From Candidatus Levybacteria bacterium RIFCSPHIGHO2_01_FULL_40_16 (GTDB lineage: Bacteria; Patescibacteriota; Microgenomatia; Levybacterales; UBA12049): a stretch of DNA of 64,000 bases. The notes below the pieces were generated by a model. That model had not been told where the DNA came from and ran no database searches. It worked only from the letters and a program-made list of their open reading frames with translations. The translations under genes were made by a program, and so were the position numbers. Location of the stretch: the NCBI GenBank assembly GCA_001783805.1, contig MFNS01000001.1, forward strand, positions 257,074 to 321,073, read 5' to 3'. Position 1 is the first letter of the stretch. Each line of letters opens with the position of its first letter. Below, piece by piece: positions 1 through 64,000 of the stretch.

Positions 1-803
1 TATGTATTTTTATGCCAACCGCAGAATTTAAATATGGATTTAAAACAGGAATTGATCTTACCAGAATAAACGAGTTATCCGATTATGTAGCAAAACACAA
101 TGGCTTTCCGGTACCGACAAACGCACCCTACAGAAAAGGCTCACTTACACATAAAGGCGGTGTACATGTCTCTGCACAGGAAAGAGGAGCAACGTATGAA
201 CATATAGATCCACGCTTGGTAGGCATATCTAGTCATTTTGAACACTCTGATCAGGGAGGCGGAGCAAATATCATTTCCATGGCTCAAAAACACGGATTAA
301 AACTGGATAAAGGTGATCCGAAAGTTAAAATTCTAGTTGATAAGATGAAGCAAAAACAAATTCTTGGTGACGCTCAGGAATTGTTATTATTGAATGAAGT
401 TTTATGTTTGAAGGATATAGAATTTACTGTCCTTCCCTCCAGCAAAACGGAAACATCAAAGATAGAAGGAGCCAAAGCATTGATAGACGTCTCTATCGAG
501 GGAAAAATATTTCATGCACAGGCTTCGGGAAACGGAGGACTAAATGCCTACGACATTGCCCTTAGAGCAGCCCTGTCGGAAAAATATCCCGAAGTTTTTG
601 AAATAAAACTTGTAGATTACAGGGTTGTCCTTCCTCCTCTTGAAGAACTAGGAACTGATGCTCTTGTAGAGGTGTATGTCGAATTATCTGCAGATGGAAA
701 TAACTGGACATCGAGAACCAGAAATGTCGATCAGCAATTAGCGAGTCAAGATGCCTTAGTTGAAGGATATCAATACTTTCTACTAAAAAACGCTCATGAA
801 TAG
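1..803 (+). CDS. 2-isopropylmalate/citramalate synthase family protein, C-terminal part (5' end lies outside the window)
   Basis: Translation has the catalytic-barrel C-terminal motif (THKGGVHVSAQERGATYEHIDPRLVG) followed by a LeuA-type regulatory/dimerisation domain. The ORF is open to the window edge, so the first Met is probably internal. Confidence 0.55.
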   Translation, partial: CIFMPTAEFKYGFKTGIDLTRINELSDYVAKHNGFPVPTNAPYRKGSLTHKGGVHVSAQERGATYEHIDPRLVGISSHFEHSDQGGGANIISMAQKHGLKLDKGDPKVKILVDKMKQKQILGDAQELLLLNEVLCLKDIEFTVLPSSKTETSKIEGAKALIDVSIEGKIFHAQASGNGGLNAYDIALRAALSEKYPEVFEIKLVDYRVVLPPLEELGTDALVEVYVELSADGNNWTSRTRNVDQQLASQDALVEGYQYFLLKNAHE

Positions 804-940
804 AATTTAGCTATTGCAATGATATCCCGAATATTATAGAATTTAATTGTAAAATGAAAATAAGATGCTTGTCAATTAATTTGGTTCTTCTCCTTACCCG
901 TTAGGGCGGGAGAAATTTTAGTGTAAAACACTAAAAGTAT

Positions 941-966
941 ACCCGCCACTAGGCGGGTTTTTTTGT
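941..966 (+). terminator. Rho-independent terminator
   Basis: A CCCGCC-ACTA-GGCGGG hairpin is followed by TTTTTTTGTG, immediately downstream of the leuA-like CDS. Confidence 0.55.
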
Positions 967-992
967 GTTCAAAAAAAAAGGAGGTGATTTAC

Positions 993-1172
993 ATGAAGGA
1001 AGGTAAAAATGGAAAAGGCACGGAGCAACAAAATACGGAAAATGCAAAAGATTTCGGTGAAATACCCGGCAGTGTCTTTTCAAAAAAAATGCCCCAACCG
1101 GAAAGCGTAATCAAAGAGACAACTCTCAACAATCCAAAAAGAAAAGAATGGGCTGAGAGCATAAATATTTAA
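993..1172 (+). CDS. small hydrophilic hypothetical protein (59 aa)
   Basis: An ATG sits 7 nt after a strong AAGGAGGTGA Shine-Dalgarno sequence. No recognisable domain. Confidence 0.35.
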   Translation: MKEGKNGKGTEQQNTENAKDFGEIPGSVFSKKMPQPESVIKETTLNNPKRKEWAESINI

Positions 1173-1212
1173 GAGATAACGTGAATATCAATATGCTATA
1201 ATTGCTGTGCGT

Positions 1213-1289
1213 GGGCTCATAGCTCAGTTGGTTAGAGCGTTACATTGACATTGTAAAGGTCAGAGGTTCGACTCCTCTTGGGCCCACCA
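1213..1289 (+). tRNA. tRNA-Val (anticodon GAC)
   Basis: Cloverleaf readable by eye: acceptor GGGCTCA/TGGGCCC, D-arm AGCTCAGTTGGTTAGAGC, anticodon stem TTACA/TGTAA with loop TTGACAT, T-arm GGTTCGACTCC, encoded CCA. Confidence 0.85.
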
Positions 1290-1326
1290 AATTTACAAAT
1301 TGACTCCCACCTGATAATATAAATTA

Positions 1327-2580
1327 ATGGATAACAAAGACAATAAAGCTCCGCTGAAAGACCACAGGCAGATTGGACAAGAGCTTGATTTATTTTCTTT
1401 TCATGATGTTGCCCCGGGCGCTGTTTTTTGGCACCCCAAGGGACTAGTAATTTACAAAGTCCTCGAGGAATTTATCAGAAAAGAAACGGAAAAAGAAGGC
1501 TATAAAGAAATTAGTACTCCGGTCATGGTTAAAAATTCTCTTTTCAAGCAATCTGGACATTGGGAACATTTTGGAAAGCATAATATGTTTAATCTCGCAA
1601 TCCATGAAGATGAAGAGATTGCCGAAGGCAAGATCGTACCCGAAGTAAATTATTCTCTAAAACCGATGAATTGCCCCGAGTCAACTCTTATTTATTCCAC
1701 TACAACACGGAGCTATCAAGATCTTCCGATTAAATTTTCAGACTACGGAATGCTGCACAGACGAGAACTTTCAGGAGTATTGGGTGGCTTGTTTAGACTA
1801 AGACAATTTACGATTGACGATGCGCATCTTTATGTCAAGCCTGACCAAATCCAAGAAGAAATACGTAAACTCTTAACGCTGGTAGTCAGATTTTATAAAT
1901 CTCTTAATTTCCAGCCGGAATTTTATTTTTCAACCAAACCGGACAAAGCAATGGGAGATCCAAAACTTTGGGATGAAGCGGAAAAAGATTTGGAGGAAGC
2001 ATTAAAAAGCGCAAAGGTTAAATACGGAATTAAGAAAAAAGACGGTGCGTTTTATGGACCTAAGATAGATATTCATATAAAAGATTCCCAAAATAGAGAC
2101 TGGCAACTTGCAACAATTCAATTAGATTTTCAAATTCCCGAAAAAATGGAACTTGAATACATAGATGCCGATGGAAAACCAAAAAGACCGGTTATGATTC
2201 ATCGGGCAATTTTTGGATCTTTTGAAAGGTTTATTGGGATCTTGACTGAACATTATCGGGGGGCTTTCCCACTGTGGTTATCTCCCGTGCAAGTTATTAT
2301 AATGCCGATCACGGATAAACAAGGATCTCACGCAAAAAAAATCGTAGAAGATCTAAAAAAAGAAGGAATCCGGGTGGAATTGGATAATCGTACTGAAAGA
2401 CTGCAGGCAAAAATCCGGGATGGGTCTTTGCAAAAAGTGCCGTATTTAGGTATAATAGGCGATAGGGAAATTGAGTCCTCAAGTATTTCTGTTCGAATGA
2501 GGAACGGAAAAGACTTGGGAAAACTTAAAATTTCTGATTTTTTACAAAAGTTAAAAGAAGAAATTGATAAGAAGATTTAA
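1327..2580 (+). CDS. thrS: threonyl-tRNA synthetase, short form (catalytic plus anticodon-binding domains only)
   Basis: Class II aaRS motifs and a ThrRS-like C-terminus (HRAIFGSFERFIGILTEHYRGAFPLWLSPVQVIIMPI). It is first in a conserved thrS-infC-rpmI-rplT arrangement. At 417 aa it lacks the N-terminal TGS and editing domains. Confidence 0.85.
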   Translation: MDNKDNKAPLKDHRQIGQELDLFSFHDVAPGAVFWHPKGLVIYKVLEEFIRKETEKEGYKEISTPVMVKNSLFKQSGHWEHFGKHNMFNLAIHEDEEIAEGKIVPEVNYSLKPMNCPESTLIYSTTTRSYQDLPIKFSDYGMLHRRELSGVLGGLFRLRQFTIDDAHLYVKPDQIQEEIRKLLTLVVRFYKSLNFQPEFYFSTKPDKAMGDPKLWDEAEKDLEEALKSAKVKYGIKKKDGAFYGPKIDIHIKDSQNRDWQLATIQLDFQIPEKMELEYIDADGKPKRPVMIHRAIFGSFERFIGILTEHYRGAFPLWLSPVQVIIMPITDKQGSHAKKIVEDLKKEGIRVELDNRTERLQAKIRDGSLQKVPYLGIIGDREIESSSISVRMRNGKDLGKLKISDFLQKLKEEIDKKI

Positions 2581-3130
2581 CAAAAAAAAGCAAGATAATA
2601 GGAAATTTTACCGGATTAACGAACGTATTTTTGCAAGTAATCTTCGGGTTTTGGACGCAGAAGGAAAACAAATTGGAATCTTAACCCGCTTCGATGCGCT
2701 GCAAAAAGCAAAAGAATTAGGAGTTGATTTGGTAGAAGTCGCACCAATGGCAAATCCTCCTGTTGTCAGGATAATCGACTTTAAGAAATTTCTATATCAG
2801 GAGTCAAAAAAGAAAAACGAAGAGAAAAAACGAAGTAAGGTATCGGAAACAAAAGAGATCCGGCTTGGACCCTTCATGAATGATCATGACCTAAGGACAA
2901 TGATCAGAAGGGGAACCGGATTTTTGGAAGATAACGACAAAGTAAGATTAATAGTCAAATTCATGGGACGGCAAATTGCCCACCCAGAATTTGGGGAAAA
3001 GCTAATGCAGAAAGTAATCAGCGCATTATCACCTTTTTCCAAACCTGAAAGAGAACCTCATTTTGAGGGAAAACAATTAATTGCGATTTTATCGCCGGAC
3101 AAAAAAAATAAAAATGAAAAAAAAGATTAA
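2564..3130 (+). CDS. infC: translation initiation factor IF-3
   Basis: IF3 N- and C-domain motifs (VRVIDAEGKQIGI, VDLVEVAPMANPPVVRIIDFKKFLY). The true start is probably a non-AUG codon, as is usual for infC; the coordinates are the maximal ORF. Confidence 0.8.
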   Translation: MIRRFNKKKQDNRKFYRINERIFASNLRVLDAEGKQIGILTRFDALQKAKELGVDLVEVAPMANPPVVRIIDFKKFLYQESKKKNEEKKRSKVSETKEIRLGPFMNDHDLRTMIRRGTGFLEDNDKVRLIVKFMGRQIAHPEFGEKLMQKVISALSPFSKPEREPHFEGKQLIAILSPDKKNKNEKKD

Positions 3131-3308
3131 GAATTCAGTCGGAAAAAGGTTTAAAGTTACCAAAAACGGTAAGGTGATGTTTTCGCATCAATATAAAGCT
3201 CATTTGAAGATTAATAAATCAGGTAGCAGATTGCGAAGACAGAAAGAACCGGGACAATTAAAAGGAAGATTCGCAAGAAAAATCAAACAAATACTGGGCG
3301 CAGCATAA
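3114..3308 (+). CDS. rpmI: 50S ribosomal protein L35
   Basis: Lys/Arg-rich, about 64 aa (MKKKIKNSVGKRFKVTKNGKV...), in the conserved position between infC and rplT. Confidence 0.8.
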   Translation: MKKKIKNSVGKRFKVTKNGKVMFSHQYKAHLKINKSGSRLRRQKEPGQLKGRFARKIKQILGAA

Positions 3309-3312
3309 TTAT

Positions 3313-3663
3313 ATGGCACACATTAAACGGGGGATGGTATCCCGAAGAAAACACAAAAAATTATTAAGCCTTGCAAAAGGATATCGCCAGAATAGAAGCA
3401 GAAATGTAAAGCAGGCAAAAGAAGCTGTTTTGCATGCGGGCGCATATGCATTTGTGGGAAGGAAAGCGAAGAAGAGAACGTTCAGAGCCTTATGGAATGT
3501 GAGAATTTCCGAAGCTGTAAAAAAAGAGGGATTATCCTACAGCGTATTTATGGGCAAACTTAAAAAAGCGAATGTTGGAATAGATAGGAAAATCTTAAGC
3601 AACTTGGTCGTCGAAGATCCCAAAACTTTCAAATCCATTATTGAAAGTGTTAAAAACGCGTAA
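3313..3663 (+). CDS. rplT: 50S ribosomal protein L20
   Basis: MAHIKRGMVSRRKHKKLLSLAKGYRQNRSR... matches L20 along its length. Confidence 0.9.
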   Translation: MAHIKRGMVSRRKHKKLLSLAKGYRQNRSRNVKQAKEAVLHAGAYAFVGRKAKKRTFRALWNVRISEAVKKEGLSYSVFMGKLKKANVGIDRKILSNLVVEDPKTFKSIIESVKNA

Positions 3664-3703
3664 TACCTTTCCTCAAAAACCCCAATGTGATATCCTAATA
3701 AGT

Positions 3704-4741
3704 ATGGAAGAAGAGTTGATGCAGATTAAAAATTCTGCGGTTTCAATGATCATTGAAGCTACGGATCAAAAAGAATTGGAAGAAATAAAGCTCCAGTTTT
3801 TGGGGCGTTCGGGAAAATTAACTCTGACTTTAAAAGAGATTGTAAAAGTTCCCGTGGAAAGACGGGCAGCGGTCGGTCAACTCGCCAACGAAGTGAAAAG
3901 AGTAATTGAGGAAACCATTAAGAATCATGAATCAAGAATTAAGAATCAAGAATCAAAAACAAAGATAGAGAAAATTGACGTAACAAATCCCGGAATCAAA
4001 CCCGATATTGGCCGCCTACATCCGCTGACGCAAGTTCTGTACGAAGTTGTAGATATATTCAAACAAATAGGCTTTCAGGTTGCAGACGGCCCAGAGATTG
4101 AAACGGATCATTATAATTTTGAAGTATTGAATATTCACAAAGACCATCCTGCACGCGATACGCAACAAACACTCTATCTTGATACACGCGGCTCAAAATC
4201 AGATCCAGGCAAAATAATTCTACGTACTCATGGCTCTAACATGCAGGGGAGAATTATGGAAACAACAAGGCCTCCCGTCCGAGCAATCTATCCTGGAAAA
4301 GTTTTCCGCTACGAACAGGTCGATGTCTCGCATGGATTTGAATTTTGGCAGTTAGAAGGGCTGGCTGTTGATAAAAATCTTACCTTGACTGACCTTTTTG
4401 GCACGATGTCTTATGTTATCAAAGAATTTTTTGGATTGGATACAAAAGTAAAATTCGTGTCCCATAATTTTCCATTCACCGAACCCTCTGCCGAAACATA
4501 TATGAGTTGCACTGTTTGCAAGGGAAAAGGGTGCTCTTTTTGCAAGCATTCCGGATGGGTAGAAATCTTAGGATGCGGTATGATTCATCCAAATGTATTA
4601 AAAGCCGTAGGCTATGATTCTCAAAAAGTATCGGGTTTCGCATGGGGAATGGGGTTCTCAAGAATGGTAACACTTAAATATCAAATGGACGATTTACGTC
4701 TTTTGACAAACCCTGATTTACGGATCCTAGAACAATTTTAA
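3704..4741 (+). CDS. pheS: phenylalanyl-tRNA synthetase alpha subunit
   Basis: Class II core (FRYEQVDVSHGFEFWQLEGL, FTEPSAE, GWVEILGCGMIHPNVL, GFAWGMGFSRM). The start was chosen at the Met just after rplT; the ORF track starts at 3641. Confidence 0.9.
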   Translation: MEEELMQIKNSAVSMIIEATDQKELEEIKLQFLGRSGKLTLTLKEIVKVPVERRAAVGQLANEVKRVIEETIKNHESRIKNQESKTKIEKIDVTNPGIKPDIGRLHPLTQVLYEVVDIFKQIGFQVADGPEIETDHYNFEVLNIHKDHPARDTQQTLYLDTRGSKSDPGKIILRTHGSNMQGRIMETTRPPVRAIYPGKVFRYEQVDVSHGFEFWQLEGLAVDKNLTLTDLFGTMSYVIKEFFGLDTKVKFVSHNFPFTEPSAETYMSCTVCKGKGCSFCKHSGWVEILGCGMIHPNVLKAVGYDSQKVSGFAWGMGFSRMVTLKYQMDDLRLLTNPDLRILEQF

Positions 4742-4762
4742 CAATGTAACAATTTAACAATT

Positions 4763-6649
4763 ATGTTGGTACCTTTATCTTGGCTCAAGGAATACGTTGA
4801 CATTACTTTAACCACAAAAGGATTGGGAGAAAAATTAACAGAGGTTGGACTTGGATGTGAAAAAATTATTAAAACATCCGATGACACAATCTTTGAATTG
4901 GAAATAACCCCAAACCGTTCTGATTGTTTATCAATTATTGGCGTAGCCCGTGAAGTCGCAGCCATTGAGAATAAAAAAATTAAACTCCCCCACCTTCGCC
5001 AAGGCTTCGGCGGGCAAGCCAAATTAAGAAAAATTTTGCCATTGACAATTAAAACCGATTTCAAAATAAACCCGCGATTTACAGGAATAATTATTACCGG
5101 AATCAAAGTAGGGGAGTCTCCTAAATGGCTGAAAGACAAATTGGTAAAAGTGAATCAACGGTCAATCAATAATATTGTTGACATCACAAACTATGTGATG
5201 CTGGAGCTGGGAAATCCTCTTCATACTTTTGATTATAACAAAATTGCAGGTCACATAATGACTGTTTCCCAAGCCAAAGGCGGGGAAAAATTCGAAAGTG
5301 TCGATGGTGTCATCTACCATTTGCCCAAAGATGCAGTGATTATTTCCGACAAGGAAAAAGTAATTGATCTTTGCGGAATAAAAGGCGGTAAGAATTCGGG
5401 GACATTTGGAGAAACAAAAAATATATTTATCCGAGTTCCGGTTGAAATTCCTAATTTGACAAGAAGAACCTCTCAAACATTAGGACTGCGATCTGAAGCC
5501 TCAAGTATTTTTGAAAGAGGAGTAAATACCGGCGGGACAATCGATACTTTAAAAAGAGCAGTTGACTTGGTTCTGGAAATAGCCGGAGGAGAAATCGCCA
5601 GCGAACTTTATGATATTAAAAGTGAAGATTTCAAACCCTGGAAATTGAAATTAAGAATTGAAAGGTTAAATGAAATTTTAGGAATTGAAATTGCGGATAA
5701 GAAAGTTTTAGGAATTCTTGAGACCTTAAATCTTTCTCCTGTTTTGAAAAACAATATCATTGAAACGACAATTCCCACCTACAGAAACGATTTAAAAATT
5801 GAAGAAGATTTGATTGAAGAAGTGGCAAGAATTTATGGTTACAATAATTTTCCCAAAACAATGCCAATTGGAGAAATTCCAACCAAACAAATTCCCTATT
5901 TTAAAGATTATAAATTAGATGAAAAGGTAAAAAATATCTTAACAGCTTCCGGATTTTCCGAAATTTACACCTACAGCTTAATTGGAGAAAAGGAACTGCC
6001 GCAAGGAATAAATTCACAAAACCTTCTTCGCGTAGACAATCCTGTCAGCCGTGATTTTGAATATTTACGGCCAACTCTAAAAATCAATCTAATAAAAGCT
6101 CTCTCGCAAAATAAATCCAATTTTGAAAAAATTAATCTTTTTGAACTGGGAAAAGTCTATTTGGGAAAAAATTTAGATGAAGCGAAAGAAGCATATTTTC
6201 TTTCAGGCATTACAAACAATAAAAACTTCTTCGAGGTTAAAGGACTCCTTGAGGCAATTTTTAAAGACTTAGGTATCAAAATGGATCCAACTAAATATAT
6301 CGAGATATTAAGTGAAGGAATTTTCTTTGAGTTAAATTATTCTGAAATTTTGAAAAATATAAATTTAAATAAAACTTTTAAGCCCCTACCGAAATATCCG
6401 CCAATTGTTGAAGATCTATCAATTATTGCAGGAGAAAATATTATGACGTCGGATTTAATTTCGGGAATAAAGAATCAAAGCTCTATAATTGCAAATGTTT
6501 CACTTCTTGATCAATTCGAAGATTCAAGAACATTCCACATTGTTTATCAAGATGAAAATAGGAATTTAACCGGAGAAGAAGTTGCCAGAATCCGCTCTAA
6601 AATCCTCAAATCCCTCCAAGCAAAATTCCACGCAGAATTAAAAGGATAA
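4763..6649 (+). CDS. pheT: phenylalanyl-tRNA synthetase beta subunit, reduced form
   Basis: Typical PheT N-terminus (MLVPLSWLKEYVDI), a B3/4 start (ITPNRSDCLSIIGVAREVA) and a B8-like C-terminus. At 628 aa it appears to lack the B2 OB-fold tRNA-binding domain. Confidence 0.85.
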   Translation: MLVPLSWLKEYVDITLTTKGLGEKLTEVGLGCEKIIKTSDDTIFELEITPNRSDCLSIIGVAREVAAIENKKIKLPHLRQGFGGQAKLRKILPLTIKTDFKINPRFTGIIITGIKVGESPKWLKDKLVKVNQRSINNIVDITNYVMLELGNPLHTFDYNKIAGHIMTVSQAKGGEKFESVDGVIYHLPKDAVIISDKEKVIDLCGIKGGKNSGTFGETKNIFIRVPVEIPNLTRRTSQTLGLRSEASSIFERGVNTGGTIDTLKRAVDLVLEIAGGEIASELYDIKSEDFKPWKLKLRIERLNEILGIEIADKKVLGILETLNLSPVLKNNIIETTIPTYRNDLKIEEDLIEEVARIYGYNNFPKTMPIGEIPTKQIPYFKDYKLDEKVKNILTASGFSEIYTYSLIGEKELPQGINSQNLLRVDNPVSRDFEYLRPTLKINLIKALSQNKSNFEKINLFELGKVYLGKNLDEAKEAYFLSGITNNKNFFEVKGLLEAIFKDLGIKMDPTKYIEILSEGIFFELNYSEILKNINLNKTFKPLPKYPPIVEDLSIIAGENIMTSDLISGIKNQSSIIANVSLLDQFEDSRTFHIVYQDENRNLTGEEVARIRSKILKSLQAKFHAELKG

Positions 6650-6658
6650 ATCGCAAGT

Positions 6659-6687
6659 TTGTGCAATATCCCGCGATATGGTAATAT
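6659..6687 (+). promoter_or_regulatory. sigma70-like promoter (-35 TTGTGC, 17-nt spacer, extended -10 TGgTAATAT)
   Basis: The hexamers and spacing were read directly. It lies 12 nt upstream of the ATG at 6700, implying a near-leaderless mRNA. Confidence 0.3.
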
Positions 6688-6699
6688 GTTTTCCGCCCT

Positions 6700-7227
6700 A
6701 TGGTAGAAGCAAAAAAAGCCGCTATCGTCCGCCATATTGAACAATCGTTAGCTAAAGAAGTTATAGCGGATACTATAATGAACCATGTAAAAACCCGCGT
6801 TATGTCATTTTTTCAAGGAGTAGATTTGGACAAGGTAGGTACGACTCAACAGGATTTACTGACTATAAAAACATCAATTTACGAACGATTTGCGGATCAG
6901 CCTCGGACTATCGCTAATATCGCTTCTATAAATGGAATTCCAGTCGCCAAATATGAACGTATGGCTGATAAGTGGCCAAGATATGGCAGTGGCAAACTCG
7001 TGCAACAGAAGTGGTATACGCTGAGAGGAGAAAAACCAAATCCTAACGGCTATACGGGAGAGTGCTATGCAGGAGAGTATATAGGAATAATGTTCGCAGA
7101 AGGCGAGGATGAAGGACAAAAACTTTCCAGATTGTATATAGACGGGCAAGAAAAATCTGGACCGCCAGGCATATTCAGCGTGAAAGAACTCAAGTCTATC
7201 GCTGCCGTTTTCAGAATAAAGCCATAG
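6700..7227 (+). CDS. hypothetical protein (175 aa)
   Basis: Long ORF with no recognisable motif. Confidence 0.45.
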   Translation: MVEAKKAAIVRHIEQSLAKEVIADTIMNHVKTRVMSFFQGVDLDKVGTTQQDLLTIKTSIYERFADQPRTIANIASINGIPVAKYERMADKWPRYGSGKLVQQKWYTLRGEKPNPNGYTGECYAGEYIGIMFAEGEDEGQKLSRLYIDGQEKSGPPGIFSVKELKSIAAVFRIKP

Positions 7228-7230
7228 TCT

Positions 7231-9630
7231 CTAGGGAGTTGGCGTTAACGTTATTGTTGGGATAGGAGTATCAGTTGGTGTTGGAGTCGGAGTCGCATCG
7301 GGAATAATTCTAGTTGATGTTTCGGTTGGGGGATGATATTGCGAATCGTCTTTGTGATTATCCGCAACCCATTGATCAATTCCTTCCTGCCAGCGGTTTT
7401 TTCCGTCCGTAGATACCGGGTCATCTTCGTGAAAAACAATAAATTTCTTGGTGTCATATTCATTGTGGTCAATTTCGCTCTGGCTGGCAATTTTATTACT
7501 GTCTTTTGAGACTTTAATTGTTTTATAGATTATGCTTGGCCCTTGTGGTTCTGTTCCTTTAATAAAATATTCCGAACGGGTTGACTGACCGTCAACAGGC
7601 AGCCCTCCGCCAAGAGCATCTATTGTGACTGCAATAACATCGTCAGGTTTTACAAAATTTTCAGAAGGTTTATTCCTCAAAGCCTCCAGGATTATCCGTC
7701 TCCAAATCGGCGCTGCTCCCGTTACTCCGGACGCAACCTGACCCATCGGACTGTTATCATTATTTCCAACCCATGTTGCCACCAAAACGCTTGGCGTCCA
7801 GCCGATTGTCCAGTTATCTCTTTTGTCATCGGTTGTTCCGGTTTTTACCGCGATCGTCTGCCCTGACACATTCAGATAACTGTTCACGCCGAAAGTAATT
7901 AGACGGGCATTATTATCCAAAAGCATATGGGAAATAATAAACGCAACTTCCGGACTAAGTACCTGCTTTTTGCTTACTTCTTTTTGCTCAAATAAAACTT
8001 TTCCCTTCGGATCCGTAACTTTGAGAATTGCAACCGGCTCGCTCTTAAAACCCTGATTTGCAAAGGCAGTGTAAGCTGCGGCTAATTCGAGTGGCCTCAC
8101 CTCTCCTCCTCCCAACGTTAAGGACAAGCCAAAACGGTTTACGTTGTCATTTGTTGGAGCAAGTGTACTTATTCCCATGTTATAAGCCGTAGTTAACATA
8201 TTTTTAATTCCAACCATCCCCAGTAATTTCACTGCAGGCATATTTATTGAACTACCCAGTGCGAACCTTAGCTGAAGAGGCCCGTGAAATTTTCCATCAT
8301 AGTTTTTGGGGACGTAATCCTTTTCCTGTCCGCCGCCCGGGAAGGCAGTTGGCGCGTCCATTATTAAAGTTGACGCAGTGTACCCTTTTTCCAGTGCCGT
8401 AGCATAAGTAATGGGCTTAATTGATGAACCGGGCTGGCGCAGCGCCTGGGTTATTACGTTGAATTGTCCGCCTTTTAACGGAGCATTTGTTTTTTTGTCC
8501 GGTTCTTCGAAAAAATCCCGACTTCCGACCATTGCGAGAATTTCTCCATTCTTGGGATCTAGGACAACGCTCGCGCCATTTCCAACCAGAAGGCTTCTAG
8601 CGTTTTGCACTTCTTCTTTAACAATTTCCTCTGCTTTTTCTTCTAATTTATAATCCAGCGTTGTTGTTACCTGCAGTCCCCCTTGTTCCACCACATTTTC
8701 ACCAAACTGTTTTACTAATAAGTCTCTAACATAAAAAGAAAAATGCGGAGCTTTTATTGCCTGTGTTTCCTTCAAAAAGTCAACATTTGGCAATCTCTTT
8801 ATCGTATCCAATTCCTGTTTTTTGGTAATATAACCATCCTCCTGCATTCTCCGCAATACTTCTTTGCTTCTCTCAATATATGCTTTCGAATTCTGTCCGT
8901 ATGGAGAGAAATAAGATGGTCTTTGGGGAAGACCTGCCATGATTACCGATTCCAGTAGGTCTAAATCTTTTGCCTTTTTTCCAAAATACCTTTCCGCTGC
9001 CGCCTCGACCCCAACTGCCGTTCCACCATAAGGAGTCGCATTGAGATATAGTTCAAGAATCTGATTTTTTGTATAATTTCTGTCAACCTGAATCGCCAAA
9101 ATAAATTCTTTAACTTTACGGGCAATGGTTTGCTCGGAAGTTAAGAGGGTATTTTTAACTAACTGTTGAGTTAAAGTTGAACCTCCGCCGGCTATTCTTC
9201 GGCTTAATATTGCATTCCTGAACGCCCTCAAATAACCCGTAATTGAAAACCCTTGATTTTTATAAAAATCCTTATCCTCTATCGCAATTGTTGCCTCCTG
9301 CAGAGTTTTTGGAATTTGGTCCAAAGCTATGTAGGTGCGATTTTGGTCTTTAAAGATATCGTAAAGTAAGATTCCGTTTCGATCGAAAATTTTCGTAGAT
9401 TGAGAAAAATTACTGGCTGACAATTTTCCGGGCGTTGGTAAATCGCGGCTAAACCAAATAAACATTATGAATGCAACTGCAAAAAGCCCAACCAGACCAA
9501 AGAAAGCTAGTTTGGCAATTTTACTGTAAAGATAGATGTTCGAAGGGTACCTAAGTCGTCGTCTGGATCTCCAATATCTTCCAAAGAAAACCATGAATAG
9601 ATTATATACCACTCCGCTTTGAATTTGCAA
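7231..9630 (-). CDS. penicillin-binding protein 1A (bifunctional transglycosylase/transpeptidase)
   Basis: N-terminal TM segment, GT51 motifs (EDKDFYKNQG, GGSTLTQQLVKN, RKVKEFILA), transpeptidase motifs (SSIKP, SGN, KTGTT) and a Pro/Thr-rich C-terminal tail (TPTPTPTDTPIPTITLTPTP). Confidence 0.85.
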   Translation of the reverse strand: MQIQSGVVYNLFMVFFGRYWRSRRRLRYPSNIYLYSKIAKLAFFGLVGLFAVAFIMFIWFSRDLPTPGKLSASNFSQSTKIFDRNGILLYDIFKDQNRTYIALDQIPKTLQEATIAIEDKDFYKNQGFSITGYLRAFRNAILSRRIAGGGSTLTQQLVKNTLLTSEQTIARKVKEFILAIQVDRNYTKNQILELYLNATPYGGTAVGVEAAAERYFGKKAKDLDLLESVIMAGLPQRPSYFSPYGQNSKAYIERSKEVLRRMQEDGYITKKQELDTIKRLPNVDFLKETQAIKAPHFSFYVRDLLVKQFGENVVEQGGLQVTTTLDYKLEEKAEEIVKEEVQNARSLLVGNGASVVLDPKNGEILAMVGSRDFFEEPDKKTNAPLKGGQFNVITQALRQPGSSIKPITYATALEKGYTASTLIMDAPTAFPGGGQEKDYVPKNYDGKFHGPLQLRFALGSSINMPAVKLLGMVGIKNMLTTAYNMGISTLAPTNDNVNRFGLSLTLGGGEVRPLELAAAYTAFANQGFKSEPVAILKVTDPKGKVLFEQKEVSKKQVLSPEVAFIISHMLLDNNARLITFGVNSYLNVSGQTIAVKTGTTDDKRDNWTIGWTPSVLVATWVGNNDNSPMGQVASGVTGAAPIWRRIILEALRNKPSENFVKPDDVIAVTIDALGGGLPVDGQSTRSEYFIKGTEPQGPSIIYKTIKVSKDSNKIASQSEIDHNEYDTKKFIVFHEDDPVSTDGKNRWQEGIDQWVADNHKDDSQYHPPTETSTRIIPDATPTPTPTDTPIPTITLTPTP

Positions 9631-9714
9631 AAATTTGGTATATGCCTCCGAAGCCCCGCTTAGCGGGGCGAAGGGGCATACAACTTTTAGACAATATTAT
9701 GCTATACTTTAGCC

Positions 9715-10896
9715 ATGGACAAGATTCAGGAATTACTGACTAGGGGAGTCGCAAACATCATCCCCAATAAGGAAGAATTAAAGAAACTTTTAGCATCAGG
9801 TAAGAAGCTCAATGTTTACCTAGGGATCGACCCGACTACTACAAAAATACACCTAGGCCACGCTGTTGTTTTACGCAAACTCAACGAATTTGCTAAATTA
9901 GGGCACAGTGTCACATTTTTAATTGGAGATTTTACTGCTTTAATAGGGGACACCTCGGACAAAGATACCGAACGGCCAGTTCTAACGCCGATTGAAATTC
10001 AGGAAAATTTCAAAACCTACAAAAAACAAGCCGAGAAAATTCTAGACTTTTCCAAAATCAAAGTTAGGAATAATAGCGAATGGCTTGATAAACTAAACCT
10101 AAGGAAAGTCATAGAACTTTGCCAGAAATTTTCTTTAAATGATTTCGTAAGTAGAGAGCTCATGAAAAAAAGATTTAACCAGAGATCTAGGATAGCGCTT
10201 CATGAAGTTCTTTATCCCGCAATTCAGGGATACGATAGCTATTTCTTAGACACCGATATTCAAATTGGGGGTACGGATCAAACTTTCAACATGCAGGCAG
10301 GCAGAATATTGCAGAAAAATTGGAAAAATAAAGAATCTTTTATAATCGCGACCGAATTTCTTATGGGGACAGACGGACGAAAAATGAGTAAGAGTTGGGG
10401 CAACGCCATCTGGCTGGATGATACGCCAAGTGACATGTTCGCCAAAATTATGGCAATCAATGATGACTTAATTGACCAATATTTTACTCTGGCAACAAAT
10501 AAATCTTTTGACGATATTAAGAAAATTAAATCTGGAAAAGGACCAATGGAAATAAAAAAAGAATTAACAAAAATTATTGTAACGGAGTTACATGGCGAAA
10601 AAGACGCGTTAAATGCAAGAGAAAATTTCGAAAAGACAGTTCAAGGAAAAGAAAAACCGACAGACATGGCCACTAGGACAATCGCTAATCCAAAAGCTCC
10701 CCTCGCAGAAATTCTTGTTGAAACAGGCCTTGCAAAAAGCAAATCGGAAGGAAAAAGGGTTATTGAACAATCAGGAACAACTGTGGATGGAAAAAAGATT
10801 ACTGATCCTTCAATTCCTTTTAATTCAATAGCAAGTAGCGGTGCGACGATTCAAGTTGGACCAATCAGATTTGTTAAAACTGAATGGAAAAAATAA
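9715..10896 (+). CDS. tyrS: tyrosyl-tRNA synthetase
   Basis: HIGH motif (HLGH), KMSKS motif and a C-terminal S4 domain. Confidence 0.9.
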   Translation: MDKIQELLTRGVANIIPNKEELKKLLASGKKLNVYLGIDPTTTKIHLGHAVVLRKLNEFAKLGHSVTFLIGDFTALIGDTSDKDTERPVLTPIEIQENFKTYKKQAEKILDFSKIKVRNNSEWLDKLNLRKVIELCQKFSLNDFVSRELMKKRFNQRSRIALHEVLYPAIQGYDSYFLDTDIQIGGTDQTFNMQAGRILQKNWKNKESFIIATEFLMGTDGRKMSKSWGNAIWLDDTPSDMFAKIMAINDDLIDQYFTLATNKSFDDIKKIKSGKGPMEIKKELTKIIVTELHGEKDALNARENFEKTVQGKEKPTDMATRTIANPKAPLAEILVETGLAKSKSEGKRVIEQSGTTVDGKKITDPSIPFNSIASSGATIQVGPIRFVKTEWKK

Positions 10897-10899
10897 TAT

Positions 10900-11001
10900 A
10901 TGGAAATGTTTAGGAAACATCAGTGGATTTGGAAAATAATAGTTGCTGTTGCAACTATTTCCCTAATTGCGACATCCATTCTTCCCTTGTTAATATATTA
11001 A
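10900..11001 (+). CDS. possible 33-aa single-TM micropeptide (MEMFRKHQWIWKIIVAVATISLIATSILPLLIY)
   Basis: Short ORF in the tyrS-recG gap with a clearly hydrophobic core and no strong RBS. Speculative. Confidence 0.15.
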   Translation: MEMFRKHQWIWKIIVAVATISLIATSILPLLIY

Positions 11002-11016
11002 TCCTTCATTAAGCTT

Positions 11017-13035
11017 ATGAATCTGCAAACGCCTGTAACAACTGCCGGACGCGTATATAAATTATATGCCCGGAGGTTAGAAAAATTAGGAATCAAAACT
11101 TTTGAAGATTTTCTATATCATATACCCTTCCGTTACGATGACTTTTCTTTAATTTCAAAAATTAACCGGGTTCAACCCGGAGAAGTAGTTACGATTCAAG
11201 GCACAGTTTCCGAAATAAATAATGAATTTACAAAAAATTTTAAAAGACTGCAGAAAGCCGAAATCGCAGATGAAACCGGAACAATTGAGGTAGTGTGGTT
11301 TAACCAGCCTTATTTAACCAAAATAATTCACTCTCAAGATAAAATTGCTCTTTCGGGTAAAATTGACTGGTTTTTAAGAAAAATCGTCATGCAATCTCCG
11401 GATTATGAAATTATTACCAATTCACCAAGCATTCATACGGGAAGACTGGTACCGGTATATTCTGAAACTAGAGGGATAACGTCAAAATGGCTGCGCAGGC
11501 AAACTTATAATTTGCTTAAAGAAAACAAAAATCAATTTATTGAGTACCTCCCTGACTCAACTCTTGTTGATCATTCCTTAGTAACAATCAGCGAAGCTAT
11601 TGAACAAATACATTTTCCACAAACCCTTACTAAGGCTGAAAGGTCAAGACAGAGATTGTCTTTTGATGAGCTTTTTCTCTTACAGCTATCGGCAATGCAC
11701 AGAAAATTAAACTGGAATAAAAATTTGATCAGTAATCCTTTTTCTGTAGATAAGTTTAAATCTGAAACAACTAAATTTTTAAGTAAGCTTCCTTTTACCC
11801 TAACTAATGCTCAAAAGAGAGTAGTTGAGGAGATTTTCAAGGATTTAGCGAAGACTAAGCCCATGAACAGACTTTTGGAAGGAGATGTCGGAAGTGGTAA
11901 AACTGTTGTTTCGGCAATTGCAATGTTTTTAAGCTATTTAAATGGTTTTCAATCGGTACTAATGGCTCCAACAGAGATATTAGCTCAACAGCATTATAAA
12001 ACTATCTCACAACTCCTAACGTCCTTTAAAATCAGGGTTGGTTTTGCAACAGGCAGTCAAAAAATGAGAATCAAAGACTTTGATGTAATGGTGGGAACGC
12101 ACGCGGTTTTGGAAAAGGGAATTAATTTCGACAATTTAGGATTAGTCGTAATTGACGAACAGCAAAGATTTGGAGTAGAGCAAAGAGCGATAATCCGAAG
12201 CCGTGGTAAAAATCCTCATCTTCTAACAATGACTGCAACTCCAATTCCACGGACAATTGCTTTAACTTTATATGGAGATTTGGATCTATCTCTCCTGGAT
12301 GAAATGCCGCATGGCAGAAAACAAATTAAAACCTGGCTGGTTCCTGCGGAAAAAAGACTTAATGCATATTTCTGGATTGAGAAGCAAGTTAAGGAGACCA
12401 AAAGTCAGGTATTTATTGTCTGCCCATTCATTGAGGAATCGGAGACTATGCAGACAGTCAAAGCCGCAAGCAAAGAATTTGAAAATCTCAAAAATAACGT
12501 TTTCAAGAATTTCAAGCTTGGACTTTTGCATGGAAAAATGAAAACCAAAGAAAAAGAAAAAGTGCTGAATAAATTCAGGGGTGGGAAAATTGATATTTTG
12601 GTAGCAACACCGGTGGTTGAAGTCGGAATCGATATCCCCAATGCGACAATTATTGTCATTGAGGCATCCGAAAGGTTTGGTTTGGCGCAATTACACCAAT
12701 TAAGAGGCAGGGTGGGCAGGGGAGATATGCAATCATATTGCTTATTGTTCACGCAATCTTTAAATTTGCAAACCCTGGAAAGATTAAAAGCAATGGAAAA
12801 ACATAATGTAGGCAGCGAATTGGCAGAACTTGACTTGCAGCTTAGGGGCCCAGGGGAAATTTACGGAACCATGCAACACGGCAGAAAAATGCTCAAGATT
12901 GCCAGCTTTTCGGATTTCGAATTAATACAAAAAGTAAGAAAAGAAGCTGAAAAAATCTTCCCAAACCTCAAAAATTATCCACGGCTTTTGGAAAAACTAA
13001 AAACCATCAATTTAAAGCAAATCTCTCCAGACTAA
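11017..13035 (+). CDS. recG: ATP-dependent DNA helicase RecG
   Basis: Wedge domain, Walker A (GDVGSGKT), DEQQRFGV box and helicase C motifs (QLRGRVGRG). Confidence 0.9.
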   Translation: MNLQTPVTTAGRVYKLYARRLEKLGIKTFEDFLYHIPFRYDDFSLISKINRVQPGEVVTIQGTVSEINNEFTKNFKRLQKAEIADETGTIEVVWFNQPYLTKIIHSQDKIALSGKIDWFLRKIVMQSPDYEIITNSPSIHTGRLVPVYSETRGITSKWLRRQTYNLLKENKNQFIEYLPDSTLVDHSLVTISEAIEQIHFPQTLTKAERSRQRLSFDELFLLQLSAMHRKLNWNKNLISNPFSVDKFKSETTKFLSKLPFTLTNAQKRVVEEIFKDLAKTKPMNRLLEGDVGSGKTVVSAIAMFLSYLNGFQSVLMAPTEILAQQHYKTISQLLTSFKIRVGFATGSQKMRIKDFDVMVGTHAVLEKGINFDNLGLVVIDEQQRFGVEQRAIIRSRGKNPHLLTMTATPIPRTIALTLYGDLDLSLLDEMPHGRKQIKTWLVPAEKRLNAYFWIEKQVKETKSQVFIVCPFIEESETMQTVKAASKEFENLKNNVFKNFKLGLLHGKMKTKEKEKVLNKFRGGKIDILVATPVVEVGIDIPNATIIVIEASERFGLAQLHQLRGRVGRGDMQSYCLLFTQSLNLQTLERLKAMEKHNVGSELAELDLQLRGPGEIYGTMQHGRKMLKIASFSDFELIQKVRKEAEKIFPNLKNYPRLLEKLKTINLKQISPD

Positions 13036-13040
13036 ATCCT
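12990..13040. repeat. direct repeat copy A (native 3' end of recG)
   Basis: About 41 of 50 nt identical to 13661-13709 in direct orientation (ggaaaaactaaaaaccatcaatttaaagcaaatctctccagactaa...). Confidence 0.7.
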
Positions 13041-13092
13041 CCGTAGGTGTACCCACATACTCACCCCAAGGGTGTATATATAAACTTGCAGA

Positions 13093-13566
13093 TTAACTTA
13101 ACGGAAATCTAGGTCGACCAAAAATATTAGTTTCTTTCCTACGTTCTGAAACTTCACTAAACCAATGCCTTATTTTTCCTTTTTCCTCCCGCTGCATCGG
13201 AAATAAATATTCCCTCACGCTTAACAGATGTTCTCTTTTGTTATTATAGATCGCGCTCCGCACAGACACATCTTTCATCCGTTCTCCTGGAAATTCCATG
13301 CTTAATTCCTTTAGTTGACGTTCTATCTCTGTTATTAGTCCCCGCCTTATATATACATGGCATCCCATAACTCTTATCTTCTCCCGCACTATATTTCCAT
13401 CTCCATTATGCTCCATCTCCGCTATTGCTTTCTCATTAAGAGAAATCCATTTCTTTTCACCCATAATATCTACTATCTCCGCTTCAATCTCATTTTTGCC
13501 TTTTAGCTCAGGCAATACTAACACCTCGTATGTAGGATCAGCTTTATTCCTGTCTTCCTCAACCAT
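13093..13566 (-). CDS. hypothetical protein (157 aa), encoded inside the segment bracketed by the recG-end direct repeats
   Basis: Charged Glu/Lys/Arg-rich ORF on the opposite strand to its neighbours. No recognisable domain. Confidence 0.45.
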   Translation of the reverse strand: MVEEDRNKADPTYEVLVLPELKGKNEIEAEIVDIMGEKKWISLNEKAIAEMEHNGDGNIVREKIRVMGCHVYIRRGLITEIERQLKELSMEFPGERMKDVSVRSAIYNNKREHLLSVREYLFPMQREEKGKIRHWFSEVSERRKETNIFGRPRFPLS

Positions 13567-13660
13567 AAAATTTAATTAATGCTATTCCTTAAGACGTCAG
13601 AAAACGACAAGAAGTATTATATCCACATATAAAAACAATTGCAAATTAGTTACCTATTGT

Positions 13661-13709
13661 AGGAAAATTAAAAACCATTAACCTCAAGCAAGTCTCTCCG
13701 GACTAACTT
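13661..13709. repeat. direct repeat copy B (duplicate of the recG 3' end)
   Basis: ggaaaattaaaaaccattaacctcaagcaagtctctccggactaa... duplicates the last ~14 codons plus stop of recG, 670 bp downstream. Confidence 0.7.
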
Positions 13710-13756
13710 CAAATACTTGAGAATGTTCTCTAAAACTGTTATAATTATAGCTTACT

Positions 13757-13963
13757 ATGCCGCACGAACCAAAAAAGAGACATTCACGGGCCAGACAAGG
13801 GAAAAGAAGAGCTGCGATCAAACTTCAAATTCCGGGATTTGCCGTATGTCCAAATTGCAAAGCTACAGTCTATCCGCATACTATCTGTAAAAAATGCGGA
13901 TTCTATAATGGCAAACAGGTTCTAACAATAAAGGTGAAAGAGAAAAAACCCTCCCAACCTTAG
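13757..13963 (+). CDS. rpmF: 50S ribosomal protein L32 (zinc-ribbon type)
   Basis: Basic N-terminus (KKRHSRARQGKRRA) and a CxxC...CxxC zinc ribbon, upstream of nusB. Confidence 0.7.
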   Translation: MPHEPKKRHSRARQGKRRAAIKLQIPGFAVCPNCKATVYPHTICKKCGFYNGKQVLTIKVKEKKPSQP

Positions 13964-14031
13964 CATTCGCCTTTTCAGTACTATTCGTACACGGCTCTGG
14001 CTAACGATTTTGGGCGGGCAAGGAAAAACTT

Positions 14032-14376
14032 ATGAAAACTCCCTTGGATCCCCGGCATAAAAAGCGTCAAAAAATAGTTGAAAGCTTATTCAAAATAGAC
14101 TTTCACAAACAAATAGTTAATAATAATACCAAAGCCGTATTGCGTCATCTTGGTTTTATTGACAACCAAATTGAAGCTGCAGCACCGGAATTCTCTATAG
14201 ACAAGATTAACAGAGTTGATCTGGCAATATTAAGACTCGCGGTTTATGAACTGCTGGTTGAAAAAACCCAACCGACTAAAGTTATAATTGATGAGGCGGT
14301 AGAATTAGCCAAGGAATATGGGGGCGACTCAAGTCCAGGATTCGTAAACGGCGCATTGGGAAATATCAAAATATGA
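14032..14376 (+). CDS. nusB: transcription antitermination factor NusB
   Basis: [25 protein letters not shown] and GFVNGALG motifs. Confidence 0.85.
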
Positions 14377-15029
14377 ACTTGCCAAAATTAAACAATTCCA
14401 AACTTTTTGAAGAAGCCTTTACCCATAGAAGCTATTTAAATGAAGCAAAACTTAAAATTGCTTCAAATGAACGTCTTGAATTTTTGGGAGACAGTATTAT
14501 TTCCTTTGCGATTTCAAATTATTTATATATTAAATATCCGGATTTTAACGAAGGGGATTTAACGAACTTAAGATCTCTAATGGTCAACACAAATAGTTTG
14601 TCCGAAATCGCCAAGGAGTTAAACATGGGACAGCTTTTAAAGCTTTCTCGGGGAGAAGAGGAGTCAAAAGGACGGGAAAATGCTACGCTTTTAGAAAATA
14701 GTTTTGAGGCCTATGTTGGCGCGCTTTTTTTGGATCAGGGGATGATCTCTGTGGTTAAATTTTTAGATAGCGCTTTATTTCCAAAGATACAAGAACTGGT
14801 CATTAAGAAAGCATTTAAAGATCCGAAAAGTCTACTTCAGGAAAAAGTTCAAGCTCTTAAACAAGGTTCTCCTTCATATAGAGTCTTGGAGGAAACCGGA
14901 CCCGCGCATGCAAAAACTTTTAAAGTAGGCGTTTTTGTTGGCGGAAAAAAGTTAGGGGAAGGATCAGGCAAATCAAAACAAATAGCCGAGTTGTCAGCAG
15001 CTAAAATCGCTCTTGAGCAAAGGAGTTAA
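14373..15029 (+). CDS. rnc: ribonuclease III
   Basis: RNase III signature ERLEFLGDS, a catalytic [10 protein letters not shown]-type motif and a C-terminal dsRBD. Overlaps the nusB stop. Confidence 0.9.
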
Positions 15030-15119
15030 AACTGGTATAATTTGTGTTATTCGAAACTTATTTTGAGTTTTGCTTGCCCCTCGAAGCTTTAGCGGAGTGG
15101 GGAGTTTTGAGTTTTTAAT

Positions 15120-15353
15120 ATGTCAGTTGTAATTAGACTTTCAAAGATGGGAAAACGCGGTGAAGGAAGATACCGCGTTGTTGTTACGGAAAAAAGGTAC
15201 AGACGCGACGGCGAACCCATAGAAACTCTTGGCTGGTACGAAAAGAAAGAAAAGAATAAGGAAAATAAAGAAGTCAATAAAGCGAGATTTGATTATTGGC
15301 TTTCCAAGGGGGCAAAGCCGAGTATTACTGTGGAGAAAATCTTAAGTAAATAA
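15120..15353 (+). CDS. rpsP: 30S ribosomal protein S16
   Basis: MSVVIRLSKMGKRGEGRYRVVV...YWLSKGAKPS matches S16. Confidence 0.9.
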   Translation: MSVVIRLSKMGKRGEGRYRVVVTEKRYRRDGEPIETLGWYEKKEKNKENKEVNKARFDYWLSKGAKPSITVEKILSK

Positions 15354-15354
15354 T

Positions 15355-15594
15355 ATGAGAAAGGCGTTAGAATATATTATTTCTCAAATCGTAGATAATC
15401 CCAAAAAAGTAGAAATTAGCGAACAAGAAGAAAATGGAATGATAAATTTCACCATCACGGTTGATGCATCCGATATGGGAAAAATTATCGGGAAAAATGG
15501 AAAAGTCATCAGAGCGATCAGGAATGTTGTAAAGATTTCCGCAATCAAGCAAAATAAAAAAATCAATATTTCACTTATTGAAAACCCCTCGTAA
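15355..15594 (+). CDS. KH-domain RNA-binding protein (YlqC/UPF0109 family)
   Basis: GKIIGKNGKVIRAIRNV KH-type GxxG loop, in the conserved slot after rpsP. Confidence 0.75.
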   Translation: MRKALEYIISQIVDNPKKVEISEQEENGMINFTITVDASDMGKIIGKNGKVIRAIRNVVKISAIKQNKKINISLIENPS

Positions 15595-15601
15595 TTTCCG
15601 T

Positions 15602-16300
15602 ATGAAGATTTCGATTCTTACTCTTTTTCCCGAAATGTTTTCCGGCCCCTTTGATCATTCGATTGTTAAAAAAGCAAAAGAGAAAAAATTGGTTGATGTA
15701 AATTTTGTCAATATTAGAGACTTCGGCGTGGGTCCGCATAAAATTGTTGATGACAAATCATATGGAGGCGGACATGGCATGATTTTGAGAGTTGATGTTT
15801 TAGAAAAAGCGATTACGCAAACAAAAAATAAAAATCTCGGTATCTTGGAACAAAAAGTTGTTCTCTTAAGCCCACACGGAAAAACTTTTAACCAAAGAAA
15901 AGCTTTAGAATTTGCAAGCCTTAAACATCTTATTCTTGTTTGCGGTCATTACGAAGGAATTGATGAAAGGATAAAAAAGTTCATTGACGAAGAGTTATCT
16001 ATTGGGGATTTTATAGTTACAGGAGGAGAAATTCCCGCAATGCTTGTAACCGATGCCGTAGCAAGACTTGTAAAAGGGGTTTTGAAAGAAGGAGTAACTT
16101 CTACCGAATCGTTTTCTGAAATTCTTGAATATCCGCAATACACAAAACCCAATAACTACAAAACCCTTGCTGTGCCATCCATACTATTAAGCGGAAATCA
16201 TGAAAAAATAAAATCTTGGCGCGATAAAATTTCGCATAGGACAACTGAAAAACTGCGTCCTGATTTGCTCCGGTCAAATCGAAGTTTACTGGGACGCTGA
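15602..16300 (+). CDS. trmD: tRNA (guanine37-N1)-methyltransferase
   Basis: MKISILTLFPEMF, GGGHGM and a SPOUT-family C-terminus. The ORF track starts 24 nt earlier. Confidence 0.9.
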   Translation: MKISILTLFPEMFSGPFDHSIVKKAKEKKLVDVNFVNIRDFGVGPHKIVDDKSYGGGHGMILRVDVLEKAITQTKNKNLGILEQKVVLLSPHGKTFNQRKALEFASLKHLILVCGHYEGIDERIKKFIDEELSIGDFIVTGGEIPAMLVTDAVARLVKGVLKEGVTSTESFSEILEYPQYTKPNNYKTLAVPSILLSGNHEKIKSWRDKISHRTTEKLRPDLLRSNRSLLGR

Positions 16301-16954
16301 TGATACATTTTCAAATTTACTCAGTTGATCAACCAGGTCCAATCCTTTTTGAGATATAGAGCTGATACGAATATCTTGACTATAATTAGAAGCGCCTAAT
16401 GGCTTGTAATAGAAAGACAAACTTACCATCGAAGATGCGTTTCCCATTTTGACAGAATAAACTTCCGATAGGGGAACTGTTTTACTGATGGTTTCGACAA
16501 AACTATTTATCGCTGTAATCGAAGAGCTGATGGGTACGGACAATCTGACGACCGGAAAATTTTCATCACTTTCAGATTGAGCGAGATCACCTATTTTTAA
16601 CGAAAAACCCCCAAGATTAACACCGGTTTTTTGGGCAGTAGAATAAACGGAATTTAATATTTCAATAAAATCTTTATTTAAAGGTAATGCCAAATTTAAT
16701 ATCCGAAGCTGCGAATCAAGTGTCTCCTCATTGATATTGGTAAGCATATCTAGATTTTCCTTTAATATCTCAAGTTTTAACGACGATTCCCTGGTTTCTT
16801 TTATTGTTCTAAGCAATGCGTTAAACTGTGGAATTACAAATTGAAAAAAAAGTATTATAGAAACGAGTATTGTAACAACCGGAAATATGTAGGACTTGTT
16901 CTTATTAAAGATAAATTTTAAAGCTTTTAAATCTGCGTTTATTTTCTCGTTCAT
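16286..16954 (-). CDS. PilO-like type IV pilus inner-membrane assembly protein
   Basis: Single N-terminal TM segment followed by a coiled-coil-rich periplasmic domain, immediately downstream of pilN in the operon. Confidence 0.45.
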   Translation of the reverse strand: MNEKINADLKALKFIFNKNKSYIFPVVTILVSIILFFQFVIPQFNALLRTIKETRESSLKLEILKENLDMLTNINEETLDSQLRILNLALPLNKDFIEILNSVYSTAQKTGVNLGGFSLKIGDLAQSESDENFPVVRLSVPISSSITAINSFVETISKTVPLSEVYSVKMGNASSMVSLSFYYKPLGASNYSQDIRISSISQKGLDLVDQLSKFENVSSASQ

Positions 16955-16955
16955 A

Positions 16956-17489
16956 TCATAACTCCGACATTACTGAAATCCGATAAGCATTTGTACTCAC
17001 ATCCAAAGCCAAAGAACTGAGGGTTAAGGATTTAATTATTTCTTTATTGTGGACCATGTTTGTTAGGTTATCTATGAATTCACCGATTGCGAAAAGGGAT
17101 TTTGATTGACCGGCAATAATAACTGATTTGTCATCCACCTCAAAATCGTCTACGGATAGTTCGCTAGGTATTTTTGCCAACAGTCCATTCATTGTCTTTA
17201 TTAGATCCTTTCTCATTTTTAAAATTTTGTCAATATTTTCTATCCTATTATTTAAAACAAAAAGCTTGACTTGTCGGTTTTGAAATTGCGACACTCCTTT
17301 TAGAACATTTTCCTGTTCCCTCTTGATAGCTCCGGGATTGATAATTTGAATCCATATGAAAAGACTCAGGGAGATCAAGCCAACACCTATTAAAGATACG
17401 GCCGCGGCAAGGTTAAGAATTCTAATTTCTTTTTTCTTCTTTAACGATTCCTTGTCTGTACGTAAAAGAAGGTTAATATTTGCATTCAT
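16956..17489 (-). CDS. pilN: type IV pilus assembly protein PilN
   Basis: N-terminal INLL motif, a single TM segment, and a position directly after pilM. Confidence 0.6.
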   Translation of the reverse strand: MNANINLLLRTDKESLKKKKEIRILNLAAAVSLIGVGLISLSLFIWIQIINPGAIKREQENVLKGVSQFQNRQVKLFVLNNRIENIDKILKMRKDLIKTMNGLLAKIPSELSVDDFEVDDKSVIIAGQSKSLFAIGEFIDNLTNMVHNKEIIKSLTLSSLALDVSTNAYRISVMSEL

Positions 17490-18517
17490 AAATCTCTCAT
17501 TGCAAGACCCAATGCGATAGTAAAATCAGAAGCATTGTTGAGTATTTCGGAGGGCAAAGGTTTGCCTCCAAAAATTTTCCACGGGTTTGCGACAACTGTC
17601 TCTATACCTAAATTCTCTGCAAAAAATAGATCGATTCCCGGCAAGCGGGCAGTACCTCCCGACAGTAATATCTGCTGAATTATTGAATCATCTTTATATT
17701 TTTGAGAATAAAAAGCTAAGGCTTTCCTTATCTCTAAGAGAATTGAAGAGAGGATTGGCTCAGTAGACTTGCCAACTTTTTGACCGGCTCCTACCTTTGA
17801 AAAACCATAGGTTTTCTTATATTCTTCTGATTGGGCTGGAGTTATTCCGAAATCTGCCTCTATTGACCTACTAATTGCATCTCCTCCCGTTCGTATTGAA
17901 TAGGTTAAAATCAAAATTCCATCTCTGATTATAGCTAAGGACGTGTTGATCGCACCTATACTCACAATTATTGTTGGGGGAAGATCCGCAGAAACTAAGG
18001 CTCGAACAATTGCCAAAGTCTCTGTTTCTATTGAATTTAAAGTAAGATTTGCCATCTGCAATATTCTTTGATATTTGCCAATAAGATTCGTTGGCGCCCC
18101 CACCATCAGAACCTGCATCTTTTCATCGCTAGAGGAGTTAAGAGGTTTCTTCAGGACGTTCCAAACCAAAGTTATCGTTGATAGCGCAACCGGGATATGG
18201 CGTTCGGCTTCCCAATAAATCGCTAAGGACAATTCCTTGTCGGACAAAACCGGCATTTCTATAACTTTTGTATAGACTTGATTATCGGAAAGCGCAATAT
18301 TTACGCTTCTACTGTTAGTTTTTAAACCGTCCACTGTCTTTCTTATGGTCTGGGCCATTTCCCTCTCGTCAATTGGCGCTTCCGAAAGCATCCCTTTGGG
18401 GGGAGAAGACATTACGCTAAAGCTATCCAAAATAAGATTATTATTCTGCCGCGATAGGGATACTGCTTTAATTTTAGTTAAACCTATATCCAGGCCAATC
18501 GACTTATTAAATATCAT
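17486..18517 (-). CDS. pilM: type IV pilus assembly ATPase-like protein PilM
   Basis: Actin/FtsA-like fold motifs (GLDIGLTKIKAV, LSGGTARLPGI). Confidence 0.8.
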   Translation of the reverse strand: MIFNKSIGLDIGLTKIKAVSLSRQNNNLILDSFSVMSSPPKGMLSEAPIDEREMAQTIRKTVDGLKTNSRSVNIALSDNQVYTKVIEMPVLSDKELSLAIYWEAERHIPVALSTITLVWNVLKKPLNSSSDEKMQVLMVGAPTNLIGKYQRILQMANLTLNSIETETLAIVRALVSADLPPTIIVSIGAINTSLAIIRDGILILTYSIRTGGDAISRSIEADFGITPAQSEEYKKTYGFSKVGAGQKVGKSTEPILSSILLEIRKALAFYSQKYKDDSIIQQILLSGGTARLPGIDLFFAENLGIETVVANPWKIFGGKPLPSEILNNASDFTIALGLAMRDL

Positions 18518-18527
18518 CTGTTAGAAA

Positions 18528-19325
18528 CTAGTTAGCTACAAAAAGACCATATGATAGATAAGGCAGATAAGTCTGCGGATATCCCTTAAATACCCTGATT
18601 GTACGATTTGCTTGTCCTGATACTCCGGTTGAATCAATGCGGTACCCTTGGGTTGGAAAGGGTAAGGTTCCGCTAATTCCAACCGCTGTATTTCCATAAA
18701 TAGGTATAATTCTTGCAATCAAAGCTGAAGAGACGCCTGCAATAGTCGTTCCATGAGAGAATGTTTTTCCGCTCACATTTCCCCCATTGATAGACGGAGC
18801 TGAAAATTTATTTTCATTTTGTCTTGCTGGACAAGGATCATAGGCATATTTTTTTAATACCGGATTGTTTTTTGGTCCCGATACAATTATTATCTCAAGT
18901 GCAGAATTATCGCAGGGTGTTGTGGAATCACCCCAATACACGGTCAAATCTCCACCCCATAAAGGAGCCCCAAAATTAGATAACGGATCGGCGGAGTATG
19001 TAGATAGCCAAAGGTCAGCTCCTTCATCCTTTGGAACTGCAAGTCCTCCATTTAATAAAATCTGAGCACCATCAATTGTTTGAAATGTAGTCGTATATCG
19101 AGAGTTATTGCTTGGATTTTCTCCACTTAAGCCTATCGGAACAGTATTCTGTATTGCGCGTTCTATGCCTGCCTCCGCAGCAGCTAAGGCCTTTTGAGAT
19201 TCTACTTCTTCGGTTGTACTTCTAAGACTCGTAATACTTCTTGAGGCGAGAGACAATCCAATGGTCGACGCAACAATAACTACCAGCACTACAATTAAAA
19301 GAATCTGCCCTTTTTGTTTCTCCAT
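18528..19325 (-). CDS. PilX N-terminal domain pilus protein (minor pilin-like)
   Basis: KGQILLIVVLVVIVASTIGLSLAS hydrophobic start followed by ALAAAEAGIERA, typical of the PilX_N family. Confidence 0.5.
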   Translation of the reverse strand: MEKQKGQILLIVVLVVIVASTIGLSLASRSITSLRSTTEEVESQKALAAAEAGIERAIQNTVPIGLSGENPSNNSRYTTTFQTIDGAQILLNGGLAVPKDEGADLWLSTYSADPLSNFGAPLWGGDLTVYWGDSTTPCDNSALEIIIVSGPKNNPVLKKYAYDPCPARQNENKFSAPSINGGNVSGKTFSHGTTIAGVSSALIARIIPIYGNTAVGISGTLPFPTQGYRIDSTGVSGQANRTIRVFKGYPQTYLPYLSYGLFVAN

Positions 19326-19406
19326 ACAATTAGCATAACAAGAGGACTATTTCATGTCAACTTAAAGAAGCTACATTTATCCAGCCCCTTTCGAAAAGTG
19401 CTGGAT

Positions 19407-19964
19407 TTATTTCCTGTAATTCCGTATGGTAACTGAGGTTTTAAATGTAATTGGCGGGTTGCTATTTTCCACAAGGCCATTCGAATTTTTAGGTCCAAGC
19501 GCAAAACTTATTCCAATTATCGGCACATCCGTAGCGTTAGCCTGAGTACAGGTAAAAGAGCAGTTTGTTAAGGAAATCGAAGTATCTATAAGAGGAACTC
19601 CATCTACCGATAATTCAGTACTATCACACTTGTAAGTAATTGGATTACGATCCAGAGGGGTTATTTTTATAAATTTCACAGGGGGAGGGGGGTCATAAAA
19701 ACAGCTTGCAACATACGTTCCATCTGCGCCCGTCTCGCTTAGCCCATTGAATACCTGCGCGTACATTATATCTTTGGACATTTGGTTGAGAACATAATTT
19801 CCGCTTTGTCTAATATTCTCAATCGTATTTGTTTTATTAGCGCCCCGCAAAGAAGAAGAAATTATGCCAGAGATAATTGAACCTATGGCAATCAAAACAA
19901 TAATTGATGCCAGTAATTCAACCAGCGTAAAACCTTTATCTAATTTTGAATTGATAGTCATGGC
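19407..19964 (-). CDS. prepilin-type minor pilin
   Basis: KGFTLVELLASIIVLIAI class III signal (G|FTxxE). The start was chosen at the Met that overlaps the upstream gene end; the ORF track extends to 20039. Confidence 0.55.
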   Translation of the reverse strand, partial: AMTINSKLDKGFTLVELLASIIVLIAIGSIISGIISSSLRGANKTNTIENIRQSGNYVLNQMSKDIMYAQVFNGLSETGADGTYVASCFYDPPPPVKFIKITPLDRNPITYKCDSTELSVDGVPLIDTSISLTNCSFTCTQANATDVPIIGISFALGPKNSNGLVENSNPPITFKTSVTIRNYRK

Positions 19965-20503
19965 ACTTGTTTCTGATCGGTATTCGAAAAGCAAGTAATA
20001 AGCGTTACGTTGTGGCAAAGAGGTGTACCTATCGGGCATTTATTATCAGCCCAAGAAACTCTTACCGTAACTCTGCTGCCTCGGTCAATAACTGCGCAGG
20101 TTTGAGTATTGTCTGGACAACAGTCCGATGATCCCTGATCAAATTTAACTTCTCGAGAAAAGATTCCTCCTACAGGTACAGGACTTTGTTCTTTGCAGTT
20201 TTTGTTTGGAAGAGCAAGTATTACCAACTCCATAGGATTCTGACCAAGACAATATGCGGTATTCGATGTATAGGAAGAAAGTGTAGTCCAGCTGGAGTCT
20301 TTTATTTGCCTAATCACTGCCATTCCTTCTTGCGCATAGGAATTTGCCAAACCTTGATTTTTTGCATACTGAGCGTTATTTAAGGATGTGATTATCCCCA
20401 ATATTATTGCGCTCAATACCAATACCGAAACGCCAAAAGCAAGTAAAATTTCCAAAATCGTCTGTCCCTCCTCACCCCGGAATAGATTTTTCTGTTTTTT
20501 CAT
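19958..20503 (-). CDS. prepilin-type minor pilin (PilV-like)
   Basis: GQTILEILLAFGVSVLVL with Glu at +5 after the Gly; four Cys in the C-terminal half. Confidence 0.5.
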   Translation of the reverse strand: MKKQKNLFRGEEGQTILEILLAFGVSVLVLSAIILGIITSLNNAQYAKNQGLANSYAQEGMAVIRQIKDSSWTTLSSYTSNTAYCLGQNPMELVILALPNKNCKEQSPVPVGGIFSREVKFDQGSSDCCPDNTQTCAVIDRGSRVTVRVSWADNKCPIGTPLCHNVTLITCFSNTDQKQVP

Positions 20504-20614
20504 ACCTTGATTAAATAATCACTACTCTAGGTGTTTATCTATGTTGGTCAGTAATCGCTTAGATCCGGATAGTTTCTGTTAAAGTAAAACTGCACTTAAC
20601 CCCATAAATAATTA

Positions 20615-21073
20615 TTACTCAACGACTATGGTTCCTGTTTGTTCCGGATGCAGATAATTATAGTATCCATAGGTACCAGCTCCATCAAAAATAACCGAGA
20701 CGCCGCTTCCGTCTGGAAATCTGCCCAAGTTTAAAGCGGGATATGCATCATGAGTACTGGGTGGATTGGAAACAATCGCAGCTTCCTGACCGCTTTGATT
20801 AACCCAATTAACCAAGGTGCCAACTTTTATTTTTATAACTGCGGGATTAAAACCCTGTTTACCAACGCTTATTTCTTGTTTATTGCTAAATTTTGGCGCA
20901 GGAGAGGATTTTGAGGTTACTTTTGTTTCGCTTGATGGGAAAACTACAGAAGTTTGGTTCCTTGAAGCCAGCTTTTTTTGTGAGAAAAGAAGATAACCAA
21001 TTATGGCCATTACTGCCAAAATGCAGAAAATCAAAATGTCAAAAATAAGCTTTCTTCTACCTGTATTTTCCAT
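20615..21073 (-). CDS. membrane-anchored cupredoxin-like domain protein (copper ligands apparently incomplete)
   Basis: N-terminal TM anchor, then IKVGTLVNWVNQSG...THDAYP...GTYGYYNYLHPEQTGTIVV, which resembles a plastocyanin fold but lacks the Cys ligand. Confidence 0.3.
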   Translation of the reverse strand: MENTGRRKLIFDILIFCILAVMAIIGYLLFSQKKLASRNQTSVVFPSSETKVTSKSSPAPKFSNKQEISVGKQGFNPAVIKIKVGTLVNWVNQSGQEAAIVSNPPSTHDAYPALNLGRFPDGSGVSVIFDGAGTYGYYNYLHPEQTGTIVVE

Positions 21074-21152
21074 TTATAAACTCTTTTTATTAGAGCACGC
21101 TTTTTTTCTCACGTCAAGACCCCGAAAGATTCTTCATACTTTGGCCAAACAA

Positions 21153-23141
21153 TTATGGCCTGTAGATGCTCACATGTGTTGCTTCGTTGCCGGCATCTGA
21201 TACCCAATAATAAACCGTATAGTGCATGAAGATAATCTGCGGGCACCCATTCACGAAATCGTTGATCAGATATTGATAATGATAGCTGGCTCCTGGCCCC
21301 AGTGTTAGCGGGAACGATGTTATCAGAAACGGATCATAAGTTATGCCGGAAGTTTCACTATGAGACTGCGACCAGAAGGTTATGGTATGGGTTGCCGATA
21401 CTGCATTATTGTTCTTTATGTCAACGTTATAATTAGGCGTCCAGTAGGCAGGCGCGCTTACACATACTTCTGCGCTGACTGTAGGATTACTAAACGCGAA
21501 TGGCGAGGAGGGTGCCGGTGTAGGAGTTGCTGTGGGAAGAGGAGTTGGGGTTGAGGTGGGAATAGACGTTGGCGTTGGGGTTGGATTCAATTTGATACCA
21601 AAGTTAACAGCGGCATTAGGACCAACCGAAGGAGTAAATGAAGTGGCAGTAGTAGCGGAATATCCGCTTGGCACACTTAATGAGACAGTGTAACTTCCCG
21701 AAACCGCATTCCAAACGTACTGACCGGAGGAATTGGTAGTTGCGGAAGAGGGCGTTCCGGGAGCAGAGATTGAAACAGTTGCTCCTCCTGAATAGCCCAA
21801 TTCTCCTCCGTCCTGTATCGCATTTCCATTTGAGTCTACAAATACGGTAGTTGTAATGGCGTATACGGGAACGCCGTTATAAAGGCTGGCTATTTCTGCT
21901 GACGACAACGCCCGGTTGTAAATGCGCACATCATCAATTTTTCCATTTATTGAATTGCCTCCGCCCGTATACGAGTCGCTGAAAGATCCTAGGAAAAATT
22001 TTGTCGCCGCAGTGCTTAAATTGCCGCTCTGATTATCTAAATCTTCCTGTATTCCATCCACATAAATTATTTGACTGGTTCCGTTATACGTAGCGGCAAA
22101 CTGATGAAACGCTCCGTCAGACCATTTTCCCGACGTTGTTAAACTACTAATTACCGCTGACGTTGTTCTACTTCTGTACTGAATGTTACCGCCTCCTACA
22201 TTCATATCCATGCTTATTGAACCTGCGCCATCCGATAATGGAAAACCAAAGACAACCCCTGAATCATTCGCATTTATTTGTATCCACATCATCACAGTCC
22301 AGGCATTTGTAAGTCCCAAATTATACGGAATCTGTATGTAATTACTGTCATTAAAACTGTATGCTTGTCCGATTTGACCAGCGACCAAGCTGGGAAGAGG
22401 ACTTCCGCCAAGAGTACCATTATTTCCATTAAAAGAATCATTAGCGTTGCCGTCGAATTTCCACCAGCCCACCAGACCGGGTATTGGGGTTGGGGTGGGG
22501 GTTGCGGTGGGAATAGGCGTTGGGGTTGGGGTAAGAATAGGCGTTGGCGTTGGGGTGGGAGCAGATGTTGGAGTCGAAAAGGGAGTAACGGTAGGACTAG
22601 GTATTGAAGTCGGAAGCGGAGTTGCGGTAGGAATTGTGGTAGGAATAGGCGTTGGCAACGACAATTGCACGTTAACTCTTCCCAGAGAATCAATTACAAT
22701 AAATCTTTGTTGACCATATCCGGAAAGCACAATGATATTGTCGGAACCCTGAGTTCCACCGGTTATTGTGGGAAAAAAAATAGTTTTACCAACACTGCCG
22801 GCATCAAAACTTACACCTCTCGGAAGAGTTTTTGTCGAAAGCGGCGGACCATTGATTCCGGAACCGGAACAACGACTCACTAAAGTATAGCTCGTATTCG
22901 AAACAATATTTACACCATATCCATCTAATGGATTGCATGCTCCGGAAGGCTTTATCTGCGATTGCGCGCGCGACTTGGCCAGATTCAACATCGTAACCAC
23001 CTCGTTGGTGGAAGTTTGCAGGACTTGAACTTGATTGTAATTTGCGAATCCTCCAATGCCCAATGTTCCCAAAACAGCTGTGATGCCTACTACAACCATT
23101 AGCTCAATGAGAGTAAAACCTTTTTGGAAAAATTTTTTCAT
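21153..23141 (-). CDS. large multidomain pseudopilin/adhesin-like protein (GspH/FimT-like pilin N-terminus, LamG lectin-like, CnaB/SdrD-like and novel C-terminal domains)
   Basis: [14 protein letters not shown] prepilin signal. Two TPTPTP linkers. A LamG-type block ([11 protein letters not shown]...[20 protein letters not shown]). A CnaB-like block ([30 protein letters not shown]). A C-terminal module shared with the 24697-26037 protein. Confidence 0.65.
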
Positions 23142-23620
23142 TTTAATACATTAGCTACAATAGTTTTTGTTTTTCCTCCGGAGGAGATAACAATTTGGCC
23201 CGGCGTATCCACTCCGCCCTTTTGTACCGGGAAGAAAAAAGAGGTGGGGAAAGTATCCGGACTTTTAAAACTTACATTTTGAGGAAGAGTTTTTGTTTGA
23301 AGATTGCTGGTAATTCCCGAGCAACGGCTGCTTAGCGTATAAGTCCGATTAATAATTGATATATCCACTTGGTATCCTTCCAGAATTTGCGAAGACGCGC
23401 TGCAGGATGTACCCATTTTCACCTGCGATTGCGCGCGCGACTTGGCCAGATTCAACATCGTAGTTACCTCGTTAGAGGAGTTCTGAAGAATCTGAGATTG
23501 ATTATAATTTGCAAATCCCGTAATACCCAATGCCCCCAAAGCAGCCATAATACTTATCGCAACCATTAGTTCAATTAGGGTAAATCCTCTCCGTTGCTTC
23601 GATTTGAAATTTATTTTCAT
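23138..23620 (-). CDS. GspH/FimT-like minor pseudopilin
   Basis: [57 protein letters not shown] is paralogous to the N-terminus of the 662-aa protein. Confidence 0.55.
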
Positions 23621-24162
23621 GGATTTTGAAGAGTATATTGCCAAAGAGTAGTGCTGCCAGAACAGTTTGCCTTGGGAACGTCCAATTGGGAATCATTTTC
23701 ATTCTCAAGGCAGGCAACCAGAGAATAGGTTGTGCCCGCAGAAGAAGAATAGGTGTAGGGTGTCGCAGAAGACGGATCGCAAGGGATTTTTGTCATATAA
23801 ACGGTCCCTGAAGGAGGACTGACAACCCCTTCTGAAGTCAAAGCATATCCGCAGGTTAAAGAGATACCGGTCGGATAATTACTCTGGTCTGACCTATAGA
23901 GTTCCAGAGCTGATTGGATTTGGCGAAGATCGGATTTGCGTACTCCGTCCCGGGCTCTTTGCCTTACTCCGACAAAATTTGCCAATAGGAAACTCGATAA
24001 AATACCAATAATTGCTATTGTCACTAACAACTCAATTAGGGTAAACCCAGCACCACTTCCGATTAAGTAAATTTTTTCTTTAAGTTTTTTTAATTCACAA
24101 AAGTGGTGCTGGGTAAACCCCTTTTTGTAAATTGTTAATTGTAAATTGTTAATTGTTTTCAT
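23617..24162 (-). CDS. GspG-like pseudopilin with a 24-codon insertion in the leader
   Basis: Start is coupled to the upstream stop by an ATGA overlap. Leader reads MKTINNLQLTIYKKGFT-QHHFCELKKLKEKIYLIGSGAG-FTLIELLVTIAIIG. Mature part has a GspG-like RKSDLRQIQSALELY motif. Confidence 0.6.
   Translation of the reverse strand: MKTINNLQLTIYKKGFTQHHFCELKKLKEKIYLIGSGAGFTLIELLVTIAIIGILSSFLLANFVGVRQRARDGVRKSDLRQIQSALELYRSDQSNYPTGISLTCGYALTSEGVVSPPSGTVYMTKIPCDPSSATPYTYSSSAGTTYSLVACLENENDSQLDVPKANCSGSTTLWQYTLQNP
24049..24110. mobile_element. 62-bp MITE-like palindromic element (10-bp TIRs AGCACCACTT/AAGTGGTGCT) flanked by a 10-bp direct duplication GGGTAAACCC (24039-24048 and 24111-24120)
   Basis: Read directly from the sequence. 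It is inserted in-frame in the prepilin G-F-T codons. A second copy lies at 28306-28367. Confidence 0.6.
24128..24155. repeat. perfect 14-nt tandem duplication (TAAATTGTTAATTG x2) in the first codons of the 23617-24162 pilin gene
   Basis: Read directly from the sequence. Confidence 0.6.
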
Positions 24163-24647
24163 GGACTCACATTCGGACTCGAAACCCCATAATTACAAAT
24201 GATGCTTCCGCTTGCACAAGCATTTGTCGGTATACCATTTGTTCCCAGGCTCGTACAAGCATTGCCCAGGTTGCACGCCTGCGGATCATTTCCACCCCTT
24301 TCCAGACTAGCATAAAGATAATAAGTTTGTCCATCGGAAGAAGAATAATACACATAATTTCTTGATGGAGATGCCGGATCTTTTGGCAAAGTACCCATGT
24401 AAGGCATCCAGGAAAGTCCCCATCCGATACCGGCAATTATGTAGCCGCTTGAATCAGGAAACTTTCCATAATCCTGATAATATGTCTCAAAAGCTCTCTG
24501 AATTTGAGCAAGATCAGATTTTCTTCTGGAATCGTTCGCTTTCTGAAATTGAGTCAGAGGATTTATGATGCTTATTATTGCCACTGCCAAAATTCCAATT
24601 ACGGCAATCACGATCAAAAGCTCTATCAAGGTAAACCCACGTCGCAT
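24159..24647 (-). CDS. type IV pilin (PilA/GspG-like)
   Basis: [24 protein letters not shown] with a short canonical leader, KSDLAQIQRAFETYY, and a Cys pair near the C-terminus. Confidence 0.7.
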   Translation of the reverse strand: MRRGFTLIELLIVIAVIGILAVAIISIINPLTQFQKANDSRRKSDLAQIQRAFETYYQDYGKFPDSSGYIIAGIGWGLSWMPYMGTLPKDPASPSRNYVYYSSSDGQTYYLYASLERGGNDPQACNLGNACTSLGTNGIPTNACASGSIICNYGVSSPNVSP

Positions 24648-24696
24648 ATACTCATGATAGCACAGTCAAATGTTCTGTCAAATAAATCCGAAGAAT

Positions 24697-26037
24697 TCAC
24701 GAGCCAGATCTGTAGAGTTCTGCTTTTGTTGAGTTGTTAGCGGCATCTGACACCCAATAGTAATACGTAGTGCTCAAGAATATAAGCGGATTGCAGTCAG
24801 TCATGATATTTACGAGCCAGTTATAATGATAACTCTCTCCGGGCCCCAGTGTCAGTGAGAACGACGTTATTGTATACGGAGAACTCATCGGTTGCCCGTC
24901 GCGCTGCCATTGCTGCCAGAAGGTTATGGTATGGGTTGCCGATACCGCATTGTTGTTCGTTATGTCAACGTTATAATTAGGCGTCCAGTAAATAGGGCCA
25001 TTTACGCATGACTGGGGACTGACCGTGGAATTGCTAAATGCGAATGGCGAGGTTGGAGTAGGGGTTGGGGTCGGCGTATTAGTTGGAATTGGCGTTGCAG
25101 TTGGAGTAGGTGTTGGCACAACAACCGTAATATCGGTATCCGTAGCTCCTGTAGATGGGCAAGTTCTTCCATCATTTAAATCCGCTGTCCCCCAGACGGC
25201 TGTCAGACCGGTTGCGACAGCAGTTGCCGTGGTCGAGTAAGGCGAGCTTGAATCGAAAGTGGGATTAACAGTAGCTATAGCAGTATTGTAAGAACCGAAA
25301 CGCATTTGATTTACTGTTGCCACTCCCAATCCCGAAGTAACACTAGCGGTGACCGTACTTGTTCCTCCGATAACCAAGGTTTGCGACGCGGGCGCAGTTG
25401 TGACTTGACAGGGCACTGGAGTTGGAGTGGGCGTTGAAGTAGGAACAAGAGTTGGGGTTGGTGTTGTAGGGGCAGGGGTTAATGTAGGAATTCCCGTAGG
25501 GGTAGGGGCGCCAAATGCGACAACCGAAGTATTGGTAGAAGTTATCGAATAGTTGTAACTATTACTCTTGCAAATTATATTAGGAATAGCCTGCGGGTCG
25601 GAATTTCTCTCAAGCTTGGCACTAAGTCTGAACGAGCTGCCGTCGCTTTCATAACAATAACTCTGTGCAACAAGCGGATCTTTGGGAAGTTTGGGCATAT
25701 AAACTCCTTCAATTTGCGTTAGATCGGCAGGGTAGCTATTGTTATCGTTATAATATGTGTCCAGGGCAGTTGCTATTTGCGAGAGGTTGTCTTTTCTTTG
25801 AGCATCATGGCTTTTCGCAAACTGCTCTATCGGATTTAAAACAAAAGCCAGCGAAGACGCCAAAACTCCAATTATGGCACCTGCAACCAAAAATTCAATT
25901 AGTGTAAAACCCGAAGGAAATTTTGAACGATAAAATTTCCGAAAAAAATTGACAATAAAGTTCCTGTGGCTAAAAAAGGTCCGAAGGGGATTACTGTTCC
26001 GAATGTCTCTCTCCTCTTCCATATAATTAGTATGCAT
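24697..26037 (-). CDS. large pilin-like protein with Pro/Thr-rich linkers and conserved C-terminal module; start uncertain because the leader overlaps pilD
   Basis: SGFTLIEFLVAGAIIGVLASS prepilin motif begins at about 25911. The 42 codons upstream lie inside the 3' end of pilD in another frame. The C-terminal 115 aa are about 50% identical to the C-terminus of the 21153-23141 protein. Confidence 0.6.
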   Translation of the reverse strand: MHTNYMEEERDIRNSNPLRTFFSHRNFIVNFFRKFYRSKFPSGFTLIEFLVAGAIIGVLASSLAFVLNPIEQFAKSHDAQRKDNLSQIATALDTYYNDNNSYPADLTQIEGVYMPKLPKDPLVAQSYCYESDGSSFRLSAKLERNSDPQAIPNIICKSNSYNYSITSTNTSVVAFGAPTPTGIPTLTPAPTTPTPTLVPTSTPTPTPVPCQVTTAPASQTLVIGGTSTVTASVTSGLGVATVNQMRFGSYNTAIATVNPTFDSSSPYSTTATAVATGLTAVWGTADLNDGRTCPSTGATDTDITVVVPTPTPTATPIPTNTPTPTPTPTSPFAFSNSTVSPQSCVNGPIYWTPNYNVDITNNNAVSATHTITFWQQWQRDGQPMSSPYTITSFSLTLGPGESYHYNWLVNIMTDCNPLIFLSTTYYYWVSDAANNSTKAELYRSGS

Positions 26038-26681
26038 CCCACAATTGCGCCTGTCAAGAATGCGATGTATAAGGCAACCACGATGTTCGGAAAACCCAAA
26101 ATTAGCCCCATTAGAAATGCGAATTTTACATCCCCAAATCCCATGCCTTTTCCCCTAGTCACAATGAGCAATGCTAGGAAAAACAAACCTGCCCCAAGGG
26201 CTGAGAGGAGATGGGGGGGTATTAAGTAGTAAGTATTAAGTATTAAGTATAGAAAAGAAATTATTATTGCAGGAAACACAATTTTGTCCGGAATAATACC
26301 ATATTTAAGGTCCGCAAAAAAAACCACAATCAAAGAGGAAGCAATAAATAAATAATATATAAGATTTATAATGTTTATAGTCGATATAAAATTTATATAT
26401 GCTCCTCCGATAAAAATAAAAACCCCGGCAAACAAAATCCCCGTTGTTAATTCAACAATCGGATAATAAAACGAAAGGGAAGTCCTACAGTAACGACATT
26501 TACCCTTGAGAAAAATAAAAGACAATAGGGGAATCAGATCAAACCAAGCCAATTCTTTTTTGCATTTCTCACAATGTGATCTTCCCTTAATCGCAGATTC
26601 TTCTTTTGGCAACCTGTCCGCCAAAACATTCAAAAAAGACCCAACAAAAAGCCCGAGAATAAAAATTAGCAATAAAACCAT
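25899..26681 (-). CDS. pilD: prepilin peptidase (A24 family)
   Basis: N-terminal CxxC...CxxC zinc-binding box, a polytopic membrane protein, and a GMGFGDVKF motif. Confidence 0.85.
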   Translation of the reverse strand: MVLLLIFILGLFVGSFLNVLADRLPKEESAIKGRSHCEKCKKELAWFDLIPLLSFIFLKGKCRYCRTSLSFYYPIVELTTGILFAGVFIFIGGAYINFISTINIINLIYYLFIASSLIVVFFADLKYGIIPDKIVFPAIIISFLYLILNTYYLIPPHLLSALGAGLFFLALLIVTRGKGMGFGDVKFAFLMGLILGFPNIVVALYIAFLTGAIVGCILIIWKRRETFGTVIPFGPFLATGTLLSIFFGNFIVQNFLRVLH

Positions 26682-26707
26682 GCATTATAAATATACCACA
26701 AAGTATA

Positions 26708-27532
26708 TTATTTAAACGCCAATAGGTGTTTTATTAAGCCTTGGGCGTAGAGCTGTTGGATCTGGGAAAAAGTAAGAGCTTGCTTGTAAATGCGCACATC
26801 ATCAATCAGTCCATTAGCGTAATAACCTGAAAAAAATCCGATGTAAAGAGGTCCTGTTTTTGAATTTGGTAAACCTGTTTTCGCTATTGTATCAGCTATT
26901 TGTATCCTGCCATCAGCATACATTTTAGCATTATCTATATCATTTTGGCCATTTCCAGTAACTATAAACACAAGGTGATGCCAATTTCCGTCGGCTATAT
27001 TTACAGGATTGTGAAAAAAATATTTAAAGTTACCGGCTCCAAGATAGATTAAAGATCGTCCGGCTGTCCAAACTGGTAAAATAGCAGGAAGACCAGATGC
27101 TGAAAATGAAACTAATGGCCAATAAATTCCTGATTGCCACTTTATCCAAGCTTCAACGGTAAATACGTCCGGCTTTAAACTCGTCCTATTTCCCGCGTCA
27201 ATATACGCCGTTCCGTTAAAGTTACTTGCTTTATTTCTATTCCTCCTGTCTAATGCCGGGGTTACGTTAATCCCCATACCATTATTACCATTTCCTGAAG
27301 TATCTTTAAAAGTGCCATCATCAAATGTCCATTCTCCCACAAGATCAATAGCAAGATTGTTTTGTATTCCTGCCGAGAACGTCTCCGCCTTAGCAATATT
27401 GGCGGAATTAATCTTTCCTGCGGGATCTATGGCTACAAGCACTCCTGTTCCCAAAACTCCCACCACCGCTATCACTATGAGAAGTTCTATCAAGGTAAAG
27501 CCTTTCTTAAATTGTGCTTTCAATATCTTCAT
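26708..27532 (-). CDS. pilin-LamG (concanavalin A-like lectin) fusion protein, paralog 1
   Basis: [44 protein letters not shown], then a LamG-like domain ending in IDDVRIYKQALTFSQIQQLYAQGLIKHLLAFK. Confidence 0.7.
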   Translation of the reverse strand: MKILKAQFKKGFTLIELLIVIAVVGVLGTGVLVAIDPAGKINSANIAKAETFSAGIQNNLAIDLVGEWTFDDGTFKDTSGNGNNGMGINVTPALDRRNRNKASNFNGTAYIDAGNRTSLKPDVFTVEAWIKWQSGIYWPLVSFSASGLPAILPVWTAGRSLIYLGAGNFKYFFHNPVNIADGNWHHLVFIVTGNGQNDIDNAKMYADGRIQIADTIAKTGLPNSKTGPLYIGFFSGYYANGLIDDVRIYKQALTFSQIQQLYAQGLIKHLLAFK

Positions 27533-27558
27533 AATTTAATTAGATGTATTCCCTGGTA

Positions 27559-28398
27559 TTATTTAAACGCCAATAGGTGTTTTACTAAGCCTTGGGCATA
27601 GAGCTGTTGGATCTGGGAGAAAGTAAGAGCTTGTTTGTAAATCCGTACATCGTCGATAATCCCCTTAAATGAGGAGGTTCCACCGGAACTAATGCTGGAC
27701 ACGCCCGCAATGATATGCGATCCTGCTTGTTGAGTTACACTGTATCTCACTCCATTAACATAAAGTTTTGCCGTATTGGTGTCGGCATTATCGGTATAGG
27801 TTAAAACTAAGAAATACCAGGTATTTATGGAAGGATTCCAATTGATGTAATCGTTAGTGCTGCCAAAGTACAAGAAATTATTAGCGTAATGCTGATAAAA
27901 ATTATTGAACAAATGATTATGATTTCCCTTGTCTGATGCTGATTGATCCCAATAAAACCATCCTGTCTGAGTTTTTACTACGCCTGTCGCGGAAAAGTTT
28001 ATGTAAGCATCTGAACCATCAAAACTATATGCCTTGTTGGCTCTACCCCTTCTATCTGCTGTTAATGTAGCTCCTATTACCGTACCGTTATTCCTATATC
28101 CTGAGGTATCATTTGCATTGCCATCAAATGTCCATTCTCCGACCAGATCAATAGCGAGATTGTTGTTTATACTTGCTGCATATGTTTCCATATTAGCAAG
28201 CTTGGCGGAATTAATCTTTCCTGCCGGATCTATAGCTACAAGCACTCCAGTTCCTAAAACCCCCACTACCGCTATGACTATGAGAAGTTCGATAAGGGTA
28301 AACCCAGCACCACTTATAAAAACCTCCATTTGTTTTTTAAGTTCTTTTAATTCACGCAAGTGGTGCTGGGTAAACCCCCTTGACCAATGTTTTTCCAT
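27559..28398 (-). CDS. pilin-LamG fusion protein, paralog 2, with a 24-codon leader insertion
   Basis: MEKHWSRGFT-QHHLRELKELKKQMEVFISGAG-FTLIELLIVIAVVGVLGTGV... followed by the same conserved C-terminus. Confidence 0.7.
   Translation of the reverse strand: MEKHWSRGFTQHHLRELKELKKQMEVFISGAGFTLIELLIVIAVVGVLGTGVLVAIDPAGKINSAKLANMETYAASINNNLAIDLVGEWTFDGNANDTSGYRNNGTVIGATLTADRRGRANKAYSFDGSDAYINFSATGVVKTQTGWFYWDQSASDKGNHNHLFNNFYQHYANNFLYFGSTNDYINWNPSINTWYFLVLTYTDNADTNTAKLYVNGVRYSVTQQAGSHIIAGVSSISSGGTSSFKGIIDDVRIYKQALTFSQIQQLYAQGLVKHLLAFK
28306..28367. mobile_element. second copy of the 62-bp MITE-like element (same TIRs), with GGGTAAACCC duplications at 28296-28305 and 28368-28377
   Basis: The arms are identical to the copy at 24049-24110 and the internal 42 nt are similar (shared TTTTTTAAGTTCTTTTAATTCAC core). 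Confidence 0.6.
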
Positions 28399-28440
28399 AA
28401 ATTATCTCCTATGAAAATCATATACCAACATAAAGCATTA

Positions 28441-29250
28441 TTAAAGTATCAATAGATGCCTTATTAAGCCTTGCGCATAGAGTTGCTTGATTTGGGAGGA
28501 TAAAAGCGCAGATTTGTAAACCCGCACATCATCAATTACACCATAAAAATAGGAATACCTGTTACCAATCCAAAGAGAGTCTGATGTCGTACCCGCATTT
28601 ATCGTTTGAGTAACAGTTCCTCCATATTGTGAACCATCAACAAAAGCTCTTAAAAAGCTTCCGCTCCAAGTAAAGACTAAGTGATGCCAGACACCGATGG
28701 TAGGCTTGCCAAAACTAACACTATTGTATGGCACACCGTTGTCTATGCTGCCCTCTATAGCGGTTGTTGTGAATACGGTAATGGCATAGCCGGGTGTATC
28801 CCATCCCGCAGAAGCCCCTTTACTTACTATGGCGGGGTATGTTCCGGCGCTATAAGAGCTTATCTTAATCCAAACCTCAATTGTCCCAGCATTTGTTAAA
28901 TTCAAGCTTGCGCCATTTCCCGCATTAATAAACGCCGTTCCGTTAAAGTTGCTTGCTTTATTCCTATCCCTCCTGTCTAATGCCGAGGTTACGTTAATCC
29001 CCATACCATTATTACCATATCCTGAAGTATCTTTAAAAGTGTTATCATCAAATGTCCATTCTCCGACCAGATCAAAACCAAGAGAGTTTTGTATTCCTGC
29101 CGAGAACGTCTCCGCCTTAGCAATATTGGCAGAATTAATTTTTCCTGCCGGATCTATGGCTACAAGCACTCCGGTTCCCAAAACTCCCACCACCGCTATG
29201 ACTATGAGAAGTTCGATAAGAGTAAAACCCCTTACTAAAATTATTTTCAT
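28441..29250 (-). CDS. pilin-LamG fusion protein, paralog 3
   Basis: [28 protein letters not shown]..., IDDVRVYKSALLSSQIKQLYAQGLIRHLLIL. Confidence 0.7.
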   Translation of the reverse strand: MKIILVRGFTLIELLIVIAVVGVLGTGVLVAIDPAGKINSANIAKAETFSAGIQNSLGFDLVGEWTFDDNTFKDTSGYGNNGMGINVTSALDRRDRNKASNFNGTAFINAGNGASLNLTNAGTIEVWIKISSYSAGTYPAIVSKGASAGWDTPGYAITVFTTTAIEGSIDNGVPYNSVSFGKPTIGVWHHLVFTWSGSFLRAFVDGSQYGGTVTQTINAGTTSDSLWIGNRYSYFYGVIDDVRVYKSALLSSQIKQLYAQGLIRHLLIL

Positions 29251-29254
29251 AAGA

Positions 29255-30106
29255 TCATCTAAATGCCAACAAATGTTTTACTAAGCCTTGGGCGTAAAGC
29301 TGTTTGATCTGGGAGGATAAAAGAGTAGCCTTATAAATCCGCACATCATCAATGGAGCCAGTGAAATAGTCCGCGCCTCTCCACCAACCAACTGCATATC
29401 CAATTCTAAATGCGTTTCCTCCGCTGTCTGCAAATCCTGCTGTTCCATTATTCGCTCGTTTATCCAATACGCCATCTATATAAATTGAATCAGTAATACC
29501 TGCCCTTGTAATCGCAATATGATGCCAGTTTGTGTTAGGTACTGCAGAAATACTGATAGATTGTCTATATGAACCACCACCATCCGTATACTGGAATTCA
29601 AGCTTGTTGCCAGTCTGCATAGTTAAAGCCCACTGATAATTACCTTTTCCCCATATTCCATTTTCTACGCCGAGCTGGTTGAGCTTAATCCATCCCTCAA
29701 TTGTAATCGCATTAGTAATATTCAAATTCGCCCCACTTCCTGTATTTATATAGCCCGAGCCAGCAAGGCTGTACGCTTTACTACCCCTATTTCTTCTATC
29801 TGGTGCTAGAGCTACACCGCTTCCTACTATTGAAGTTATATTTTCATATCCCGAAGTATCATTTGCATTACCGTCAAATGTCCATTCTCCGACCAGATCA
29901 AAAGCGAGATTGTTTTGCACACTTGCCGAGAAGGTTTCCGCCTTAGCAATATTGGCAGAATTAATTTTTCCTGCCGGGTCTATAGCTACAAGCACTCCGG
30001 TTCCCAAAACTCCCACCACTGCTATGACTATTAAAAGCTCAATAAGGGTGAAGCCTTTGGATCGAATAGCGAATAATGAATTATGAATAACGGTTTTTAT
30101 ATATAT
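29255..30106 (-). CDS. pilin-LamG fusion protein, paralog 4, with no ATG start (non-AUG start or pseudogene)
   Basis: The open frame reads [35 protein letters not shown]... from a TAG stop at 30107-30109. Candidate starts are ATT/ATA only. The ORF track begins at the internal Met at 30019. Confidence 0.5.
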   Translation of the reverse strand: MYIKTVIHNSLFAIRSKGFTLIELLIVIAVVGVLGTGVLVAIDPAGKINSANIAKAETFSASVQNNLAFDLVGEWTFDGNANDTSGYENITSIVGSGVALAPDRRNRGSKAYSLAGSGYINTGSGANLNITNAITIEGWIKLNQLGVENGIWGKGNYQWALTMQTGNKLEFQYTDGGGSYRQSISISAVPNTNWHHIAITRAGITDSIYIDGVLDKRANNGTAGFADSGGNAFRIGYAVGWWRGADYFTGSIDDVRIYKATLLSSQIKQLYAQGLVKHLLAFR

Positions 30107-30181
30107 CTAGTAAATCACGCTTTACAAAGCTTGTCAAAGAAACTGAACCCAAAAGAGTAAATCAAGAAATTATATAAAGTT

Positions 30182-31462
30182 TTATTTACGCGGATAACAT
30201 TGCTGGCAAAAAATAGTATCCGTATTATTAAACCTATAGAGCGAAAACGAGTATAGCCTGACATCATAGCTTCGAGGAACCTTAATTCCAACAAGCAACG
30301 GGTAATAAATTGCAAAAATGATTATACTGACCAATATTGTAGACGCAAGTAACTGCAATTTTATTTTTGTTTTCCGGATTAATAGTAAAAACATTATTAT
30401 TGCCATGGGAATAAGCGGGATAATATAATAGTAAAAAGTTGCATGTAGATTAAAAAACCACGGTAAATAAAGCAGGGAAAACACCATAACAAGAAAGCTT
30501 TGCTTTTTTTGTTTTAATATTCCTTTCCGCAAAATGAAAATCATAGATGCAACTAAAGAGATTAGGGTAAAAATTGTTATAAGTGGATTTGCAAATGCAA
30601 TAATAGACATTACGCTCTCTCCTTGTGGAACTCGATAAAGAGTTAATATCTGCGGGATTGTGAACCATGTCCAGGCAGGCGAGTGAAGATAACCAGACAG
30701 ATTAATTACCCCTCCAATTTGAGAATTGAATAATCGATATATAAATTCTGCAAATCCAATACTGGTCTTCTTAAAAAAGAAGATACCATTGCCAATGGTA
30801 AAGGCTAGGGAAAGAAAAGTTAGAAATAAGAAATTAATTTTTGCAATTTCTCGCAATTTTAGATTTTTCCCCTGATTAAAAATCATGAACAATAAAGGAA
30901 AAAGGGGAATGAGTAAAACAGCTGACAATTTCGCTGCAAGAGATAATCCTAAGAAAATTCCGCTGACGTAAAAAAGCTTAAGTTTTTTCCCATCAAGATA
31001 TTTTAAATAATAATATATGCTGGACAGCAAAAAGAACAATGCGGGAATATCCAGCTGCAATAATCGGCTAAAAGTGAAGAACATAGGGTCAATGGCAAGC
31101 AAGATAACGCAAAGGAAAGATATAGTCTTAGAAAAAAAGACCCGGGCAATTTTATAAAAGACTAGAAGTGATCCAATGGAAAAAAGAATAGTTCCAAGTC
31201 TATAAAATATAGGTTTATATATTCCGGTTATCCCGGAAAATATATATACGAAATAATACCAGATTGTTTTCGCTAGAAGAGGATGATTATTATTGTCAAT
31301 TTTTCCGTCTAATAAAGAAAAAACACTTGACCTATACACTTTTTCATCACCAACTAAAAGCCCAATTGAGTTTATGTTGTAAGCTAAAAGGAATAGATAA
31401 AGCAAAAATAAAACTATAATAATAGAAAGAAGATTTCTTTTAATAATCAATTTAAAATCCAT
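30182..31462 (-). CDS. GT-C fold PMT/ArnT-like (GT39/GT83-type) polytopic glycosyltransferase
   Basis: At least 10 predicted TM segments, a first-loop GDEKVY acidic motif and an HPLLAK motif resembling the GT39 HPPL box. It lies immediately downstream of the candidate major pilin gene. Confidence 0.5.
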   Translation of the reverse strand: MDFKLIIKRNLLSIIIVLFLLYLFLLAYNINSIGLLVGDEKVYRSSVFSLLDGKIDNNNHPLLAKTIWYYFVYIFSGITGIYKPIFYRLGTILFSIGSLLVFYKIARVFFSKTISFLCVILLAIDPMFFTFSRLLQLDIPALFFLLSSIYYYLKYLDGKKLKLFYVSGIFLGLSLAAKLSAVLLIPLFPLLFMIFNQGKNLKLREIAKINFLFLTFLSLAFTIGNGIFFFKKTSIGFAEFIYRLFNSQIGGVINLSGYLHSPAWTWFTIPQILTLYRVPQGESVMSIIAFANPLITIFTLISLVASMIFILRKGILKQKKQSFLVMVFSLLYLPWFFNLHATFYYYIIPLIPMAIIMFLLLIRKTKIKLQLLASTILVSIIIFAIYYPLLVGIKVPRSYDVRLYSFSLYRFNNTDTIFCQQCYPRK

Positions 31463-31526
31463 ATTAAAGCGATTTTCTCATTTTCCTAAAAATTAACAAT
31501 ACAAGGGGATAGAGAAGTTCCAATCT

Positions 31527-31997
31527 TTACGGACAGGTTGTTTGAGCGGCAACAGCAGTGATGGAAGTTTTGAAAACAGCGTTAGTAGAATCCCAGCACC
31601 AAAATGATCTTGTAGTCGGACTGAATAACGCTCCCCACACTGCAACATTTTGTCCTGCAACTCCGGTGTAGCAGTAGTTTGTAGAGTCAGCGCCAGCTGC
31701 AGTTACACAACCGAGATTGCCAGATTGCTGATTAGGCAAGACCTTTAATTCTCCAGGTACAAGAGACGACAACGCAACTGGATAAATAGGCGCAGGCTGC
31801 GCTGTATAATATGCCTGCAAAGCGCTGACTAGTTGACTCATGTCGCTTTTGATTGTTGAATCCTTGGCTGAATTAATTTTTGCAACAGGATTAATGGCTG
31901 CGATAACTGCTGCTGCCAAAACTCCCAAGACTGCAATGACGACCAGAAGTTCGATTAGGGTGAAGCCTTTGTGGGAAGATTTATTAAATAATTTCAT
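31527..31997 (-). CDS. pilA: type IV pilin, candidate major pilin
   Basis: [37 protein letters not shown], about 150-aa mature protein adjacent to pilC. The ORF track extends to 32075. Confidence 0.6.
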   Translation of the reverse strand: MKLFNKSSHKGFTLIELLVVIAVLGVLAAAVIAAINPVAKINSAKDSTIKSDMSQLVSALQAYYTAQPAPIYPVALSSLVPGELKVLPNQQSGNLGCVTAAGADSTNYCYTGVAGQNVAVWGALFSPTTRSFWCWDSTNAVFKTSITAVAAQTTCP

Positions 31998-32071
31998 GTT
32001 CTTAATTAGTAAAACAGAAAAATAAATGCTTGTCAAGTGGCAAAATAGCCTCAATTTTCTTTTACTCATTT

Positions 32072-33289
32072 TCATTTTATTGATGAAGTGATTTGATAGA
32101 TTGGCGTGATTATAGAGAATATCAGAAATGCAACTCCAACGCCTAGCACCACCAAGATAAATGGTTCCATTGCGGTTGAAAGGGTCTTCACGGATTGATC
32201 AACTTCGTTTTCAAAATATTCAGATGCTTTAGCGAGTGTCTCATCCAATTTTCCCGTCTGCTCTCCGATCTTAACCAGCTCTATCAAATTGAGAGGGAAA
32301 AGATAATACAGGCTCATCGCATCTCCAATACTTATTCCTTTTTCCACCCTTTTTGAGACATCCACAATTGCATTTTTATAATGAATATTACCGGTAATAT
32401 CGGACACTTTATCCAAAGCCTCAACTACCAATGTCCCCGATGCCAACAGGGCACCAAGAGTTCTGGAAAATTCTGCCAAGATTGTTTTTTTTATCAGACT
32501 GCCAAAAATAGGAAGTTTCAATTTCATACTATCTATAGTAAGCTTACCCTCCATTGTTTTGTACCAGCGTTGGTATGCAAGCCAGACGAGAACCAAGAAC
32601 GCTATGACGATAAACCAAAATGAAACAAAGAAATTTGAAATTTTTATCAGGATGAGTGTTGGCAACGGTAAAGAAATGTTCATGCTCTGGTAAAGTATGG
32701 AAATTTGAGGAATAACAAAAATCATCATTATAAAAACTACAATCGCCATCATGAGAATAACGATTACCGGATATGTAAGCGCGCCCCTGATCGTATTTTT
32801 CAGTCTTTGCTGTTTTTCCAAAGTATCAGCCAGTCGCAAAAAGGCCTTATCCAAAAGACCGGATCCTTCAGATGCTTCTACCAACGCTATATAAACCGGA
32901 GAAAAGACTGTAGGATGCTTTGCAATTGCGCGGGAAAAACTTGACCCTTCCTGAATATCCCTGATAATGCCGTCTATAATGTCTATCAAAGTGTGATTTT
33001 CGATTTGATTTTTTAATATCTCCAGACTTCTTAAAAGAGTGAGTCCCGAACTAAGCATCGAAGACAATTGTCTGGTAAAATTAAGCACTTCTTGAGACCT
33101 AACTCTATCTCCAAGAAAGGGTATTAAATTTACAAATCTGTTTTTCCCCCTTTTAATTATCTCTATCGGAGTGAGCTCTTTGCTTCTAAGATACGCTGCT
33201 GCTTCGCTTGGGTTTCTTGCTTCGATTATTCCACTAATTGGTTCTCCTTTATCGGTTACAGCTTTGTAGTACAGTCTCATATTAGCCAA
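32072..33289 (-). CDS. pilC: type IV pilus platform protein PilC (GspF family)
   Basis: Two GspF-type repeats with three TM segments; it overlaps pilT by 8 nt and the pilin gene by 4 nt. Confidence 0.85.
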   Translation of the reverse strand: MANMRLYYKAVTDKGEPISGIIEARNPSEAAAYLRSKELTPIEIIKRGKNRFVNLIPFLGDRVRSQEVLNFTRQLSSMLSSGLTLLRSLEILKNQIENHTLIDIIDGIIRDIQEGSSFSRAIAKHPTVFSPVYIALVEASEGSGLLDKAFLRLADTLEKQQRLKNTIRGALTYPVIVILMMAIVVFIMMIFVIPQISILYQSMNISLPLPTLILIKISNFFVSFWFIVIAFLVLVWLAYQRWYKTMEGKLTIDSMKLKLPIFGSLIKKTILAEFSRTLGALLASGTLVVEALDKVSDITGNIHYKNAIVDVSKRVEKGISIGDAMSLYYLFPLNLIELVKIGEQTGKLDETLAKASEYFENEVDQSVKTLSTAMEPFILVVLGVGVAFLIFSIITPIYQITSSIK

Positions 33290-34349
33290 CCATTCTTAAG
33301 AAGTCCTCCTGATGCAGGGAGTAGCTTTTGCCTATATCCAGACTAATACTTCCTGACAAAACCAGAGCAGACAAGGATGAATCTATGCCAATCATGCCTT
33401 TGTCTTTGGAAGTTTGTATTACCGAATCTATAAGATGGGTCTTTCCGTCCCGCACAATGCTCGCAACCGCAGGAGTCCCAAGGAGAACCTCTACAGCGGG
33501 CACTCTTCCTCCGCTGATCATCGGCAAAAGCCTTTGTGAAACAATCCCCTTCAGGGTGGCAGCCAGCTGAATTTTTATTTGAGACTGCTGTGTTGCGGGA
33601 AATGAATCAATGATTCTGTCTATGCTTTGAGCCGCCGAATTTGTATGCAGGGTTGAAAAAACCAGATGTCCTGTTTCGGCAATTGTGATCGCGGCGGCAA
33701 TTGTTTCGGAATCCCGCATTTCCCCAACCAGTACAACATCAGGATCTTCACGAAGAGCCGCACGAAGGGCAAAATCCCAAGAGTGAGTATCGATGCCCAT
33801 TTCACGCTGGCTGATGATACTCTTTCCCTTCGGATACACATATTCAATCGGATCTTCGATGGTTACTATGTGAGCCGCTCTTTTCAGATTTATTTCGTTG
33901 ACAATTGAGGCAATGGTCGTAGATTTTCCATGCCCTGTCGGACCGGTAATTAAGATAAAGCCCTGAGTTAAATCCGAAAAAGTATGTAAAACTTGAGGCA
34001 AATGGAGCTCCTCGATAGACAATATGCCGGGATTAAGAAAACGGAAAGCGCCCGAGAGATTTCTTCTCTGGTAGTATAAATTCGTCCGGAAGCGGCCAAG
34101 ATCCCCATATGCTCCCCCTCCAAAACCAAAAGAAAAATCCAACTCTTTGTTGGCGAGCAATAGTTCTTTCTGAACAGGATCTAACAATGAATATACCATT
34201 TTTTCTATTTCCGGCAGGGTTAACGGCGCGTATCCGGTTAAATATCTTAAGGAACCGTCTATTCGAAGTGTGGGAGGAATACCGACCAAAAGATGCAAGT
34301 CCGAGGCTTTTTCCTTAACTGTTATCTTAAAAAGTTCTTGTATATCCAT
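33282..34349 (-). CDS. pilT: twitching-motility/retraction ATPase PilT
   Basis: Walker A GPTGHGKSTT, Asp box and His box; no N-terminal GspE_N domain. Confidence 0.8.
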   Translation of the reverse strand: MDIQELFKITVKEKASDLHLLVGIPPTLRIDGSLRYLTGYAPLTLPEIEKMVYSLLDPVQKELLLANKELDFSFGFGGGAYGDLGRFRTNLYYQRRNLSGAFRFLNPGILSIEELHLPQVLHTFSDLTQGFILITGPTGHGKSTTIASIVNEINLKRAAHIVTIEDPIEYVYPKGKSIISQREMGIDTHSWDFALRAALREDPDVVLVGEMRDSETIAAAITIAETGHLVFSTLHTNSAAQSIDRIIDSFPATQQSQIKIQLAATLKGIVSQRLLPMISGGRVPAVEVLLGTPAVASIVRDGKTHLIDSVIQTSKDKGMIGIDSSLSALVLSGSISLDIGKSYSLHQEDFLRMVG

Positions 34350-34352
34350 ACA

Positions 34353-36125
34353 TTATTCCTGCGCAACGCGCAGCACTTCTTCAACCGTAGTTATGCCTTG
34401 CAAAACCTTTAGGTATCCGTCCTGCTTCATTGTAATCATGCCTTCCAGAATTGCTTCTTTTTCCATTGTAGCACTATCTGCGTTCTCCAGAACCAGATTA
34501 GCAATTTTAGGCGTGACAGGCAGGGTTTCGAAAATTCCAATCCTGCCTAAGTATCCTGATTTCCCGCATTGATCGCAACCTTTTCCGCGGCTTAGTTTTA
34601 TATCCGGTTGAGTTTGGGGAAAAATTTTTCCTAATACTTTTTTAATTTCATCCAGTATTTGGGGCAGAGGAGGGTATTTCTCTTTGCAATTATCGCATAT
34701 TCTCCTAACAATCCTTTGTCCCAAAATCGCATTCATTGTTGATGCCAGAAGAAAATTTTCTGCTCCCAAATCCAAAAGTCGGGGGAGAGCCCCCGCAGCA
34801 TTCGAAGTGTGCAAGGTTGAGAAAACTAAATGACCGGTAAGGGCTGCCTGCAAGGCAAGCTCGTTGGTTTCTTTATCCCGAATTTCCCCGACCAATATTA
34901 TATTTGGGTCTTGACGAAGAAAAGCTCTAAGTCCGGTTGCAAAAGTAAGTCCGACTGCGGGATTTACCGCGACCTGATTTACTCCGGGCAACTGATATTC
35001 AATCGGATCCTCCAAAGACATAATATTGACCCTGGTTGTATTAAGTTTTGCCAAAATTGAATAAAGGGTTGTTGTTTTACCTGCCCCCGTCGGACCGCAG
35101 ACAAGAATAATTCCATGCGGTCTAAGCATTGCGGTTTCTATATTTCTAAGCGAATTTCCATTCAGACCCAGTTCATCCAAGGTTGGTATTCCTCCAGTTT
35201 TCCTAAGGAGCCTCATGAGTATTTTTTCTCCATGCGAAGTTGGCAAAACGGATATACGCAGATCCACCTCCTCATTGGAAATTTTGAAATTAAATCGGCC
35301 ATCCTGAGGAAGGCGATGTTCGTCAATCTTCATTTCCGATAAAATTTTTATACGTGAAATAACCGCATCCTGAACATTTTTTGGAAGGCTTAATTTGTCA
35401 TACAAAATTCCATCTATTCTGTATCTTACTCTGACCCGATCCTCCTGGGGCTCGATGTGAACATCCGATGCTCTCGAAGTTACCGCGTATTCCAAAATAG
35501 TCGAAACTATTTTGGCAATTGGAGCCTCTTTAATTATCTCGCCGATTTGCTTACTATCGACAGTTCTTGTCTTTTCGTAAGCCTCTGTCTCTGCTAAGGC
35601 CTCACCAACCTCTCCTACGATTTCCTGACTATATTGTTCACTGATTGCCTTTTTTACTTCCTCTTTGGCTGCGGCAAAGGATTTTATTGTCAATCCTGTT
35701 TTTTGCGCAACGAATTGCAGTGCTTCCAGATCTACGGGATTACTCATTGCTATAGAAAGAGTCCCGGCTTTTTCGTCATAAAGGAAGGGAATTAGGGAAA
35801 ATCTTTCTACAACCGCTTTAGGAATAAGACTGATTGCTTGGGGAGAAAAAGACGTTGTTTCTAAAGATATGAAAGGAACACCGAGTAATTTTGCTTTTGC
35901 TTGGGCAAGCTTTTTCTCCGGAACTATATTCATTGCCTCCAAAATACCTGTAGCAGATACACCCTGACTGGTACTTTTAACTTTTATGTCATCGTATTGT
36001 TCCTTAGTAATTAAATTATCCTCAAGTAAAATCTCGAGAAGAGTTTTATGCTCCGGCAATTGTTGCGTGTTAAAATCTGAAGTAGGCATTACTTTAATAA
36101 TAGGTAAAAATAAACTATAATTCAA
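34353..36125 (-). CDS. pilB: type IV pilus assembly ATPase PilB (GspE family)
   Basis: N-terminal T2SSE_N domain, Walker A GPTGAGKTT, and a tetracysteine zinc motif (CDNC...CDQC). Confidence 0.9.
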   Translation of the reverse strand: MNYSLFLPIIKVMPTSDFNTQQLPEHKTLLEILLEDNLITKEQYDDIKVKSTSQGVSATGILEAMNIVPEKKLAQAKAKLLGVPFISLETTSFSPQAISLIPKAVVERFSLIPFLYDEKAGTLSIAMSNPVDLEALQFVAQKTGLTIKSFAAAKEEVKKAISEQYSQEIVGEVGEALAETEAYEKTRTVDSKQIGEIIKEAPIAKIVSTILEYAVTSRASDVHIEPQEDRVRVRYRIDGILYDKLSLPKNVQDAVISRIKILSEMKIDEHRLPQDGRFNFKISNEEVDLRISVLPTSHGEKILMRLLRKTGGIPTLDELGLNGNSLRNIETAMLRPHGIILVCGPTGAGKTTTLYSILAKLNTTRVNIMSLEDPIEYQLPGVNQVAVNPAVGLTFATGLRAFLRQDPNIILVGEIRDKETNELALQAALTGHLVFSTLHTSNAAGALPRLLDLGAENFLLASTMNAILGQRIVRRICDNCKEKYPPLPQILDEIKKVLGKIFPQTQPDIKLSRGKGCDQCGKSGYLGRIGIFETLPVTPKIANLVLENADSATMEKEAILEGMITMKQDGYLKVLQGITTVEEVLRVAQE

Positions 36126-36254
36126 GTGAAGTAGTAAAACACTTCACGCAGTCCCGTTAAAGCCGCTCCGTGAGCCGTGTTCGAATCGAGTCTGACTCGA
36201 CGAATAGAACGAGAAGACGAACGGAAAGGCTATACGGGACAATAGAGAATCCAT

Positions 36255-36908
36255 ATGCAGAGTTTCTTGATTGCAGCCTTGGATAAAAACCTGTCATCTT
36301 CCTACACGGCAAATTTACTAAAAGAAAGAGGAGTTGATCCTTTAGATATCAATTCTCAGGTTTATGAAAAAGCCGTGGGAATTGAAGATGTCAGGAATAT
36401 TCAAAAAGCGATTTTATTAAAGCCGTTCCGTGGAAAAACAAAAGCAGTTGTTATCGACGCCTATGAAGATCTTACCCTGCAAGCACAGAATGCGCTACTT
36501 AAGATTCTCGAAGAGCCCCCAAGCAACACAATTATTGTAATCACTGCCGCGAAAAAAGAACTTTTCTTGCCGACGATCATTTCCCGGTGTAAAGTCATTG
36601 TTTTGCAAGAAAAAGAAACCAAATTAGACAAGGACGATTTGTCAAAATTTCATGATATTTTAAATACCTTACTAAGGGGTAGAACCGGAGATAAATTAAA
36701 AATCGCGGAACTTATTGTAAAAGATAAAGGAGACTGCGCTTTGTGGCTGGAAAAAATGGCAACTTTTCTAAGAAACGATCTAGCAAAAAATAGCAATAAT
36801 TTTAAATATCTAAATTTCCTCAAGGGAGTGCAAAAAACTTACAAGATTATAAAAAGTACAAATGTCAGCCAAAGAGCCGCCCTGGAGAATCTATTTTTGT
36901 CATTCTAA
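36255..36908 (+). CDS. holB: DNA polymerase III delta' subunit-like (short form)
   Basis: AQNALLKILEEPP and SRC motifs; the N-terminal P-loop is degenerate. Confidence 0.7.
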   Translation: MQSFLIAALDKNLSSSYTANLLKERGVDPLDINSQVYEKAVGIEDVRNIQKAILLKPFRGKTKAVVIDAYEDLTLQAQNALLKILEEPPSNTIIVITAAKKELFLPTIISRCKVIVLQEKETKLDKDDLSKFHDILNTLLRGRTGDKLKIAELIVKDKGDCALWLEKMATFLRNDLAKNSNNFKYLNFLKGVQKTYKIIKSTNVSQRAALENLFLSF

Positions 36909-36932
36909 CCTGCTTTCTGGTAAAATTAGGGG

Positions 36933-38183
36933 ATGATTAGGAGAATCAAGCAGTTATTTTACTTTCCGATTGCTTATTATTTCCGTTTTTTTGCACAAAT
37001 TAAGCTCACCAGATGGAAGCCGAGAATTATTGTCATTACAGGATCAAGCGGCAAAACAACACTCTTGCATTTAATCGAATCGCAATTGGGAAATAAGGCA
37101 AAGTATTCTCACTATGCAAATAGCTCGTACGGAATTCCGTTTGACATTTTGGGATTGAGTCGCAAAAATTTAACCCCCGATGAATGGATTTTTCTCTTTT
37201 TACTTGCGCCAGTCAATGCCTTCAGATCAATTCCCAAGGAAAAACTTTATGTTGCGGAAGCGGATTGTGACAGGCCGGGAGAAGGAAAATTTCTGGCAAG
37301 CTTTTTAAACCCGGAAATTACGCTGTGGACAAATTCAAGTTTAACTCATAGTTTAAATTTTGATCAACTTGTCAGTAACAAGAAATTCTTGTCCGCCGAA
37401 GAGGGTATTGCTTATGAATTCGGTTTTTTCCCGGAATATACAAAAAAAACTGTAATCGCAAATGGCGATTCTAAATTAATTCAAAAACAACTAATAAGAA
37501 CGCATGCAAAAATTGAAAGTGTCTCTGTAAAAAAATTAGAAGATTACAGAATAGCAGACGGTCGTACAGATTTTGTTTTCGATGACAAAAAATACTCGTT
37601 CAATTTTCTTGTTCCAAAAAGTGTATTTTATTCAGTTGAAATGACCAAGTTACTTATGGAAAAATTGAGCTTGCCATTTGATTCAAACTTCAAAAATCTA
37701 ATTCTCCCTCCGGGAAGGAGTACCGTTTTCAAGGGAGTTAAAAATACGACAATTATCGACAGCACTTACAATGCAACGCCTGACGGCGTAAAAACCATTC
37801 TCGAAATGTTTGACAAATATTCTGCAAAAAATAAGTGGTTGGTTTTAGGAGACATGATCGAACTGGGAGCTAATGAGAGAGAGGAACATAAAAGACTGGC
37901 AGAAATTATTAGCCCCATGAATCTACCAAAAATTATTTTAATTGGTCCCCGTGTTTCAAAATATACATTTCCAAAACTTAAAAACGCGGAAAAATTTGAA
38001 ATGCCCAAAGACGGACTAAAATATATTTTAAAAAATCTTAATGGGGGAGAGACAATACTTTTTAAGGGCGCGAGATTCTTGGAAGGAATTATTGAGCATT
38101 TATTACAAAATAAAAAAGACACTGATAAGCTTGTGAGGCGCGAAATTGTCTGGCAGAATAGGAGGATAGCTTTCGGATTATGA
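36933..38183 (+). CDS. Mur ligase family protein (MurF-like, lacking the N-terminal domain)
   Basis: P-loop ITGSSGKTT near the N-terminus and a DSTYNATPDG Mur ligase C-domain motif. Confidence 0.55.
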   Translation: MIRRIKQLFYFPIAYYFRFFAQIKLTRWKPRIIVITGSSGKTTLLHLIESQLGNKAKYSHYANSSYGIPFDILGLSRKNLTPDEWIFLFLLAPVNAFRSIPKEKLYVAEADCDRPGEGKFLASFLNPEITLWTNSSLTHSLNFDQLVSNKKFLSAEEGIAYEFGFFPEYTKKTVIANGDSKLIQKQLIRTHAKIESVSVKKLEDYRIADGRTDFVFDDKKYSFNFLVPKSVFYSVEMTKLLMEKLSLPFDSNFKNLILPPGRSTVFKGVKNTTIIDSTYNATPDGVKTILEMFDKYSAKNKWLVLGDMIELGANEREEHKRLAEIISPMNLPKIILIGPRVSKYTFPKLKNAEKFEMPKDGLKYILKNLNGGETILFKGARFLEGIIEHLLQNKKDTDKLVRREIVWQNRRIAFGL

Positions 38184-38872
38184 AAAAAATAATTATTTTG
38201 CATGGATGGACATATTCCTTGGAAAAATGGCGAATATTCTTGGAACTTTTGAAAAAAAGAGGAATTGAACCAACTATGCTCAATGTCCCCGGATTGACCA
38301 GTAAAAACGACAAGGTTTGGACTATAGAAAGCTACATTGGCTGGTTAAAAGAAATTGTCGACAAAGAAAAAGACAAGGTCGCTCTAATTGGCCATTCTAA
38401 CGGAGGAAGAATTGCGATAAATTTTGCAATAAAGTATCCGGGAAAAATTGAAAAATTAATCTTAATTGACAGTGCAGGAATTTATCACAATGAATTACCT
38501 CTTGCTCTAAAAAGAGCTATCTTCAAAACTCTTGCAAAGCTTGGAAAATCCCTCAGTGGTTCTTCCATCCTCAAAAATGCTTTCTACAAATTGGCAGGAG
38601 AAAACGATTACAAAGATGCAAACCCAAACATGAAACAAACCATGTTGAATCTTATTAATTCCGACAAATCCTTAAAACCCGGGAATGTCCAAATTCCAAC
38701 CTTAATTTTTTGGGGCAAAGAAGATAAAATTACCCCGCTTTCTGATGGGAAATTAATGCACCGACTGATTAAAAATTCAAAATTGGAAATAATAGAAAAT
38801 GCACACCATGCGCCTCAATTCACAAACCCAAAAGAAGTTATAAATATAATCGTCAGCAATTTAACAATATAA
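38180..38872 (+). CDS. alpha/beta hydrolase
   Basis: GHSNGG nucleophile elbow and a C-terminal His motif; ATGA overlap with the upstream gene. Confidence 0.65.
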   Translation: MKKIIILHGWTYSLEKWRIFLELLKKRGIEPTMLNVPGLTSKNDKVWTIESYIGWLKEIVDKEKDKVALIGHSNGGRIAINFAIKYPGKIEKLILIDSAGIYHNELPLALKRAIFKTLAKLGKSLSGSSILKNAFYKLAGENDYKDANPNMKQTMLNLINSDKSLKPGNVQIPTLIFWGKEDKITPLSDGKLMHRLIKNSKLEIIENAHHAPQFTNPKEVINIIVSNLTI

Positions 38873-38893
38873 CAATTTAACAATTTTTTACTT

Positions 38894-40060
38894 ATGACCA
38901 TTTTTAATTCTTTAGGTTCAAATTATAATTTAAAATACGTTTGGCAATCATTATTTTCAGATGGACATGACCAGAACCGGAAACTGGTAAATTTTCTTGA
39001 AGGAAAATACAACGGAAAAACTATCTTAACTTACAAGGGGCGGGAAGCAATAACTTTGGCTCTTAAAATTTTAAACTTACCAAAAGAAAGTTGCGTTGCG
39101 ATTAACGGATTTACTTGTTACGCGGTTTATAAAGCTGTAAATGAAGCCGGTTTCACTCCAATTTGCTTGGATTTAGATGAGAAAAATTCCGATCTGAATT
39201 TTTCTCCCGAATCTTTAGGAAAAACATTAATGGAGAATAGAAATATAAAAGTCGTAGTTGTTCAAAATACATTAGGCTATCCTTGCAATATTGAGAAAAT
39301 TGTTCAAATTTGTAAAGAGAATAATCTAATTCTTATTGAAGACCTTGCTCATTGTATCGGAACGAGATATCCAAACGGAAAAGAGGCGGGAACGACGGGA
39401 GATTTCGTCACCTTATCATTCAGTCAGGATAAAGCTATAGATGCCGTTTCCGGCGGCGCATTAATAATTAGAAACGAAAAACACAAAAATAACAGATTAG
39501 CCTCGCAAGGGGACGCCTTGGAAGGCTACCAACAATTTAAAGACAAGCTTTATCCTTTGCTCACTTACAAAATAAGATTTCTTTATAATTCTGGACTCGG
39601 AAAGCCACTGCATTATTTATTAAAAAACTTAAATCTTTTATCAAAACCCATGCAGGGAGGATTGTATGATCTTTATTCTTTACCAAATTGGTATTGCAAT
39701 TTAGCTCTCATTGAGTTTACCAAATTAAAGCAGCAATTAAGCCATCGGAAAGAAATTGCAAAAATTTATGCAAAAAATATAAATAAAAAAATTCTCAACT
39801 CAAATATTGTTAATAAAATTTCTGCCTCTACAAATTTAAGGTTTCCAATTTTCGTTGAGAATAGGGGAAAGCTAATAAAATTTTTAAAGAAAGATAAAAT
39901 TTATGTTTCAGATATTTGGTACTCTTCAGTGGCGCCGGAGTGTCCGAATGCGGTCGAAATCTCAAAAAAAATTCTTAACCTCCCAACCCACATCAACGTC
40001 TCAAAATCCGACGCCCTAAAAATTTCTGAAAGAGTTAATCAATGGTTAAAAAATAATTAA
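38894..40060 (+). CDS. DegT/DnrJ/EryC1-like PLP-dependent aminotransferase
   Basis: Fold-type I features with a candidate PLP lysine in SFSQDKAIDAVSGGALII. Confidence 0.5.
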   Translation: MTIFNSLGSNYNLKYVWQSLFSDGHDQNRKLVNFLEGKYNGKTILTYKGREAITLALKILNLPKESCVAINGFTCYAVYKAVNEAGFTPICLDLDEKNSDLNFSPESLGKTLMENRNIKVVVVQNTLGYPCNIEKIVQICKENNLILIEDLAHCIGTRYPNGKEAGTTGDFVTLSFSQDKAIDAVSGGALIIRNEKHKNNRLASQGDALEGYQQFKDKLYPLLTYKIRFLYNSGLGKPLHYLLKNLNLLSKPMQGGLYDLYSLPNWYCNLALIEFTKLKQQLSHRKEIAKIYAKNINKKILNSNIVNKISASTNLRFPIFVENRGKLIKFLKKDKIYVSDIWYSSVAPECPNAVEISKKILNLPTHINVSKSDALKISERVNQWLKNN

Positions 40061-40063
40061 TTT

Positions 40064-40435
40064 ATGAAAATTTATCACAAAAAGGACGTCTTAAATGTCT
40101 CCAAGCCTGAAGGAATAAATGTTGTTTATTATTTACTTAACGAGTATGGGGTACATTACAATGAACAGGTTCCAAATTCAATCCAAACTTGGCATCATCA
40201 CGCAAAGAGTTGGGAAACTCTTTATGTAATTGCAGGAGAGCTTTTGGCTAAATGGAGGGAAAATGGTGTTGAAAAATCAGAAATATTAATGAGCGGAGAC
40301 TTAGTGGAGACAGAACGAACACCCCATACATTTATAAATAATTCAAACAAAGTTGCAAAATTTCTCGTCATAAAACAAATCTTAAGTGGAAAAGATAAAA
40401 GAGATATTTTGAAAACTGATAAAATAATTGATTAA
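40064..40435 (+). CDS. cupin-domain protein
   Basis: WHHHAKSWETLYVIAGEL...TPHTFIN two-His cupin motifs. Confidence 0.45.
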   Translation: MKIYHKKDVLNVSKPEGINVVYYLLNEYGVHYNEQVPNSIQTWHHHAKSWETLYVIAGELLAKWRENGVEKSEILMSGDLVETERTPHTFINNSNKVAKFLVIKQILSGKDKRDILKTDKIID

Positions 40436-40620
40436 ATTGCGAGCATTAAACAAAGCGCGTTAAAAAATTATTAAGTGAACTGTCAGGGGAATTCCTCAGC
40501 GAGCATAAGCGAGATTGAGGAAGGGGTGAAATTACCCGACCAGCGAACGAAATAATTTTAGCGCGACTTTACCGCTCGCAGAGTTTTGGTACTTTTGCGG
40601 TCAAAAGTACAATAAAAGAT

Positions 40621-41646
40621 ATGGCTGAGATCACAATAAAAAATATTGAAAATAAAGAGGTTTGGGAAGAGTTTGTTTTGAGCAAAAATGAAGTTAATTT
40701 TTTGCAGAGTTGGAGTTGGGGAGAGTTTCATAAAAATTTAGGCAAGCAAATCTTCCGCACCGGATTTTATGAAAAAGAAAAATTAGTCGGAGTCATGCTT
40801 TCGGTAATTGAACCGGCAAGACGCGGAAAATACTTAACAGTTCCCGGCGGACCGATCATCGATTGGCATAAAAAAGACTTCACGGATGTGTTTATAGAAC
40901 AAGTTAAACGGATTTCCACGGAAAATGGTTGCGTTTTTGTCAGAGTCAGGCCGCAATTAAAATTCAATGATTTTTCAAAAAATCTTTTTAAGAATTTGGG
41001 ATTCATTAGAGCCCCCATGCATTTGCACGCGGAGCTAACATCTCAATTGGACATTACTAAGTCCGAAGAGGAATTATTATCGCAAATGAGAAAAGCCACG
41101 CGTTACGAAATAAAAAAAGCAATTAAAATTGGTATAAAAATTACCGCTTCAAAAGATGAAAAGGATATTCAAAAATTTTATGATTTACAAATTGAAACAG
41201 CCAAAAGACAAAAATTCGTCCCATTTTCTTATAAATTTTTGCACGAACAATTCAAAGTTTTTGCACAAAATGAAAACGTACTATTATATAAGGCAGAGTT
41301 TAAAAATAAACTCTTGGCTCAAGCTTTCGTAATTTTTTATGGTAACGAAGCGGTTTATCATTATGGCGCTTCTACCAAAGAGGGAAGACATTATCCCGGA
41401 GCATATTTAATCCAATGGGAGGCAATCAAAGAGGCAAAGAAACGCGGGAAGACCCGCTATAATCTTTGGGGAGTCGCACCTTTGGAGAAATCTGACCATC
41501 GTTTTGCAGGACTTTCTTTATTTAAACGTGGCTTCGGCGGCGAAGACTTTCAATATCTCCCCGCCCAAGACCTAATTATTAATAAACCAAGATATTTATT
41601 AAATTACCTAATCGAATCTTTCCGTAAAATAATCAGGCGGGTTTAA
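40621..41646 (+). CDS. FemAB-family peptidoglycan aminoacyl-transferase-like protein
   Basis: FLQSWSWGEF and a C-terminal GNAT-like half with AYLIQWEAIKEAKKRG, typical of FemX/FemAB proteins. Confidence 0.65.
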   Translation: MAEITIKNIENKEVWEEFVLSKNEVNFLQSWSWGEFHKNLGKQIFRTGFYEKEKLVGVMLSVIEPARRGKYLTVPGGPIIDWHKKDFTDVFIEQVKRISTENGCVFVRVRPQLKFNDFSKNLFKNLGFIRAPMHLHAELTSQLDITKSEEELLSQMRKATRYEIKKAIKIGIKITASKDEKDIQKFYDLQIETAKRQKFVPFSYKFLHEQFKVFAQNENVLLYKAEFKNKLLAQAFVIFYGNEAVYHYGASTKEGRHYPGAYLIQWEAIKEAKKRGKTRYNLWGVAPLEKSDHRFAGLSLFKRGFGGEDFQYLPAQDLIINKPRYLLNYLIESFRKIIRRV

Positions 41647-41702
41647 TCAATCCTTAAAATGCCCCTATACAAAATTTAAAAAATACTGTATCTTATTTTC
41701 TA

Positions 41703-42074
41703 TTGCTTACTCTGCCCATTTATCTATTATCTTTTATGGAGCGAGGAAAAATTGTATCAGGTTGTGAGGCGGAAAAACATCATCCCTCTTGCCCCTGTTT
41801 AGCCTGCAAACATCCTCGTGAATGCAATAACTGTAAAACTCCCCTTACTGTTCAACACGAAATTCCTAAATGCATTGCCAGAGAAATCTTGGAAATACCT
41901 CCTAGGGAAATGGGTAAGGATACCACAGCAGTATCCATACCTTGTCATAATCAAGAAGATAAAAAAGTTCCTTTTATATTAGCTATCATGAGACAACTTA
42001 AGAGGAGGGAAGGCATGATTCCCACAAGAGAGGATGTGCTGACAATAAGAAGAATGGGAATGTTTAGGGGGTAG
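41703..42074 (+). CDS. Cys-rich HNH-like nuclease-domain protein
   Basis: CxxC...VQHEIPK...PCHNQ spacing resembles an HNH betabeta-alpha-Me zinc finger. The ORF ends 1 nt before the gyrB ORF. Confidence 0.3.
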   Translation: MLTLPIYLLSFMERGKIVSGCEAEKHHPSCPCLACKHPRECNNCKTPLTVQHEIPKCIAREILEIPPREMGKDTTAVSIPCHNQEDKKVPFILAIMRQLKRREGMIPTREDVLTIRRMGMFRG

Positions 42075-44150
<2,076 letters not shown>

Positions 44151-44153
44151 TCT

Positions 44154-44813
44154 ATGGAACAACATCCTGAACGAGCAGCTAAAATAATTAACAGAAAAGG
44201 AGACACAGTTTCTCAAGGCGTATTTTCCGGAGAAGTTTTTGATCATTTGGTCGAAAAACGCGCGGAACCGGAAGAACATCATCCGGAAGAAAGACCGTTA
44301 ATAATCGGGGCAATTTATTTGACTTTTCATGAAATCTATATGGCACAGAAGTTCCGTAAAGCGTTAACATCTTCTACGCCCTATGAAATGTTTGCGTCAC
44401 CGGAAGAAAAAACTCTGCAAGAATTTATTATCTTAATGTCTAACGCTTTTGCCCGGGCTTGTTATAATAGCGGGAAAGAAAAGATGGAATTAGCAGGTGA
44501 AGTCAGTATGAAGCATGATGAAGATTATTCATCTGTTAGTATCTACAGTAACCCAGAAATAAAAGGAATACAAGTCGAAATTCATGACCCGAAACAAACT
44601 GCACGTGTTGATTTAACTAAAGATAATTGCGTTATAAAAATCAGAAAAACCCAGGAAAGAGAATTTAGAAAGATCAGCGCAGTAGAGTTTTTGGGATACG
44701 ATTCTACTGCTATTAACAATGCTGAAACAAGAAAAGTATTGTCAACCGGTATGGAATTAGACCAAAAAATTTTCAGGACAACTAAGCCCAACACCATTGA
44801 AAATGGAAGGTAA
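44154..44813 (+). CDS. hypothetical protein (219 aa)
   Basis: ORF with no recognisable domain, placed between gyrB and hppA. Confidence 0.45.
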   Translation: MEQHPERAAKIINRKGDTVSQGVFSGEVFDHLVEKRAEPEEHHPEERPLIIGAIYLTFHEIYMAQKFRKALTSSTPYEMFASPEEKTLQEFIILMSNAFARACYNSGKEKMELAGEVSMKHDEDYSSVSIYSNPEIKGIQVEIHDPKQTARVDLTKDNCVIKIRKTQEREFRKISAVEFLGYDSTAINNAETRKVLSTGMELDQKIFRTTKPNTIENGR

Positions 44814-44844
44814 TTACTTTATAATAGCTTGATAATCTAAGTTT

Positions 44845-46881
44845 ATGAATTTGGCTTTTTTGTTTGAACACGCAATTAGAAATGTCATAATTGTTGGACT
44901 TTTATCTTTGGCCTACAGTGTTTTTTTAATCTTCAATGTTTTGAGCAAGCCCCGCGGCGACAAAAAAATGAACGAAATTTCCGACGCAATTGTCGAAGGA
45001 GCTTCTGCTTACATGAAGACTCAATATACGGTAGTTGCGATAATCGGAGTCGTAATTTTTGCTATTTTATATTTTCTCTTGGGTTGGCTCACGGCAATGG
45101 GATTTTTGGTTGGAGCTTTATTTTCCGCAATTTCGGGCATTATCGGCATGAGTATTGCCGTCAGAGCCAATATCCGCACTGCTCAAGCTGCAAAATCAGG
45201 TTTATCCGCAGCTTTTTCTCTGGCTTTTAAAGGCGGAGCAGTTACAGGATTGCTGGTTGCCTCTCTCGCTCTTTTATCCATCAGCGGATTTTATCTCTTA
45301 ATGCTGCGCTTAAACATCACTAGTCTTCAGCCGTTAATTGCTTTGGGATTCGGAGGCTCTTTGATTTCCGTATTTGCCAGACTCGGCGGAGGAATTTTCA
45401 CCAAAAGCGCAGATGTGGGAACAGATATGGTTGGAAAAATTGAGAAAAATATTCCTGAAGATGATCCGAGAAATCCGGGAGTAATCGCCGATTTGGTAGG
45501 GGACAATGTCGGAGATGACGCGGGAATGGCAGCAGATCTTTTCGAAACGTATGTTATTACCGCGGTTGCCGCAATGATTTTGGGAGAATTGACCTTCAAG
45601 GGAAATCAAACAGTTCTGAATTATCCTTTATTAATCGGAGCAATCGCTATAATTGCCAGCATTATCGGCAGTTGGTTTGTAAAAGTTAAGGGAGCGGGGA
45701 TAATGAATGCATTGTATCAGGGATTGGGAATAACCATGATTATTTCTACAATCGGCATTTATTACGTAACCAACACTATTTTTCCCAACGGCTTAAGCGG
45801 AATTCCGTCTTTGAATTTATTTTATTCTGCTTTAATTGGCCTTGCGATAACCATCGGCATGGTTATTATCACTGAATATTTCACTTCGAAAAAATTTGGT
45901 CCGGTTAAAACTATCGCACAAGCCTCAACTACCGGCCATGGCACCAATGTTATTGCCGGACTGGCGGTTTCCATGAAGTCAACCCTAATGCCGATACTGT
46001 TAATTTCTGCAGGAATTTTACTTGCCTTTAATCAAGCCGGACTTTACGGAATTGCGGTTGCGGCAATGAGCATGCTGTCTCTAACCGGAATTATTGTGGC
46101 CATTGATGCTTTCGGTCCAATTACCGATAATGCCGGGGGAATTGCGGAAATGGCCGGAATGGATAAAAAAGTGCGCGATGTTACCGATCCCTTGGATGCA
46201 GTGGGAAATACTACCAAAGCGATCACGAAAGCCTACGCAATCGGCTCTGCCGGCTTGGCAGCGCTGGTGCTTTTTGCCAGTTACACGCAGGAGTTAATGA
46301 AGGTTCCGGGAGATACCGGAAAATTTGTATTTTCTCTTTCCGATCCTTTGGTAATTGTCGGACTATTTATCGGCGGAGCCTTGCCTTACTTTTTTGGCGC
46401 TTTGGCCATGGAAGCAGTTGGAAAAGCAAGTGGGGCAATTGTAAATGAAATCAGACGACAATTCAGAGAAATCAAAGGTATTATGACAGGAAAAGCCAAA
46501 CCGCAATATGCCAAAGCTGTAGATATTGTTACCAAATCCGCTATTAAGAATATGATTGTGCCGGCTTTGATTCCGGTTGTTACCCCGATTTTGGTTGGAT
46601 TTTTATTAGGACCTAAAGCTCTCGGCGGACTTCTGGTTGGAAGCATTATTACCGGACTTTTCGTAGCCATTTCCATGACCACCGGAGGTGCTGCTTGGGA
46701 CAATACCAAAAAATATATTGAGGAAGGAAATCTGGGAGGCAAAGGAAGTTTTGCTCATCAAGCAGCAGTCACCGGAGACACTGTCGGAGACCCCTATAAA
46801 GATACTGCGGGGCCGGCGATTAACCCAATGATAAAAATCCTGAACATCGTGGCACTCTTAATTGCCTCATTCCTGATATAA
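44845..46881 (+). CDS. hppA: membrane-bound proton/sodium-translocating pyrophosphatase
   Basis: [18 protein letters not shown] and [20 protein letters not shown] signature motifs; 14-16 predicted TM segments. Confidence 0.9.
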
Positions 46882-46890
46882 AATCTATCT

Positions 46891-49377
46891 ATGGAAATCG
46901 GCAATCTTAAACAAACGGAAATTACTACGGAAGTTAAACGGGCATATCTGGATTATGCCATGTCCGTGATTGTTTCCCGCGCGCTTCCTGACGTCCGGGA
47001 TGGCCTAAAGCCGGTGCACCGCAGAATTCTTTTTGCGCTGCACGAACTAAATCTAACGCACACTGCCAAATACGCAAAATCCGCAAAGATTGTCGGAGAA
47101 GTCATGGGGAAATATCATCCTCATGGAGACATGCCAATTTACGACGCGCTCGTTCGTCTGGCGCAGGATTTTTCCATGCGTTACCCTTTGATAGACGGCC
47201 AGGGAAACTATGGTTCTGTTGACGGAGATCCGCCTGCAGCTATGCGCTATACGGAAGCCCGCCTTGCAACAATTACGGGCGAGATGCTCATGGATTTGGA
47301 TAAGGAAACAGTGGATACTATTCCGAATTTTGACGCCACCCTTCAGGAACCGGTTTTCCTTCCGGCAAAACTGCCTAATTTACTATTAATGGGCTCTGAA
47401 GGAATCGCAGTAGGTATGGCGACCAAAATTCCTCCTCATAATTTAGGCGAACTGGTTGATGCGATTACCTTTATGATCGGAAAAACAAAAGTAATCAATC
47501 CCGAGAAAACTTTTTCTTTAACCAGCACTGCAACTGTTGACGAACTTCTGGAATTTATTAAGGGCCCTGATTTCCCGACTGCCGGCAGTATTTATGATTG
47601 GTCCGAAATTAAAAATGTTTACGCGACCGGACGGGGCCGGATAATTATCCGGGGCAAAGCAGACATCGAAGAGATAGGTAATGGCAAATCTGCAATTATT
47701 GTCACCGAACTTCCGTATCAGGTAAATAAGGCTCTTATGGTTGCCCGGATTGCGGAATTGGCCCGCGAGAAAAAGATTGAAGGGATTTCGGATCTCCGCG
47801 ACGAATCTGACAGACACGGAACCAGAGTTGTCATCGAGCTTAAAAGGGATACCGCGCCAAAAAAAGTCTTAAATAATTTATTCAAGCACACCAGCCTGCA
47901 AACCAGTTTTTCCGCCAATATTGTGGCTTTGGTAAATGGTACTCCTCAAACACTAAATCTTAAAACAATTCTCGAAGAATATCTCAAGCACCGTTATTTC
48001 ATCGTTAAAAAACGTTCGGAATTTGAGTTAAAACAGGCAAAAGCGAGGCTGCACATTTTGGAAGGGCTGAAAATCGCCGTTGACAATATCGACGCGGTAA
48101 TTAAAACAATTCGGGAATCCAAAACCCAAGAGGACGCCAAGCAGAATTTAATTATCAAGTTTAAACTTTCCGATCTTCAGGCAACGGCGATTTTGGACAT
48201 GCAGTTGAGGCGTTTGGCTGCTTTGGAACGGCAGAAAATAGAAGACGAATTGATTATGGTTAAAGAGACAATTGATTATCTGGAAGACCTTTTGGCGCAT
48301 CCGGGAAAAATTTTAAGCGTAATTAAAGAAGAATTAAAAGTTCTCAAAGAAAAATTCGCCGATCCGAGGAGAACAAAAGTTTACAAGAGTAAGGTTGGGG
48401 AATTTTCCGAAGAAGATTTAATTCCGAATGAACCGACAGTTATCACTATCACTGATACCGGATATATTAAACGTCAAAGTCTAAATAGCTTTAGGGTTCA
48501 GCACCGGGGAGGAAAAGGGGTACGAGGAATGACTACCAAGGAAGAGGATGGAATTCTGAACATCCGCTATGCGCAAACTCATGATAATATTTTGTTCTTT
48601 ACCAACCGCGGAAAAGTTTATCAATTAAGAGCCTTTGAAATTGCCGAAAGCAGCCGGACAAGCAAGGGAACCGCAGTTGTCAACTTAATTAACGTTGAGC
48701 AGGATGAAAAAGTCGAATCATTCATTAATTATAAAGTCGGCAAAAAAGGCATTGAAGAGGAAACATTCAAATATGTTTTTCTCTCGACTAAAAACGGGAC
48801 TGTGAAAAAAACAGCCTTAACCGAATTTGAAAATATCAGAAGAAACGGAATTTTGGCGATTAAGCTGGATAAAGGCGATGAATTGGTTTGGAGCGCGTTA
48901 ACCGAGGGGAATAATGAAGTTATTCTGACCAGTCATGACGGAAAAGCAATCAGATTTTCTGAAAAGTCAGTCAGACCGCTGGGACGAAGCACCAGGGGGG
49001 TCCGGGGAATCAAATTACATGCCACTGATGAAGTTATCAGCATGGATGTAATTAAAAAAGATGCCAAGACAGATTTAATTACCATTATGGAAAACGGTCT
49101 TGGCAAAAAAACTCCGGTCGGCCAATTCAGAGGACAAAGCAGGGGAGGGCAGGGAGTAAAAGTTGCCAAGGTTACAGCTAAGACCGGAAAAGTTGCTTTT
49201 GCGCAAGTGATTCCGCCAAATTACAAAACCCTGATCATGACCTCCAAACGCGGACAGGTGGTAAAGCTTGAGCTTTCTTCAATCCCAAGACATTCCAGGA
49301 ACACGCAGGGAGTAAAATTGATGAGGTTCTCCAACTCAACCGATCGCGTCACCTCCGCCACCTGCGTTGAGGAATAA
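46891..49377 (+). CDS. gyrA: DNA gyrase subunit A
   Basis: [25 protein letters not shown], an active-site Tyr region and a C-terminal beta-pinwheel. Confidence 0.9.
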
Positions 49378-49403
49378 CCCGACATTAGAGTATAATTTAA
49401 TCA

Positions 49404-50096
49404 ATGGAAAACACCAAGGACTTAGAGCCAAAGCAAGAAAGAATAATTTCTCTTAATCAAGAATTTCACCCTTTCGATCCAACATACACAGAAGAAAAGA
49501 AAATATACAGGAATTCCCCTCCGCGCATTCTTACAAATATTATTTTGGATCTTGGAGCTTTCAAGCTTTCATTAAAAATAGATGCCGACCCTGAAGATGA
49601 CCTTCCTAAAACGAATACTATTACACCATTTAACCCGGACGATGGATATATGATTACAAACGAAGATTTTGACCTTGAAAAAAGAAAACAAAAAAAAGTC
49701 CCGCTAATTGACCCCGTTACGGGTTTTGCGGAAGTAATAGATTTTTTAAAAAACCCTTTCTGTTTGAATATCGATACGCCTGGTTATGATCTCGAGAGAT
49801 CAGGTTCTGTTTCACCGGAACTCTTATCAATACTGGAAAGGCTTAAGGTACAAGTCAGCGTAGGGCAAGGTAATTTTGAATCGAGATATTTTGTACACGA
49901 GCTTCTCTTTTTTGATAATTTTTACCCTCACGATACGGGCCCACTCCCAGAGGACATGGATTCAGGGCTAGAGGAAGGTTTTAATCTTGCTTTACCCAAT
50001 GATCCTGAAAAACTGGCGACGATTAGGATGAAATTTGTTCTGGCAGAAGATACCCCCGAAGAAGCCGCGGCAAAGAAAGCCGACCAGCCACTCTAA
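49404..50096 (+). CDS. hypothetical acidic protein (230 aa)
   Basis: ORF with no recognisable motif. Confidence 0.45.
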   Translation: MENTKDLEPKQERIISLNQEFHPFDPTYTEEKKIYRNSPPRILTNIILDLGAFKLSLKIDADPEDDLPKTNTITPFNPDDGYMITNEDFDLEKRKQKKVPLIDPVTGFAEVIDFLKNPFCLNIDTPGYDLERSGSVSPELLSILERLKVQVSVGQGNFESRYFVHELLFFDNFYPHDTGPLPEDMDSGLEEGFNLALPNDPEKLATIRMKFVLAEDTPEEAAAKKADQPL

Positions 50097-50162
50097 TGCG
50101 ATGTTCAACCCCAGGAGTTGAGCGTGTTAAAAGAAATCTTCAAAATTTAGTATAATACCTAC

Positions 50163-50987
50163 ATGAAGATTGACGGAAAACAGATTGCCAATAAGATATT
50201 GGATGAACTAAGGACAAAGGTAGGAGGACTTAAAAAGAAAAATATTACACCTTGTCTTGCGATAATTTTGGTCGGGGACGATCCCGCATCTGTCGCCTAT
50301 ATTAATCAAAAAGAATTAAGAGCGGAAAATGTCGGCATTCAAACCTCTGTCTACAACTTGGAATCAGGAATCACGAATCAAGAATTAATAAGATTAATCG
50401 ATAAACTAAATCGCGATTCAAAGATTCATGGAATAATAATTCAAAGGCCACTGCCTACACAAATAAATGAAGAGGAAATATCAAGAGCGGTCGCTCCTGA
50501 AAAAGACGTCGACGGCTTTAATCCCAACTCGCAATTTGAAATGCCCATCGTCATGGCAGTTTTTGAAATTTTGGAGAAAATAGGGATTAATAAAATTGAT
50601 TTAAAATCAAAAAAAATAGTTGTTTTGGGCAAAGGGGAAACCGGCGGACAACCGGTTATTAATGTGCTCCAAAAATTAGGAACAAAACCTACAATTATTG
50701 ACAGTAAAACTATGAACTATGAACAATTAACTAAAGATGCCGATATCATAATCTGCGCAGTTGGCAAAGCCAATGTCCTAAAACCGGAAATGATTAAGAG
50801 GGGAGTGACCCTACTCGGCATTGGCATATCCAGAGGGGAGAGCGCTAAATTGATGGGGGATTACGATCAGAACAAGATCAAAAATATTGCCTCTTTTTAT
50901 ACCCCAACTCCGGGGGGTGTGGGACCTGTCAACGTCGCCATGCTCCTAAAAAATTTAGCATTTGCTGCCGAGAATTCTTCGAGGTAA
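50163..50987 (+). CDS. folD: bifunctional methylenetetrahydrofolate dehydrogenase/cyclohydrolase
   Basis: ILVGDDPASVAYINQK, GIIIQRPLP and TPTPGGVGPVNVAMLLKN motifs. Confidence 0.85.
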   Translation: MKIDGKQIANKILDELRTKVGGLKKKNITPCLAIILVGDDPASVAYINQKELRAENVGIQTSVYNLESGITNQELIRLIDKLNRDSKIHGIIIQRPLPTQINEEEISRAVAPEKDVDGFNPNSQFEMPIVMAVFEILEKIGINKIDLKSKKIVVLGKGETGGQPVINVLQKLGTKPTIIDSKTMNYEQLTKDADIIICAVGKANVLKPEMIKRGVTLLGIGISRGESAKLMGDYDQNKIKNIASFYTPTPGGVGPVNVAMLLKNLAFAAENSSR

Positions 50988-51256
50988 TTATTCCCTTTTG
51001 TTCTGTAGAGTTAAAATGTATTTCCTCTCGACTGCTGCTGAATATACCTCTATTGCTTCCTCACTTTTTAACAAGCTTGTTGCGATAGCCAATGTAATAG
51101 GTCTTTCAACGTGGTGTCTGTCAAAAATTATGGCTTTATTTGTAATTTCTGGGCCGAGAATACCTTCCGGAATATTTTTTATATGCGATTCCGTCATTTT
51201 ATTTATTAACTTAAAAGTTTACCAGGTTATTTTTAAAGTATCAAGGGGTATTAGGG

Positions 51257-51285
51257 TTGACAATCCGCATTTTGAATACTATACT
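51257..51285 (+). promoter_or_regulatory. sigma70-like promoter (-35 TTGACA, 17-nt spacer, -10 TATACT)
   Basis: Near-consensus hexamers read directly. A GGAGAGAGGGG Shine-Dalgarno sequence and a TTG start follow at 51329. Confidence 0.4.
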
Positions 51286-51328
51286 TTGGCAAATGGTATT
51301 TTGGCGAACGGAGAGAGGGGAAAAGCAG

Positions 51329-51805
51329 TTGCCCTTCGCATATTCCACAAAAGAGCTGGGAAAGAAATTTCTTGAAGATTCCTATGAGGGAAAGGCGTCA
51401 TCATTCAAGGAAAATGAGAGTATAATCCGTTCAAATTTAAAAAGTGTATTAGAGCGAATGCTCCCGGGACACTTTGGACCCTTCACGATAGATGATCGTT
51501 TCAAAATCATAAAAGCAATTCGGGATGAAGGATTAACTTTTGGATATCTGGCATTCATGCTTGCTGACGATCATCCCTTATTGAATGGCTGGGCGGAAAA
51601 AGAGAGACGGCGGGATTTACATTATATTGTGGGAAAAGAAACACTGGGTTTTGAAAACCACATTGTTACCCTAGAATTAGGACTTGAAGGATACGAAGAT
51701 GAAAGCACAAAAGCGAGCATAGAAGAAGAAATGAAACCTTATGAAAACTTTCAAAAGAGGCTTCTTGAAAGAGCAACGCCTACGCCAAAAAATTTAAAAA
51801 ATTAA
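51329..51805 (+). CDS. hypothetical protein (TTG start predicted)
   Basis: The TTG lies 7-8 nt after the SD; the frame continues as LPFAYSTKELGKKF... The ORF track starts earlier at 51257, which would overlap the promoter. Confidence 0.4.
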   Translation: MPFAYSTKELGKKFLEDSYEGKASSFKENESIIRSNLKSVLERMLPGHFGPFTIDDRFKIIKAIRDEGLTFGYLAFMLADDHPLLNGWAEKERRRDLHYIVGKETLGFENHIVTLELGLEGYEDESTKASIEEEMKPYENFQKRLLERATPTPKNLKN

Positions 51806-51855
51806 ATCTTTGATCTATTGACAAATAAAATCAATCACTATAAACTTTCTTAGAA

Positions 51856-52410
51856 ATGGTAGAGAAAAGACCACCAACGCCACCCGAAGCATCCGAATTT
51901 CATCTCGAAAAAATAGTCAATGGAGATTTTAAAGGGAAAAGCATTCTTTCTCTGAAACAGCTTGACTCGGCGTCACTTCTTAAATTATCAAATGTTACCT
52001 TAAAGATAAGTCAAATTGATAGCGGCCCACTATGGAGTTCTTTACCGAGCGCTCTTCTTCGAGACGATGTTGTTGGAATTCTTTGTAAGAACCTATCTTT
52101 TAATTTACCAAGGATTTCCTTCGAAAAAGCTGTAACAAGATTAGGTGGTGCAGTAATCTTGGCATCTGCCGATGATACTTCAATTCCCCCAAGGGAATCA
52201 GCCGAGGAGGCGATAATGGGGCTCCAAATTAACTGTGATCTTGTTGTTTTAACTGATCCCCAAGAAAAATTATTTAAAATGGCGAAAACAAGCCCGCGCC
52301 CTATCATAAGCGCTTTACTAAGTTATGATCCTAAATTCTCAAAACTAGCTATTGACCCCAAGCATACAAATATGGCTTTACTCACCTTGGCTTTGGGAAA
52401 GGAAATCTAA
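51856..52410 (+). CDS. hypothetical protein (184 aa)
   Basis: ORF only. Confidence 0.4.
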   Translation: MVEKRPPTPPEASEFHLEKIVNGDFKGKSILSLKQLDSASLLKLSNVTLKISQIDSGPLWSSLPSALLRDDVVGILCKNLSFNLPRISFEKAVTRLGGAVILASADDTSIPPRESAEEAIMGLQINCDLVVLTDPQEKLFKMAKTSPRPIISALLSYDPKFSKLAIDPKHTNMALLTLALGKEI

Positions 52411-52429
52411 ATGTGGTAAACTATAATTT

Positions 52430-53167
52430 ATGAGAGAGTTAAAGACTTCATTATTAACTGCTTTTGGAATTCTCTTAGTTTTCTTTTTATACACCAAATT
52501 CGCGGGACCGGTTCCGTTTTCGGTAAATAGCATACAAACGACAAAAACTAATTTGTTCAGCGTTTCGGGGGAGGGGAAAGCAACCGGAATTCCTGATACG
52601 GCTCGACTCTCAATTGGAGTTACCAAAACCGCATCAACCGTTGGAGCTGCTCAAGAACAAACCAATACTGCTACGAATAAAGTCATTGCGGATTTAAAAA
52701 GTTTGGGAGTTGCGGAAAAAAATATTAAAACTACCAATTATTCGGTTAATCCAAATTATGATTTTGACAGGGGAGTGCAAAATATTACCGGCTATACTGT
52801 AGTTCAAACTCTGGAAGTAAATATTACGCCAATTGACATTGCTAATAAAGCTATTGACGCGGCAACTACGGACGGGGCAAATTTGGTCGGCGGAATAATT
52901 TTTACTTTCGATGAAAAAACCAAAAAAGATTTAGAAAATAAAGCCAGAACAGAAGCAGTTAAAATGGCCAAAGAAAAAGCGCAAAGTTTGAGCAGCGCAA
53001 CGGGAATTAGATTGGGAAAAATTGTGGATGTCCAAGAATCAAACGGTTTTGAGCCAAGACCAATCATGATGGCGCAATCGCTGGAAGCAAAATCAGCAGA
53101 CACTCAACTCCAACCGGGCGAAAACTCTATAATTATCAACATCACCCTCTCCTACGAGGCTTTATGA
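52430..53167 (+). CDS. SIMPL/DUF541 (BP26-like) periplasmic protein
   Basis: N-terminal TM segment, then VSGEGKATGIPDTARLSIGV...NIKTTNYSVNPNY, typical of the DUF541 family. Confidence 0.65.
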   Translation: MRELKTSLLTAFGILLVFFLYTKFAGPVPFSVNSIQTTKTNLFSVSGEGKATGIPDTARLSIGVTKTASTVGAAQEQTNTATNKVIADLKSLGVAEKNIKTTNYSVNPNYDFDRGVQNITGYTVVQTLEVNITPIDIANKAIDAATTDGANLVGGIIFTFDEKTKKDLENKARTEAVKMAKEKAQSLSSATGIRLGKIVDVQESNGFEPRPIMMAQSLEAKSADTQLQPGENSIIINITLSYEAL

Positions 53168-53268
53168 AATAAAGTCGATGTCCACCAGGAATCGCTCTTT
53201 GAGCCGTATTCGAATAGAATTGAAAAGGCGAGAAGTAAGATTTGGTGGATGAGACTTTATGAGCTGTC

Positions 53269-53298
53269 ATCCTGAATTTATTTCAGGATCTTATTTTG
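53269..53298 (+). terminator. Rho-independent terminator
   Basis: ATCCTGAA-TTTAT-TTCAGGAT 8-bp stem followed by CTTATTTTG. Confidence 0.5.
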
Positions 53299-53376
53299 CC
53301 ATATTGACAGCAATTAGTAACTTCTGATAAAGTTTAATAAATTTGCCGGAGAGCCCAAAACACCCTCTGGTTTTTT

Positions 53377-53625
53377 ATGAAAAAGGAATCAAAAATTCCC
53401 ATTCAATCTTTTGATCCTATAACCGGAAAGTGCAGCTTGGAAGGAAAGAAAGGAAGGCCTGACTCTTGCCCAATCAGCGCTAAAATTGTCAAGATTAATA
53501 AAAATCCACAGGAGATTGCAAAAAGCGGCCTATCAGATGTCTGCAAAGCATGCGAAACTGATCCAGAAATTCCAGCGATGTTGGTTGAAATAAATAGGGG
53601 TGGCCATCTTTTTGGCAATAAATAA
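53377..53625 (+). CDS. small Cys-containing hypothetical protein (82 aa)
   Basis: ORF with C-x11-C and CxxC spacing; no strong RBS. Confidence 0.3.
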   Translation: MKKESKIPIQSFDPITGKCSLEGKKGRPDSCPISAKIVKINKNPQEIAKSGLSDVCKACETDPEIPAMLVEINRGGHLFGNK

Positions 53626-53631
53626 ACAAAT

Positions 53632-54585
53632 CTACTTATTCCCGCTGTGGAAGGATTTGTGTACATCGCGGAGCTGTTTATTTGTGACGTGGGTGTAGAT
53701 TTGGGTTGTAGCAATATTTTTATGTCCGAGCATTTCCTGAACGCTTCTTAAATCTGCGCCATTGGTCAATAAGTCCGTTGCGAATGAGTGTCTAAGCGTA
53801 TGAACAGTTGCGTCAACCGGTAAGCGGGCAACCCGAACATATTTTTTCACAATTCTTTCGATACTGCGCGCGGTCAACCTCATCTTTTCTCCGCCGTTTT
53901 CCTCAATGATTTTCCCCGAATATCTTATAAACAGGGGTTTGAAATTATCTTTTCGTTCTTTTAGATACCGCGTGACCCATTCTTCCGCCCTGTCGGAAAC
54001 AAAAACTACTCTGGCGCGTCCGCCCTTGCCTACGACTCCAAACTCACGCCGATCGAGATTGATTTGATTATGGTTAAGGCTGACCAATTCGGAAACACGC
54101 AGGCCCGTTGAAAATAGTAGTTCAAAAATGGCTCTATCCCGGATGCCTTCTTCTTTGGAAGTATCAATTGAAGTTACTATCCTGTCTATTTGTTCGCGTT
54201 CCAGAAATTTTAAACTCCGGCTTTCGGTTTTTGGCAGTTCTATTTTCGAAGGTTCAAGTGTTGGATGATCATTTTTAATTAGAAACCGCAGGAGACTTCG
54301 AAGCGCTATCACGTAATAGTTCTGTGTAACTCTTTTTAAGGTCATTCCCTTGGCGTCAATGCGATTAGCCAGATATACCCGGTATTTTCTGACTGTTGCT
54401 AAATCCAGATTTCTTATTGACATTGAGGGCATGTTTTGAGTAAACCAGATATTAAAAATTTCCAGATAATGCCTGTAATCGCGGATTGTTAGTTTGGAAC
54501 AATTTTTTTCAATTTCCAAATATTCTAGAAATTGATTAATTAGGCCGGAAAGGGCATTCACAACCACCGGCAGCTTGTTATCCAT
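53632..54585 (-). CDS. tyrosine site-specific recombinase, XerC/XerD-like
   Basis: N-terminal SAM-like domain and a catalytic R...HTLRHSFATDLL...LGHKNIATTQIYTHV signature. Confidence 0.8.
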   Translation of the reverse strand: MDNKLPVVVNALSGLINQFLEYLEIEKNCSKLTIRDYRHYLEIFNIWFTQNMPSMSIRNLDLATVRKYRVYLANRIDAKGMTLKRVTQNYYVIALRSLLRFLIKNDHPTLEPSKIELPKTESRSLKFLEREQIDRIVTSIDTSKEEGIRDRAIFELLFSTGLRVSELVSLNHNQINLDRREFGVVGKGGRARVVFVSDRAEEWVTRYLKERKDNFKPLFIRYSGKIIEENGGEKMRLTARSIERIVKKYVRVARLPVDATVHTLRHSFATDLLTNGADLRSVQEMLGHKNIATTQIYTHVTNKQLRDVHKSFHSGNK

Positions 54586-54716
54586 ATATCTCTACGCGTA
54601 TTCGAATTGGTAAGCCAACTCCATTTTGCGACGCTTGCGTTGTAAAATGGAGCAGACAAAACCAGAATCTCTATTTATTATGCGACGCGGTAGTCAACAT
54701 TGTCAATTACCATGAA

Positions 54717-55211
54717 TCATATTTCTTTTTGCAGCCTTTTGAAAATGTTTTGTCCCCATTTTTTAACCCATTTAGGGTCTTGCATAACTTCGAGAAAGGG
54801 TAAGTTTTGATAGTAGTAGTTAGTTTCTGTTTTAAAAGCCAATTCAGGATTAAAAATGCCATATGCGTTTTCCTTCAAAGATATACCATAAAGATCTTTT
54901 ATTAATTTTCCCTGTACTTCCTCGTTCCAACCGGTCCAACCATGAACCATTTCTGATCCAAATTGCTCGATTAGATGTTGTTTAAAGTATTCGGAAACAG
55001 GGACATCTTCAAGTAGCGCCTCCATCTGAAATAATGCCTCATTGTTGCCTGTAAAATTATCCATCATTTTCCTGATCGCTCTTTGCATAAAAAGCTCTCC
55101 TGATAGATTTGTATCATCTTTTGGCAACACAGTATTGTCTTTTAATAATCTGATAAATTCTTCCGCCTTTTCCCTCGGTCCCATTTTGGGCCTTGGCTCG
55201 CTCTCAGTCAT
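54717..55211 (-). CDS. hypothetical protein (164 aa)
   Basis: ORF only. Confidence 0.4.
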   Translation of the reverse strand: MTESEPRPKMGPREKAEEFIRLLKDNTVLPKDDTNLSGELFMQRAIRKMMDNFTGNNEALFQMEALLEDVPVSEYFKQHLIEQFGSEMVHGWTGWNEEVQGKLIKDLYGISLKENAYGIFNPELAFKTETNYYYQNLPFLEVMQDPKWVKKWGQNIFKRLQKEI

Positions 55212-56157
55212 AGGAAGAGAATTATAGCAAAATGAGCGTGTTTAAGCTAATAAATAAAACTTCTCCGGGTAAAAATGCTCAGGGGAAAAGGAAATTAATT
55301 GAATTTTAGCCTCAAATAGTCTCGTGAAAATACGACATATTAGTCCCATAGTGGGGAAGTGTATCAAATTTTAAGCCCTGGAAATTAGGGAGAATAATGA
55401 CCAAGGTGATTGAGGCGTAAATGAAATATCAATAAATCTGCGCGAAAAGTTAAAGCAATTTTAACCACTTCTCCATGGATATGAGCCTGGGTGGTGTCGC
55501 AAAAGTTATATTGTACGACATAATTACTTTCTTCTCTCCATCTGCTTAAGTCCATTATTTTGATCTCCGCGGATTATTCTCTTGATATTCACAGATAATA
55601 TTGCTTGGAGAACAAGATATCTACTCCTCCGGCCGGTTGCTTAAAGATTTACCGAGTTATCATCCTTAACTATTAATCACTTATCATTAATAATTATTAA
55701 CACCGCGGCTCTCCACCCCTCTTGGCCGCGTCGCAATTTAGAGCTTATTATCAATCTAAACTCACGATTTTAGCCTCAAAAACATGTGGATTAGCATGTT
55801 CGTATTTTTTTCGATTTAGGTCAATTTATCAATCCAAACTTCTAATTTCAAGGCTCAATCAATATGAAAGAGCAATATTGTTTCAAAGAGAAGAGGGGTG
55901 GCGCGACTGGAGGGCGTCCCGTTGAGTGACCGCAGGGAGCCTGCGACCGAGGACGTCGGACGGGACGAAGGAGCGACAGGACCCCGACCCCATGATCATA
56001 TCCCGTGAAAATTCCCGCATAATCTCGTGAAAAGTTATCCACATTCTGCAAAGCAGAATCCTAAATTAAGACCTATAATATCATAAGCTGCTATATCAAA
56101 CTATATCACGTTCGTCGCTTCGCTCCTCCCCTCTTCCCTGCTCCTGAAGAGTTTAAT
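55212..56157. other. ~950-bp region without a credible ORF; contains a GC-rich island (about 55885-55990) with local hairpins and short dispersed repeats
   Basis: All six frames are stop-dense. GC content rises sharply from about 55885 to 55990. An 11-nt inverted pair CCACCCCTCTT / AAGAGGGGTGG lies at about 55714 and 55892. Confidence 0.4.
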
Positions 56158-56988
56158 TTATGACCTCATGCTAAAGGTTATAAAAACTAGAAAAATAATT
56201 ACGCCGACCCAAATATATTCCCACATTACGCCCTTAAAAAGTCTCTTTTCTAACCAGATCTGGGAAATACCCACCAGGATATAAAAAAGACCGGTTAAGA
56301 AAAGTCCGATTATGGTCGGCGTTGTCGGCCAAAACCATAATATTAACGTGGTCTCGGCAATACAGATTGCGATTAGAGAAATCCATTCGAAATGCAAGCG
56401 GAAATCAGCTTCTAAAGTATGAGTCCAAATAGAATGGATGATTAGAGGAAAAGAAAAAGTAAAGACAAAAAATAAAGTTAGGAAAATATTCAGATGCAAG
56501 GAAAAAACAACATTAGCCATAAAAAAATAGGATAGAAGCGTCACGATAAATGAGACGGTACGGGCAGAGGATAAAAGAGCAATAGTCCTAATTGAAGAGA
56601 CAATAAAAATATTTTCCGAAAGAAGCAGTGAATAGAGTCCGAAAGCATACAGTGATGTCATCCCGATGCGGGTCAAAAATCTGGCCGGAATCAAGAAATA
56701 AAATAGAGCACAAGACAAAGTATAAAATAACGGCAAAATAAAAACCTGAGGCGAGAAATTGTCTTCGAGTTCTGAGCTTTCCGCCCATAAAACAAAAAGG
56801 TCTGTGAAGAGAGCTAGCAGGAAGGCCAGATACATCCCCCCACGGCCAAATAGCTGCTCCGAGAAAAAAAGAGTTAGAGACAAAACTACTACCGTAATTA
56901 TAAATTTTTGCCTCTTGGGAATATTAATAAGAAAGTTAATCTTCCTTCTAATTTTGCGCCAAATTTGAGTAAACTTTTTGTACATCAT
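56158..56988 (-). CDS. polytopic membrane protein, hypothetical
   Basis: About 8 hydrophobic segments; no motif. Confidence 0.45.
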   Translation of the reverse strand: MMYKKFTQIWRKIRRKINFLINIPKRQKFIITVVVLSLTLFFSEQLFGRGGMYLAFLLALFTDLFVLWAESSELEDNFSPQVFILPLFYTLSCALFYFLIPARFLTRIGMTSLYAFGLYSLLLSENIFIVSSIRTIALLSSARTVSFIVTLLSYFFMANVVFSLHLNIFLTLFFVFTFSFPLIIHSIWTHTLEADFRLHFEWISLIAICIAETTLILWFWPTTPTIIGLFLTGLFYILVGISQIWLEKRLFKGVMWEYIWVGVIIFLVFITFSMRS

Positions 56989-57676
56989 CCAATCCCTCTA
57001 TTTTGTCCAGGAAATTGATAATTTTCTCCAATTTTGTCGGGTCGGAAATAACCACCGGATTTAGCGGTTTTCGGACAGCTTCAACCCCAACAGGGATGAT
57101 GCCTTTTTTTATAAGGCGTTCTCTGACAGAAGACAGATCGGCATAAGCAGTCGTGATAATTGCCTTGTCTTCAGCTTCTTCCAAATCCTCTGCCCCACTA
57201 TCAACTGCAATCTCGAACAATTCATCAATGGTTCTGATATCTTTTCCAACAACTATTCTGCCTTTTTGCTCAAATTGATACGCGACAGATCCGGGTTGAC
57301 CAAAATTTCCGCCCTCCTTATTAAAGATACTTTTTATTTCGCTGGTTGTTCTCATCGTATTGTCCGTAGCAGCTTCAATAATTACGCTAATGCCTTCCGG
57401 AGCAAATCCCTCATAAATTACCTCCTGCAGTTTTCCCGCATCCTTCCCGACAGCTTTTTGGATTGCCCGTTCAATATTGTCTTTAGGCATATTTGCGCTA
57501 CGCGCGCTATCTACAGCCAGACGGAGTTTGAAATTACTGTTAGGATCGGTTATGCCCCCGCTTGCCTTTACCGCAACGGTAATTGCATTAGAAATTTTGG
57601 TAAAGGTCAGTCCCCTTTTAAGGTCAGCTGCTCCTTTGGCTCTTTTGATTGTGGCCCATTTTGAATGTCCGCTCAT
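56948..57676 (-). CDS. yebC: YebC/PmpR-family DNA-binding regulator
   Basis: MSGHSKWATIKRAKGAADLKRG is the canonical family N-terminus; the ORF track begins 21 codons earlier. Confidence 0.85.
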   Translation of the reverse strand: MSGHSKWATIKRAKGAADLKRGLTFTKISNAITVAVKASGGITDPNSNFKLRLAVDSARSANMPKDNIERAIQKAVGKDAGKLQEVIYEGFAPEGISVIIEAATDNTMRTTSEIKSIFNKEGGNFGQPGSVAYQFEQKGRIVVGKDIRTIDELFEIAVDSGAEDLEEAEDKAIITTAYADLSSVRERLIKKGIIPVGVEAVRKPLNPVVISDPTKLEKIINFLDKIEGLDDVQKVYSNLAQN

Positions 57677-57710
57677 AGCCCAATGTATCAAATAATTATA
57701 CTTTTTACCA

Positions 57711-58493
57711 TTGACTTTTGCAATAAAACCCTGTATCATCTTTCACAATAATCGTAATTTTTCTCCACCGATGGCACTACTAAAAGACAAAGCTATTCAA
57801 GCAATGCTTCTAGGCGACTGGAAAAACGCAACCTCTTTAAATAAAGCCCTTATCAAAGAGGACCCTAAAGATATCGACGCTCTTAATCGTTTGGCATATG
57901 CATTTACAATCTTAGGAAAGATTCAGGATGCTAAATCTACCTATAGAAAAGTCTTAAAAATAGATATCCTGAATCAAATCGCAATTAGAAATATAAAAAA
58001 ACTGACTGACCTGGGACCCAAGCGAATTTCAAAAAGTTTATCCCCTGTTAAAGGCGTTAACAACATTTTTCTTGAGGAAACAGGAAAAACAAAAATTATT
58101 TCCCTTGTGAATACCGCCCAACCCAGAATTATTGCCCTTTTGACAACAGGCCAACCCGTAGTGATCGCGACAAAAAGATCAAAAATATTTGTTCAAGACC
58201 AAAATAAACAATATCTAGGAGTATTGCCGGATGACGTGGGAAGAAGACTTATTAAATTAATAAAGGGCGGAAATAGATATACGGCTTGCATAAAATCCGC
58301 AACAGAGCATAATGTTTGTGTTTTTGTGAAAGAGACCAAAAGAGTATCCAAATACAGGAATCAACCATCCTTTCCACAGACTGCCGATCAAGACCTAGCT
58401 TTATCAAAAGACAACAGAGTAAAGATAAAAAATTATAAAGATTTTGGAGAAGAAGATGACGATCACCCTTATTTATTGGATGAAGAATCCTGA
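57711..58493 (+). CDS. TPR-like repeat hypothetical protein
   Basis: N-terminal helical repeats (ALNRLAYAFTILGKIQDAKSTYRKVLKID). Confidence 0.4.
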   Translation: MTFAIKPCIIFHNNRNFSPPMALLKDKAIQAMLLGDWKNATSLNKALIKEDPKDIDALNRLAYAFTILGKIQDAKSTYRKVLKIDILNQIAIRNIKKLTDLGPKRISKSLSPVKGVNNIFLEETGKTKIISLVNTAQPRIIALLTTGQPVVIATKRSKIFVQDQNKQYLGVLPDDVGRRLIKLIKGGNRYTACIKSATEHNVCVFVKETKRVSKYRNQPSFPQTADQDLALSKDNRVKIKNYKDFGEEDDDHPYLLDEES

Positions 58494-58629
58494 AAAACCA
58501 CCCTCCCCTTGGACAACTTTTTCTTAACTTGGCCGATGTGGGATTTGTTTTCCAGATCGGCAAGCGCAATTACGGAAAAAATTACCGATATAATTGCTAT
58601 TACAATAATTACTAACCAAATATTCATAT

Positions 58630-59430
58630 TTAAAAGGGGGCAGAATTGACTTTGTCCTCCCCTATTATTATAGTTATATCCGAAACCGCATTATTGGCAT
58701 CTTTTACAGCTTCATATCCAAGTACCTTTTGCAGCCTTTCTACTGTATAGGTTTTTTTATCAATATATGAGATTGTAGACTTTTTTCTCAAGTTATTCTC
58801 CGTCGCAACAATTATAACATCTCCGCCCATATTGGTTACTAATTTAGCCAGCCTGTTTCCAAGTCCACTGACATTTGTTGCGTTAATAATTTGTATCGTT
58901 TGCTTGTCTTTTTCTATAAAAGCATCACTTACTAAGTGATCTACTGTCCTATCCAATTCCAATCTGCTTGTACCCCTTACCGTTTTTACATTAATCGAGC
59001 TTTCCGGAACAACCCTTACGAAGAGCGCGATCTTTAAAAGATCTATGATCGTGAGGTTGGTTTTAAGACTACTGTAATTATAAATTGCATTTACAAATAG
59101 TGAATCAATTTTCTTATTTAAATCCAAAGAAACGCCGGCAATAAATCCATCTATGGGAATCTCCAGGAGCGGTCCTGCTTCCTCCGGCTTTGTTCCATCA
59201 TTCAATTTGAAAATTGCGATATCTTTTGAACCGGGAGATAAAGAAATTACTTCAATATTACGCCCGTTAGCTACACTTAGGGTAAATCTTTTGGAATCGT
59301 CGAATTGACTATTTTTTATGACAGTAATAATTTTAAAAATTAGCGAGATTCCAACAATAAAAATCAATAAAACAAAAAAAACAATAGCAATCTTCGTATT
59401 GCTAACCGAGGGATCATCTTTCTTTTTCAT
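58630..59430 (-). CDS. membrane-anchored LytR_C-domain protein
   Basis: N-terminal TM segment and a C-terminal IQIINATNVSGLGNRLAKLVTNMGGDV block matching the LytR C-terminal domain. Confidence 0.45.
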   Translation of the reverse strand: MKKKDDPSVSNTKIAIVFFVLLIFIVGISLIFKIITVIKNSQFDDSKRFTLSVANGRNIEVISLSPGSKDIAIFKLNDGTKPEEAGPLLEIPIDGFIAGVSLDLNKKIDSLFVNAIYNYSSLKTNLTIIDLLKIALFVRVVPESSINVKTVRGTSRLELDRTVDHLVSDAFIEKDKQTIQIINATNVSGLGNRLAKLVTNMGGDVIIVATENNLRKKSTISYIDKKTYTVERLQKVLGYEAVKDANNAVSDITIIIGEDKVNSAPF

Positions 59431-59767
59431 AAGTTAAAAGTTCTTTTTTACCCGCCTAAAATCGCAGCATGAGCCGTGTACTGCCTGTCCGCCTCTGGCG
59501 GAAATAGTACCTAAAGGCGAATGCTAAGATTGGGAGGGGCGTTTTTTTTCGATTAATTTAGGCATAGAAAAAGTAGGAGCACCCATGCCTATGGACACAG
59601 AAGATATATTCCTTGAATCTTTCTTCTTTTTCTTTTTTTCTCCTTTATAAAATCCGCCCATTCCACCACCCATAATTTAAATCACCACCCTCGCCCGCCG
59701 AAGCTTTAGCGCAGGCGGGTTCAATAATATAATTTTACCAATTTCGTAGCTCAGAATCAACACAAAA

Positions 59768-60547
59768 TCAAGAATTAAGCCTTGCAATAAAATCCGCTAG
59801 ATCCTCCGGCAAGGGGCTTTCGAAATTTAGTAGTGCGTTTGTCCTAGGGTGGAAGAAGGAGATTTTGGAGGCATGGAGAAAAATGCGGGGTAAAAGCTTC
59901 CTGTCATTCCTGGAAGTTTTACGTCCGGCATATAAAGGATCTGCAAAAATCGGGTGCTTAATATATTGCAGATGAACTCTGATTTGATGCGTCCTTCCGG
60001 TTTTGGGATTAAGCTCTACAAAACTTAAATCTTCGCTTTGAGAATTTGAAATTTGAAATTTAAAATTTGAAATTACGCGGTAACGCGTTACCGATTCCCG
60101 ACCGCCCGATAAAACGCCGAATCTTTTTCTATTCCAGGGCAACCTCCCAACTGCAACATTTATTTCGCCTGCCTCCGGCTCGATTTTCCCATGAACCAGC
60201 GCGAGATATGTTTTTTGAACTTTTCGTTCTTTAAATTGACTTTGAAGATTGATAAATGCTTCTAGGGTTTTTGCGATCAAAATAATTCCCGAAGTTTCCT
60301 TGTCCAAACGGTGCGCAATCCCCGCCCTAGTAATAAAATTTAATTTTGCCTGCTCTTCATAATTTTTATTTTCAATCCCTAATTTATCTGCAACTTTGAA
60401 CTTTGAACTTTGAACTTTGAACTTTGCTTCCACCCATTCCTGCAAAGTTGTCTCCCCTGTTGTTGTGTCAGATCGGTTGACAATCATCCCTGCCGGCTTA
60501 TCCAAAACCAATAAATCTTGATCTTCAAAAATTATCTTCGGCTTCAT
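59768..60547 (-). CDS. RluA-family pseudouridine synthase
   Basis: IAHRLDKETSGIILIAK catalytic Asp motif and an RTHQIRVHL motif. The gene contains two heptanucleotide tandem-repeat tracts. Confidence 0.8.
   Translation of the reverse strand: MKPKIIFEDQDLLVLDKPAGMIVNRSDTTTGETTLQEWVEAKFKVQSSKFKVADKLGIENKNYEEQAKLNFITRAGIAHRLDKETSGIILIAKTLEAFINLQSQFKERKVQKTYLALVHGKIEPEAGEINVAVGRLPWNRKRFGVLSGGRESVTRYRVISNFKFQISNSQSEDLSFVELNPKTGRTHQIRVHLQYIKHPIFADPLYAGRKTSRNDRKLLPRIFLHASKISFFHPRTNALLNFESPLPEDLADFIARLNS
60043..60077. repeat. heptanucleotide tandem repeat (AATTTGA)x~5 inside the rluA-family CDS
   Basis: Read directly from the sequence. Confidence 0.7.
60393..60427. repeat. heptanucleotide tandem repeat (ACTTTGA)x~5 inside the rluA-family CDS
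   Basis: Read directly from the sequence; encodes KFKVQSSKFKV. Confidence 0.7.
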
Positions 60548-61260
60548 TGCTCTCCTTTCTTAAATTGTGTTATTTTCGATATCAAACCTTCGCGCTGAAT
60601 GAGCATTCCCGCCGAGGCAATAAAAATTAATATTAAAATTATGTTTTCAAAATTCTTAAAATACTCCAAAATGCTGATTTTTGAAAAGGCGTTTGAAATA
60701 AGACTAACCGTGGAAAAACAGATTAAAAAGATTAAGGAAATTGTTCCTTCTTTAAATTTTCCATTCAAAAGCCGGGGCAAAAAAAATCTAAGAAAAATAA
60801 TAAATAAAACAAAATATATAGCTGCCTTAATGGCTAATTTTATAAACTCCGTTGCTTCTTGCGAAAACATCAAATAACCTATCAATCCAATTGGTAATGA
60901 AATTAAAAATGCAATAGAAAAAAAATCACATATTCTCCCCAAAGGCAGAGAATTTTCTTTATGTTTTGCTAAGAAAAATAAATATATTCCCGCTCCAACA
61001 ACTCCTCCCAAAAGAGACAGTCCTGGAAAATAAGGAAAGAGGAGGAAGACGAGCGGATTTGCAAAAATACCTTTTGCGGAAAATCCATAAAAGAAACGTG
61101 CCACAAAAAGACCGGTTAACCCACTAATAAAAATTAGGTTGAAAAGTTTTTCCAGCGTCACATCGCGCCGTAAAAAAATGAAATCGTCATTGGTTAGCAC
61201 ATATACGCAATAAAGGAAAATAAAAAGGCAAATTAAAAGAACAAAAATAAAAAATTGCAT
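60544..61260 (-). CDS. lgt: prolipoprotein diacylglyceryl transferase-like membrane protein
   Basis: Polytopic membrane protein with Lgt-like FVARFFYGF and FPYFPGLSLLGGVVGA motifs. Confidence 0.5.
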   Translation of the reverse strand: MQFFIFVLLICLFIFLYCVYVLTNDDFIFLRRDVTLEKLFNLIFISGLTGLFVARFFYGFSAKGIFANPLVFLLFPYFPGLSLLGGVVGAGIYLFFLAKHKENSLPLGRICDFFSIAFLISLPIGLIGYLMFSQEATEFIKLAIKAAIYFVLFIIFLRFFLPRLLNGKFKEGTISLIFLICFSTVSLISNAFSKISILEYFKNFENIILILIFIASAGMLIQREGLISKITQFKKGEQ

Positions 61261-61282
61261 ACGAAAACCGATTCAGACTAGT

Positions 61283-62587
61283 CTAAAACTTAATTAAAAA
61301 TAGATAACGAACACTAATCACCATCATTAGGACTCCAACACCTGTAATAACTGCTCCGACTCCAAACAAGTCCGCCAGTCCTCCTGCAAGAATTACCGGA
61401 AGAAAAGAAACTGCACCAACCAGAGAGCTTAAAAGCCCATACATTCTCCCTCTCATTTCTTCATTAGTCTCAATCTGAATGGTTGAATTGGACGGAATAA
61501 ACACCAGGGAGATGCCAAAGCCGAGAATAAAGGCCATAAGTACAATCAGGTGTAAAATATTTATGTGTATTATTTTCGGCAGAATGGAATTCAGAGTTTG
61601 TACGAACCCATATGAGGTTACGCGGCTTGCTAGGGGCATCAGGATCAAAACGATTCCGGCAATCATAAATCCAATAGCGCTTACTAATTCATGCTTTATT
61701 TTTTTACCCCTGCTCCCCAGCATAAAAGATCCAACCCCTAACCCTACGCATGCGGGAGCAACCAGGATTAAAGAAAGACTTTCCAGAGGCGCTTCGAGTA
61801 TCGTAGCAACATATCCCGGAGCTAAGACCGCAAACATGAAAATTACAGCTTGTGCAATAGTAATCATATAAAGAGCGCGCATAACTTTATTGGCTTTTTT
61901 AATAAATACAAATATTTCTTTCGCCTCTTTGACAAATGAATAATTGGGCCGCGGCATAAATGTGTCTTCCGCAGGCCGTATTTTTTTTATATCGACTATC
62001 TTAATACCCGCGACAACTAAAGCGCTTGCCAAAAAAAAGGAAAGCAAAAGAATAATTGTATAAGTTTTCCCAAGTAAAAGAAGTGCCGGTCCGGAAAATA
62101 TATACGCCAAAAGCATAATTCCGAATATTCCGAATGAAAATACGGCATTTGCCGGAACGATCAGCTTTCTGGGAACCAATTGAGGAATAATCGAAGATTC
62201 TGCGGGTGTAAAAAATTGAGTTGCAACCGCAATTAAAAAAGTAAAGACATAGATTAATCCCAAATGAAGATTTGGAATTAAAAACGGCAAAAGTAGCACT
62301 CCTCTAATTAAATGTGTAAAAAGCAGTACTTTTTTCTTATTCCATCTGTCTACATATACGCCGGAAATAACGCTAAATAAAACTGCCGGAACCATAAAAG
62401 AAAGAATCAGACCCGAGACTGCCGTGTTTGAGCGGGTAATATTATAAATTATGAAAATCAGCACAAAATGCTGCATGTTGAAGGCAATCTGAGAAAAAAA
62501 TTCGGAAAGCATCATGAGGGCAAAAGGCTTCACGCGAAGAACCCGTAGAATATCGTTCTCCAAAACCCGCTTTTTAATTACTTCCAT
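61283..62587 (-). CDS. MFS transporter
   Basis: 12 hydrophobic segments with a typical MFS loop organisation. Confidence 0.6.
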   Translation of the reverse strand: MEVIKKRVLENDILRVLRVKPFALMMLSEFFSQIAFNMQHFVLIFIIYNITRSNTAVSGLILSFMVPAVLFSVISGVYVDRWNKKKVLLFTHLIRGVLLLPFLIPNLHLGLIYVFTFLIAVATQFFTPAESSIIPQLVPRKLIVPANAVFSFGIFGIMLLAYIFSGPALLLLGKTYTIILLLSFFLASALVVAGIKIVDIKKIRPAEDTFMPRPNYSFVKEAKEIFVFIKKANKVMRALYMITIAQAVIFMFAVLAPGYVATILEAPLESLSLILVAPACVGLGVGSFMLGSRGKKIKHELVSAIGFMIAGIVLILMPLASRVTSYGFVQTLNSILPKIIHINILHLIVLMAFILGFGISLVFIPSNSTIQIETNEEMRGRMYGLLSSLVGAVSFLPVILAGGLADLFGVGAVITGVGVLMMVISVRYLFLIKF

Positions 62588-62638
62588 AATTTACAAACTA
62601 ATTATTCATTTTACCAATTATCCAGAACAATTTACAAC

Positions 62639-64000
62639 CTATTTTACCATTCGGAGGAAATTGGAGAGTTTGGATTTGTCGCGCTTCAGCCAAAGATCGT
62701 TTGCGCGGATTTGTTCCGTAACCTGCGCTATTGTCCGTTCAAGTCCAACTGACGGATTTTTTTTGAAGAACTTTTCAATTTCATCTGCTTTCTTATTGTC
62801 TGTAAAATAAGCCGCCGACTGGATAAACCGCGGATACAAGTGTCCACCGGCAAAGGTTTTGGTAATTGATTCCCAATTGCTTTGAACATATTCCCAGGCT
62901 AAATCTCTCCCAACAGGATTTGCCCAAATGAAACTTATTGCCTTGAATCTGTCTTGCGCCCTCATTTGATCGGAAAATGCCATATCCAATGATTTTTTGA
63001 GTAATTTTATGTTTTTAAAAAAACAAAGCGCTCTGAAAATTCGGTCTTTTTCCTCCTGAAACGGACTATTTGAATATAAATTTTTTAGTTTCAGATATTC
63101 TTTTTCTCCCCCATTTTCCGCTACCAGATTGTAAACAACTCCACGTAAATCCGGATCTATTTTGGATTTATTCAGAACAATTTCTGCAAAAATTTCTCCG
63201 GCTTTTTGAATAGTACCCTTATCCCCGTTTGATCCAAATGCAGATAACACAATGCTTCTTAATAATGTCCGCGAATGTGATTCTTGAGGCTCTTTGTTCC
63301 AGCCAATTTTTGTCGCAATCGATTTGAAAATGTTCCGGCAAAAAGTTTTATATTGATCACCGAATGGCTGGCCTACGATTAAATTGCTGATTGTTTTCAA
63401 ATCCGAGGCGATCTCTGCCCAGACAATAAAATTGTCCTCCTGAACATATGCTTGGGCTAATTTTAATGCATCAATGGTTGAGCTATGACCGGATTGCGAT
63501 AACATAAATGCGTCTCGAATTAATCCAAAACGGTCTTCCGGCATTAATCTTTTTCCTCTGATTGGTTCTTCCAGTAACTTCAAAAGAGATTGAGGATATT
63601 GAACGCGGACAAAACTGGTCTCTCCCCCATTCAATTTAATTAACCCTTTTGATTTGGGAATAAAAAGAGATTCTTTGGAAAACAAAAAAGAATCCAGGGG
63701 AATTGACCAAAGCGTTTTATCATTAAGCGCTGAAGCCGATAGTGGGCTTGAAAAAAATCTTGACTGCGTGAGTTTTAATTTCTTGTCCTGATCCGAAACG
63801 GTAACCAGCGGATATCCTGGTTTTCCTGTCCAATTTTCCATAATCTTTTTGACTTTTCTACCTGATACTTTTTCCAAAGCTGCCCACAAATCCAAAGTTG
63901 TCGCATTGGAATATTGGTGTTTTTTTAAATAGCTTTGCAAGCCTTTTTGAAAAACTTTCTCCCCCAAATAATTGGCTAACATCCGAATGATTGATGCTCC
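62639..64000 (-). CDS. M1-family aminopeptidase (aminopeptidase N-like), C-terminal portion; 5' end beyond window
   Basis: LANYLGEKVFQKGLQSYLKKHQYSNATTLDLWAALEKVSG matches the M1 peptidase region after the catalytic domain. The ORF is open to the window edge. Confidence 0.55.
   Translation of the reverse strand, partial: GASIIRMLANYLGEKVFQKGLQSYLKKHQYSNATTLDLWAALEKVSGRKVKKIMENWTGKPGYPLVTVSDQDKKLKLTQSRFFSSPLSASALNDKTLWSIPLDSFLFSKESLFIPKSKGLIKLNGGETSFVRVQYPQSLLKLLEEPIRGKRLMPEDRFGLIRDAFMLSQSGHSSTIDALKLAQAYVQEDNFIVWAEIASDLKTISNLIVGQPFGDQYKTFCRNIFKSIATKIGWNKEPQESHSRTLLRSIVLSAFGSNGDKGTIQKAGEIFAEIVLNKSKIDPDLRGVVYNLVAENGGEKEYLKLKNLYSNSPFQEEKDRIFRALCFFKNIKLLKKSLDMAFSDQMRAQDRFKAISFIWANPVGRDLAWEYVQSNWESITKTFAGGHLYPRFIQSAAYFTDNKKADEIEKFFKKNPSVGLERTIAQVTEQIRANDLWLKRDKSKLSNFLRMVK

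Follow-up and report, generated by a model that had tools for sequence, protein, structure and literature searches.

The question raised by this locus is whether a pilin-rich run of genes in Candidatus Levybacteria (Microgenomates, CPR) encodes one complete type IV pilus, and what its many pilin-like genes would contribute to it. The run comprises 22 ORFs at positions 16286-36125 of the window (the whole 64-kb stretch of DNA analysed), all on the minus strand, without interruption and with small gaps or overlaps. The first-pass annotation had counted 20 genes; the minus-strand ORFs it listed are all present where it had placed them. The ORFs encode PilB, PilT, PilC, a candidate major pilin, a GT-C/PMT-family glycosyltransferase, four tandem pilin-LamG paralogs and PilD, together with eight further genes (seven pilin-like and one cupredoxin-like), a PilX-like protein, PilM and, with weak support, PilN and PilO. 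We consider the region, with a probability of roughly 0.85, to be a complete T4aP-like, monoderm-type pilus locus that works as proposed below and carries the footprints of a GIY-YIG element. It is flanked by housekeeping genes, with trmD, rnc, recG, tyrS and PBP1 on one side and holB, Mur ligase, FemAB and gyrB/gyrA on the other. Eight independent contigs of the same species are 99.98-100% identical to it over the parts of the cluster that they cover, and a sister Levybacteria species (L061) keeps the order LamG pilin, PilD, pilins, PilX, PilM, PilN, PilO and trmD at 40-87% amino-acid identity.

Profile searches bear out the pilin, ATPase, platform, peptidase and PilM assignments made earlier, whereas the scores of PilN and PilO are weak and lie below the curated cutoffs. 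The PilB-type assembly ATPase (34353-36125; Pfam T2SSE 4.6e-126), with an N-terminal MshEN domain (1.6e-13), matches the NCBIfam GspE/PilB models at 2e-169 and 2.5e-163 with scores under the equivalog cutoffs; gene callers choose a start giving 578 aa. The PilT retraction ATPase (33282-34349; T2SSE 8.9e-43) passes the cutoff of TIGR01420 pilT_fam (2.9e-128; 427.9 bits against 319.1), and the PilC platform protein (32072-33289) contains two T2SSF domains (1.2e-59) and matches NCBIfam GspF/PilC at 5e-103. The prepilin peptidase PilD (25899-26681) is evident from A24_N_bact (1.6e-32) and Peptidase_A24 (2.5e-16), and PilM (17486-18517) from PilM_2 (5.5e-48) and TIGR01175 (189.7 bits against a cutoff of 133).

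The PilN-like protein (16956-17489), which has an N-terminal INLL motif and one transmembrane segment, matches Pfam PilN at 0.0062, while its L061 ortholog reaches 1.2e-4; its top PDB match is M. xanthus PilN (3jc8, E 0.094). It is directly followed by the PilO-like protein (16286-16954; one transmembrane segment and a coiled-coil-like region), the sole Pfam match of which is PilO, below cutoff (E 0.075), and for which L061 has an ortholog in the same position (66%). Position, topology and these weak top matches are consistent with PilN and PilO. No match to the Secretin or PilP families was obtained by profile search among the ORFs of at least 120 aa in the 64-kb window, in agreement with the earlier remark that neither PilQ nor PilP was seen, and the CPR-type or monoderm envelope proposed with it fits the source organism. 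In the proposed working of the system, up to 13 pilin-like proteins would have their class III leaders cut off by PilD. Together with the PilC platform and a PilM-PilN-PilO alignment complex, PilB would then build a filament from the candidate major pilin of 145 aa. This filament would need no secretin because an outer membrane would be absent, and PilT would pull it back.

A class III-type N-terminus was found in 13 genes (at least 11 pilin-class genes had been claimed), and G↓(F/Q)xxxE (arrow, cleavage site) is present in 12 of them, the exception being the PilX-like protein, which lacks Glu5. The 182-aa pilin (31527-32075; N_methyl 1.3e-9) is taken as the candidate major pilin solely from its position directly after pilC and its size; it has the cleavage motif SHKG↓FTLIELL and a mature length of 145 aa, and motif and start-codon analysis points to an internal ATG as the likely start, leaving an 11-aa leader. 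Its gene adjoins that of a GT-C fold membrane glycosyltransferase of the PMT/PMT_2 family (30182-31462; PMT_2 2.6e-15, PMT 2.5e-11), for which no sequence match was obtained in PDB or NCBIfam. This enzyme would probably O-glycosylate the pilins or the P/T-rich linkers of the larger ones, linkers that resemble actinobacterial Pmt substrates.

Two small GspG-like pilins lie downstream of pilD, one of 162 aa with the leader MRRG↓F (24159-24647; N_methyl 1e-7, TIGR01710 1.3e-12) and one of 181 aa (23617-24162; N_methyl, T2SSG, TIGR01710 1e-14). They are accompanied by a GspH/PpdA-like minor pilin of 160-168 aa (23138-23644; N_methyl 2.8e-8, PRK10506 9e-11, GspH 4e-7), a pseudopilin-like protein with GEEG↓QTILE (19958-20503; identified by motif, weak GspI match 0.026; L061 ortholog at 57%), which is a candidate GspI/PilV analogue, a 184-aa ComGF/GspJ-like pilin with LDKG↓FTLVELL (19407-19961; ComGF 6e-5, TIGR02532) and the PilX/GspK-like protein (18528-19325; PilX_N 3.7e-5, GspK N-terminus 0.0096; L061 ortholog at 75%). 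The GspH/I/J/K-like minor pilins (160, 181, 184 and 265 aa) would prime assembly and sit at the tip. One ORF previously included among six additional pilins (20615-21073) is no pilin; it encodes a membrane-anchored cupredoxin-like protein (Cupredoxin_1 1.8e-4, below cutoff; Amicyanin 3.6e-5), a 33% identical homolog of which lies about 4 kb from T4P genes in L096.

These small pilins raise the alternative that the locus chiefly serves DNA uptake or secretion through a pseudopilus of competence (Com) or T2SS-like type, with three GspG-like pilins as the real filament subunits. The 446-, 162- and 181-aa pilins do score best against GspG/ComGC models, several minor pilins score to ComGD/E/F and GspH/I/J models, and natural competence of CPR bacteria, with pili linked to DNA uptake, is reported (PMC6744442; PMC10187176). 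All Gsp and Com scores, however, are far under the equivalog cutoffs, ComEA and ComEC are absent from the cluster, PilT passes its family cutoff and, like PilM and the less secure PilN/PilO, is a T4aP hallmark, and five lectin-module pilins point to adhesion. A mainly Com- or T2SS-like role is quite unlikely. Adhesion and DNA uptake or secretion are nevertheless compatible with each other. Somewhat less improbable, but still doubtful, is that one machinery builds two or more distinct filaments, one from the 182-aa pilin and one from the GspG-like pilins of 162 and 181 aa, and equips each with a separate set of modular tip pilins. The globular parts of the two small-pilin families differ, pilD separates two gene blocks, and TM7x produces T4P of two kinds, thin and thick (PMC11623550). 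TM7x, however, has separate loci and ATPases for them, and the window contains one PilB, one PilC and one PilMNO set only.

On the preferred reading of an adhesive pilus, the modular pilins would present ConA-like lectin and other β-sandwich modules for the binding of host or surface glycans, the repertoire comprising the four tandem α1-helix-LamG paralogs and two giants with P/T-rich linkers. The 446-aa giant (24697-26037; N_methyl and T2SSG weak, TIGR01710 8e-8) is made up, in this order, of a GspG-like pilin module, a middle domain and a C-terminal domain, with a P/T-rich linker at each of the two junctions; it requires a 38-43-aa leader encoded within the 3' end of pilD, which it overlaps by 139 nt, and gene callers shorten it to 397 aa. 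The 662-aa giant (21153-23141; Laminin_G_3 8.6e-23, SdrD_B 1.5e-9, N_methyl) carries a GspH-like pilin module, a P/T linker, LamG, an SdrD_B/CarboxypepD_reg Ig-like domain, a P/T linker and a rare C-terminal domain. The C-terminal domain is common to both giants (60% identical), and the N-terminus of the 662-aa pilin displays 78% nucleotide identity to the neighbouring 168-aa pilin.

The four tandem paralogs are LamG pilin 1 (open frame 29255-30106, ORF as listed 29255-30019; Laminin_G_3 2.1e-26), LamG pilin 2 (28441-29250; 269 aa, 1.4e-22), LamG pilin 3 (27559-28398; 279 aa, 1.2e-10) and LamG pilin 4 (26708-27532; 274 aa, 5.5e-20), and they belong to a family of 225 relatives, in the main from Patescibacteria. 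The AF2 model of LamG pilin 4 (pLDDT 75) has an N-terminal α1 helix, a ConA-like β-sandwich (jelly-roll) and a C-terminal helix. Its Foldseek top match is the carbohydrate-binding domain of AbnA (5hon, E 3.9e-12), and the further best matches are clostridial neurotoxin Hc lectin-like domains, a trans-sialidase lectin domain and the CBM40 of NanA. The predicted fold and its resemblance to carbohydrate-binding modules lend support to the modular adhesive pilus suggested in the first-pass annotation.

The listed ORF of LamG pilin 1 begins past its N_methyl motif; the other three match N_methyl. The motif itself (RSKG↓FTLIELL) is intact in the frame that opens after a TAG at 30107-30109. Reading of the sequence between this TAG and the cleavage site revealed no ATG, GTG or TTG, the near-cognate start candidates being ATT and ATA only, and every independent metagenome contig covering the gene has the same sequence. 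As it lacks a canonical start codon, LamG pilin 1 may be silent. Overall identity among the paralogs is about 50%, but they contain mosaic blocks such as the 5' parts of LamG2 and LamG4 (91% over 300 nt) and the 3' ends of LamG3 and LamG4 (89% over 111 nt). These features could be read as a variation system, perhaps an analogue of Neisseria pilE/pilS or the PilV shufflon, in which recombination through the near-identical ends swaps lectin bodies behind an expressed leader and LamG1 is a silent cassette; a database protein (P0032) does join the exact LamG3 leader to the LamG1 body. That protein, however, is a lone fragment of 194 aa that misassembly across the shared repeat could have produced as a chimera, and no rearranged version occurs among the eight same-species contigs, six of which span the whole array. 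The cluster also has no dedicated recombinase, the window's only tyrosine recombinase (53632-54585) being 17 kb off, and such a system is very unlikely.

The leader of LamG pilin 3 is 32 aa long (MEKHWSRGFTQHHLRELKELKKQMEVFISGAG, ahead of FTLIELL) and contains, in frame, a 68-nt palindromic mini-element found by repeat analysis (28303-28370, minus strand; arms CCCAGCACCACTT and AAGTGGTGCTGGG), which is flanked by a TTTA direct repeat (28371-28374 and 28299-28302). A second 68-nt mini-element (24046-24113, minus strand), also located by repeat analysis, lies in frame within the 39-aa leader of the 181-aa GspG-like pilin, between TTTA at 24114-24117 and 24042-24045. A search for the arms gave 4 matches against 0.01 expected. 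In other CPR metagenomes the same arms bracket an intact GIY-YIG nuclease gene, its nearest solved relatives being UPF0213 proteins (1ywl, 1zg2), which is fused in frame ahead of pilins. Its ORF runs on across the right arm and into the pilin, and the fusion point is the exact prepilin-peptidase site, as observed in at least 52 protein clusters. The leader peptides of prepilins appear to be the habitat of a GIY-YIG nuclease element, and the two mini-elements would be degenerate miniature copies of it, tolerated because the reading frame is kept and the right arm restores a cleavage site (...SGAG↓FT).

The same hairpins could instead be functional RNA structures, acting for example as a translational brake, as a site for RNase III or as a hairpin bound by a protein, and kept by selection in both pilin mRNAs and structural RNAs. 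Their loops diverge but their stems do not (100% conserved), the predicted folds are very stable (-39.6 kcal/mol, z -5.2 for LamG3; -39.3 kcal/mol, z -7.1 for the 181-aa pilin), and in many organisms the arms recur within hairpins of RNase P RNA and of rRNA. Several observations speak against this reading. Of 73 copies, 18 lie between 4-nt direct repeats, where about 0.3 would be expected; full-length copies hold a GIY-YIG gene between these arms; the L061 ortholog of the 181-aa pilin and the nearest pilin relatives have an empty site; and the LamG3 loop aligns with the 3' end of the GIY-YIG ORF (0 of 500 shuffles). An RNA role in place of a mobile origin is unlikely, but the two can be compatible, as domestication.

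Co-localised T4P genes without PilQ are a published CPR hallmark (PMC6744442), and the earlier interpretation, though correct, is not new; the leader insertions had gone unnoticed. CPR/Patescibacteria loci (Meheust et al. 2019, PMC6744442; TM7x, PMC11623550, PMC9894109) likewise combine PilB/T/C/D/M/N/O with multiple pilins, some minor ones with lectin-like C-terminal domains, as studied in Saccharibacteria (TM7x, PMC11623550), and host attachment is presumed. The present cluster differs in being a single 20-kb operon-like run with 13 pilin-like genes, the four-LamG tandem array, the 446/662-aa P/T-linker pilins and an embedded GT-C enzyme, whereas in TM7x the genes are divided among four loci and belong to two systems. 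The Levybacteria cluster adds a rich new example to an already known kind of locus. The missing canonical start codon of LamG pilin 1 and the mosaic LamG paralogs are unreported so far, and the more novel result appears to be the side finding of GIY-YIG element footprints in two pilin leaders.

N_methyl with PF13385 (Laminin_G_3) is among the most frequent modular-pilin architectures, CPR examples included (PMC8179133), and Streptococcus sanguinis PilC is a lectin pilin (PMC9934059). In the modular type IV pilins of monoderms, represented by S. sanguinis PilC and PilB (PMC9934059, PMC8179133), a pilin module is similarly joined to a module of ConA-like lectin/glucanase fold (PF13385 class), with tip location expected and bulky subunits allowed by a secretin-less envelope, and the 662-aa pilin shares with PilC an Ig-like module beside the lectin. 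In the LamG paralogs, unlike PilC, the pilin part is cut down to the α1 helix, and there are five LamG pilins here against one there. In Pseudomonas aeruginosa group IV pilA-tfpW, a multi-pass GT-C gene also lies immediately downstream of the major pilin gene; TfpW is a pilin arabinosyltransferase (10.1101/2020.04.19.049825), whereas the present enzyme, a putative pilin O-glycosyltransferase, matches PMT/PMT_2 (protein O-mannosyltransferase-like).

The leader inserts were compared with Ssn GIY-YIG nucleases and their NTS/SRM hairpin repeats (PMC11893778), in which a small single-domain gene also lies between inverted hairpin-forming repeats, and with GIY-YIG ORFs that lie within non-intron insertions in the rRNA genes of CPR bacteria (PMC11270868). 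Common to these systems and the present element are many ORF-less hairpin copies scattered in the genome, some in rRNA. The copies described here differ in lying in frame within protein genes, exactly at the prepilin cleavage site, with an ORF that does not stop at the right arm but goes on into the pilin and with a 4-nt TTYA-type duplication, and the nearest solved relatives are UPF0213 proteins rather than a named Ssn. Rickettsia palindromic elements are selfish elements that are also inserted in frame in protein genes and survive because the frame is kept; they are not known to have an associated nuclease gene. Neither they nor inteins are related in sequence to the leader elements. The peptide added by a leader element would, like an intein, be cut out after translation, but by the host prepilin peptidase rather than by self-splicing.

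The region 16286-36125 of the minus strand is an unbroken series of ORFs with small gaps or overlaps between them, and the count of 22 replaces the twenty genes of the first-pass annotation. Profile searches supported nearly all of the pilin and pilus gene assignments made there, but 20615-21073, located among the minor pilin genes, encodes a cupredoxin-like membrane-anchored protein and not a pilin; a homolog with 33% identity occurs on an unrelated CPR contig (metagenome locus L096, 11493-11996), ~4 kb from T4P genes. The first half of the cluster encodes PilB, PilT, PilC, a 182-aa pilin, a GT-C glycosyltransferase (PMT/PMT_2), four pilin-Laminin_G_3 fusions and PilD, and the second half encodes pilins of 446, 162, 181, 168 and 662 aa, a PilX_N protein and PilM, followed by the putative PilN and PilO. 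PilB is an assembly ATPase of the GspE/PilB family (T2SSE 4.6e-126, with MshEN), its matches to the PilB and GspE models (2.5e-163 and 2e-169) lying below the equivalog cutoffs. The retraction ATPase PilT scores 427.9 bits with TIGR01420 against a cutoff of 319.1, the polytopic platform protein PilC/GspF has two T2SSF stretches (1.2e-59), and PilD is an A24 prepilin peptidase (A24_N_bact 1.6e-32, Peptidase_A24 2.5e-16).

The claim of a PilM, PilN and PilO set stands for PilM, which exceeds the cutoff of its NCBIfam profile. PilN matches Pfam PilN at E 0.006, below the cutoff, with M. xanthus PilN as its best PDB match (E 0.09); the single Pfam match of PilO is PilO itself, also below the cutoff (E 0.075), and a PDB sequence search with it returned nothing useful. 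The order after PilM, one TM segment in each, the INLL motif in PilN, and orthologs at the same place in a sister Levybacteria species (L061, GCA_015661365.1) are fitting, and PilN and PilO are retained as putative, weakly supported assignments. Neither a secretin (PilQ) nor PilP was detected by profile searches in any ORF of at least 120 aa in the 64-kb window, in agreement with the earlier observation and as expected for the monoderm/CPR version of the machine (PMC6744442).

A class III-type N-terminus (G-1 and a hydrophobic alpha-1N) is present in 13 genes, consistent with the previous estimate of at least 11 pilin-class genes. The motif G|(F/Q)xxxE, where the bar marks the prepilin-peptidase cleavage site, is found in 12 of these 13, the PilX-like gene being the one without Glu5. 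The size of the 31527-32075 product, 145 aa when mature, and the location of its gene after pilC make it the candidate for the major pilin. Profile matches identify the 160/168-aa protein as GspH/PpdA-like and the 265-aa protein as PilX_N/GspK-like, with weak matches of the 181-aa protein to GspI and the 184-aa protein to ComGF/GspJ; by analogy, these together look like the conserved H-I-J-K priming/tip set. The gene complement corresponds to a retractile, T4aP-like machine of monoderm type, in which the prepilins would be processed by PilD, the filament would be built from the 145-aa mature pilin by PilB, PilC and PilMNO, and it would be pulled back by PilT.

The interpretation as a monoderm/CPR pilus is thus supported, but not its unusualness, as clusters of this kind are already in the literature. 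Meheust et al. (2019) reported PilB, PilT, PilC, PilO, PilN, PilM, PilD and pilins as enriched and co-localised in CPR, and PilQ as absent (PMC6744442). Raynaud et al. (2021) found more than 1,200 modular pilins, with the carbohydrate-binding PF13385 among the top 15 architectures and CPR examples included (PMC8179133). The S. sanguinis PilC is a solved pilin with Ig and ConA-like lectin modules (PMC9934059), and host binding of the Saccharibacteria TM7x occurs via lectin-like minor pilins (PMC11623550). What sets the present cluster apart is quantitative: its single run of genes includes 13 pilin-like ones, carries five LamG modules and has a GT-C enzyme embedded in it. It adds a well-resolved Microgenomates case to the evidence that CPR are heavily invested in secretin-less T4P with lectin-bearing pilins.

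Housekeeping genes flank the cluster: on one side trmD, rnc, recG, tyrS and a class A PBP, on the other holB, Mur ligase, FemAB, gyrB, H+-PPase and gyrA. Between gyrB and gyrA (42078-49377) are a 219-aa ORF without a family match and the membrane H+-pyrophosphatase gene (44845-46881). No operon boundaries are claimed, as neither the promoter scan (63 hits against 51.6 in shuffled sequences) nor the terminator scan (17 against 17.8) performed better than shuffles.

Eight independent contigs of the species show 99.98-100% identity across whatever part of the cluster each covers, so no within-species variation is visible, the LamG array included. The locus proteins are also exactly matched in NCBI assembly GCA_001782335.1. 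Synteny in the sister species L061, obtained by exact-protein look-up, follows the same gene order as the window, i.e. LamG pilin, PilD, LamG-containing pilin, GspG-like pilin, pilins, PilX, PilM, PilN, PilO and trmD, with identities of 75% for PilX, 87% for PilM, 65% for PilN and 66% for PilO; its LamG region falls at a contig break. Between the LamG pilin and pilD of L061 (1425-2275) sits an AbiEii toxin gene pair, and the leader region of its 181-aa pilin ortholog has a different short palindrome (ATGCCGAAATAAATTCGGCAT) at ~4740-4765.

The four tandem LamG pilins (29255-30106, 28441-29250, 27559-28398 and 26708-27532, minus strand; pilins 1 to 4) have the lectin-pilin architecture of N_methyl plus Laminin_G_3, built of the alpha-1 helix, directly followed by a ConA-like beta-sandwich and then a conserved C-terminal helix. 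Their alpha-1 helix coding sequence is ~75% identical to that of the proposed major pilin (repeat D2). An AF2 model from 25 homologs reached pLDDT 75, and its best Foldseek match is the carbohydrate-binding domain 4 of AbnA arabinanase (E 3.9e-12), further structural matches being the lectin-like Hc sub-domains of clostridial neurotoxins, a trans-sialidase lectin domain and the CBM40 of NanA. A homolog search yielded 225 relatives, mostly from Patescibacteria.

The fifth LamG module is carried by the 662-aa pilin, which consists of a GspH-like pilin module (its 5' end 78% identical in nucleotides to the neighbouring 168-aa pilin gene), a P/T-rich linker, the LamG domain, an SdrD_B/CarboxypepD_reg Ig-like domain, a second P/T linker and a C-terminal domain of 115 aa; single-sequence AlphaFold of this protein gave no usable fold (pLDDT 35). 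The ~115-aa C-terminal domain is common to the 662-aa (21156-21500) and 446-aa (24700-25045) pilins at 60% identity, and it is rare, with 35 matches in an exhaustive profile search of 1.84 billion representative proteins. The matches beyond the two window pilins are small membrane-anchored or CARDB-like proteins, none of them pilins. The only possible starts of the 446-aa pilin lie inside the 3'-terminal 139 nt of pilD in another frame (25899-26037) and give a leader of 38-43 aa; gene callers cut this pilin to begin after the cleavage motif.

The GT-C enzyme gene, with PMT_2 and PMT matches, is directly downstream of the 182-aa pilin gene, an arrangement similar to P. aeruginosa pilA-tfpW, where a GT-C enzyme gene adjoins the major pilin gene (10.1101/2020.04.19.049825). 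A PDB sequence search with the enzyme gave no match. Its PMT-family signature, together with the long P/T linkers, suggests that it may O-glycosylate the pilins. The five LamG modules, the rare C-terminal domain and the pilin-linked GT-C enzyme are candidates for host recognition.

The LamG paralogs are ~50% identical overall, with mosaic blocks of 91% identity over 300 nt and 89% over 111 nt. In the start region of LamG pilin 1 (30056-30109), the cleavage motif RSKG|FTLIELL is intact; there is no ATG, GTG or TTG from the upstream TAG (30107-30109) to the cleavage site, where ATT and ATA codons are the only candidates and no Shine-Dalgarno sequence is visible. This start region is the same in every contig covering it, and the gene is either silent or started at ATT/ATA. 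A 194-aa database protein fragment (P0032) is exactly the LamG pilin 3 leader, mini-element included, joined to the LamG pilin 1 body (compare 27559-30019); it could be a natural recombinant of array members or an assembly chimera. A role of the paralogs as a variation system is considered improbable. A XerC/D-like tyrosine recombinase (Phage_integrase 2e-42) is encoded at 53632-54585, 17 kb off the pilus cluster, and no link between it and the LamG array was found.

Of greater importance than the cluster itself are two short inserts in its prepilin leaders. A 93-nt similarity (repeat D9) links the 5' ends of two unrelated genes, those for the 181-aa GspG-like pilin and LamG pilin 3, and contains 68-nt palindromic mini-elements at 24046-24113 and 28303-28370 of the minus strand. 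Each has a perfect 13-14-bp inverted repeat, CCCAGCACCACTT...AAGTGGTGCTGGG, around a loop of 42 nt, and the predicted folds reach -39 kcal/mol (z -7.1 and -5.2). In both copies, the 68 nt and a duplicated TTTA add 72 nt in frame, resulting in the leaders ...GFTQHH-LRELKELKKQMEVFI-SGAG|FTLIELL and ...GFTQHH-FCELKKLKEKIYLIG-SGAG|FTLIELL. An empty pilin site would read GGGTTTACC, and the site is unoccupied in the L061 ortholog of the 181-aa pilin (MTRGTRG|FTLIELLVTIAIIG). For the inverted repeats, an invertible switch or shufflon was rejected, since just 42 nt separate the arms of each pair and none of the contigs has them in another orientation; integron attC sites were rejected for the hairpins, which have no GTTRRRY core.

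A two-arm scan of public metagenomes revealed at least 119 ORF-less hairpin stretches. Among the matches listed (80 loci), hairpins lie within RNase P RNA (13), 16S rRNA (4) and 23S rRNA (4), 12 more coincide precisely with the G|F codon junction in other pilin genes, and the remainder are intergenic. The unique pilin-junction hairpins among these matches, 14 with the two of the window, are stop-free in the pilin frame in 13 cases, against a baseline of 53%. A 4-nt flanking direct repeat (TTTA, TTCA, TCAA and similar) accompanies 18 of the 73 unique copies listed, as compared to ~0.3 by chance, which is the signature of a target-site duplication.

In four metagenome CPR loci (L096 at 4785-5075, L103, L100 and L118), the same arms surround an intact GIY-YIG ORF of 80-90 aa, the frame of which continues through the right arm into the pilin. 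The L096 fusion (4808-5440), used as a protein query, returned 85 relatives. In Patescibacteria, at least 52 representatives of protein clusters, 190-370 aa long, combine an N-terminal GIY-YIG domain, a conserved junction (...NGNxLRELKKRIG...KSGAG|FTLIE, at residue 86-131) and a pilin body, in some cases with T2SSG or Laminin_G_3. These fusions are often annotated as 'GIY-YIG nuclease family protein', and in their nearest nuclease-free pilin relatives the leader is of the ordinary kind (for example MKKNG|FTIIE). The best PDB matches of the GIY-YIG domain are UPF0213 proteins (E 1.5e-4). Full-text literature searches found no description of a fusion of GIY-YIG with a pilin or prepilin. Locus L096 also has, between pilB and pilC (3250-3546), a stand-alone GIY-YIG gene of 98 aa that belongs to another subtype. 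T4P loci may be a target of several GIY-YIG elements.

The combination of a single-domain GIY-YIG, inverted hairpin repeats and many ORF-less copies occurs in these related loci and is absent from the window, where tblastn found no GIY-YIG ORF and only the two ORF-less copies are present. The insert loop of LamG pilin 3 can be aligned with the 3' end of the GIY-YIG ORF at a quality that none of 500 shuffles equalled. Both inserts are best read as ORF-less miniatures derived from a mobile GIY-YIG/palindrome element, which prepilin leaders tolerate because the copies preserve the reading frame and their right arm restores Gly(-1).

At a probability of about one half, the leader hairpins are footprints of an undescribed mobile-element lifestyle in CPR, in which a nuclease serves as a prepilin leader and is released by PilD. 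A GIY-YIG gene between the arms CCCAGCACCACTT and AAGTGGTGCTGGG would insert at TTYA inside the GGN-TTY-ACN codons of prepilin genes, so that the nuclease itself becomes the 'leader peptide'. The right arm encodes ...SGAG and so rebuilds the Gly(-1) cleavage site; removal of the nuclease 'leader' by PilD would therefore yield a nuclease in the cytoplasm and a mature pilin that is intact. Such parasitism would be intein-like and phenotypically silent, and would rely on a borrowed host protease. The same element would also colonise hairpin tips in RNase P RNA and rRNA, and the window copies would be two decayed, ORF-less ones. If true, this would be a new persistence route for selfish DNA in essential surface genes. 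It would also account for many 200-370-aa 'GIY-YIG nuclease family protein' annotations of Patescibacteria as in fact pilins, and would trace the short unexplained insertions in both the rRNA and the RNase P RNA of CPR to a single element family. The closest published systems are the Ssn GIY-YIG nucleases with NTS hairpins at their flanks (PMC11893778) and the GIY-YIG ORFs that non-intron insertions carry in CPR rRNA genes (PMC11270868).

Follow-up and report, generated by a model that had tools for sequence, protein, structure and literature searches.

The closest described system is that of the Ssn nucleases, small single-domain GIY-YIG enzymes that cut single-stranded DNA (ssDNA) beside a hairpin repeat, NTS/SRM (Chenal et al. 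2025, PMC11893778). The NTS/SRM repeats flank the ssn gene and are amplified in the genome, a layout that the authors noted to be IS-like, and NTS repeats near surface-protein genes in Neisseria have been proposed to restrict incoming DNA (PMC11893778). Membership in the Ssn family was defined by CDD cd10448 and a blastp E value of <1e-10 to SsnA CAX49033.1; CPR and rRNA are unmentioned in that report, and pilin appears in its reference list only (PMC11893778).

Two other groups of insertions bear on the locus described here. Rickettsia palindromic elements (RPEs) are ~150-bp palindromic repeats inserted in frame in coding genes and tolerated as an extra peptide (PMC10969869). The rRNA genes of CPR bacteria contain GIY-YIG ORFs in insertions other than group I and group II introns, together with many short (<200 bp), ORF-less insertions at the tips of stem-loops; the main text of that report nowhere mentions a hairpin, palindrome, or inverted repeat (PMC11270868).

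In the 64-kb stretch of DNA analyzed here (the window), a 62-bp palindrome lies within two pilin genes. We consider it probable that each palindrome represents the terminal arms of a tiny, hairpin-bounded selfish element, the complete form of which carries a GIY-YIG nuclease gene. The feature would then be an ORF-less relic of that element, and its reading as a MITE-like insertion in the first-pass annotation is partly supported.

Two hairpins in a pilus gene cluster

On the gene (minus) strand both sites read GGGTTTACCC-AGCACCACTT-[42 nt]-AAGTGGTGCT-GGGTTTACCC, exactly the layout that had been reported for the two pilin genes, and the exact arm occurs at only four places in the window, all of them in these two copies. 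The features are as follows.

23617..24162, minus strand: gene 1, a GspG-type prepilin of 181 aa (Pfam N_methyl and T2SSG) with a 39-aa leader
24039..24120, minus strand: hairpin copy 1 with both 10-mers, in the pilin gene at 23617-24162 (arms, 24049-24058 and 24101-24110; loop, 24059-24100)
24039..24048, minus strand: gene 1 codons for the functional Gly(-1)|Phe-Thr, with LIELL (Glu+5) next; the right arm ends in this GGG
24111..24120, minus strand: relic Gly-Phe-Thr codons farther upstream in gene 1, where the old 15-aa leader MKTINNLQLTIYKKG ended; the ACCC here is shared with the beginning of the left arm
25899..26681, minus strand: prepilin peptidase (Pfam A24_N_bact and Peptidase_A24), which is expected to cut off the leaders along with the insert
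27559..28398, minus strand: gene 2, a prepilin of 279 aa with a Laminin_G_3 domain (Pfam) and a 32-aa leader
28296..28377, minus strand: hairpin copy 2 with both 10-mers, in the pilin gene at 27559-28398 (arms, 28306-28315 and 28358-28367; loop, 28316-28357)
28296..28305, minus strand: gene 2 codons for the functional Gly(-1)|Phe-Thr
28368..28377, minus strand: relic Gly-Phe-Thr codons farther upstream in gene 2, where the old 8-aa leader MEKHWSRG ended

The arms in the window are exact 10-nt inverted repeats, or 14 nt if ACCC/GGGT is counted, and the arm pair of the element can be written (A)CCCAGCACCACTT(TT) / (AA)AAGTGGTGCTGGG(T). Beyond the outer edges of the 10-mers the two sites are no longer similar (13/40 positions identical upstream and 21/40 downstream). 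Between those edges the arm and 10-mer positions are identical at 40/40 positions versus 28/42 in the loops (Fisher p = 3e-5), and this combination of conserved arms and diverged loops could reflect a continuing function instead of a dead relic. Folded as RNA, the hairpin reaches -39 kcal/mol, far stabler than shuffled sequence (z = -5 to -8), and its onset is ~20 nt past the start codon of gene 2. As DNA it reaches -20 to -21 kcal/mol (z = -4.7 to -4.9 versus shuffled sequence). Rfam returned no known RNA family or ribozyme for the hairpin, only sub-threshold matches resembling microRNA precursors.

Both pilin genes belong to the same cluster as PilB/PilT/PilC and the prepilin peptidase. The ATG of gene 1 overlaps the stop codon of the upstream pilin (ATGA), and AGGAGA stands 6 nt ahead of the gene 2 ATG at 28398. 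The hosts represent different pilin subfamilies, as had been claimed (T2SSG in gene 1 and Laminin_G_3 in gene 2), and both ORFs remain open, in frame, and free of stops across the insert. Each product has the marks of a type IV prepilin with a class III signal peptide, namely Gly(-1), Phe(+1), Glu(+5), and an N-terminal N_methyl match, with a peptidase encoded nearby. Only the second G-FT motif in either gene is followed by Glu+5, and the N_methyl domain (residues 38-59 in gene 1 and 31-53 in gene 2) coincides with it, in agreement with the first-pass annotation; the leaders measure 39 and 32 aa, outside the 34-38 aa given there. The remaining 9 of the 11 pilin-type genes in the window lack the hairpin, including the intervening paralogs described earlier as empty. 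The two proteins are encoded on 23-28 contigs, which derive from several sources and are classed as Candidatus Levybacteria, and the insertions are therefore no artefact of assembly.

The insert is absent from 118 of 121 homologs of gene 1. Three of the leaders (in P0220, P0226, and P0239) resemble MNIINNFQFSIYNLKKRKAG, which equals the window leader MKTINNLQLTIYKKG minus the insert, and P0293, 61% identical to gene 1, has the same leader with a decayed insert, GFIQRHLWGFKELKKQIYLVASGAG. Because insert-free orthologs exist, some with the same short leader, alongside this decayed copy, the gene 1 insertion is judged from these sequences to be derived, to be fairly old in its lineage, and to have been inherited vertically since. 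The alternative that the 24 added codons are an ancient conserved leader is contradicted by the same homologs.

A nuclease gene between the same arms at other loci

A scan for AGCACCACTT-N34-50-AAGTGGTGCT in one genome per species recovered the arm pattern at at least 120 loci, against ~10 by chance, the latter figure being our own estimate from the sizes of the pattern and the database. As the proposal of a mobile element had anticipated, relatives carry the same arms, and so do organisms in several phyla: the arm-bearing taxa comprise Patescibacteria, Saccharibacteria, “Deltaproteobacteria” MAGs, Spirochaetota, Gammaproteobacteria, and Elusimicrobia, with dozens of hairpin copies per genome in groundwater “Deltaproteobacteria” MAGs. 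The conserved unit is R-CCC-AGCACCACTT...AAGTGGTGCT-GGG-Y. Viral contigs scanned with two patterns gave 0 matches, and there is thus no sign of carriage by phage. To our knowledge, none of Chi, dif, attC, DUS, the IS200/605 ends, and the common IS terminal repeats resembles the arms; a literature search by arm sequence returned unrelated primers only.

Contrary to what had been supposed, the element is not specific to pilin signal codons. Most hairpin copies lie outside long ORFs, intergenic sites included, and others lie in genes for structured RNA. One RNase P RNA (L018) contains three copies, at the P3 tip, the P12 tip, and the 3' joining region, and further RNase P RNAs contain the hairpin at L110 and L115. 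It also occurs in 23S rRNA (L075 and L130), in 16S rRNA (L123), and in a group I intron of a 16S gene (L078). L028 and L056, in which GGAAAGTCC adjoins the hairpin but which give no RNase P call at the Rfam gathering score, were left uncounted.

At several loci the arms enclose or adjoin a small ORF with a GIY-YIG domain. The full-length unit is ~0.3 kb, a gene for a single-domain GIY-YIG nuclease of 80-89 aa between inverted arms, and is found as follows.

L138: exact inverted arms of 16 nt, ACCCAGCACCACTTTT, with a GIY-YIG ORF nested between them, in the order PilB-PilC-[element]-pilin
L172: exact arms of 16 nt, ATCCAGCACCACTTTT, with a nested GIY-YIG ORF, between pilC and a pilin
L146: exact arms of 14 nt, ATCCAGCACCTTTT, with a nested GIY-YIG ORF, intergenic
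L173: exact arms of 14 nt, ACCCCCACACTTAA, with a nested GIY-YIG ORF, between ABC-transporter genes
L175: imperfect arms, between ABC-transporter genes
L162: lineage-specific arms of 13 nt with a nested GIY-YIG ORF, in an RNase P RNA gene
L159: lineage-specific arms of 10 nt with a nested GIY-YIG ORF, in an RNase P RNA gene
L165: lineage-specific arms of 17 nt with a nested GIY-YIG ORF, in an RNase P RNA gene

The ORF occupies the P3 loop in L162 and L159, where the Rfam RNase P match begins at the end of the ORF and the P1 strands pair across the insertion (14 and 11 bp, respectively). The placement of L165 follows from 17-nt arms succeeded directly by GGAAAGTCC, with an Rfam match below the gathering score (64.5 bits) and an 8-bp candidate pairing across the insertion. 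L124, L122/L137, and L103 each have a complete GIY-YIG ORF (~81-88 aa; Pfam PF01541, E = 1e-17 to 2e-18) immediately 5' of the hairpin, terminating at its left arm. The 334 homologs of the nuclease are mostly from Patescibacteria, and its best solved relatives are UPF0213 BH0048 and SLX1 (E ~0.006). Read-through into LPSTTF, YPAPL, or FTQHHF, which are the three frames of TTTACCCAGCACCACTT, was found by regular expression in at least 9 of the 120 homologs listed and by eye in ~11 of the ~45 nearest. Seven members of the closest nuclease clade were examined, and every one is in a pilus locus and co-oriented with the downstream pilin; six are at the G|FT junction, and L172 is between pilC and a pilin. 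The 64-kb window itself contains no GIY-YIG gene.

With the nuclease gene gone and the arms and ~42 nt left, the window copies would be non-autonomous, MITE-like relics. By eye, the arms of copy 1 match those of L138 and L172 at 16/16 and 14/16 nt, respectively. The ~42-nt loop may be the 3' tail of the lost nuclease gene: read in the pilin frame (FCELKKLKEKIYLIG and LRELKELKKQMEVFI), the loops align to positions 72-80 of the 84-position GIY-YIG profile, its C-terminal ..RELKKRIGL, with scores equalled by 5/300 and 7/300 shuffles (p ~0.02). Similarity between the loops and nuclease-gene tails at the DNA level is weak (p = 0.004-0.8 per pair), and the sequence is A-rich; as the alignment is only weakly above shuffles, we take these comparisons to suggest that the window copies are internal-deletion derivatives composed of left arm, ORF tail, and right arm. 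Of the miniature mobile element first proposed, the widespread arms and their association with a partner gene elsewhere stand, and the partner is a GIY-YIG nuclease and not a transposase.

In outline this system resembles Ssn/NTS. Both pair a single-domain GIY-YIG protein of ~80-95 aa with a hairpin repeat that has many ORF-less copies in the same genomes; hairpin repeats lie around the small GIY-YIG gene in related loci (the window having no such gene), and some copies here have NTS-like directional flanks, as in tGTCATCC-hairpin-GGATCCAGg in Saccharibacteria and GTCATTGCGAGCCC-hairpin in the “Deltaproteobacteria” MAGs. A one-sided GTCWY stands beside the hairpin in 43 of 142 copies, with 2 more both-sided, versus ~9% of controls, mainly in the latter MAGs and Saccharibacteria. 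The SRM motif HGTCWYN(0-2)YYVSBRHN(0-5)WNVSBRGN(0-2)RNCYNB, however, had 0 matches in the window and 11 element loci. The ORF here lies inside one hairpin, whereas theirs lies between two self-contained hairpins; NTS repeats are rarely within genes (PMC11893778); and the nuclease C terminus here, ..LKYNGNAIRELKKRIGL, differs from the ..KKWPRKWKLNLIE.. of rhizobial homologs annotated as “GIY-YIG nuclease family,” which are 37-38% identical to the nuclease (E = 1e-4). Ssn/NTS is the closest known system, and a family relation to it is a candidate, unproven one. If the nuclease recognizes its own hairpin as Ssn enzymes do, the arms would constitute a new enzyme-site pair for ssDNA tools and a tractable case for studying the spread of selfish elements that lack a transposase.

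The occurrence of the hairpin in 16S and 23S genes of CPR bacteria likens it to the CPR rRNA insertions introduced above. One tiny element with recognizable ends would link the short rRNA insertions, the stray GIY-YIG ORFs, and the long prepilin leaders of these organisms. Literature searches on GIY-YIG together with RNase P, CPR, pilin, or inverted repeats turned up nothing prior beyond PMC11893778 and PMC11270868, and no earlier account was found of a GIY-YIG unit bounded by hairpin arms, either at prepilin cleavage codons or in P3 of RNase P.

Insertion at the prepilin cleavage codons

In the metagenome scan and the genome loci together, 26 distinct copies lie directly 5' of G-[FL]-[TS]-x-x-E, so that the Gly|Phe-Thr position recurs in many unrelated pilins; the empty site reads GGGTTTACC. 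The Gly codon to the right is GGG in 23 of these and GGA in 3, this being the end of the arm, while the left Gly codon varies among GGG, GGA, GGT, GGC, and others. Fifteen copies keep the frame; of the others, 10 have a +1 shift and 1 has a +2 shift. Preservation of the frame, asserted in the first-pass annotation, holds for both window copies but is not a general rule. Copies that are out of frame or contain stops have an ATG in the loop or just past the element (L124, L170, and L138), and in L124, L126, L138, and L170 there is a stop just past the left arm, and an ATG within or beyond the element provides the restart. L138 retains the old start, ATG AAG GGA TTT ACC CAG CAC CAC TTT TAA, and its pilin begins again at an ATG that overlaps the stop codon of the nuclease. 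A GIY-YIG ORF is fused in frame to the pilin N terminus in L122/L137, P0053, P0068, and P0100. A word-index protein search with the 61-aa leader gave no match; an exhaustive HMMER search, used instead, found GF[TI]QHH..GAG-FTLIELL leaders in ~15 of the 71 best clusters, by eye. In P0001 such a leader, with the hairpin, is attached to the body of another pilin paralog.

The element separates the prepilin's Gly(-1) codon from its Phe(+1) codon, with the old Gly codon and one TTTACC copy still present to the left of the element. Because the right arm ends in GGG, a new Gly(-1) is supplied, preceded by Ser-Gly-Ala. By the motif rules for prepilin peptidases, the residues added upstream of the cleavage site would be removed with the leader, leaving the mature pilin unchanged, and it is probably because the extra residues would be cleaved off in this way that the site tolerates the element. 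The pilin site may be likened to the helix tips of RNase P RNA and rRNA, suggesting that such elements persist in compact genomes where their sequence is later discarded, as in a leader, or is structurally harmless, as at helix tips. Leaders of 30-40 aa and doubled G-FT motifs annotated in CPR pilins may accordingly be read as insertion scars.

The RPEs provide the precedent for a palindrome translated as part of its host. The window copies are likewise in frame and stop-free, as are 15 of the 26 pilin-linked copies; at 62-82 bp the present hairpins are shorter than the ~150-bp RPEs, which are known from Rickettsia and are not tied to signal-peptide cleavage codons. We know of no partner gene identified for the RPEs.

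Free-standing GIY-YIG homing endonuclease genes, such as those for the T4 Seg proteins, offer another comparison. Likenesses are the clade-specific target positions (pilin G|FT, the RNase P P3 loop, and ABC-transporter gene junctions) and presence or absence among orthologs; differences are the ~81-aa ORF, the lack of a DNA-binding domain, and the inverted arms that bound the unit. The placement of six of the seven members of the closest clade at G|FT and the existence of empty orthologs would fit homing, but hairpins with the same arms occur at many kinds of sites. By analogy with the hairpin- and ssDNA-specific Ssn nucleases and with homing endonucleases, we infer that the family is mobile by way of its partner nuclease and spreads by nuclease-driven copying dependent on recombination or repair, for which the conserved GGNTTTACC and the pilin N-terminal codons could supply homology, and not by cut-and-paste transposition with target duplication.

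A bolder version of the same reading, which we offer as tentative and on balance improbable, would make the hairpin-bounded GIY-YIG units an undescribed, site-specific “hairpin-homing” class. One clade would home on the almost universal Gly|Phe-Thr codons of prepilins and be carried along with pilus operons, supplying a replacement Gly(-1), sometimes a start codon, and sometimes a nuclease-leader fusion freed by the peptidase, with sister clades homing on RNase P P3; the window copies would be active nuclease-binding partners, not dead relics, and would promote exchange among the eleven pilin paralogs.

Alternative explanations

The hairpin might instead be a domesticated cis-acting element, as DNA or mRNA, that affects mRNA translation or stability, marks paralogs for recombination, or restricts incoming DNA. 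The identity of the arms (40/40) beside loops at 28/42, the very stable fold beginning ~20 nt past the gene 2 start codon, the recurrence of the position in ~26 pilin genes, and the attachment of leader and hairpin to another paralog's body in P0001 are all consistent with such a role, and NTS clusters near membrane-protein genes and modulates transformation (PMC11893778). We nonetheless regard it as unlikely, because the same hairpin resides in rRNA and RNase P RNA, in an intron, and between genes, is absent from 9/11 pilin-type genes in the window and from 118/121 gene 1 homologs, matches no Rfam family, and has decayed arms in P0293.

A classical MITE, mobilized by a DDE transposase through 10-bp terminal inverted repeats and both targeting and duplicating GGGTTTACCC, is very unlikely and is already largely refuted. 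The perfect 10-bp inverted arms between identical 10-bp direct flanks at both window sites suggested it, and other pilin-linked copies have flanks matching at 7-10 of 10 positions. CCC and GGG are, however, conserved in ~95% of all copies and for that reason belong to the arms of the element and not to its target: the left “10-bp repeat” is the old host Gly codon plus TTTA plus the CCC of the arm, and the right is the GGG of the arm plus host TTTACC, so that the apparent 10-bp duplication is mostly an effect of overlap. Among 114 non-identical copies, examined at offsets 0-6 with k = 2-6, there was no general signal of target-site duplication beyond palindromic GC effects, although repeats of TTTA-type 4-mers at offset 3 exceeded those in shuffles (11 observed, 2.0 expected). 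The left and right Gly codons are often unlike, and the full-length units outside pilins (L146, L172, and L173) have no matching flanks by eye. Of the layout first described, the exact terminal inverted repeats stand; neither the 10-bp target duplication nor sequence-specific targeting of GGGTTTACCC is supported.

MITEs and REPIN/RAYT systems do resemble this family in that short, non-autonomous inverted-repeat or hairpin forms share their ends with a gene-bearing parent and reach high copy numbers in some genomes, but the sole gene found between the arms, in the parents L138 and L172, encodes a GIY-YIG nuclease instead of a DDE or HUH transposase, and general target-site duplication is lacking. 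Generally palindromic flanks, considered as an extension of the hairpin, were rejected, since pairing usually ends 3-4 nt beyond the arm. Separately, flanks matching at 7-10 of 10 positions are confined to pilin-type copies; these long direct flanks, with TTTACC twice, are peculiar to the pilin-type subfamily and are unexplained by the general behavior of the family.

It is highly improbable that the insert is retained as a functional leader peptide, serving for example in chaperoning or in the timing of processing, or that the nuclease is a cleavable N-terminal fusion released by the prepilin peptidase. The in-frame GIY-YIG-pilin ORFs of L122/L137, P0053, P0068, and P0100 and the similar leaders in ~15/71 clusters agree with these proposals, and 15 of 26 pilin-linked copies are in frame where one third would be expected; survivorship alone suffices to explain that excess. 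The other 11 of the 26 are out of frame, L124, L126, L138, and L170 stop past the left arm and restart at an ATG, and the peptide between the arms varies between lineages.

Programmed translational bypass, known from T4 gene 60 and the mitochondrial byps, with take-off at the first GGG-TTT-ACC and landing on the second so that the hairpin is skipped, is scarcely credible in spite of the identical take-off and landing codons around a stable hairpin and the stops shortly past the left arm in L126, L138, and L124, since the gaps in the window copies are open, in frame, and stop-free, making bypass unnecessary, the stop-containing copies have alternative in-frame starts, and the left and right codons are unlike in many copies.

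RNase P RNA and tRNA loci with GIY-YIG genes

In three related loci from WOR-3 and other metagenomic lineages, the P3 helix loop of a bacterial RNase P RNA gene holds a GIY-YIG nuclease ORF of 82 to 85 aa, bounded by inverted arms of 10 to 17 nt that are directly followed by GAGGAAAGTCC. In L162 and L159 the two strands of P1 base-pair with each other across the inserted segment. The P3 placement in L165 is putative, drawn from the arms and the subsequent GAGGAAAGTCC; its Rfam RNase P match is below the gathering score, and pairing across the insertion is limited to an 8-bp candidate. About 500 bp from the L165 RNase P gene lies a Y1 (IS200/IS605-type) transposase gene (1452-1658). A groundwater "Deltaproteobacteria" MAG has three hairpin copies within a single RNase P RNA gene (L018, 1842-2372).

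GIY-YIG ORFs and hairpin copies in RNase P RNA genes
L162, 701-955: GIY-YIG ORF, RNase P RNA at about 627-1296
L159, 701-949: GIY-YIG ORF
L165, 701-958: GIY-YIG ORF, putative placement
L018, copy 1: P3 tip, variant GGCACCAC
L018, copy 2: P12 tip
L018, copy 3: 3' joining region

A GIY-YIG homolog with no recognizable arms is located directly 5' of a tRNA gene (L168, 701-943), and a second copy of this tRNA's 5' half (GGCCCGTTCGTCTAGTGGTTAG) precedes the ORF.

Nuclease-pilin frames and pilins of the window

A single open reading frame encompasses the GIY-YIG ORF, the hairpin, and the pilin at L122 949-1737 (equivalent to L137 4059-4847), and the same continuous arrangement is seen in the proteins P0053, P0068, and P0100. 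Such a frame predicts a nuclease-leader-pilin fusion, from which prepilin peptidase would release the nuclease portion. The library protein P0001 combines the exact leader and hairpin of the pilin gene at 27559-28398 with the body of its paralog at 26708-27532, a composition suggesting either that LamG-pilin paralogs have exchanged segments or that the assembly is chimeric.

Another pilin of the window (30019-30086) was called from a GTG at 30019; its G|FTLIELL cleavage motif is at 30055, which places the true start farther upstream than this automated call. A C-terminal domain of about 110 aa is common to two large pilins (662 and 446 aa) and follows Pro/Thr-rich linkers in both; a Pfam search returned no family for it.

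Shared C-terminal pilin domain (SPFAFSN.TVS...THTITFW...YYWVSDA)
21153-21500 of the window
24697-25050 of the window

High-copy hairpins and tandem repeats

Dozens of hairpin copies per MAG were found in JACRCE01, JACRCB01, JACRCI01, and JACRNL01 (e.g., L042, L063, and L104), enclosed in larger composite repeats. One flank of these hairpins, GTCATTGCGAGCCC, resembles CGTCAT, which flanks the Neisseria NTS on its 5' side. The analyzed fragments of these loci showed no nuclease gene.

An exact 14-bp tandem repeat (TTGTAAATTGTTAA, 2.3 copies; window 24125-24156) falls in the old-leader (preinsertion signal peptide) codons of the pilin gene at 23617-24162, and comparable short tandem repeats (ttcaaaa and atccgaa) lie 5' of the element in L126. 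The short unit GGGTTTACCC-TTTTGGCGCGCAAAAGTGGTGCT forms an array of at least four repeats in L135 (about 2099-2330) and L112 (about 900-1120), translating as repeated ARKSGAGFTLL.

Follow-up and report, generated by a model that had tools for sequence, protein, structure and literature searches.

Lectin-like pilins in described systems

Attachment to other microbes is the way of life of Patescibacteria, and their type IV pili, equipped with lectin-like minor pilins, are the leading candidates for host recognition (PMC11623550). The Saccharibacteria strain TM7x likewise has a patescibacterial pilus operon, in which the minor pilins PilX1 and PilX2 carry a beta-jelly-roll (L-type lectin-like) head; deletion of pilX2 lowered host binding, and sugars, especially rhamnose, lowered the binding of TM7x (PMC11623550). 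In PilX1 the jelly roll, which NCBI CD-Search missed, extends a lollipop pilin at its C-terminus; no tandem array of PilX1/PilX2 paralogues was reported (PMC11623550). In Streptococcus sanguinis PilA and PilC form a glycan-binding minor pilin complex in which PilC contributes a concanavalin A-like lectin domain (PDB 7OA7; Shahin et al., 2023, PMC9934059). More generally, the combination of N_methyl with PF13385 is one of the 15 commonest modular pilin architectures, and some representatives of these 15 come from candidate-phyla bacteria (Raynaud et al., 2021, PMC8179133).

The four genes described here (copies 1 to 4) combine the two Pfam domains of the catalogued architecture (IPR012902 + PF13385) in identical order. 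The pilin-LamG architecture is thus already known, which makes the array a clear though rather ordinary case of how such bacteria may vary the targets of their pili. The catalogue covers single proteins, and tandem arrays or homogenised ends are not described in it; moreover, in copies 1 to 4 the jelly roll directly follows alpha-1 instead of sitting on a small globular pilin module. The closest solved lectin-module pilin, S. sanguinis PilC, is structurally distant (12% identity) and retains a small pilin module that copies 1 to 4 lack. Neisseria pilE/pilS resembles the array in its tandem pilin-related copies, which have blocks of conserved sequence and are subject to gene conversion. Unlike that system, the copies here are full length, the converted tracts are the ends, no G4 element was found on either strand of 23001-33000 (motif (G3+N1-7)3G3+) and the five loci compared show no population variation.

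A four-gene array within a complete pilus operon

The window (the whole stretch that was analysed, 64,000 nt of DNA from Candidatus Levybacteria, an uncultured ultrasmall bacterium of the Patescibacteria/CPR) contains four adjacent minus-strand ORFs separated by intergenic gaps of 26, 42 and 4 nt. Copy 1 (26708-27532, 274 aa) has a 10-residue leader, MKILKAQFKK, ahead of GFTLIE, and scores 72.5 bits with Laminin_G_3 and 29.6 bits with N_methyl. Copy 2 (27559-28398, 279 aa; Laminin_G_3 42.1 bits) has a long leader that carries a palindromic insertion as well as the most divergent core of the four. Copy 3 (28441-29250, 269 aa; Laminin_G_3 80.9 bits) has its ATG 4 nt past the stop of copy 4, an intact reading frame (29255-30106) with the highest Laminin_G_3 score of the four (93 bits). 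All four lie above the Pfam gathering scores, with 22-31 bits for N_methyl (cut-off 21.2) and 42-93 bits for Laminin_G_3 (cut-off 27.6), and TIGR02532 (GFxxxE domain) also matched above its cut-off, in agreement with the sequence-only reading of the window, made before this analysis, which had described four back-to-back paralogous pilin-LamG fusions. A match to NCBIfam TafC (48 bits vs a cut-off of 410) was taken as domain-level similarity and membership was rejected; TafC is a subunit of haloarchaeal Tat-fimbriae (PMC11821415). Plus-strand ORFs lying over the N-termini (e.g., 28034-28414 and 28949-29284) arise where the codons of the conserved helix read through on the antisense strand, and they were not considered genes.

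The pilus operon that holds the array is complete, in the order PilB-PilT-PilC-pilin-PMT-array-PilD-pilins-PilM, all the neighbours located below being on the minus strand. PilC (T2SSF) and the PilT-like and PilB-like ATPases are at the operon head (32072-36125), followed right after PilC by a small pilin (31527-32075), the putative major pilin, the N-terminus of which is 75% identical to that of copy 4 at the nucleotide level. A PMT/GT-C family glycosyltransferase (30182-31462; PMT_2 57.4 bits, PMT 44.1 bits) stands between this pilin and the array, and the prepilin peptidase PilD (25899-26681; A24_N_bact 111.8 bits, Peptidase_A24 60.4 bits) begins 26 nt downstream of the array; the association with PilD and with PilB, PilT, PilC and PilM is one of genetic context. 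Further along the same operon a 662-aa pilin (21153-23141) with N_methyl, Laminin_G_3 and SdrD_B domains is an additional LamG-bearing member. Promoter and terminator scans gave no enrichment over shuffles, and the sole Rfam match was a tRNA at 1213-1286.

The class III signal peptide motif, K/R-G followed by FTLIELLIVIAVVGVLGTGVLVAI, is present in all four copies (in copy 4 without a canonical start), in keeping with the type IV pilin pattern of a short basic leader that ends in Gly, F/M at +1, Glu at +5 and some 20 hydrophobic residues. The sequence profile also aligned with N-terminal parts of pilins of solved structure. Over the first 45 residues of the mature protein (GFTLIELLIVIAVVGVLGTGVLVAIDPAGKINSANIAKAETF..) copies 1, 3 and 4 do not differ, copy 2 having 5 substitutions, and the C-terminus IDDVR(I/V)YK..QI(Q/K)QLYAQGL(I/V)(K/R)HLL is found in 4/4 copies. 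The AF2 model of copy 1 (pLDDT 84) predicts a helix at residues 14-59, a jelly roll at 64-249 and a second helix at 255-273; that of copy 2 (pLDDT 82.7) predicts an extra leader helix and then the same succession of alpha-1 (35-82), jelly roll and C-terminal helix. [quoted passage not shown] Since both models show no separate pilin sheet or globular module between alpha-1 and the jelly roll, the "pilin module" of these two proteins would be reduced to a helix. Carbohydrate binding by the heads is proposed purely by analogy with relatives (AbnA domain 4, CBM40 and S. sanguinis PilC), which makes the "adhesin-tipped" pilins of the sequence-only reading plausible. AbnA domain 4, from the GH43 arabinanase of Geobacillus stearothermophilus (PDB 5HON), is part of a secreted glycoside hydrolase and not a pilin, and we take it to be a carbohydrate-binding module.

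Conserved ends, divergent heads and probable gene conversion

Alignment of the four copies bore out the proposal of near-identical ends around strongly diverged lectin-like cores, with amino acid identities of 82-95% in the N-module, 71-97% at the C-end and only 21-38% in the core, so that the central regions are clearly not as conserved as the ends. The conserved ends span the pilin alpha-1 helix, the first and last LamG_3 strands and the C-terminal helix. Identities of N-module, core and C-end were 0.90, 0.25 and 0.81 within the array and 0.62, 0.23 and 0.62 among homologues of other genomes, the conservation of the ends being largely a family-wide property.

Synonymous sites of the cores are saturated (pS 0.65-0.85); dN/dS ratios there are therefore meaningless and cannot reveal diversifying selection, and a same-codon test was used in their place. 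In the comparison of dN/dS that had been suggested, all measurable values were below 1 (0.03-0.66). Because of this saturation, and because identity between cores in the array (25%) is as low as between unrelated family members (23%), the cores must be old; the core of copy 2 is in fact nearest to a protein of another genome (P0014, 42%), above any of its neighbours in the array. On these grounds the four heads are old, deeply diverged lineages of one family, and the description of the array as a "duplicated and diversifying" cassette finds no support.

What the array itself adds to the family-wide pattern, and what had not been part of the earlier proposal, is homogenisation of the ends, which points to gene conversion. 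Within the array the fraction of identical residues encoded by the same codon is 0.74 in the N-module and about 0.68 at the C-end, compared with 0.40 in the core, which equals the value expected from codon usage (0.39); the excess at the ends is significant (Fisher p = 1e-13 for N and 3e-7 for C), with the reservation that the pairs compared are not independent. In the cross-species control N-modules had same-codon fractions of 0.37-0.46 although their amino acid identity was 62-76%; at the C-end the cross-species values were 0.43-0.58, so the contrast with the array (about 0.67) is modest. Copies 1 and 3 share a tract (27174-27473 on the minus strand in copy 1, partner 28901-29200) that is 91% identical over 300 nt, beyond which identity falls to ~50%, and the dS of their linker is 0.11 while their core is saturated. 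A 3' tract (26706-26816, minus strand, in copy 1; partner 27557-27667) is shared by copies 1 and 2 with 89-93% nucleotide identity, and sliding windows showed that the shared tracts form a mosaic in which different pairs of copies share different tracts. The same pattern is present in a six-gene array of a distant Patescibacterium (GCA_030594935.1).

Altered leaders of copies 2 and 4

The MITE-like leader insertion that had been noticed in copy 2 is real. Within the element (28296-28377, minus strand) a 62-nt insert occupies 28306-28367 and ends on both sides in inverted repeats of 10 nt (AGCACCACTT/AAGTGGTGCT). A direct repeat of 10 bp, GGGTTTACCC, which corresponds to the G-F-T codons, borders it on either side. 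The insertion extends the leader in frame by a segment of 72 nt that contains an inverted repeat with 20-nt arms, and the RNA fold of the insertion is predicted at -44.6 kcal/mol (z -5.2). There are two copies in the window (28296-28377 and 24039-24120), which are 82% identical, and for the gene that hosts the second one the L020/L021 orthologue without the insertion represents an empty site. Judging from its inverted ends, flanking duplication, presence in more than one copy and empty orthologous site, the insertion is MITE-like. A 42-aa profile of the leader insertion compared with proteins gave 3 candidates with shared words, of which 0 scored. In a metagenome scan with the family alignment the only pattern was the generic pilin motif FTL[IVL]ELL[IV]V, which returned mostly ordinary pilins; these loci served as the background for counts of leader palindromes.

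Copy 4 lacks an ATG, as had been claimed, and also a GTG or TTG ahead of the cleavage site: none of the three was found between the in-frame stop TAG (30107-30109) and the GFT motif at which cleavage is expected (its G codon being 30053-30055). A canonical start first appears within the mature helix, as the GTG at 30019; upstream, ATA 30106, ATA 30100, ATT 30088 and ATT 30067 are candidate non-canonical starts. The entire mature N-terminus and a leader remnant are kept, only the start codon being missing, and the upstream in-frame segment IKTVIHNSLFAIRSKGFT is similar to the leader of P0032. Copy 4 is start-less in every assembly, its frame being otherwise intact, and the members of its cluster were all called at 250-254 aa. 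The lack of a canonical start in this copy counts against the reading favoured below.

Conservation among assemblies and between lineages

Assemblies of ENA, JGI and NCBI contain copy 1 on at least 24 independent contigs, and in the five loci compared, one of them on a 409-kb contig, all four genes were present with 99.8-100% identity and 0-2 SNPs in the array, which is essentially invariant within the sampled population. Between lineages copy number is 1, 2, 4 or 6; one copy is split in L021, and a single LamG pilin is present in the syntenic operon of L086. Thus, the ongoing turnover that had been proposed for the array holds between species and not within the sampled population. A scan of the genome collection with copy 3 returned no sister arrays, only distant LamG domains of unrelated phyla.

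The genome has two additional members of the family (e1 and e2), which adjoin comEA/comEC, a synteny that is repeated in another contig; this location would suit a role in DNA uptake over adhesion and counts against the reading favoured below.

Proposed function and alternative explanations

The array probably encodes modular type IV pilins in which jelly-roll binding heads are carried on a constant assembly module and the ends are kept alike by constraint and gene conversion. In each protein a class III signal peptide precedes a hydrophobic alpha-1 helix, the filament-assembly module; the LamG/concanavalin A-like jelly roll, joined straight to this helix, replaces the usual pilin head, and the conserved C-terminal helix comes last. 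The adjacent prepilin peptidase is expected to cut after the Gly of K/R-G, ahead of FTLIE, and alpha-1 would then dock the subunit into the pilus made by this operon, where it would probably be a tip component or one of low abundance. Docking would leave the jelly roll displayed as a binding head, with glycans on a host or partner surface as its most likely ligand. Since the four heads are old, deeply diverged lineages, the array may represent a repertoire of distinct binding heads, whose assembly module, last strand and helix would be held near-identical by family-wide structural constraint together with repeated conversion among the copies.

That the lectin cores were instead pushed apart by positive selection after a recent duplication, with turnover still ongoing, would account for cores differing far more than ends, for the variable copy number across lineages, for the split L021 copy and for the start-less copy 4. 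We consider this quite unlikely, since the cores are saturated at synonymous sites and use the same codons no more than codon usage predicts, are as distant from each other as unrelated members, in the case of copy 2 more so than from a foreign protein, and since every measurable dN/dS is below 1 and the array differs by 0-2 SNPs among the five loci. The codon-level evidence for conversion of the ends and the mosaic tracts that differ by pair would also fit variation of the pilE/pilS type, in which the end blocks serve as homology arms and copy 4, start-less in every assembly although its frame is intact and its LamG score the highest, is a silent donor of heads swapped into expressed copies. 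A protein with the leader of copy 1 and the body of copy 3 (P0130) would be such a recombinant; however, its source SRC is, we believe, a protein-level assembly catalogue, and given this source and a junction at a place where the two copies have identical sequence, P0130 is most likely an assembly chimera. Copies 1 to 3 are full-length genes, each with an ATG and a complete leader, and copy 4 shows no 5' truncation; exchange has affected the conserved ends and not the variable cores, the G4 motif is absent, and head-swapped variants were not found in the five loci or among the cluster members listed, all of which makes this explanation very unlikely.

Proteins and lipids, too, are ligands of LamG and jelly-roll domains, and the toxin HCN matches, together with the recurrent comEA/comEC neighbourhood of e1 and e2, are in line with pilins that are not host-glycan adhesins and act in DNA capture for uptake, in priming of pilus assembly or on a protein ligand. 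Such a role is unlikely, as the nearest sequence relative is domain 4 of the arabinanase AbnA and both studied cases, S. sanguinis PilC (PMC9934059) and TM7x PilX1 (PMC11623550), suggest glycans. The chance that the array is a duplication created by the assembly, which had been named as a possible refutation, is negligible: short-read assembly is prone to error where 5' and 3' blocks are repeated, a run of Ns lies inside copy 4 of the NCBI MAG and the contigs of relatives end inside their arrays, but the at least 24 contigs from three sources that carry copy 1 and the five concordant loci that reproduce the same four distinct genes rule out an artefact, and collapsed or duplicated reads are impossible given that the cores are only 21-38% identical. 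A diversity-generating retroelement was also rejected, as Y[AVLIM]DD was absent from the window ORFs >250 aa in a crude screen, the mismatches between copies 1 and 3 have no adenine bias and no TR/VR-like repeat was found.

In a bolder reading that we consider improbable, the conserved blocks, roughly 180-300 nt at the 5' end and roughly 100 nt at the 3' end, might be the recombination arms of a genome-wide "head library", in which conversion among the array, the ectopic e1 and the start-less copy 4 would let this episymbiont replace or reshuffle host-recognition heads on a constant stalk and provide a Patescibacteria-specific means of host-range switching, with palindromes at the GFT site possibly modulating which copy is translated. 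The locus offers a set of candidates for study, namely the four co-operonic heads, the two elsewhere in the genome and the 662-aa LamG pilin, all carried on a homogenised assembly stalk. The point that is new is small and leaves the established picture unchanged: an apparent codon-level concerted evolution of the stalk, which is repeated in the distant six-gene array.

Organization of the Array and the Pilus Operon

The array comprises four tandem minus-strand pilin-LamG genes, c1 (26708-27532, 274 aa), c2 (27559-28398, 279 aa), c3 (28441-29250, 269 aa) and c4 (29255-30106, no canonical start), with intergenic gaps of 26 (c1/c2), 42 (c2/c3) and 4 nt (c3/c4). N_methyl and Laminin_G_3 score above the Pfam gathering scores in all four copies, and TIGR02532, the GFxxxE pilin domain, is present in each. 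The N-terminal module (GFTLIELLIVIAVVGVLGTGVLVAIDPAGKINSA...LVGEWTFD) is 82-95% identical among copies and the final 32 residues (IDDVRIYK...QLYAQGL.KHLL) 71-97%, with cores at 21-38%. The ORFs, Pfam matches and segment identities agree with the sequence-only reading, which had described four genes with conserved ends and divergent cores.

The exact c1 protein was detected on at least 24 contigs from ENA, JGI and NCBI assemblies and, in the five loci compared (one from a 409-kb contig), all four genes were present at 99.8-100% identity, with 0-2 array SNPs per locus relative to the window. This evidence rules out an assembly artefact; the four-gene array of modular LamG-headed type IV pilins is real and well assembled. 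A run of Ns occurs inside c4 in the NCBI MAG.

The array is embedded in a complete minus-strand type IV pilus operon encoding, in order, a PilB-like ATPase (34353-36125), a PilT-like ATPase (33282-34349), PilC (32072-33289), a small pilin that is probably the major one (31527-32075) and, directly after it and ahead of the array, a PMT/GT-C family glycosyltransferase (30182-31462), whose position recalls the pilin glycosyltransferases encoded beside pilA in Pseudomonas. The four LamG pilins are followed by the prepilin peptidase (25899-26681), five further pilins, among them a 662-aa N_methyl + Laminin_G_3 + SdrD_B protein (21153-23141), and lastly PilM (17486-18517). The 662-aa pilin and another large pilin (24697-26037) share a 207-nt block (21367-21573 vs 24911-25117, 76% identity), and both have Pro/Thr-rich linker repeats of the GTTGGGGTTGG type, seen on the plus strand with 12/24-nt periodicity.

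A syntenic operon on another Microgenomates contig (L086) has one LamG pilin at the array position and lacks the PMT gene. Related Levybacteria contigs carry at least one LamG pilin there, plus an AbiEii insertion: a 67-aa ORF and an AbiEii-family gene lie between the LamG pilin(s) and the prepilin peptidase in L018 (1425-2275), L020 (1926-2776) and L021 (2667-3517), and in L021 the LamG pilin is broken into ORFs of 90 and 126 aa.

Ancestry of the Ends and the Cores

Homologues taken from other genomes (n = 34) have mean identities among themselves of 0.62 for the N-module, 0.23 for the core and 0.62 for the C-end (0.90, 0.25 and 0.81, respectively, within the array); conserved ends with a divergent core are a family-wide pattern. 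The four cores are mutually no closer than they are to unrelated family members, and that of c2 is nearest to P0014, a protein from another genome (0.42).

By the Nei-Gojobori method, dS of the ends was 0.3-0.65 and synonymous sites of the core were saturated (pS 0.65-0.85), which makes core dN/dS uninformative. Wherever measurable, dN/dS was 0.03-0.66, and positive diversification was not demonstrated. The ends and the core were set apart by a same-codon test, which considers only sites with the same amino acid in two copies and thus controls for protein-level constraint. The same-codon fraction was 0.74 in the N-module and 0.68 in the C-end (Fisher p vs core 1e-13 and 3e-7, respectively), compared with 0.40 in the core and 0.39 expected from codon usage. 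Cross-species N-modules with 62-76% protein identity reached only 0.37-0.46. Given this excess over both the core and the cross-species modules, the common ancestry of the ends is much younger than that of the cores.

The shared tracts differ from pair to pair in sliding windows: c1 and c3 have 87-98% identity between residues 14 and ~107 and ~50% thereafter, c1 and c2 are 93% identical across the final 30 codons, and c2 and c4 are 93% identical near DLVGEWTFDGNANDTSGY. Such mosaic ancestry is the signature of repeated gene conversion among old paralogues, and not that of copies that arose recently and then diverged fast. Neither of two known variation systems is supported: against variation of the pilE/pilS type, the copies are full-length, 23001-33000 has no G4 motif on either strand and the five loci compared show no variants, and against a diversity-generating retroelement, a crude screen of window ORFs above 250 aa gave no reverse transcriptase motif, the c1/c3 mismatches have no adenine bias and no TR/VR pair was found. 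The codon-level evidence thus points to old heads on a stalk that was probably homogenised by gene conversion. Of the duplicated and diversifying cassette proposed earlier, the paralogue array stands and positive diversification is not demonstrated, the cores being old and synonymously saturated.

P0130 (272 aa; source SRC, SRR3990172) combines the c1 leader (MKILKAQFKK) with the body of c3; a real recombinant is less likely than a chimera created when proteins were assembled through the identical N-terminal stretch. An ENA contig (L005) follows the window to ~13640 (window ~23894), within the pilin gene 23617-24162, and its last ~115 bases diverge, which may reflect variation between strains or an end effect of assembly.

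Leader of c4 and Palindromic Insertions

As had been noted from the sequence, c4 has no ATG; GTG and TTG are likewise absent ahead of the cleavage motif, an in-frame TAG lies at 30107-30109, and the first canonical start (GTG 30019) falls within the mature helix. Gene calls for all members of its protein cluster use internal starts and give 250-254 aa; none has an upstream ATG. Because the upstream in-frame peptide (IKTVIHNSLFAIRSK|GFT) is similar to the extended leader of the homologue P0032 (MNQGKLKTIIHNSLFMIPSHR|GFT), it is suggested that the 5' end of the c4 leader has been lost. The remaining frame is intact, with the top LamG score of the four copies, and the c3 ATG lies 4 nt past the c4 stop. 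The gene may be silent, or its translation may begin at a near-cognate codon (ATA/ATT).

The c2 leader has 72 extra nt, made up of a 62-nt insert (28306-28367) that ends in perfect inverted repeats of 10 nt (AGCACCACTT/AAGTGGTGCT) and is flanked by a 10-bp direct repeat (GGGTTTACCC) corresponding to the G-F-T cleavage-site codons (28296-28377 overall, minus strand). A second copy, 82% identical, occupies the same codons of the pilin gene 23617-24162 (24039-24120), and the L020/L021 orthologue of this host gene represents an empty site, without the insertion. Considering the inverted ends, the flanking repeat, the second copy and the empty site, the term MITE-like, applied earlier to the c2 insertion, is fair. 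Both copies fold as strong hairpins (-44.6 kcal/mol; z -5.2 and -6.9). Besides these, shorter palindromes with duplicated flanking GFT codons occur in 6 of 135 pilin N-termini from fetched loci, and the leader GFT motif is doubled in 10 of 120 family proteins. Outside the window, insertions at pilin GFT codons, each with a duplicated GFT triplet beside it, lie in L084 (5087-5125 and 6025-6060), L085, L086 and L018. At least three sequence types exist (protein readings QHH...SGA, TF(S/M)..ER and R(Y/C).TAP), all in frame and in the leader part predicted to be cut off by the peptidase. They may represent either a mini-element specific to this site, together with its deletion derivatives, or an mRNA hairpin with a regulatory role.

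Predicted Structure and Function

AlphaFold2 models of c1 and c2 (input alignment, 102 sequences; pLDDT 84 and 83, respectively) share three parts, which in c1 are an alpha-1 helix (14-59), a beta jelly roll (64-249) and a C-terminal helix (255-273); neither model has a pilin beta-sheet head as a separate unit. Among solved structures, the head is closest to the lectin-like HCN domains of clostridial neurotoxins and to the CBM40 sialic-acid-binding modules. In this layout, the conserved N end comprises the pilin assembly helix and the first LamG_3 strand (LVGEWTFD..DTSGYGNNG), and the conserved C end the last LamG_3 strand (IDDVRIY) and the terminal helix.

The N_methyl + Laminin_G_3 architecture is already catalogued among modular pilins, and carbohydrate binding was predicted for it (Raynaud et al., 2021; PMC8179133); PilC of S. 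sanguinis is the studied case of a minor pilin with a lectin domain (PMC9934059), and lectin-like minor pilins of Saccharibacteria TM7x are implicated in host binding (PMC11623550). The best-supported reading is that c1-c4 are putative glycan- or host-binding pilus subunits. A literature search found no published account of tandem pilin-LamG arrays or of end homogenisation; the novelty of both is incremental.

Related Proteins and Arrays

A profile search yielded 347 relatives at E <= 1e-10 among 8000 scored candidates, most of them Patescibacteria proteins of 260-330 aa with both domains. The distant Patescibacterium GCA_030594935.1 has a six-gene pilin-LamG array, outside any pilus operon, with an array-specific N-terminal sequence of its own. 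Its profile matches that of c1-c4, with third-position identities of 0.6-0.75 (ends) and about 0.3-0.4 (core). On another contig of the same genome as c1-c4, two tandem family members, e1 and e2 (298 and 301 aa; L084, 5063-6906), adjoin LeuRS, comEA and comEC, a possible sign that these pilins are connected with DNA uptake. The N-module of e1 is of the array type (same-codon fractions ~0.7), and the e2 N-terminus resembles that of the putative major pilin. This neighbourhood in another metagenome contig contains one pilin-LamG gene.

In a genome scan, the best matches to the c3 LamG head outside Patescibacteria (L006 and L009; 38% and 28% identity) came from MAGs with archaeal labels (an uncultured archaeon and Candidatus Ainarchaeum), and could reflect LamG surface proteins common to ultrasmall episymbionts, or mis-binning.

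Follow-up and report, generated by a model that had tools for sequence, protein, structure and literature searches.

The gene directly following the major-type pilin gene in a type IV pilus operon of a groundwater Levybacteria (CPR) genome encodes a glycosyltransferase (GT), presently annotated in GenBank as hypothetical, that belongs to the GT39/PMT (protein O-mannosyltransferase) lineage of GT-C enzymes, of which, at 426 aa, it is a minimal form. The gene is kept as an accessory of the pilus operon, and its linkage to pilus genes is conserved among relatives. We favor, with a probability of roughly 0.6, a role for this PMT-lineage enzyme as a pilus-operon accessory that transfers sugars to Ser/Thr, most likely on the surrounding pilins.

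The operon, headed by pilB, pilT and pilC (32072..36125), and a PBP1A gene outside it were located in a window of 64,000 nucleotides (the whole stretch of DNA that was analyzed), with the following features:

34353–36125 (−), pilB, extension ATPase (ORF, orthologs)
33282–34349 (−), pilT, retraction ATPase (ORF, orthologs)
32072–33289 (−), pilC, platform protein (ORF, orthologs)
31527..32075 (−), major-type type IV pilin, whose gene immediately precedes GT (N_methyl and TIGR02532 matches)
30182..31462 (−), GT, compact PMT (GT39)-type GT-C glycosyltransferase, 426 aa (ORF, Pfam, alignment)
26708..30067 (−), tandem array of four paralogous pilins bearing Laminin_G_3 (LamG) domains (Pfam, similarity)
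25899..26681 (−), prepilin peptidase, PilD (sequence)
24697..26037 (−), 446-aa pilin with two Thr/Pro-rich linkers, candidate acceptor (N_methyl and T2SSG matches)
23138–23644, 23617–24162 and 24159–24647 (−), three small pilins (GFTLIE signals; N_methyl match in 23138–23644)
21153..23141 (−), 662-aa pilin with LamG, SdrD_B and Thr/Pro-rich linkers, candidate acceptor (Pfam)
18528–19325 (−), PilX_N protein, distal part of the operon (Pfam PilX_N)
17486–18517 (−), PilM, distal part (Pfam PilM_2)
16956–17489 (−), PilN-like protein, distal part (weak Pfam PilN)
within the distal part (16286..19325) (−), a 222-aa ORF (ORF)
7231..9630 (−), PBP1A (transglycosylase and transpeptidase) with a Thr/Pro-rich C-terminal tail, possible non-pilus acceptor (Pfam Transgly, Transpeptidase)

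The interval 30182–32075 comprises two genes, GT and pilin, which lie on the same strand 64 nt apart with no terminator-like site in the gap, in agreement with the initial annotation, which had placed GT immediately downstream of the major pilin. The pilin carries an N_methyl/GFTLIE class III signal, and its translation probably begins at M27 (31997), which yields a 156-aa prepilin whose leader is MKLFNKSSHKG/FTLIE. The four LamG pilins have nearly identical N-terminal helices; Laminin_G_3 and N_methyl were matched by Pfam scan in 29255–30019 and 28441–29250, and the other two LamG pilins were assigned by sequence similarity. Frame analysis and N-terminal comparison revealed no canonical start codon before the KGFTLIELL signal of the first of them (29255–30067). 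The 662-aa and 446-aa pilins have a C-terminal domain in common.

GT matches both PMT_2 (PF13231; E=2.6e-15, 57.4 bits, gathering cut-off 26.1) and PMT (PF02366; E=2.5e-11, 44.1 bits, gathering cut-off 22.7). Since both profiles match above cut-off, its motifs are not chance resemblances, and the earlier proposal of a GT-C/PMT-like glycosyltransferase with GDEKVY and HPLLAK motifs is upheld: these are present as LLVGDEKVY (D39/E40) and NNNHPLLAK (H60–K65), the latter aligning with HPPLAK of PMTs in loop 1. A Pfam scan at E≤1 gave nothing beyond PMT and PMT_2, and the PMT_4TMC model did not detect the C-terminal half. Alignment with hhalign to bacterial GT39 PMTs indicates homology over the full length (99.8%). 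A family profile search reached Pmt1/Pmt2 in the PDB, and a phmmer search of the PDB with the single GT sequence returned no matches. By sequence, profile and structure, protein O-mannosyltransferases are the best match. A sub-threshold NCBIfam match to Agl23 (E=0.0012, 17.9 bits, cut-off 126) was disregarded.

The enzyme has 11 TM helices, including a C-terminal 4-TM module, with a cytoplasmic N-terminus and an outside C-terminus. The positive-inside rule and homology place D39/E40 in the first extracytoplasmic loop (EL1), where the acidic motif had been expected. This pair aligns with D77/E78 of ScPmt1 (D74/E75 in MtPMT), and in a 29-sequence alignment of the family, from which all conservation counts derive, the Asp is kept in 27 and the Glu in 28. 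R88, at the start of TM2, is invariant (29/29) and aligns with R138 of ScPmt1. D138 in EL2 aligns with D189 of ScPmt1 and is Asp in 22 sequences and Glu in seven; its counterpart in MtPMT, D176, is essential (PMC12331936). The EL5 Rx2Y/F positions (R441/Y444 of MtPMT, R671/Y674 of ScPmt2) are H340 and F343 in GT, the aromatic position being Tyr in 28 sequences and Phe in one; the first position stays basic, but mostly with His in place of Arg. MtPMT tolerates R441K, and its R441A variant recovers in part when imidazole is supplied (PMC12331936). Overall, D39, E40, R88, D/E138, K178 and T342 are kept in 27–29 of the 29 sequences, down to 28% identity, and therefore the active site appears to be under selection. 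The C-terminal tail carries an invariant, family-specific CxxC (C419/C422). No MIR domain is present, the outside loop after TM7 spanning only residues 230–292 with one helix and a β-hairpin. As MIR is likewise missing from the precomputed Pfam lists of the bacterial PMT+4TMC proteins P0030–P0034, its lack is compatible with the bacterial branch.

Of 10 loci with GT homologs, 8 show linkage to pilus genes, which has persisted through rearrangements. Orthologs of pilC, pilT and pilB (39–62% identity) keep their order in loci L001, L006, L007, L009 and L011, with precomputed Pfam T2SSE/T2SSF matches in L001, L006 and L007, and PilD shares 32–42% identity with the A24 peptidase genes of L001, L008, L009 and L011. 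Pilins orthologous to the one at 31527–32075 (33–37% identity by alignment) adjoin the GT homologs of L001, L007 and L006; blastp identified pilinA-like genes beside the homolog in L009, and an N_methyl pilin lies upstream of that in L014. Because relatives keep GT in place after a pilin, the enzyme probably sugars pilus proteins. No conserved Ser/Thr site was found among the aligned pilins adjoining GT homologs.

A tract scan identified Thr/Pro-rich linkers in the 446-aa pilin (residues 183–211 and 307–335) and the 662-aa LamG pilin (residues 161–212 and 518–548), and a Thr/Pro-rich tail in PBP1A (residues 777–799). The initial annotation had reported such linkers in several proteins of the locus and in PBP1A; the tracts are real and the PBP1A tail is present, but only two pilins carry linkers. 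Among homologous loci, linkers recur in L011 only, which makes them plausible rather than defining acceptors.

A mechanism consistent with these features would begin with a putative polyprenyl-monophosphate sugar, made on the cytoplasmic face and then flipped to the outer face. There, D39 (EL1) would act as the base, while D138 (EL2), K178 and H340/F343 (EL5) would bind phosphate and acceptor, and single sugars would be transferred to protein Ser/Thr. The likeliest acceptors would be the pilins encoded around GT, including the adjacent major pilin; until they are assembled, pilins are anchored in the membrane and expose their globular or linker parts on the outside. Also among these likeliest acceptors, in the Levybacteria genome, would be the large minor pilins whose linkers are rich in Thr and Pro.

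We considered whether GT could instead be a degenerate GT-C protein without catalysis that helps pilins to insert or assemble, in a structural or chaperone capacity. In favor of this are the His in place of Arg in the Rx2Y motif and the Gly that the closest homolog, P0002, has at the catalytic Asp position; moreover, neither a polyprenyl-phosphate sugar synthase (GT2, Ppm1/GtrB-like) nor a flippase (GtrA-type, DUF2304) was found among the scanned ORFs of at least 110 aa in the 64-kb window. However, position 340 is basic in 28 of the 29 sequences (His 20, Arg 8, Thr 1), and the six active-site positions listed above are nearly invariant. Judging from its sequence, GT is apparently catalytically competent, and loss of catalysis is highly improbable. 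Sugar transfer to a non-protein acceptor (wall polymer, teichoic-acid-like glycopolymer or lipid) by an ArnT/YfhO/Emb-like activity, for example in envelope remodeling where the pilus crosses, also seems improbable, given that protein O-mannosyltransferases give the best match by sequence, by profile and by structure alike and that PMT-specific positions are kept (R88, equivalent to R138, the EL4 hairpin module and [HR]x2Y). ArnT (GT83) and YfhO-type GT-C enzymes, which act on lipid A or teichoic acids, were poorer matches than PMTs in every comparison, and membership of the ArnT family was rejected on its defining features.

It is rather unlikely, although less so, that GT is the cell's general enzyme for protein O-glycosylation, comparable to mycobacterial PMT or the Caldicellulosiruptor GT39, acting on any exported Pro-rich Ser/Thr protein, its place in the operon reflecting pilin abundance and not dedicated specificity. 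Known GT39 substrates have Pro-rich Ser/Thr stretches or Thr/Pro linkers (PMC12331936, PMC6151902), and in C. bescii GT39 is required to glycosylate enzymes with such linkers (PMC6151902). A broad acceptor range would also suit the conserved MtPMT-like catalytic pocket and EL4 hairpin (PMC12331936), the PBP1A tail outside the pilus locus and the two core-clade homologs (L004 and L005) that sit away from pilus genes. It fits less well with a pilus linkage that survives rearrangement and with the absence of Thr/Pro linkers from most homologous loci. The family is also rare: in a set of 1.8 billion representatives, ~25 clusters (50% identity) score above 290 bits. It resembles an accessory gene more than a housekeeping enzyme. 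Among species-representative genomes it is likewise rare, a search for related loci with a tighter alignment returning only 4. Glycosylation of pilins by a pilus-operon accessory remains our preferred reading, which supports the O-glycosylated pili proposed in the initial annotation.

CPR/Patescibacteria have well-conserved type IV pili, which in cultivated Saccharibacteria drive binding to hosts, competition and twitching motility; pilin O-glycosylation has been predicted there from sequence only, with no enzyme named (PMC12206443). A conserved PMT-type enzyme in a pilus operon is a concrete candidate for pilus glycosylation in uncultivated lineages. We tentatively suggest a hitherto unrecognized CPR family of minimal (~400–430 aa) PMT-type O-glycosyltransferases dedicated to surface-filament subunits, in which the pilus-operon clade would act on pilins and sister clades on VirB2-like 'T4SS_pilin' subunits (PF18895 arrays, two informative loci). 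If so, it would constitute a further independent class of pilin-glycosylation enzymes next to those of PglL/TfpO and TfpW, could tune the filaments by which episymbiotic ultrasmall bacteria attach to their hosts and would widen the roles of GT39 from secreted-protein glycosylation to a filament-dedicated task. We found no prior description of a PMT/GT39 enzyme tied to type IV pili or Patescibacteria pilins in a literature coverage that is incomplete and not proof of absence.

PglL/TfpO enzymes are of the Wzy_C type and transfer, en bloc, an oligosaccharide that has already been assembled on Und-PP. GT would resemble PglL and PilO (TfpO), whose gene adjoins pilA, in its proposed role as a pilin-modifying membrane enzyme, but lacks any Wzy_C signal and belongs to a different fold class, and membership of the PglL/TfpO group was rejected. 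Compared with eukaryotic PMTs (yeast Pmt1/Pmt2, Pmt4; PDB 6p25/6p2r, 9e61, 9i5k), it is about half the size, shares 14–19% sequence identity and lacks MIR after TM7. With bacterial GT39 enzymes (M. tuberculosis Rv1002c/MtPMT, Streptomyces and Corynebacterium Pmt, C. bescii Cbes_1864) it shares the lack of MIR, 11 TM helices, an inside N-terminus and the EL1 Asp, EL2 Asp, EL3 Lys, EL4 'SPAWSW' hairpin and EL5 basic-x2-aromatic (PMC12331936). It differs from them in its length (426 aa, against 460–557 aa for the compared PMT+4TMC set and 556 aa for Cbes_1864), in the His replacing the EL5 Arg in most family members, in its own CxxC tail and in its location within a type IV pilus operon, whereas theirs are stand-alone housekeeping genes. 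The gene of TfpW, the D-arabinofuranosyltransferase of P. aeruginosa group IV pilin loci, directly follows pilA and encodes a GT-C enzyme with 11 TM helices and an acidic motif in the first outside loop, which uses a lipid-phosphate-linked monosaccharide donor to modify pilin Ser/Thr (10.1101/2020.04.19.049825). By its published description, TfpW is nevertheless set apart by its DDX motif in periplasmic loop 1 and proline-rich YX6PFX7P motif in loop 4 (10.1101/2020.04.19.049825), as well as its length of 646 aa, large C-terminal periplasmic TPR domain and Emb-like character. GT has none of these features: it contains no DD anywhere, a single DE at residue 39 and no match to Y.{6}PF.{7}P, and its membership of the TfpW family was rejected. 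The parallel with pilA-tfpW drawn initially holds in the arrangement of the genes, with a GT-C gene immediately downstream of a pilin gene following the same genetic logic, which would have arisen on two or more occasions, each time from a different GT-C family.

The flagged interval comprises two minus-strand genes, encoding a pilin and a polytopic protein of 426 residues (the enzyme), both of which belong to one long type IV pilus operon:

34353-36125 (-), pilB
33282-34349 (-), pilT
32072-33289 (-), pilC
31527-32075 (-), type IV pilin with a GFTLIE class III signal and matches to N_methyl and TIGR02532
30182-31462 (-), 426-residue polytopic protein
26708-30067 (-), four LamG-domain (Laminin_G_3) pilins, tandem paralogs
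25899-26681 (-), prepilin peptidase
24697-26037 (-), 446-residue pilin with Thr/Pro linkers
23138-24647 (-), three small pilins
21153-23141 (-), 662-residue LamG pilin with Thr/Pro linkers
16956-19325 (-), PilX_N protein, PilM and PilN-like protein

The enzyme gene lies directly downstream of the pilin, as the initial annotation had it, on the same strand and across a gap of 64 nt in which a search for a terminator-like site found none. The true start of this pilin is probably M27, at 31997. The database entries of the enzyme (OGH24997.1 and OGH46548.1, from Levybacteria MAGs of the RIFCSP/Rifle series) are labelled "hypothetical protein".

The four LamG pilins are near-identical over their N-terminal ~30 residues. 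The first of them (29255-30067) has an in-frame KGFTLIELL signal preceded by no ATG, GTG or TTG. Its translation may begin with ATT at 30067, or its start codon may have mutated. Pilins 27559-28398 and 23617-24162 (-) have long leaders with an extra degenerate segment, GFTQHH..ELK.LK, ~25 residues before the real GFTLIELL cleavage motif; from its sequence, this segment looks like a decayed duplicate of the signal. The two Thr/Pro pilins share a C-terminal domain of ~110 residues after the last TP linker of each (SPFAFSN.TVS...[24 protein letters not shown]...YYWVSDA), for which no Pfam match was found. Also within the operon, a 152-residue ORF between the 662-residue pilin and the PilX_N gene (20615-21073, -) scores below the cut-offs of cupredoxin-like Pfam models (Cupredoxin_1, 21.9 bits, cut-off 27; Copper-bind, 18.0, cut-off 21.2).

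Both motifs quoted in the initial annotation are present in the enzyme, GDEKVY within LLVGDEKVY (D39/E40) and HPLLAK within NNNHPLLAK (residues 57-65). They are not chance matches, since PMT_2 (E=2.6e-15) and PMT (E=2.5e-11) both score above the curated Pfam cut-offs. A database search extended the family by 28 homologs that span the full length (P0002-P0029; 28-68% identity), among which the only taxonomic name is "Patescibacteria group bacterium" (P0020), and alignment of the 29 sequences defines a small set of invariant residues. Against the PDB, the family profile matched yeast Pmt1 (E=5e-8) and Pmt2. Residue equivalences were taken from the printed profile-PDB alignments and counted in the 29 sequences.

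Active-site residues of the enzyme, yeast equivalents and conservation in the 29-sequence family
D39/E40: Pmt1 D77/E78; D 27/29, E 28/29
H60-P61...K65: Pmt1 HPPLAK; H and P 29/29, K 27/29
R88: Pmt1 R138; 29/29
D138: Pmt1 D189; D 22, E 7 of 29
H340: Pmt2 R671; H 20, R 8, T 1 of 29
F343: Pmt2 Y674; Y 28, F 1 of 29

In M. tuberculosis PMT (MtPMT), D39, D138, H340 and F343 correspond to D74, D176, R441 and Y444, the four residues found essential there (PMC12331936). Characterised PMTs have an arginine in the motif of the fifth outside loop (EL5), whereas the enzyme has a histidine, which is a real difference. By analogy, a histidine at 340 is plausible in an active enzyme, because MtPMT R441K remains active and imidazole partly rescues R441A (PMC12331936). 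In P0002, the closest homolog (68% identity), GGES replaces GDE, so that glycine takes the place of the catalytic aspartate (only 1 of the 29 sequences); P0002 may be a copy that lost activity, or the change may stem from an error in sequencing. In the outside loop that follows TM7, a β-hairpin module (S261-P-x-W-x-W266-F267...P270-Q271...R277...N292-P293) is invariant or nearly so, and alignment pairs it with the bacterial PMT "SPAWSW" region. From the residue spacing in PMC12331936, we infer that it corresponds to the EL4Cter WW-like module, implicated in recognition of Pro-rich Ser/Thr peptides (PMC12331936).

AlphaFold predicts the structure with confidence (pLDDT 92.6, pTM 0.93), and the model's best Foldseek matches are Pmt4 and Pmt2 (TMq 0.76 and 0.73). 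Profile-profile comparison with bacterial PMT+PMT_4TMC proteins gave 99.8% probability over 379 columns (residues 23-410), and intermediate relatives found by exhaustive search bear the PMT_4TMC domain. Thus the enzyme is more than a generic GT-C; it belongs to the PMT/GT39 lineage over its full length, in compact form. With TM helices taken from the model and the two amphipathic helices of loop 1 set outside, following PMTs, the predicted topology has 11 TM segments that run from a cytoplasmic N-terminus to an outer C-terminus. Lys and Arg number 20 in 61 cytoplasmic residues versus 17 in 202 outer residues, with 2-5 in each short cytoplasmic loop. The acidic motif D39/E40 is placed outside, as are D138, K178, the EL4 hairpin and H340. 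The refuting condition set by the initial annotation, a cytoplasmic acidic motif, therefore does not hold. Also outward-facing is a family-specific C-terminal tail (residues 392-426; 30182-30290, -) ending in FCQxC(S/Y)PR, whose CxxC cysteines, C419 and C422, are invariant (29/29); alignments of the more distant ~400-residue relatives stop at about profile position 400, and these lack the tail.

Genes on homolog-bearing contigs (loci L001-L015) were labelled by precomputed Pfam, blastp against the pilus proteins of the window and the class III signal pattern. Within the core clade (37-68% identity), 8 of the 10 informative loci, the window included, link the enzyme to pilus genes. Its gene directly follows an ortholog of the window's pilin in the window, L001/L002, L007, L009 and L014; is convergent with such an ortholog, adjoining pilB-pilT-pilC, in L006; and lies between pilD and a pilin run in L008. 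In L011 it is flanked by pilD and a pilin and runs counter to the pilus genes around it. No pilus genes are in view in L004 and L005. Because position and orientation differ among loci, the linkage appears to be maintained rather than frozen synteny. Among 1.8 billion representatives, ~25 clusters (50% identity) score above 290 bits and 144 reach E<=1e-30; such rarity of the core family fits an accessory gene.

In L011, pilD and a short pilin ORF both overlap the homolog's ORF (5740-7275), and the locus, although its record is labelled "uncultured Gammaproteobacteria", has the holB-pilB-pilT-pilC layout of the Levybacteria window. A YfhO-family GT-C (703-724 residues) directly follows the homolog in the pilus operon of L001 (9260-11371) and is its divergent neighbour in L005 (3622-5796), so some relatives have two GT-C enzymes together. 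In a deeper clade (28-30% identity; L003, L012, P0029), the gene follows a sigma-54 response regulator and pilin-like genes lie 4-6 kb away, a weaker indication of linkage. L003 also encodes a larger PMT_2 protein (4357-6375; 672 residues) between a pseudopilin cluster and that regulator. Among the ~400-residue relatives, the two with informative contigs both lie amid PF18895 "T4SS_pilin" (VirB2-like) genes with a TSGGDxKA motif, three for P0050 (L013:4784-8555) and ten for P0052 (L015:5492-10782); the association covers these two loci. Near P0050, GT2, DUF2304 and GT2 genes resemble a set for making a sugar donor and flipping it.

If the enzyme works as known PMTs do, within three-component GT-C logic (PMC11127046, PMC12331936), a polyprenyl-monophosphate sugar would be made at the cytoplasmic face and flipped, and the enzyme would pass it, with inversion, to Ser/Thr of substrates at the outer face. 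Prepilins, anchored by their N-terminal helix with the remainder outside, would be exposed where the enzyme acts before they are assembled. Bacterial GT39 enzymes prefer Pro-rich Ser/Thr (PMC12331936, PMC6151902), a preference that the Thr/Pro linkers of the large pilins and the tail of PBP1A would fit. The initial annotation had placed such tracts in several proteins, and they occur in the two pilins (24697-26037, 21153-23141) and the C-terminal tail of PBP1A (7231-9630). They are not a conserved partner of the enzyme, since L011 is the only other homologous locus with linkers; the adjacent major pilin is the candidate acceptor with the best support from synteny. Of the window's ORFs of at least 110 residues, those scanned include no GT2 synthase or flippase gene. 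Genes for a DegT/DnrJ/EryC1 sugar aminotransferase and, after it, a small cupin (38894-40435, +) lie 2.8 kb from pilB; around them are genes for a Mur-ligase-like protein, an alpha/beta hydrolase and FemAB. The pair resembles FdtB/FdtA-type amino-sugar synthesis genes and could make an amino-sugar for wall or glycan.

Overall, sequence and structural model support the initial interpretation of the enzyme and of putative pilus glycosylation. Its PMT/ArnT assignment is narrowed to PMT, as ArnT was the weaker match in every test. We also rejected PglL/TfpO, for which the Wzy_C signal is absent, and TfpW, the P. aeruginosa GT-C enzyme encoded after pilA of group IV pilins: its DDX, YX6PFX7P and C-terminal TPR domain (10.1101/2020.04.19.049825) are all absent and its Emb-type fold is distant. 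The pilA-tfpW parallel therefore holds for gene arrangement and general chemistry, not for membership. The searchable literature yielded no account of a PMT/GT39 enzyme within a type IV pilus operon or associated with Patescibacteria pili; a study of Saccharibacteria pili predicted pilin O-glycosylation from sequence only (PMC12206443). We read the enzyme as a PMT-type protein recruited as an accessory of the pilus operon.
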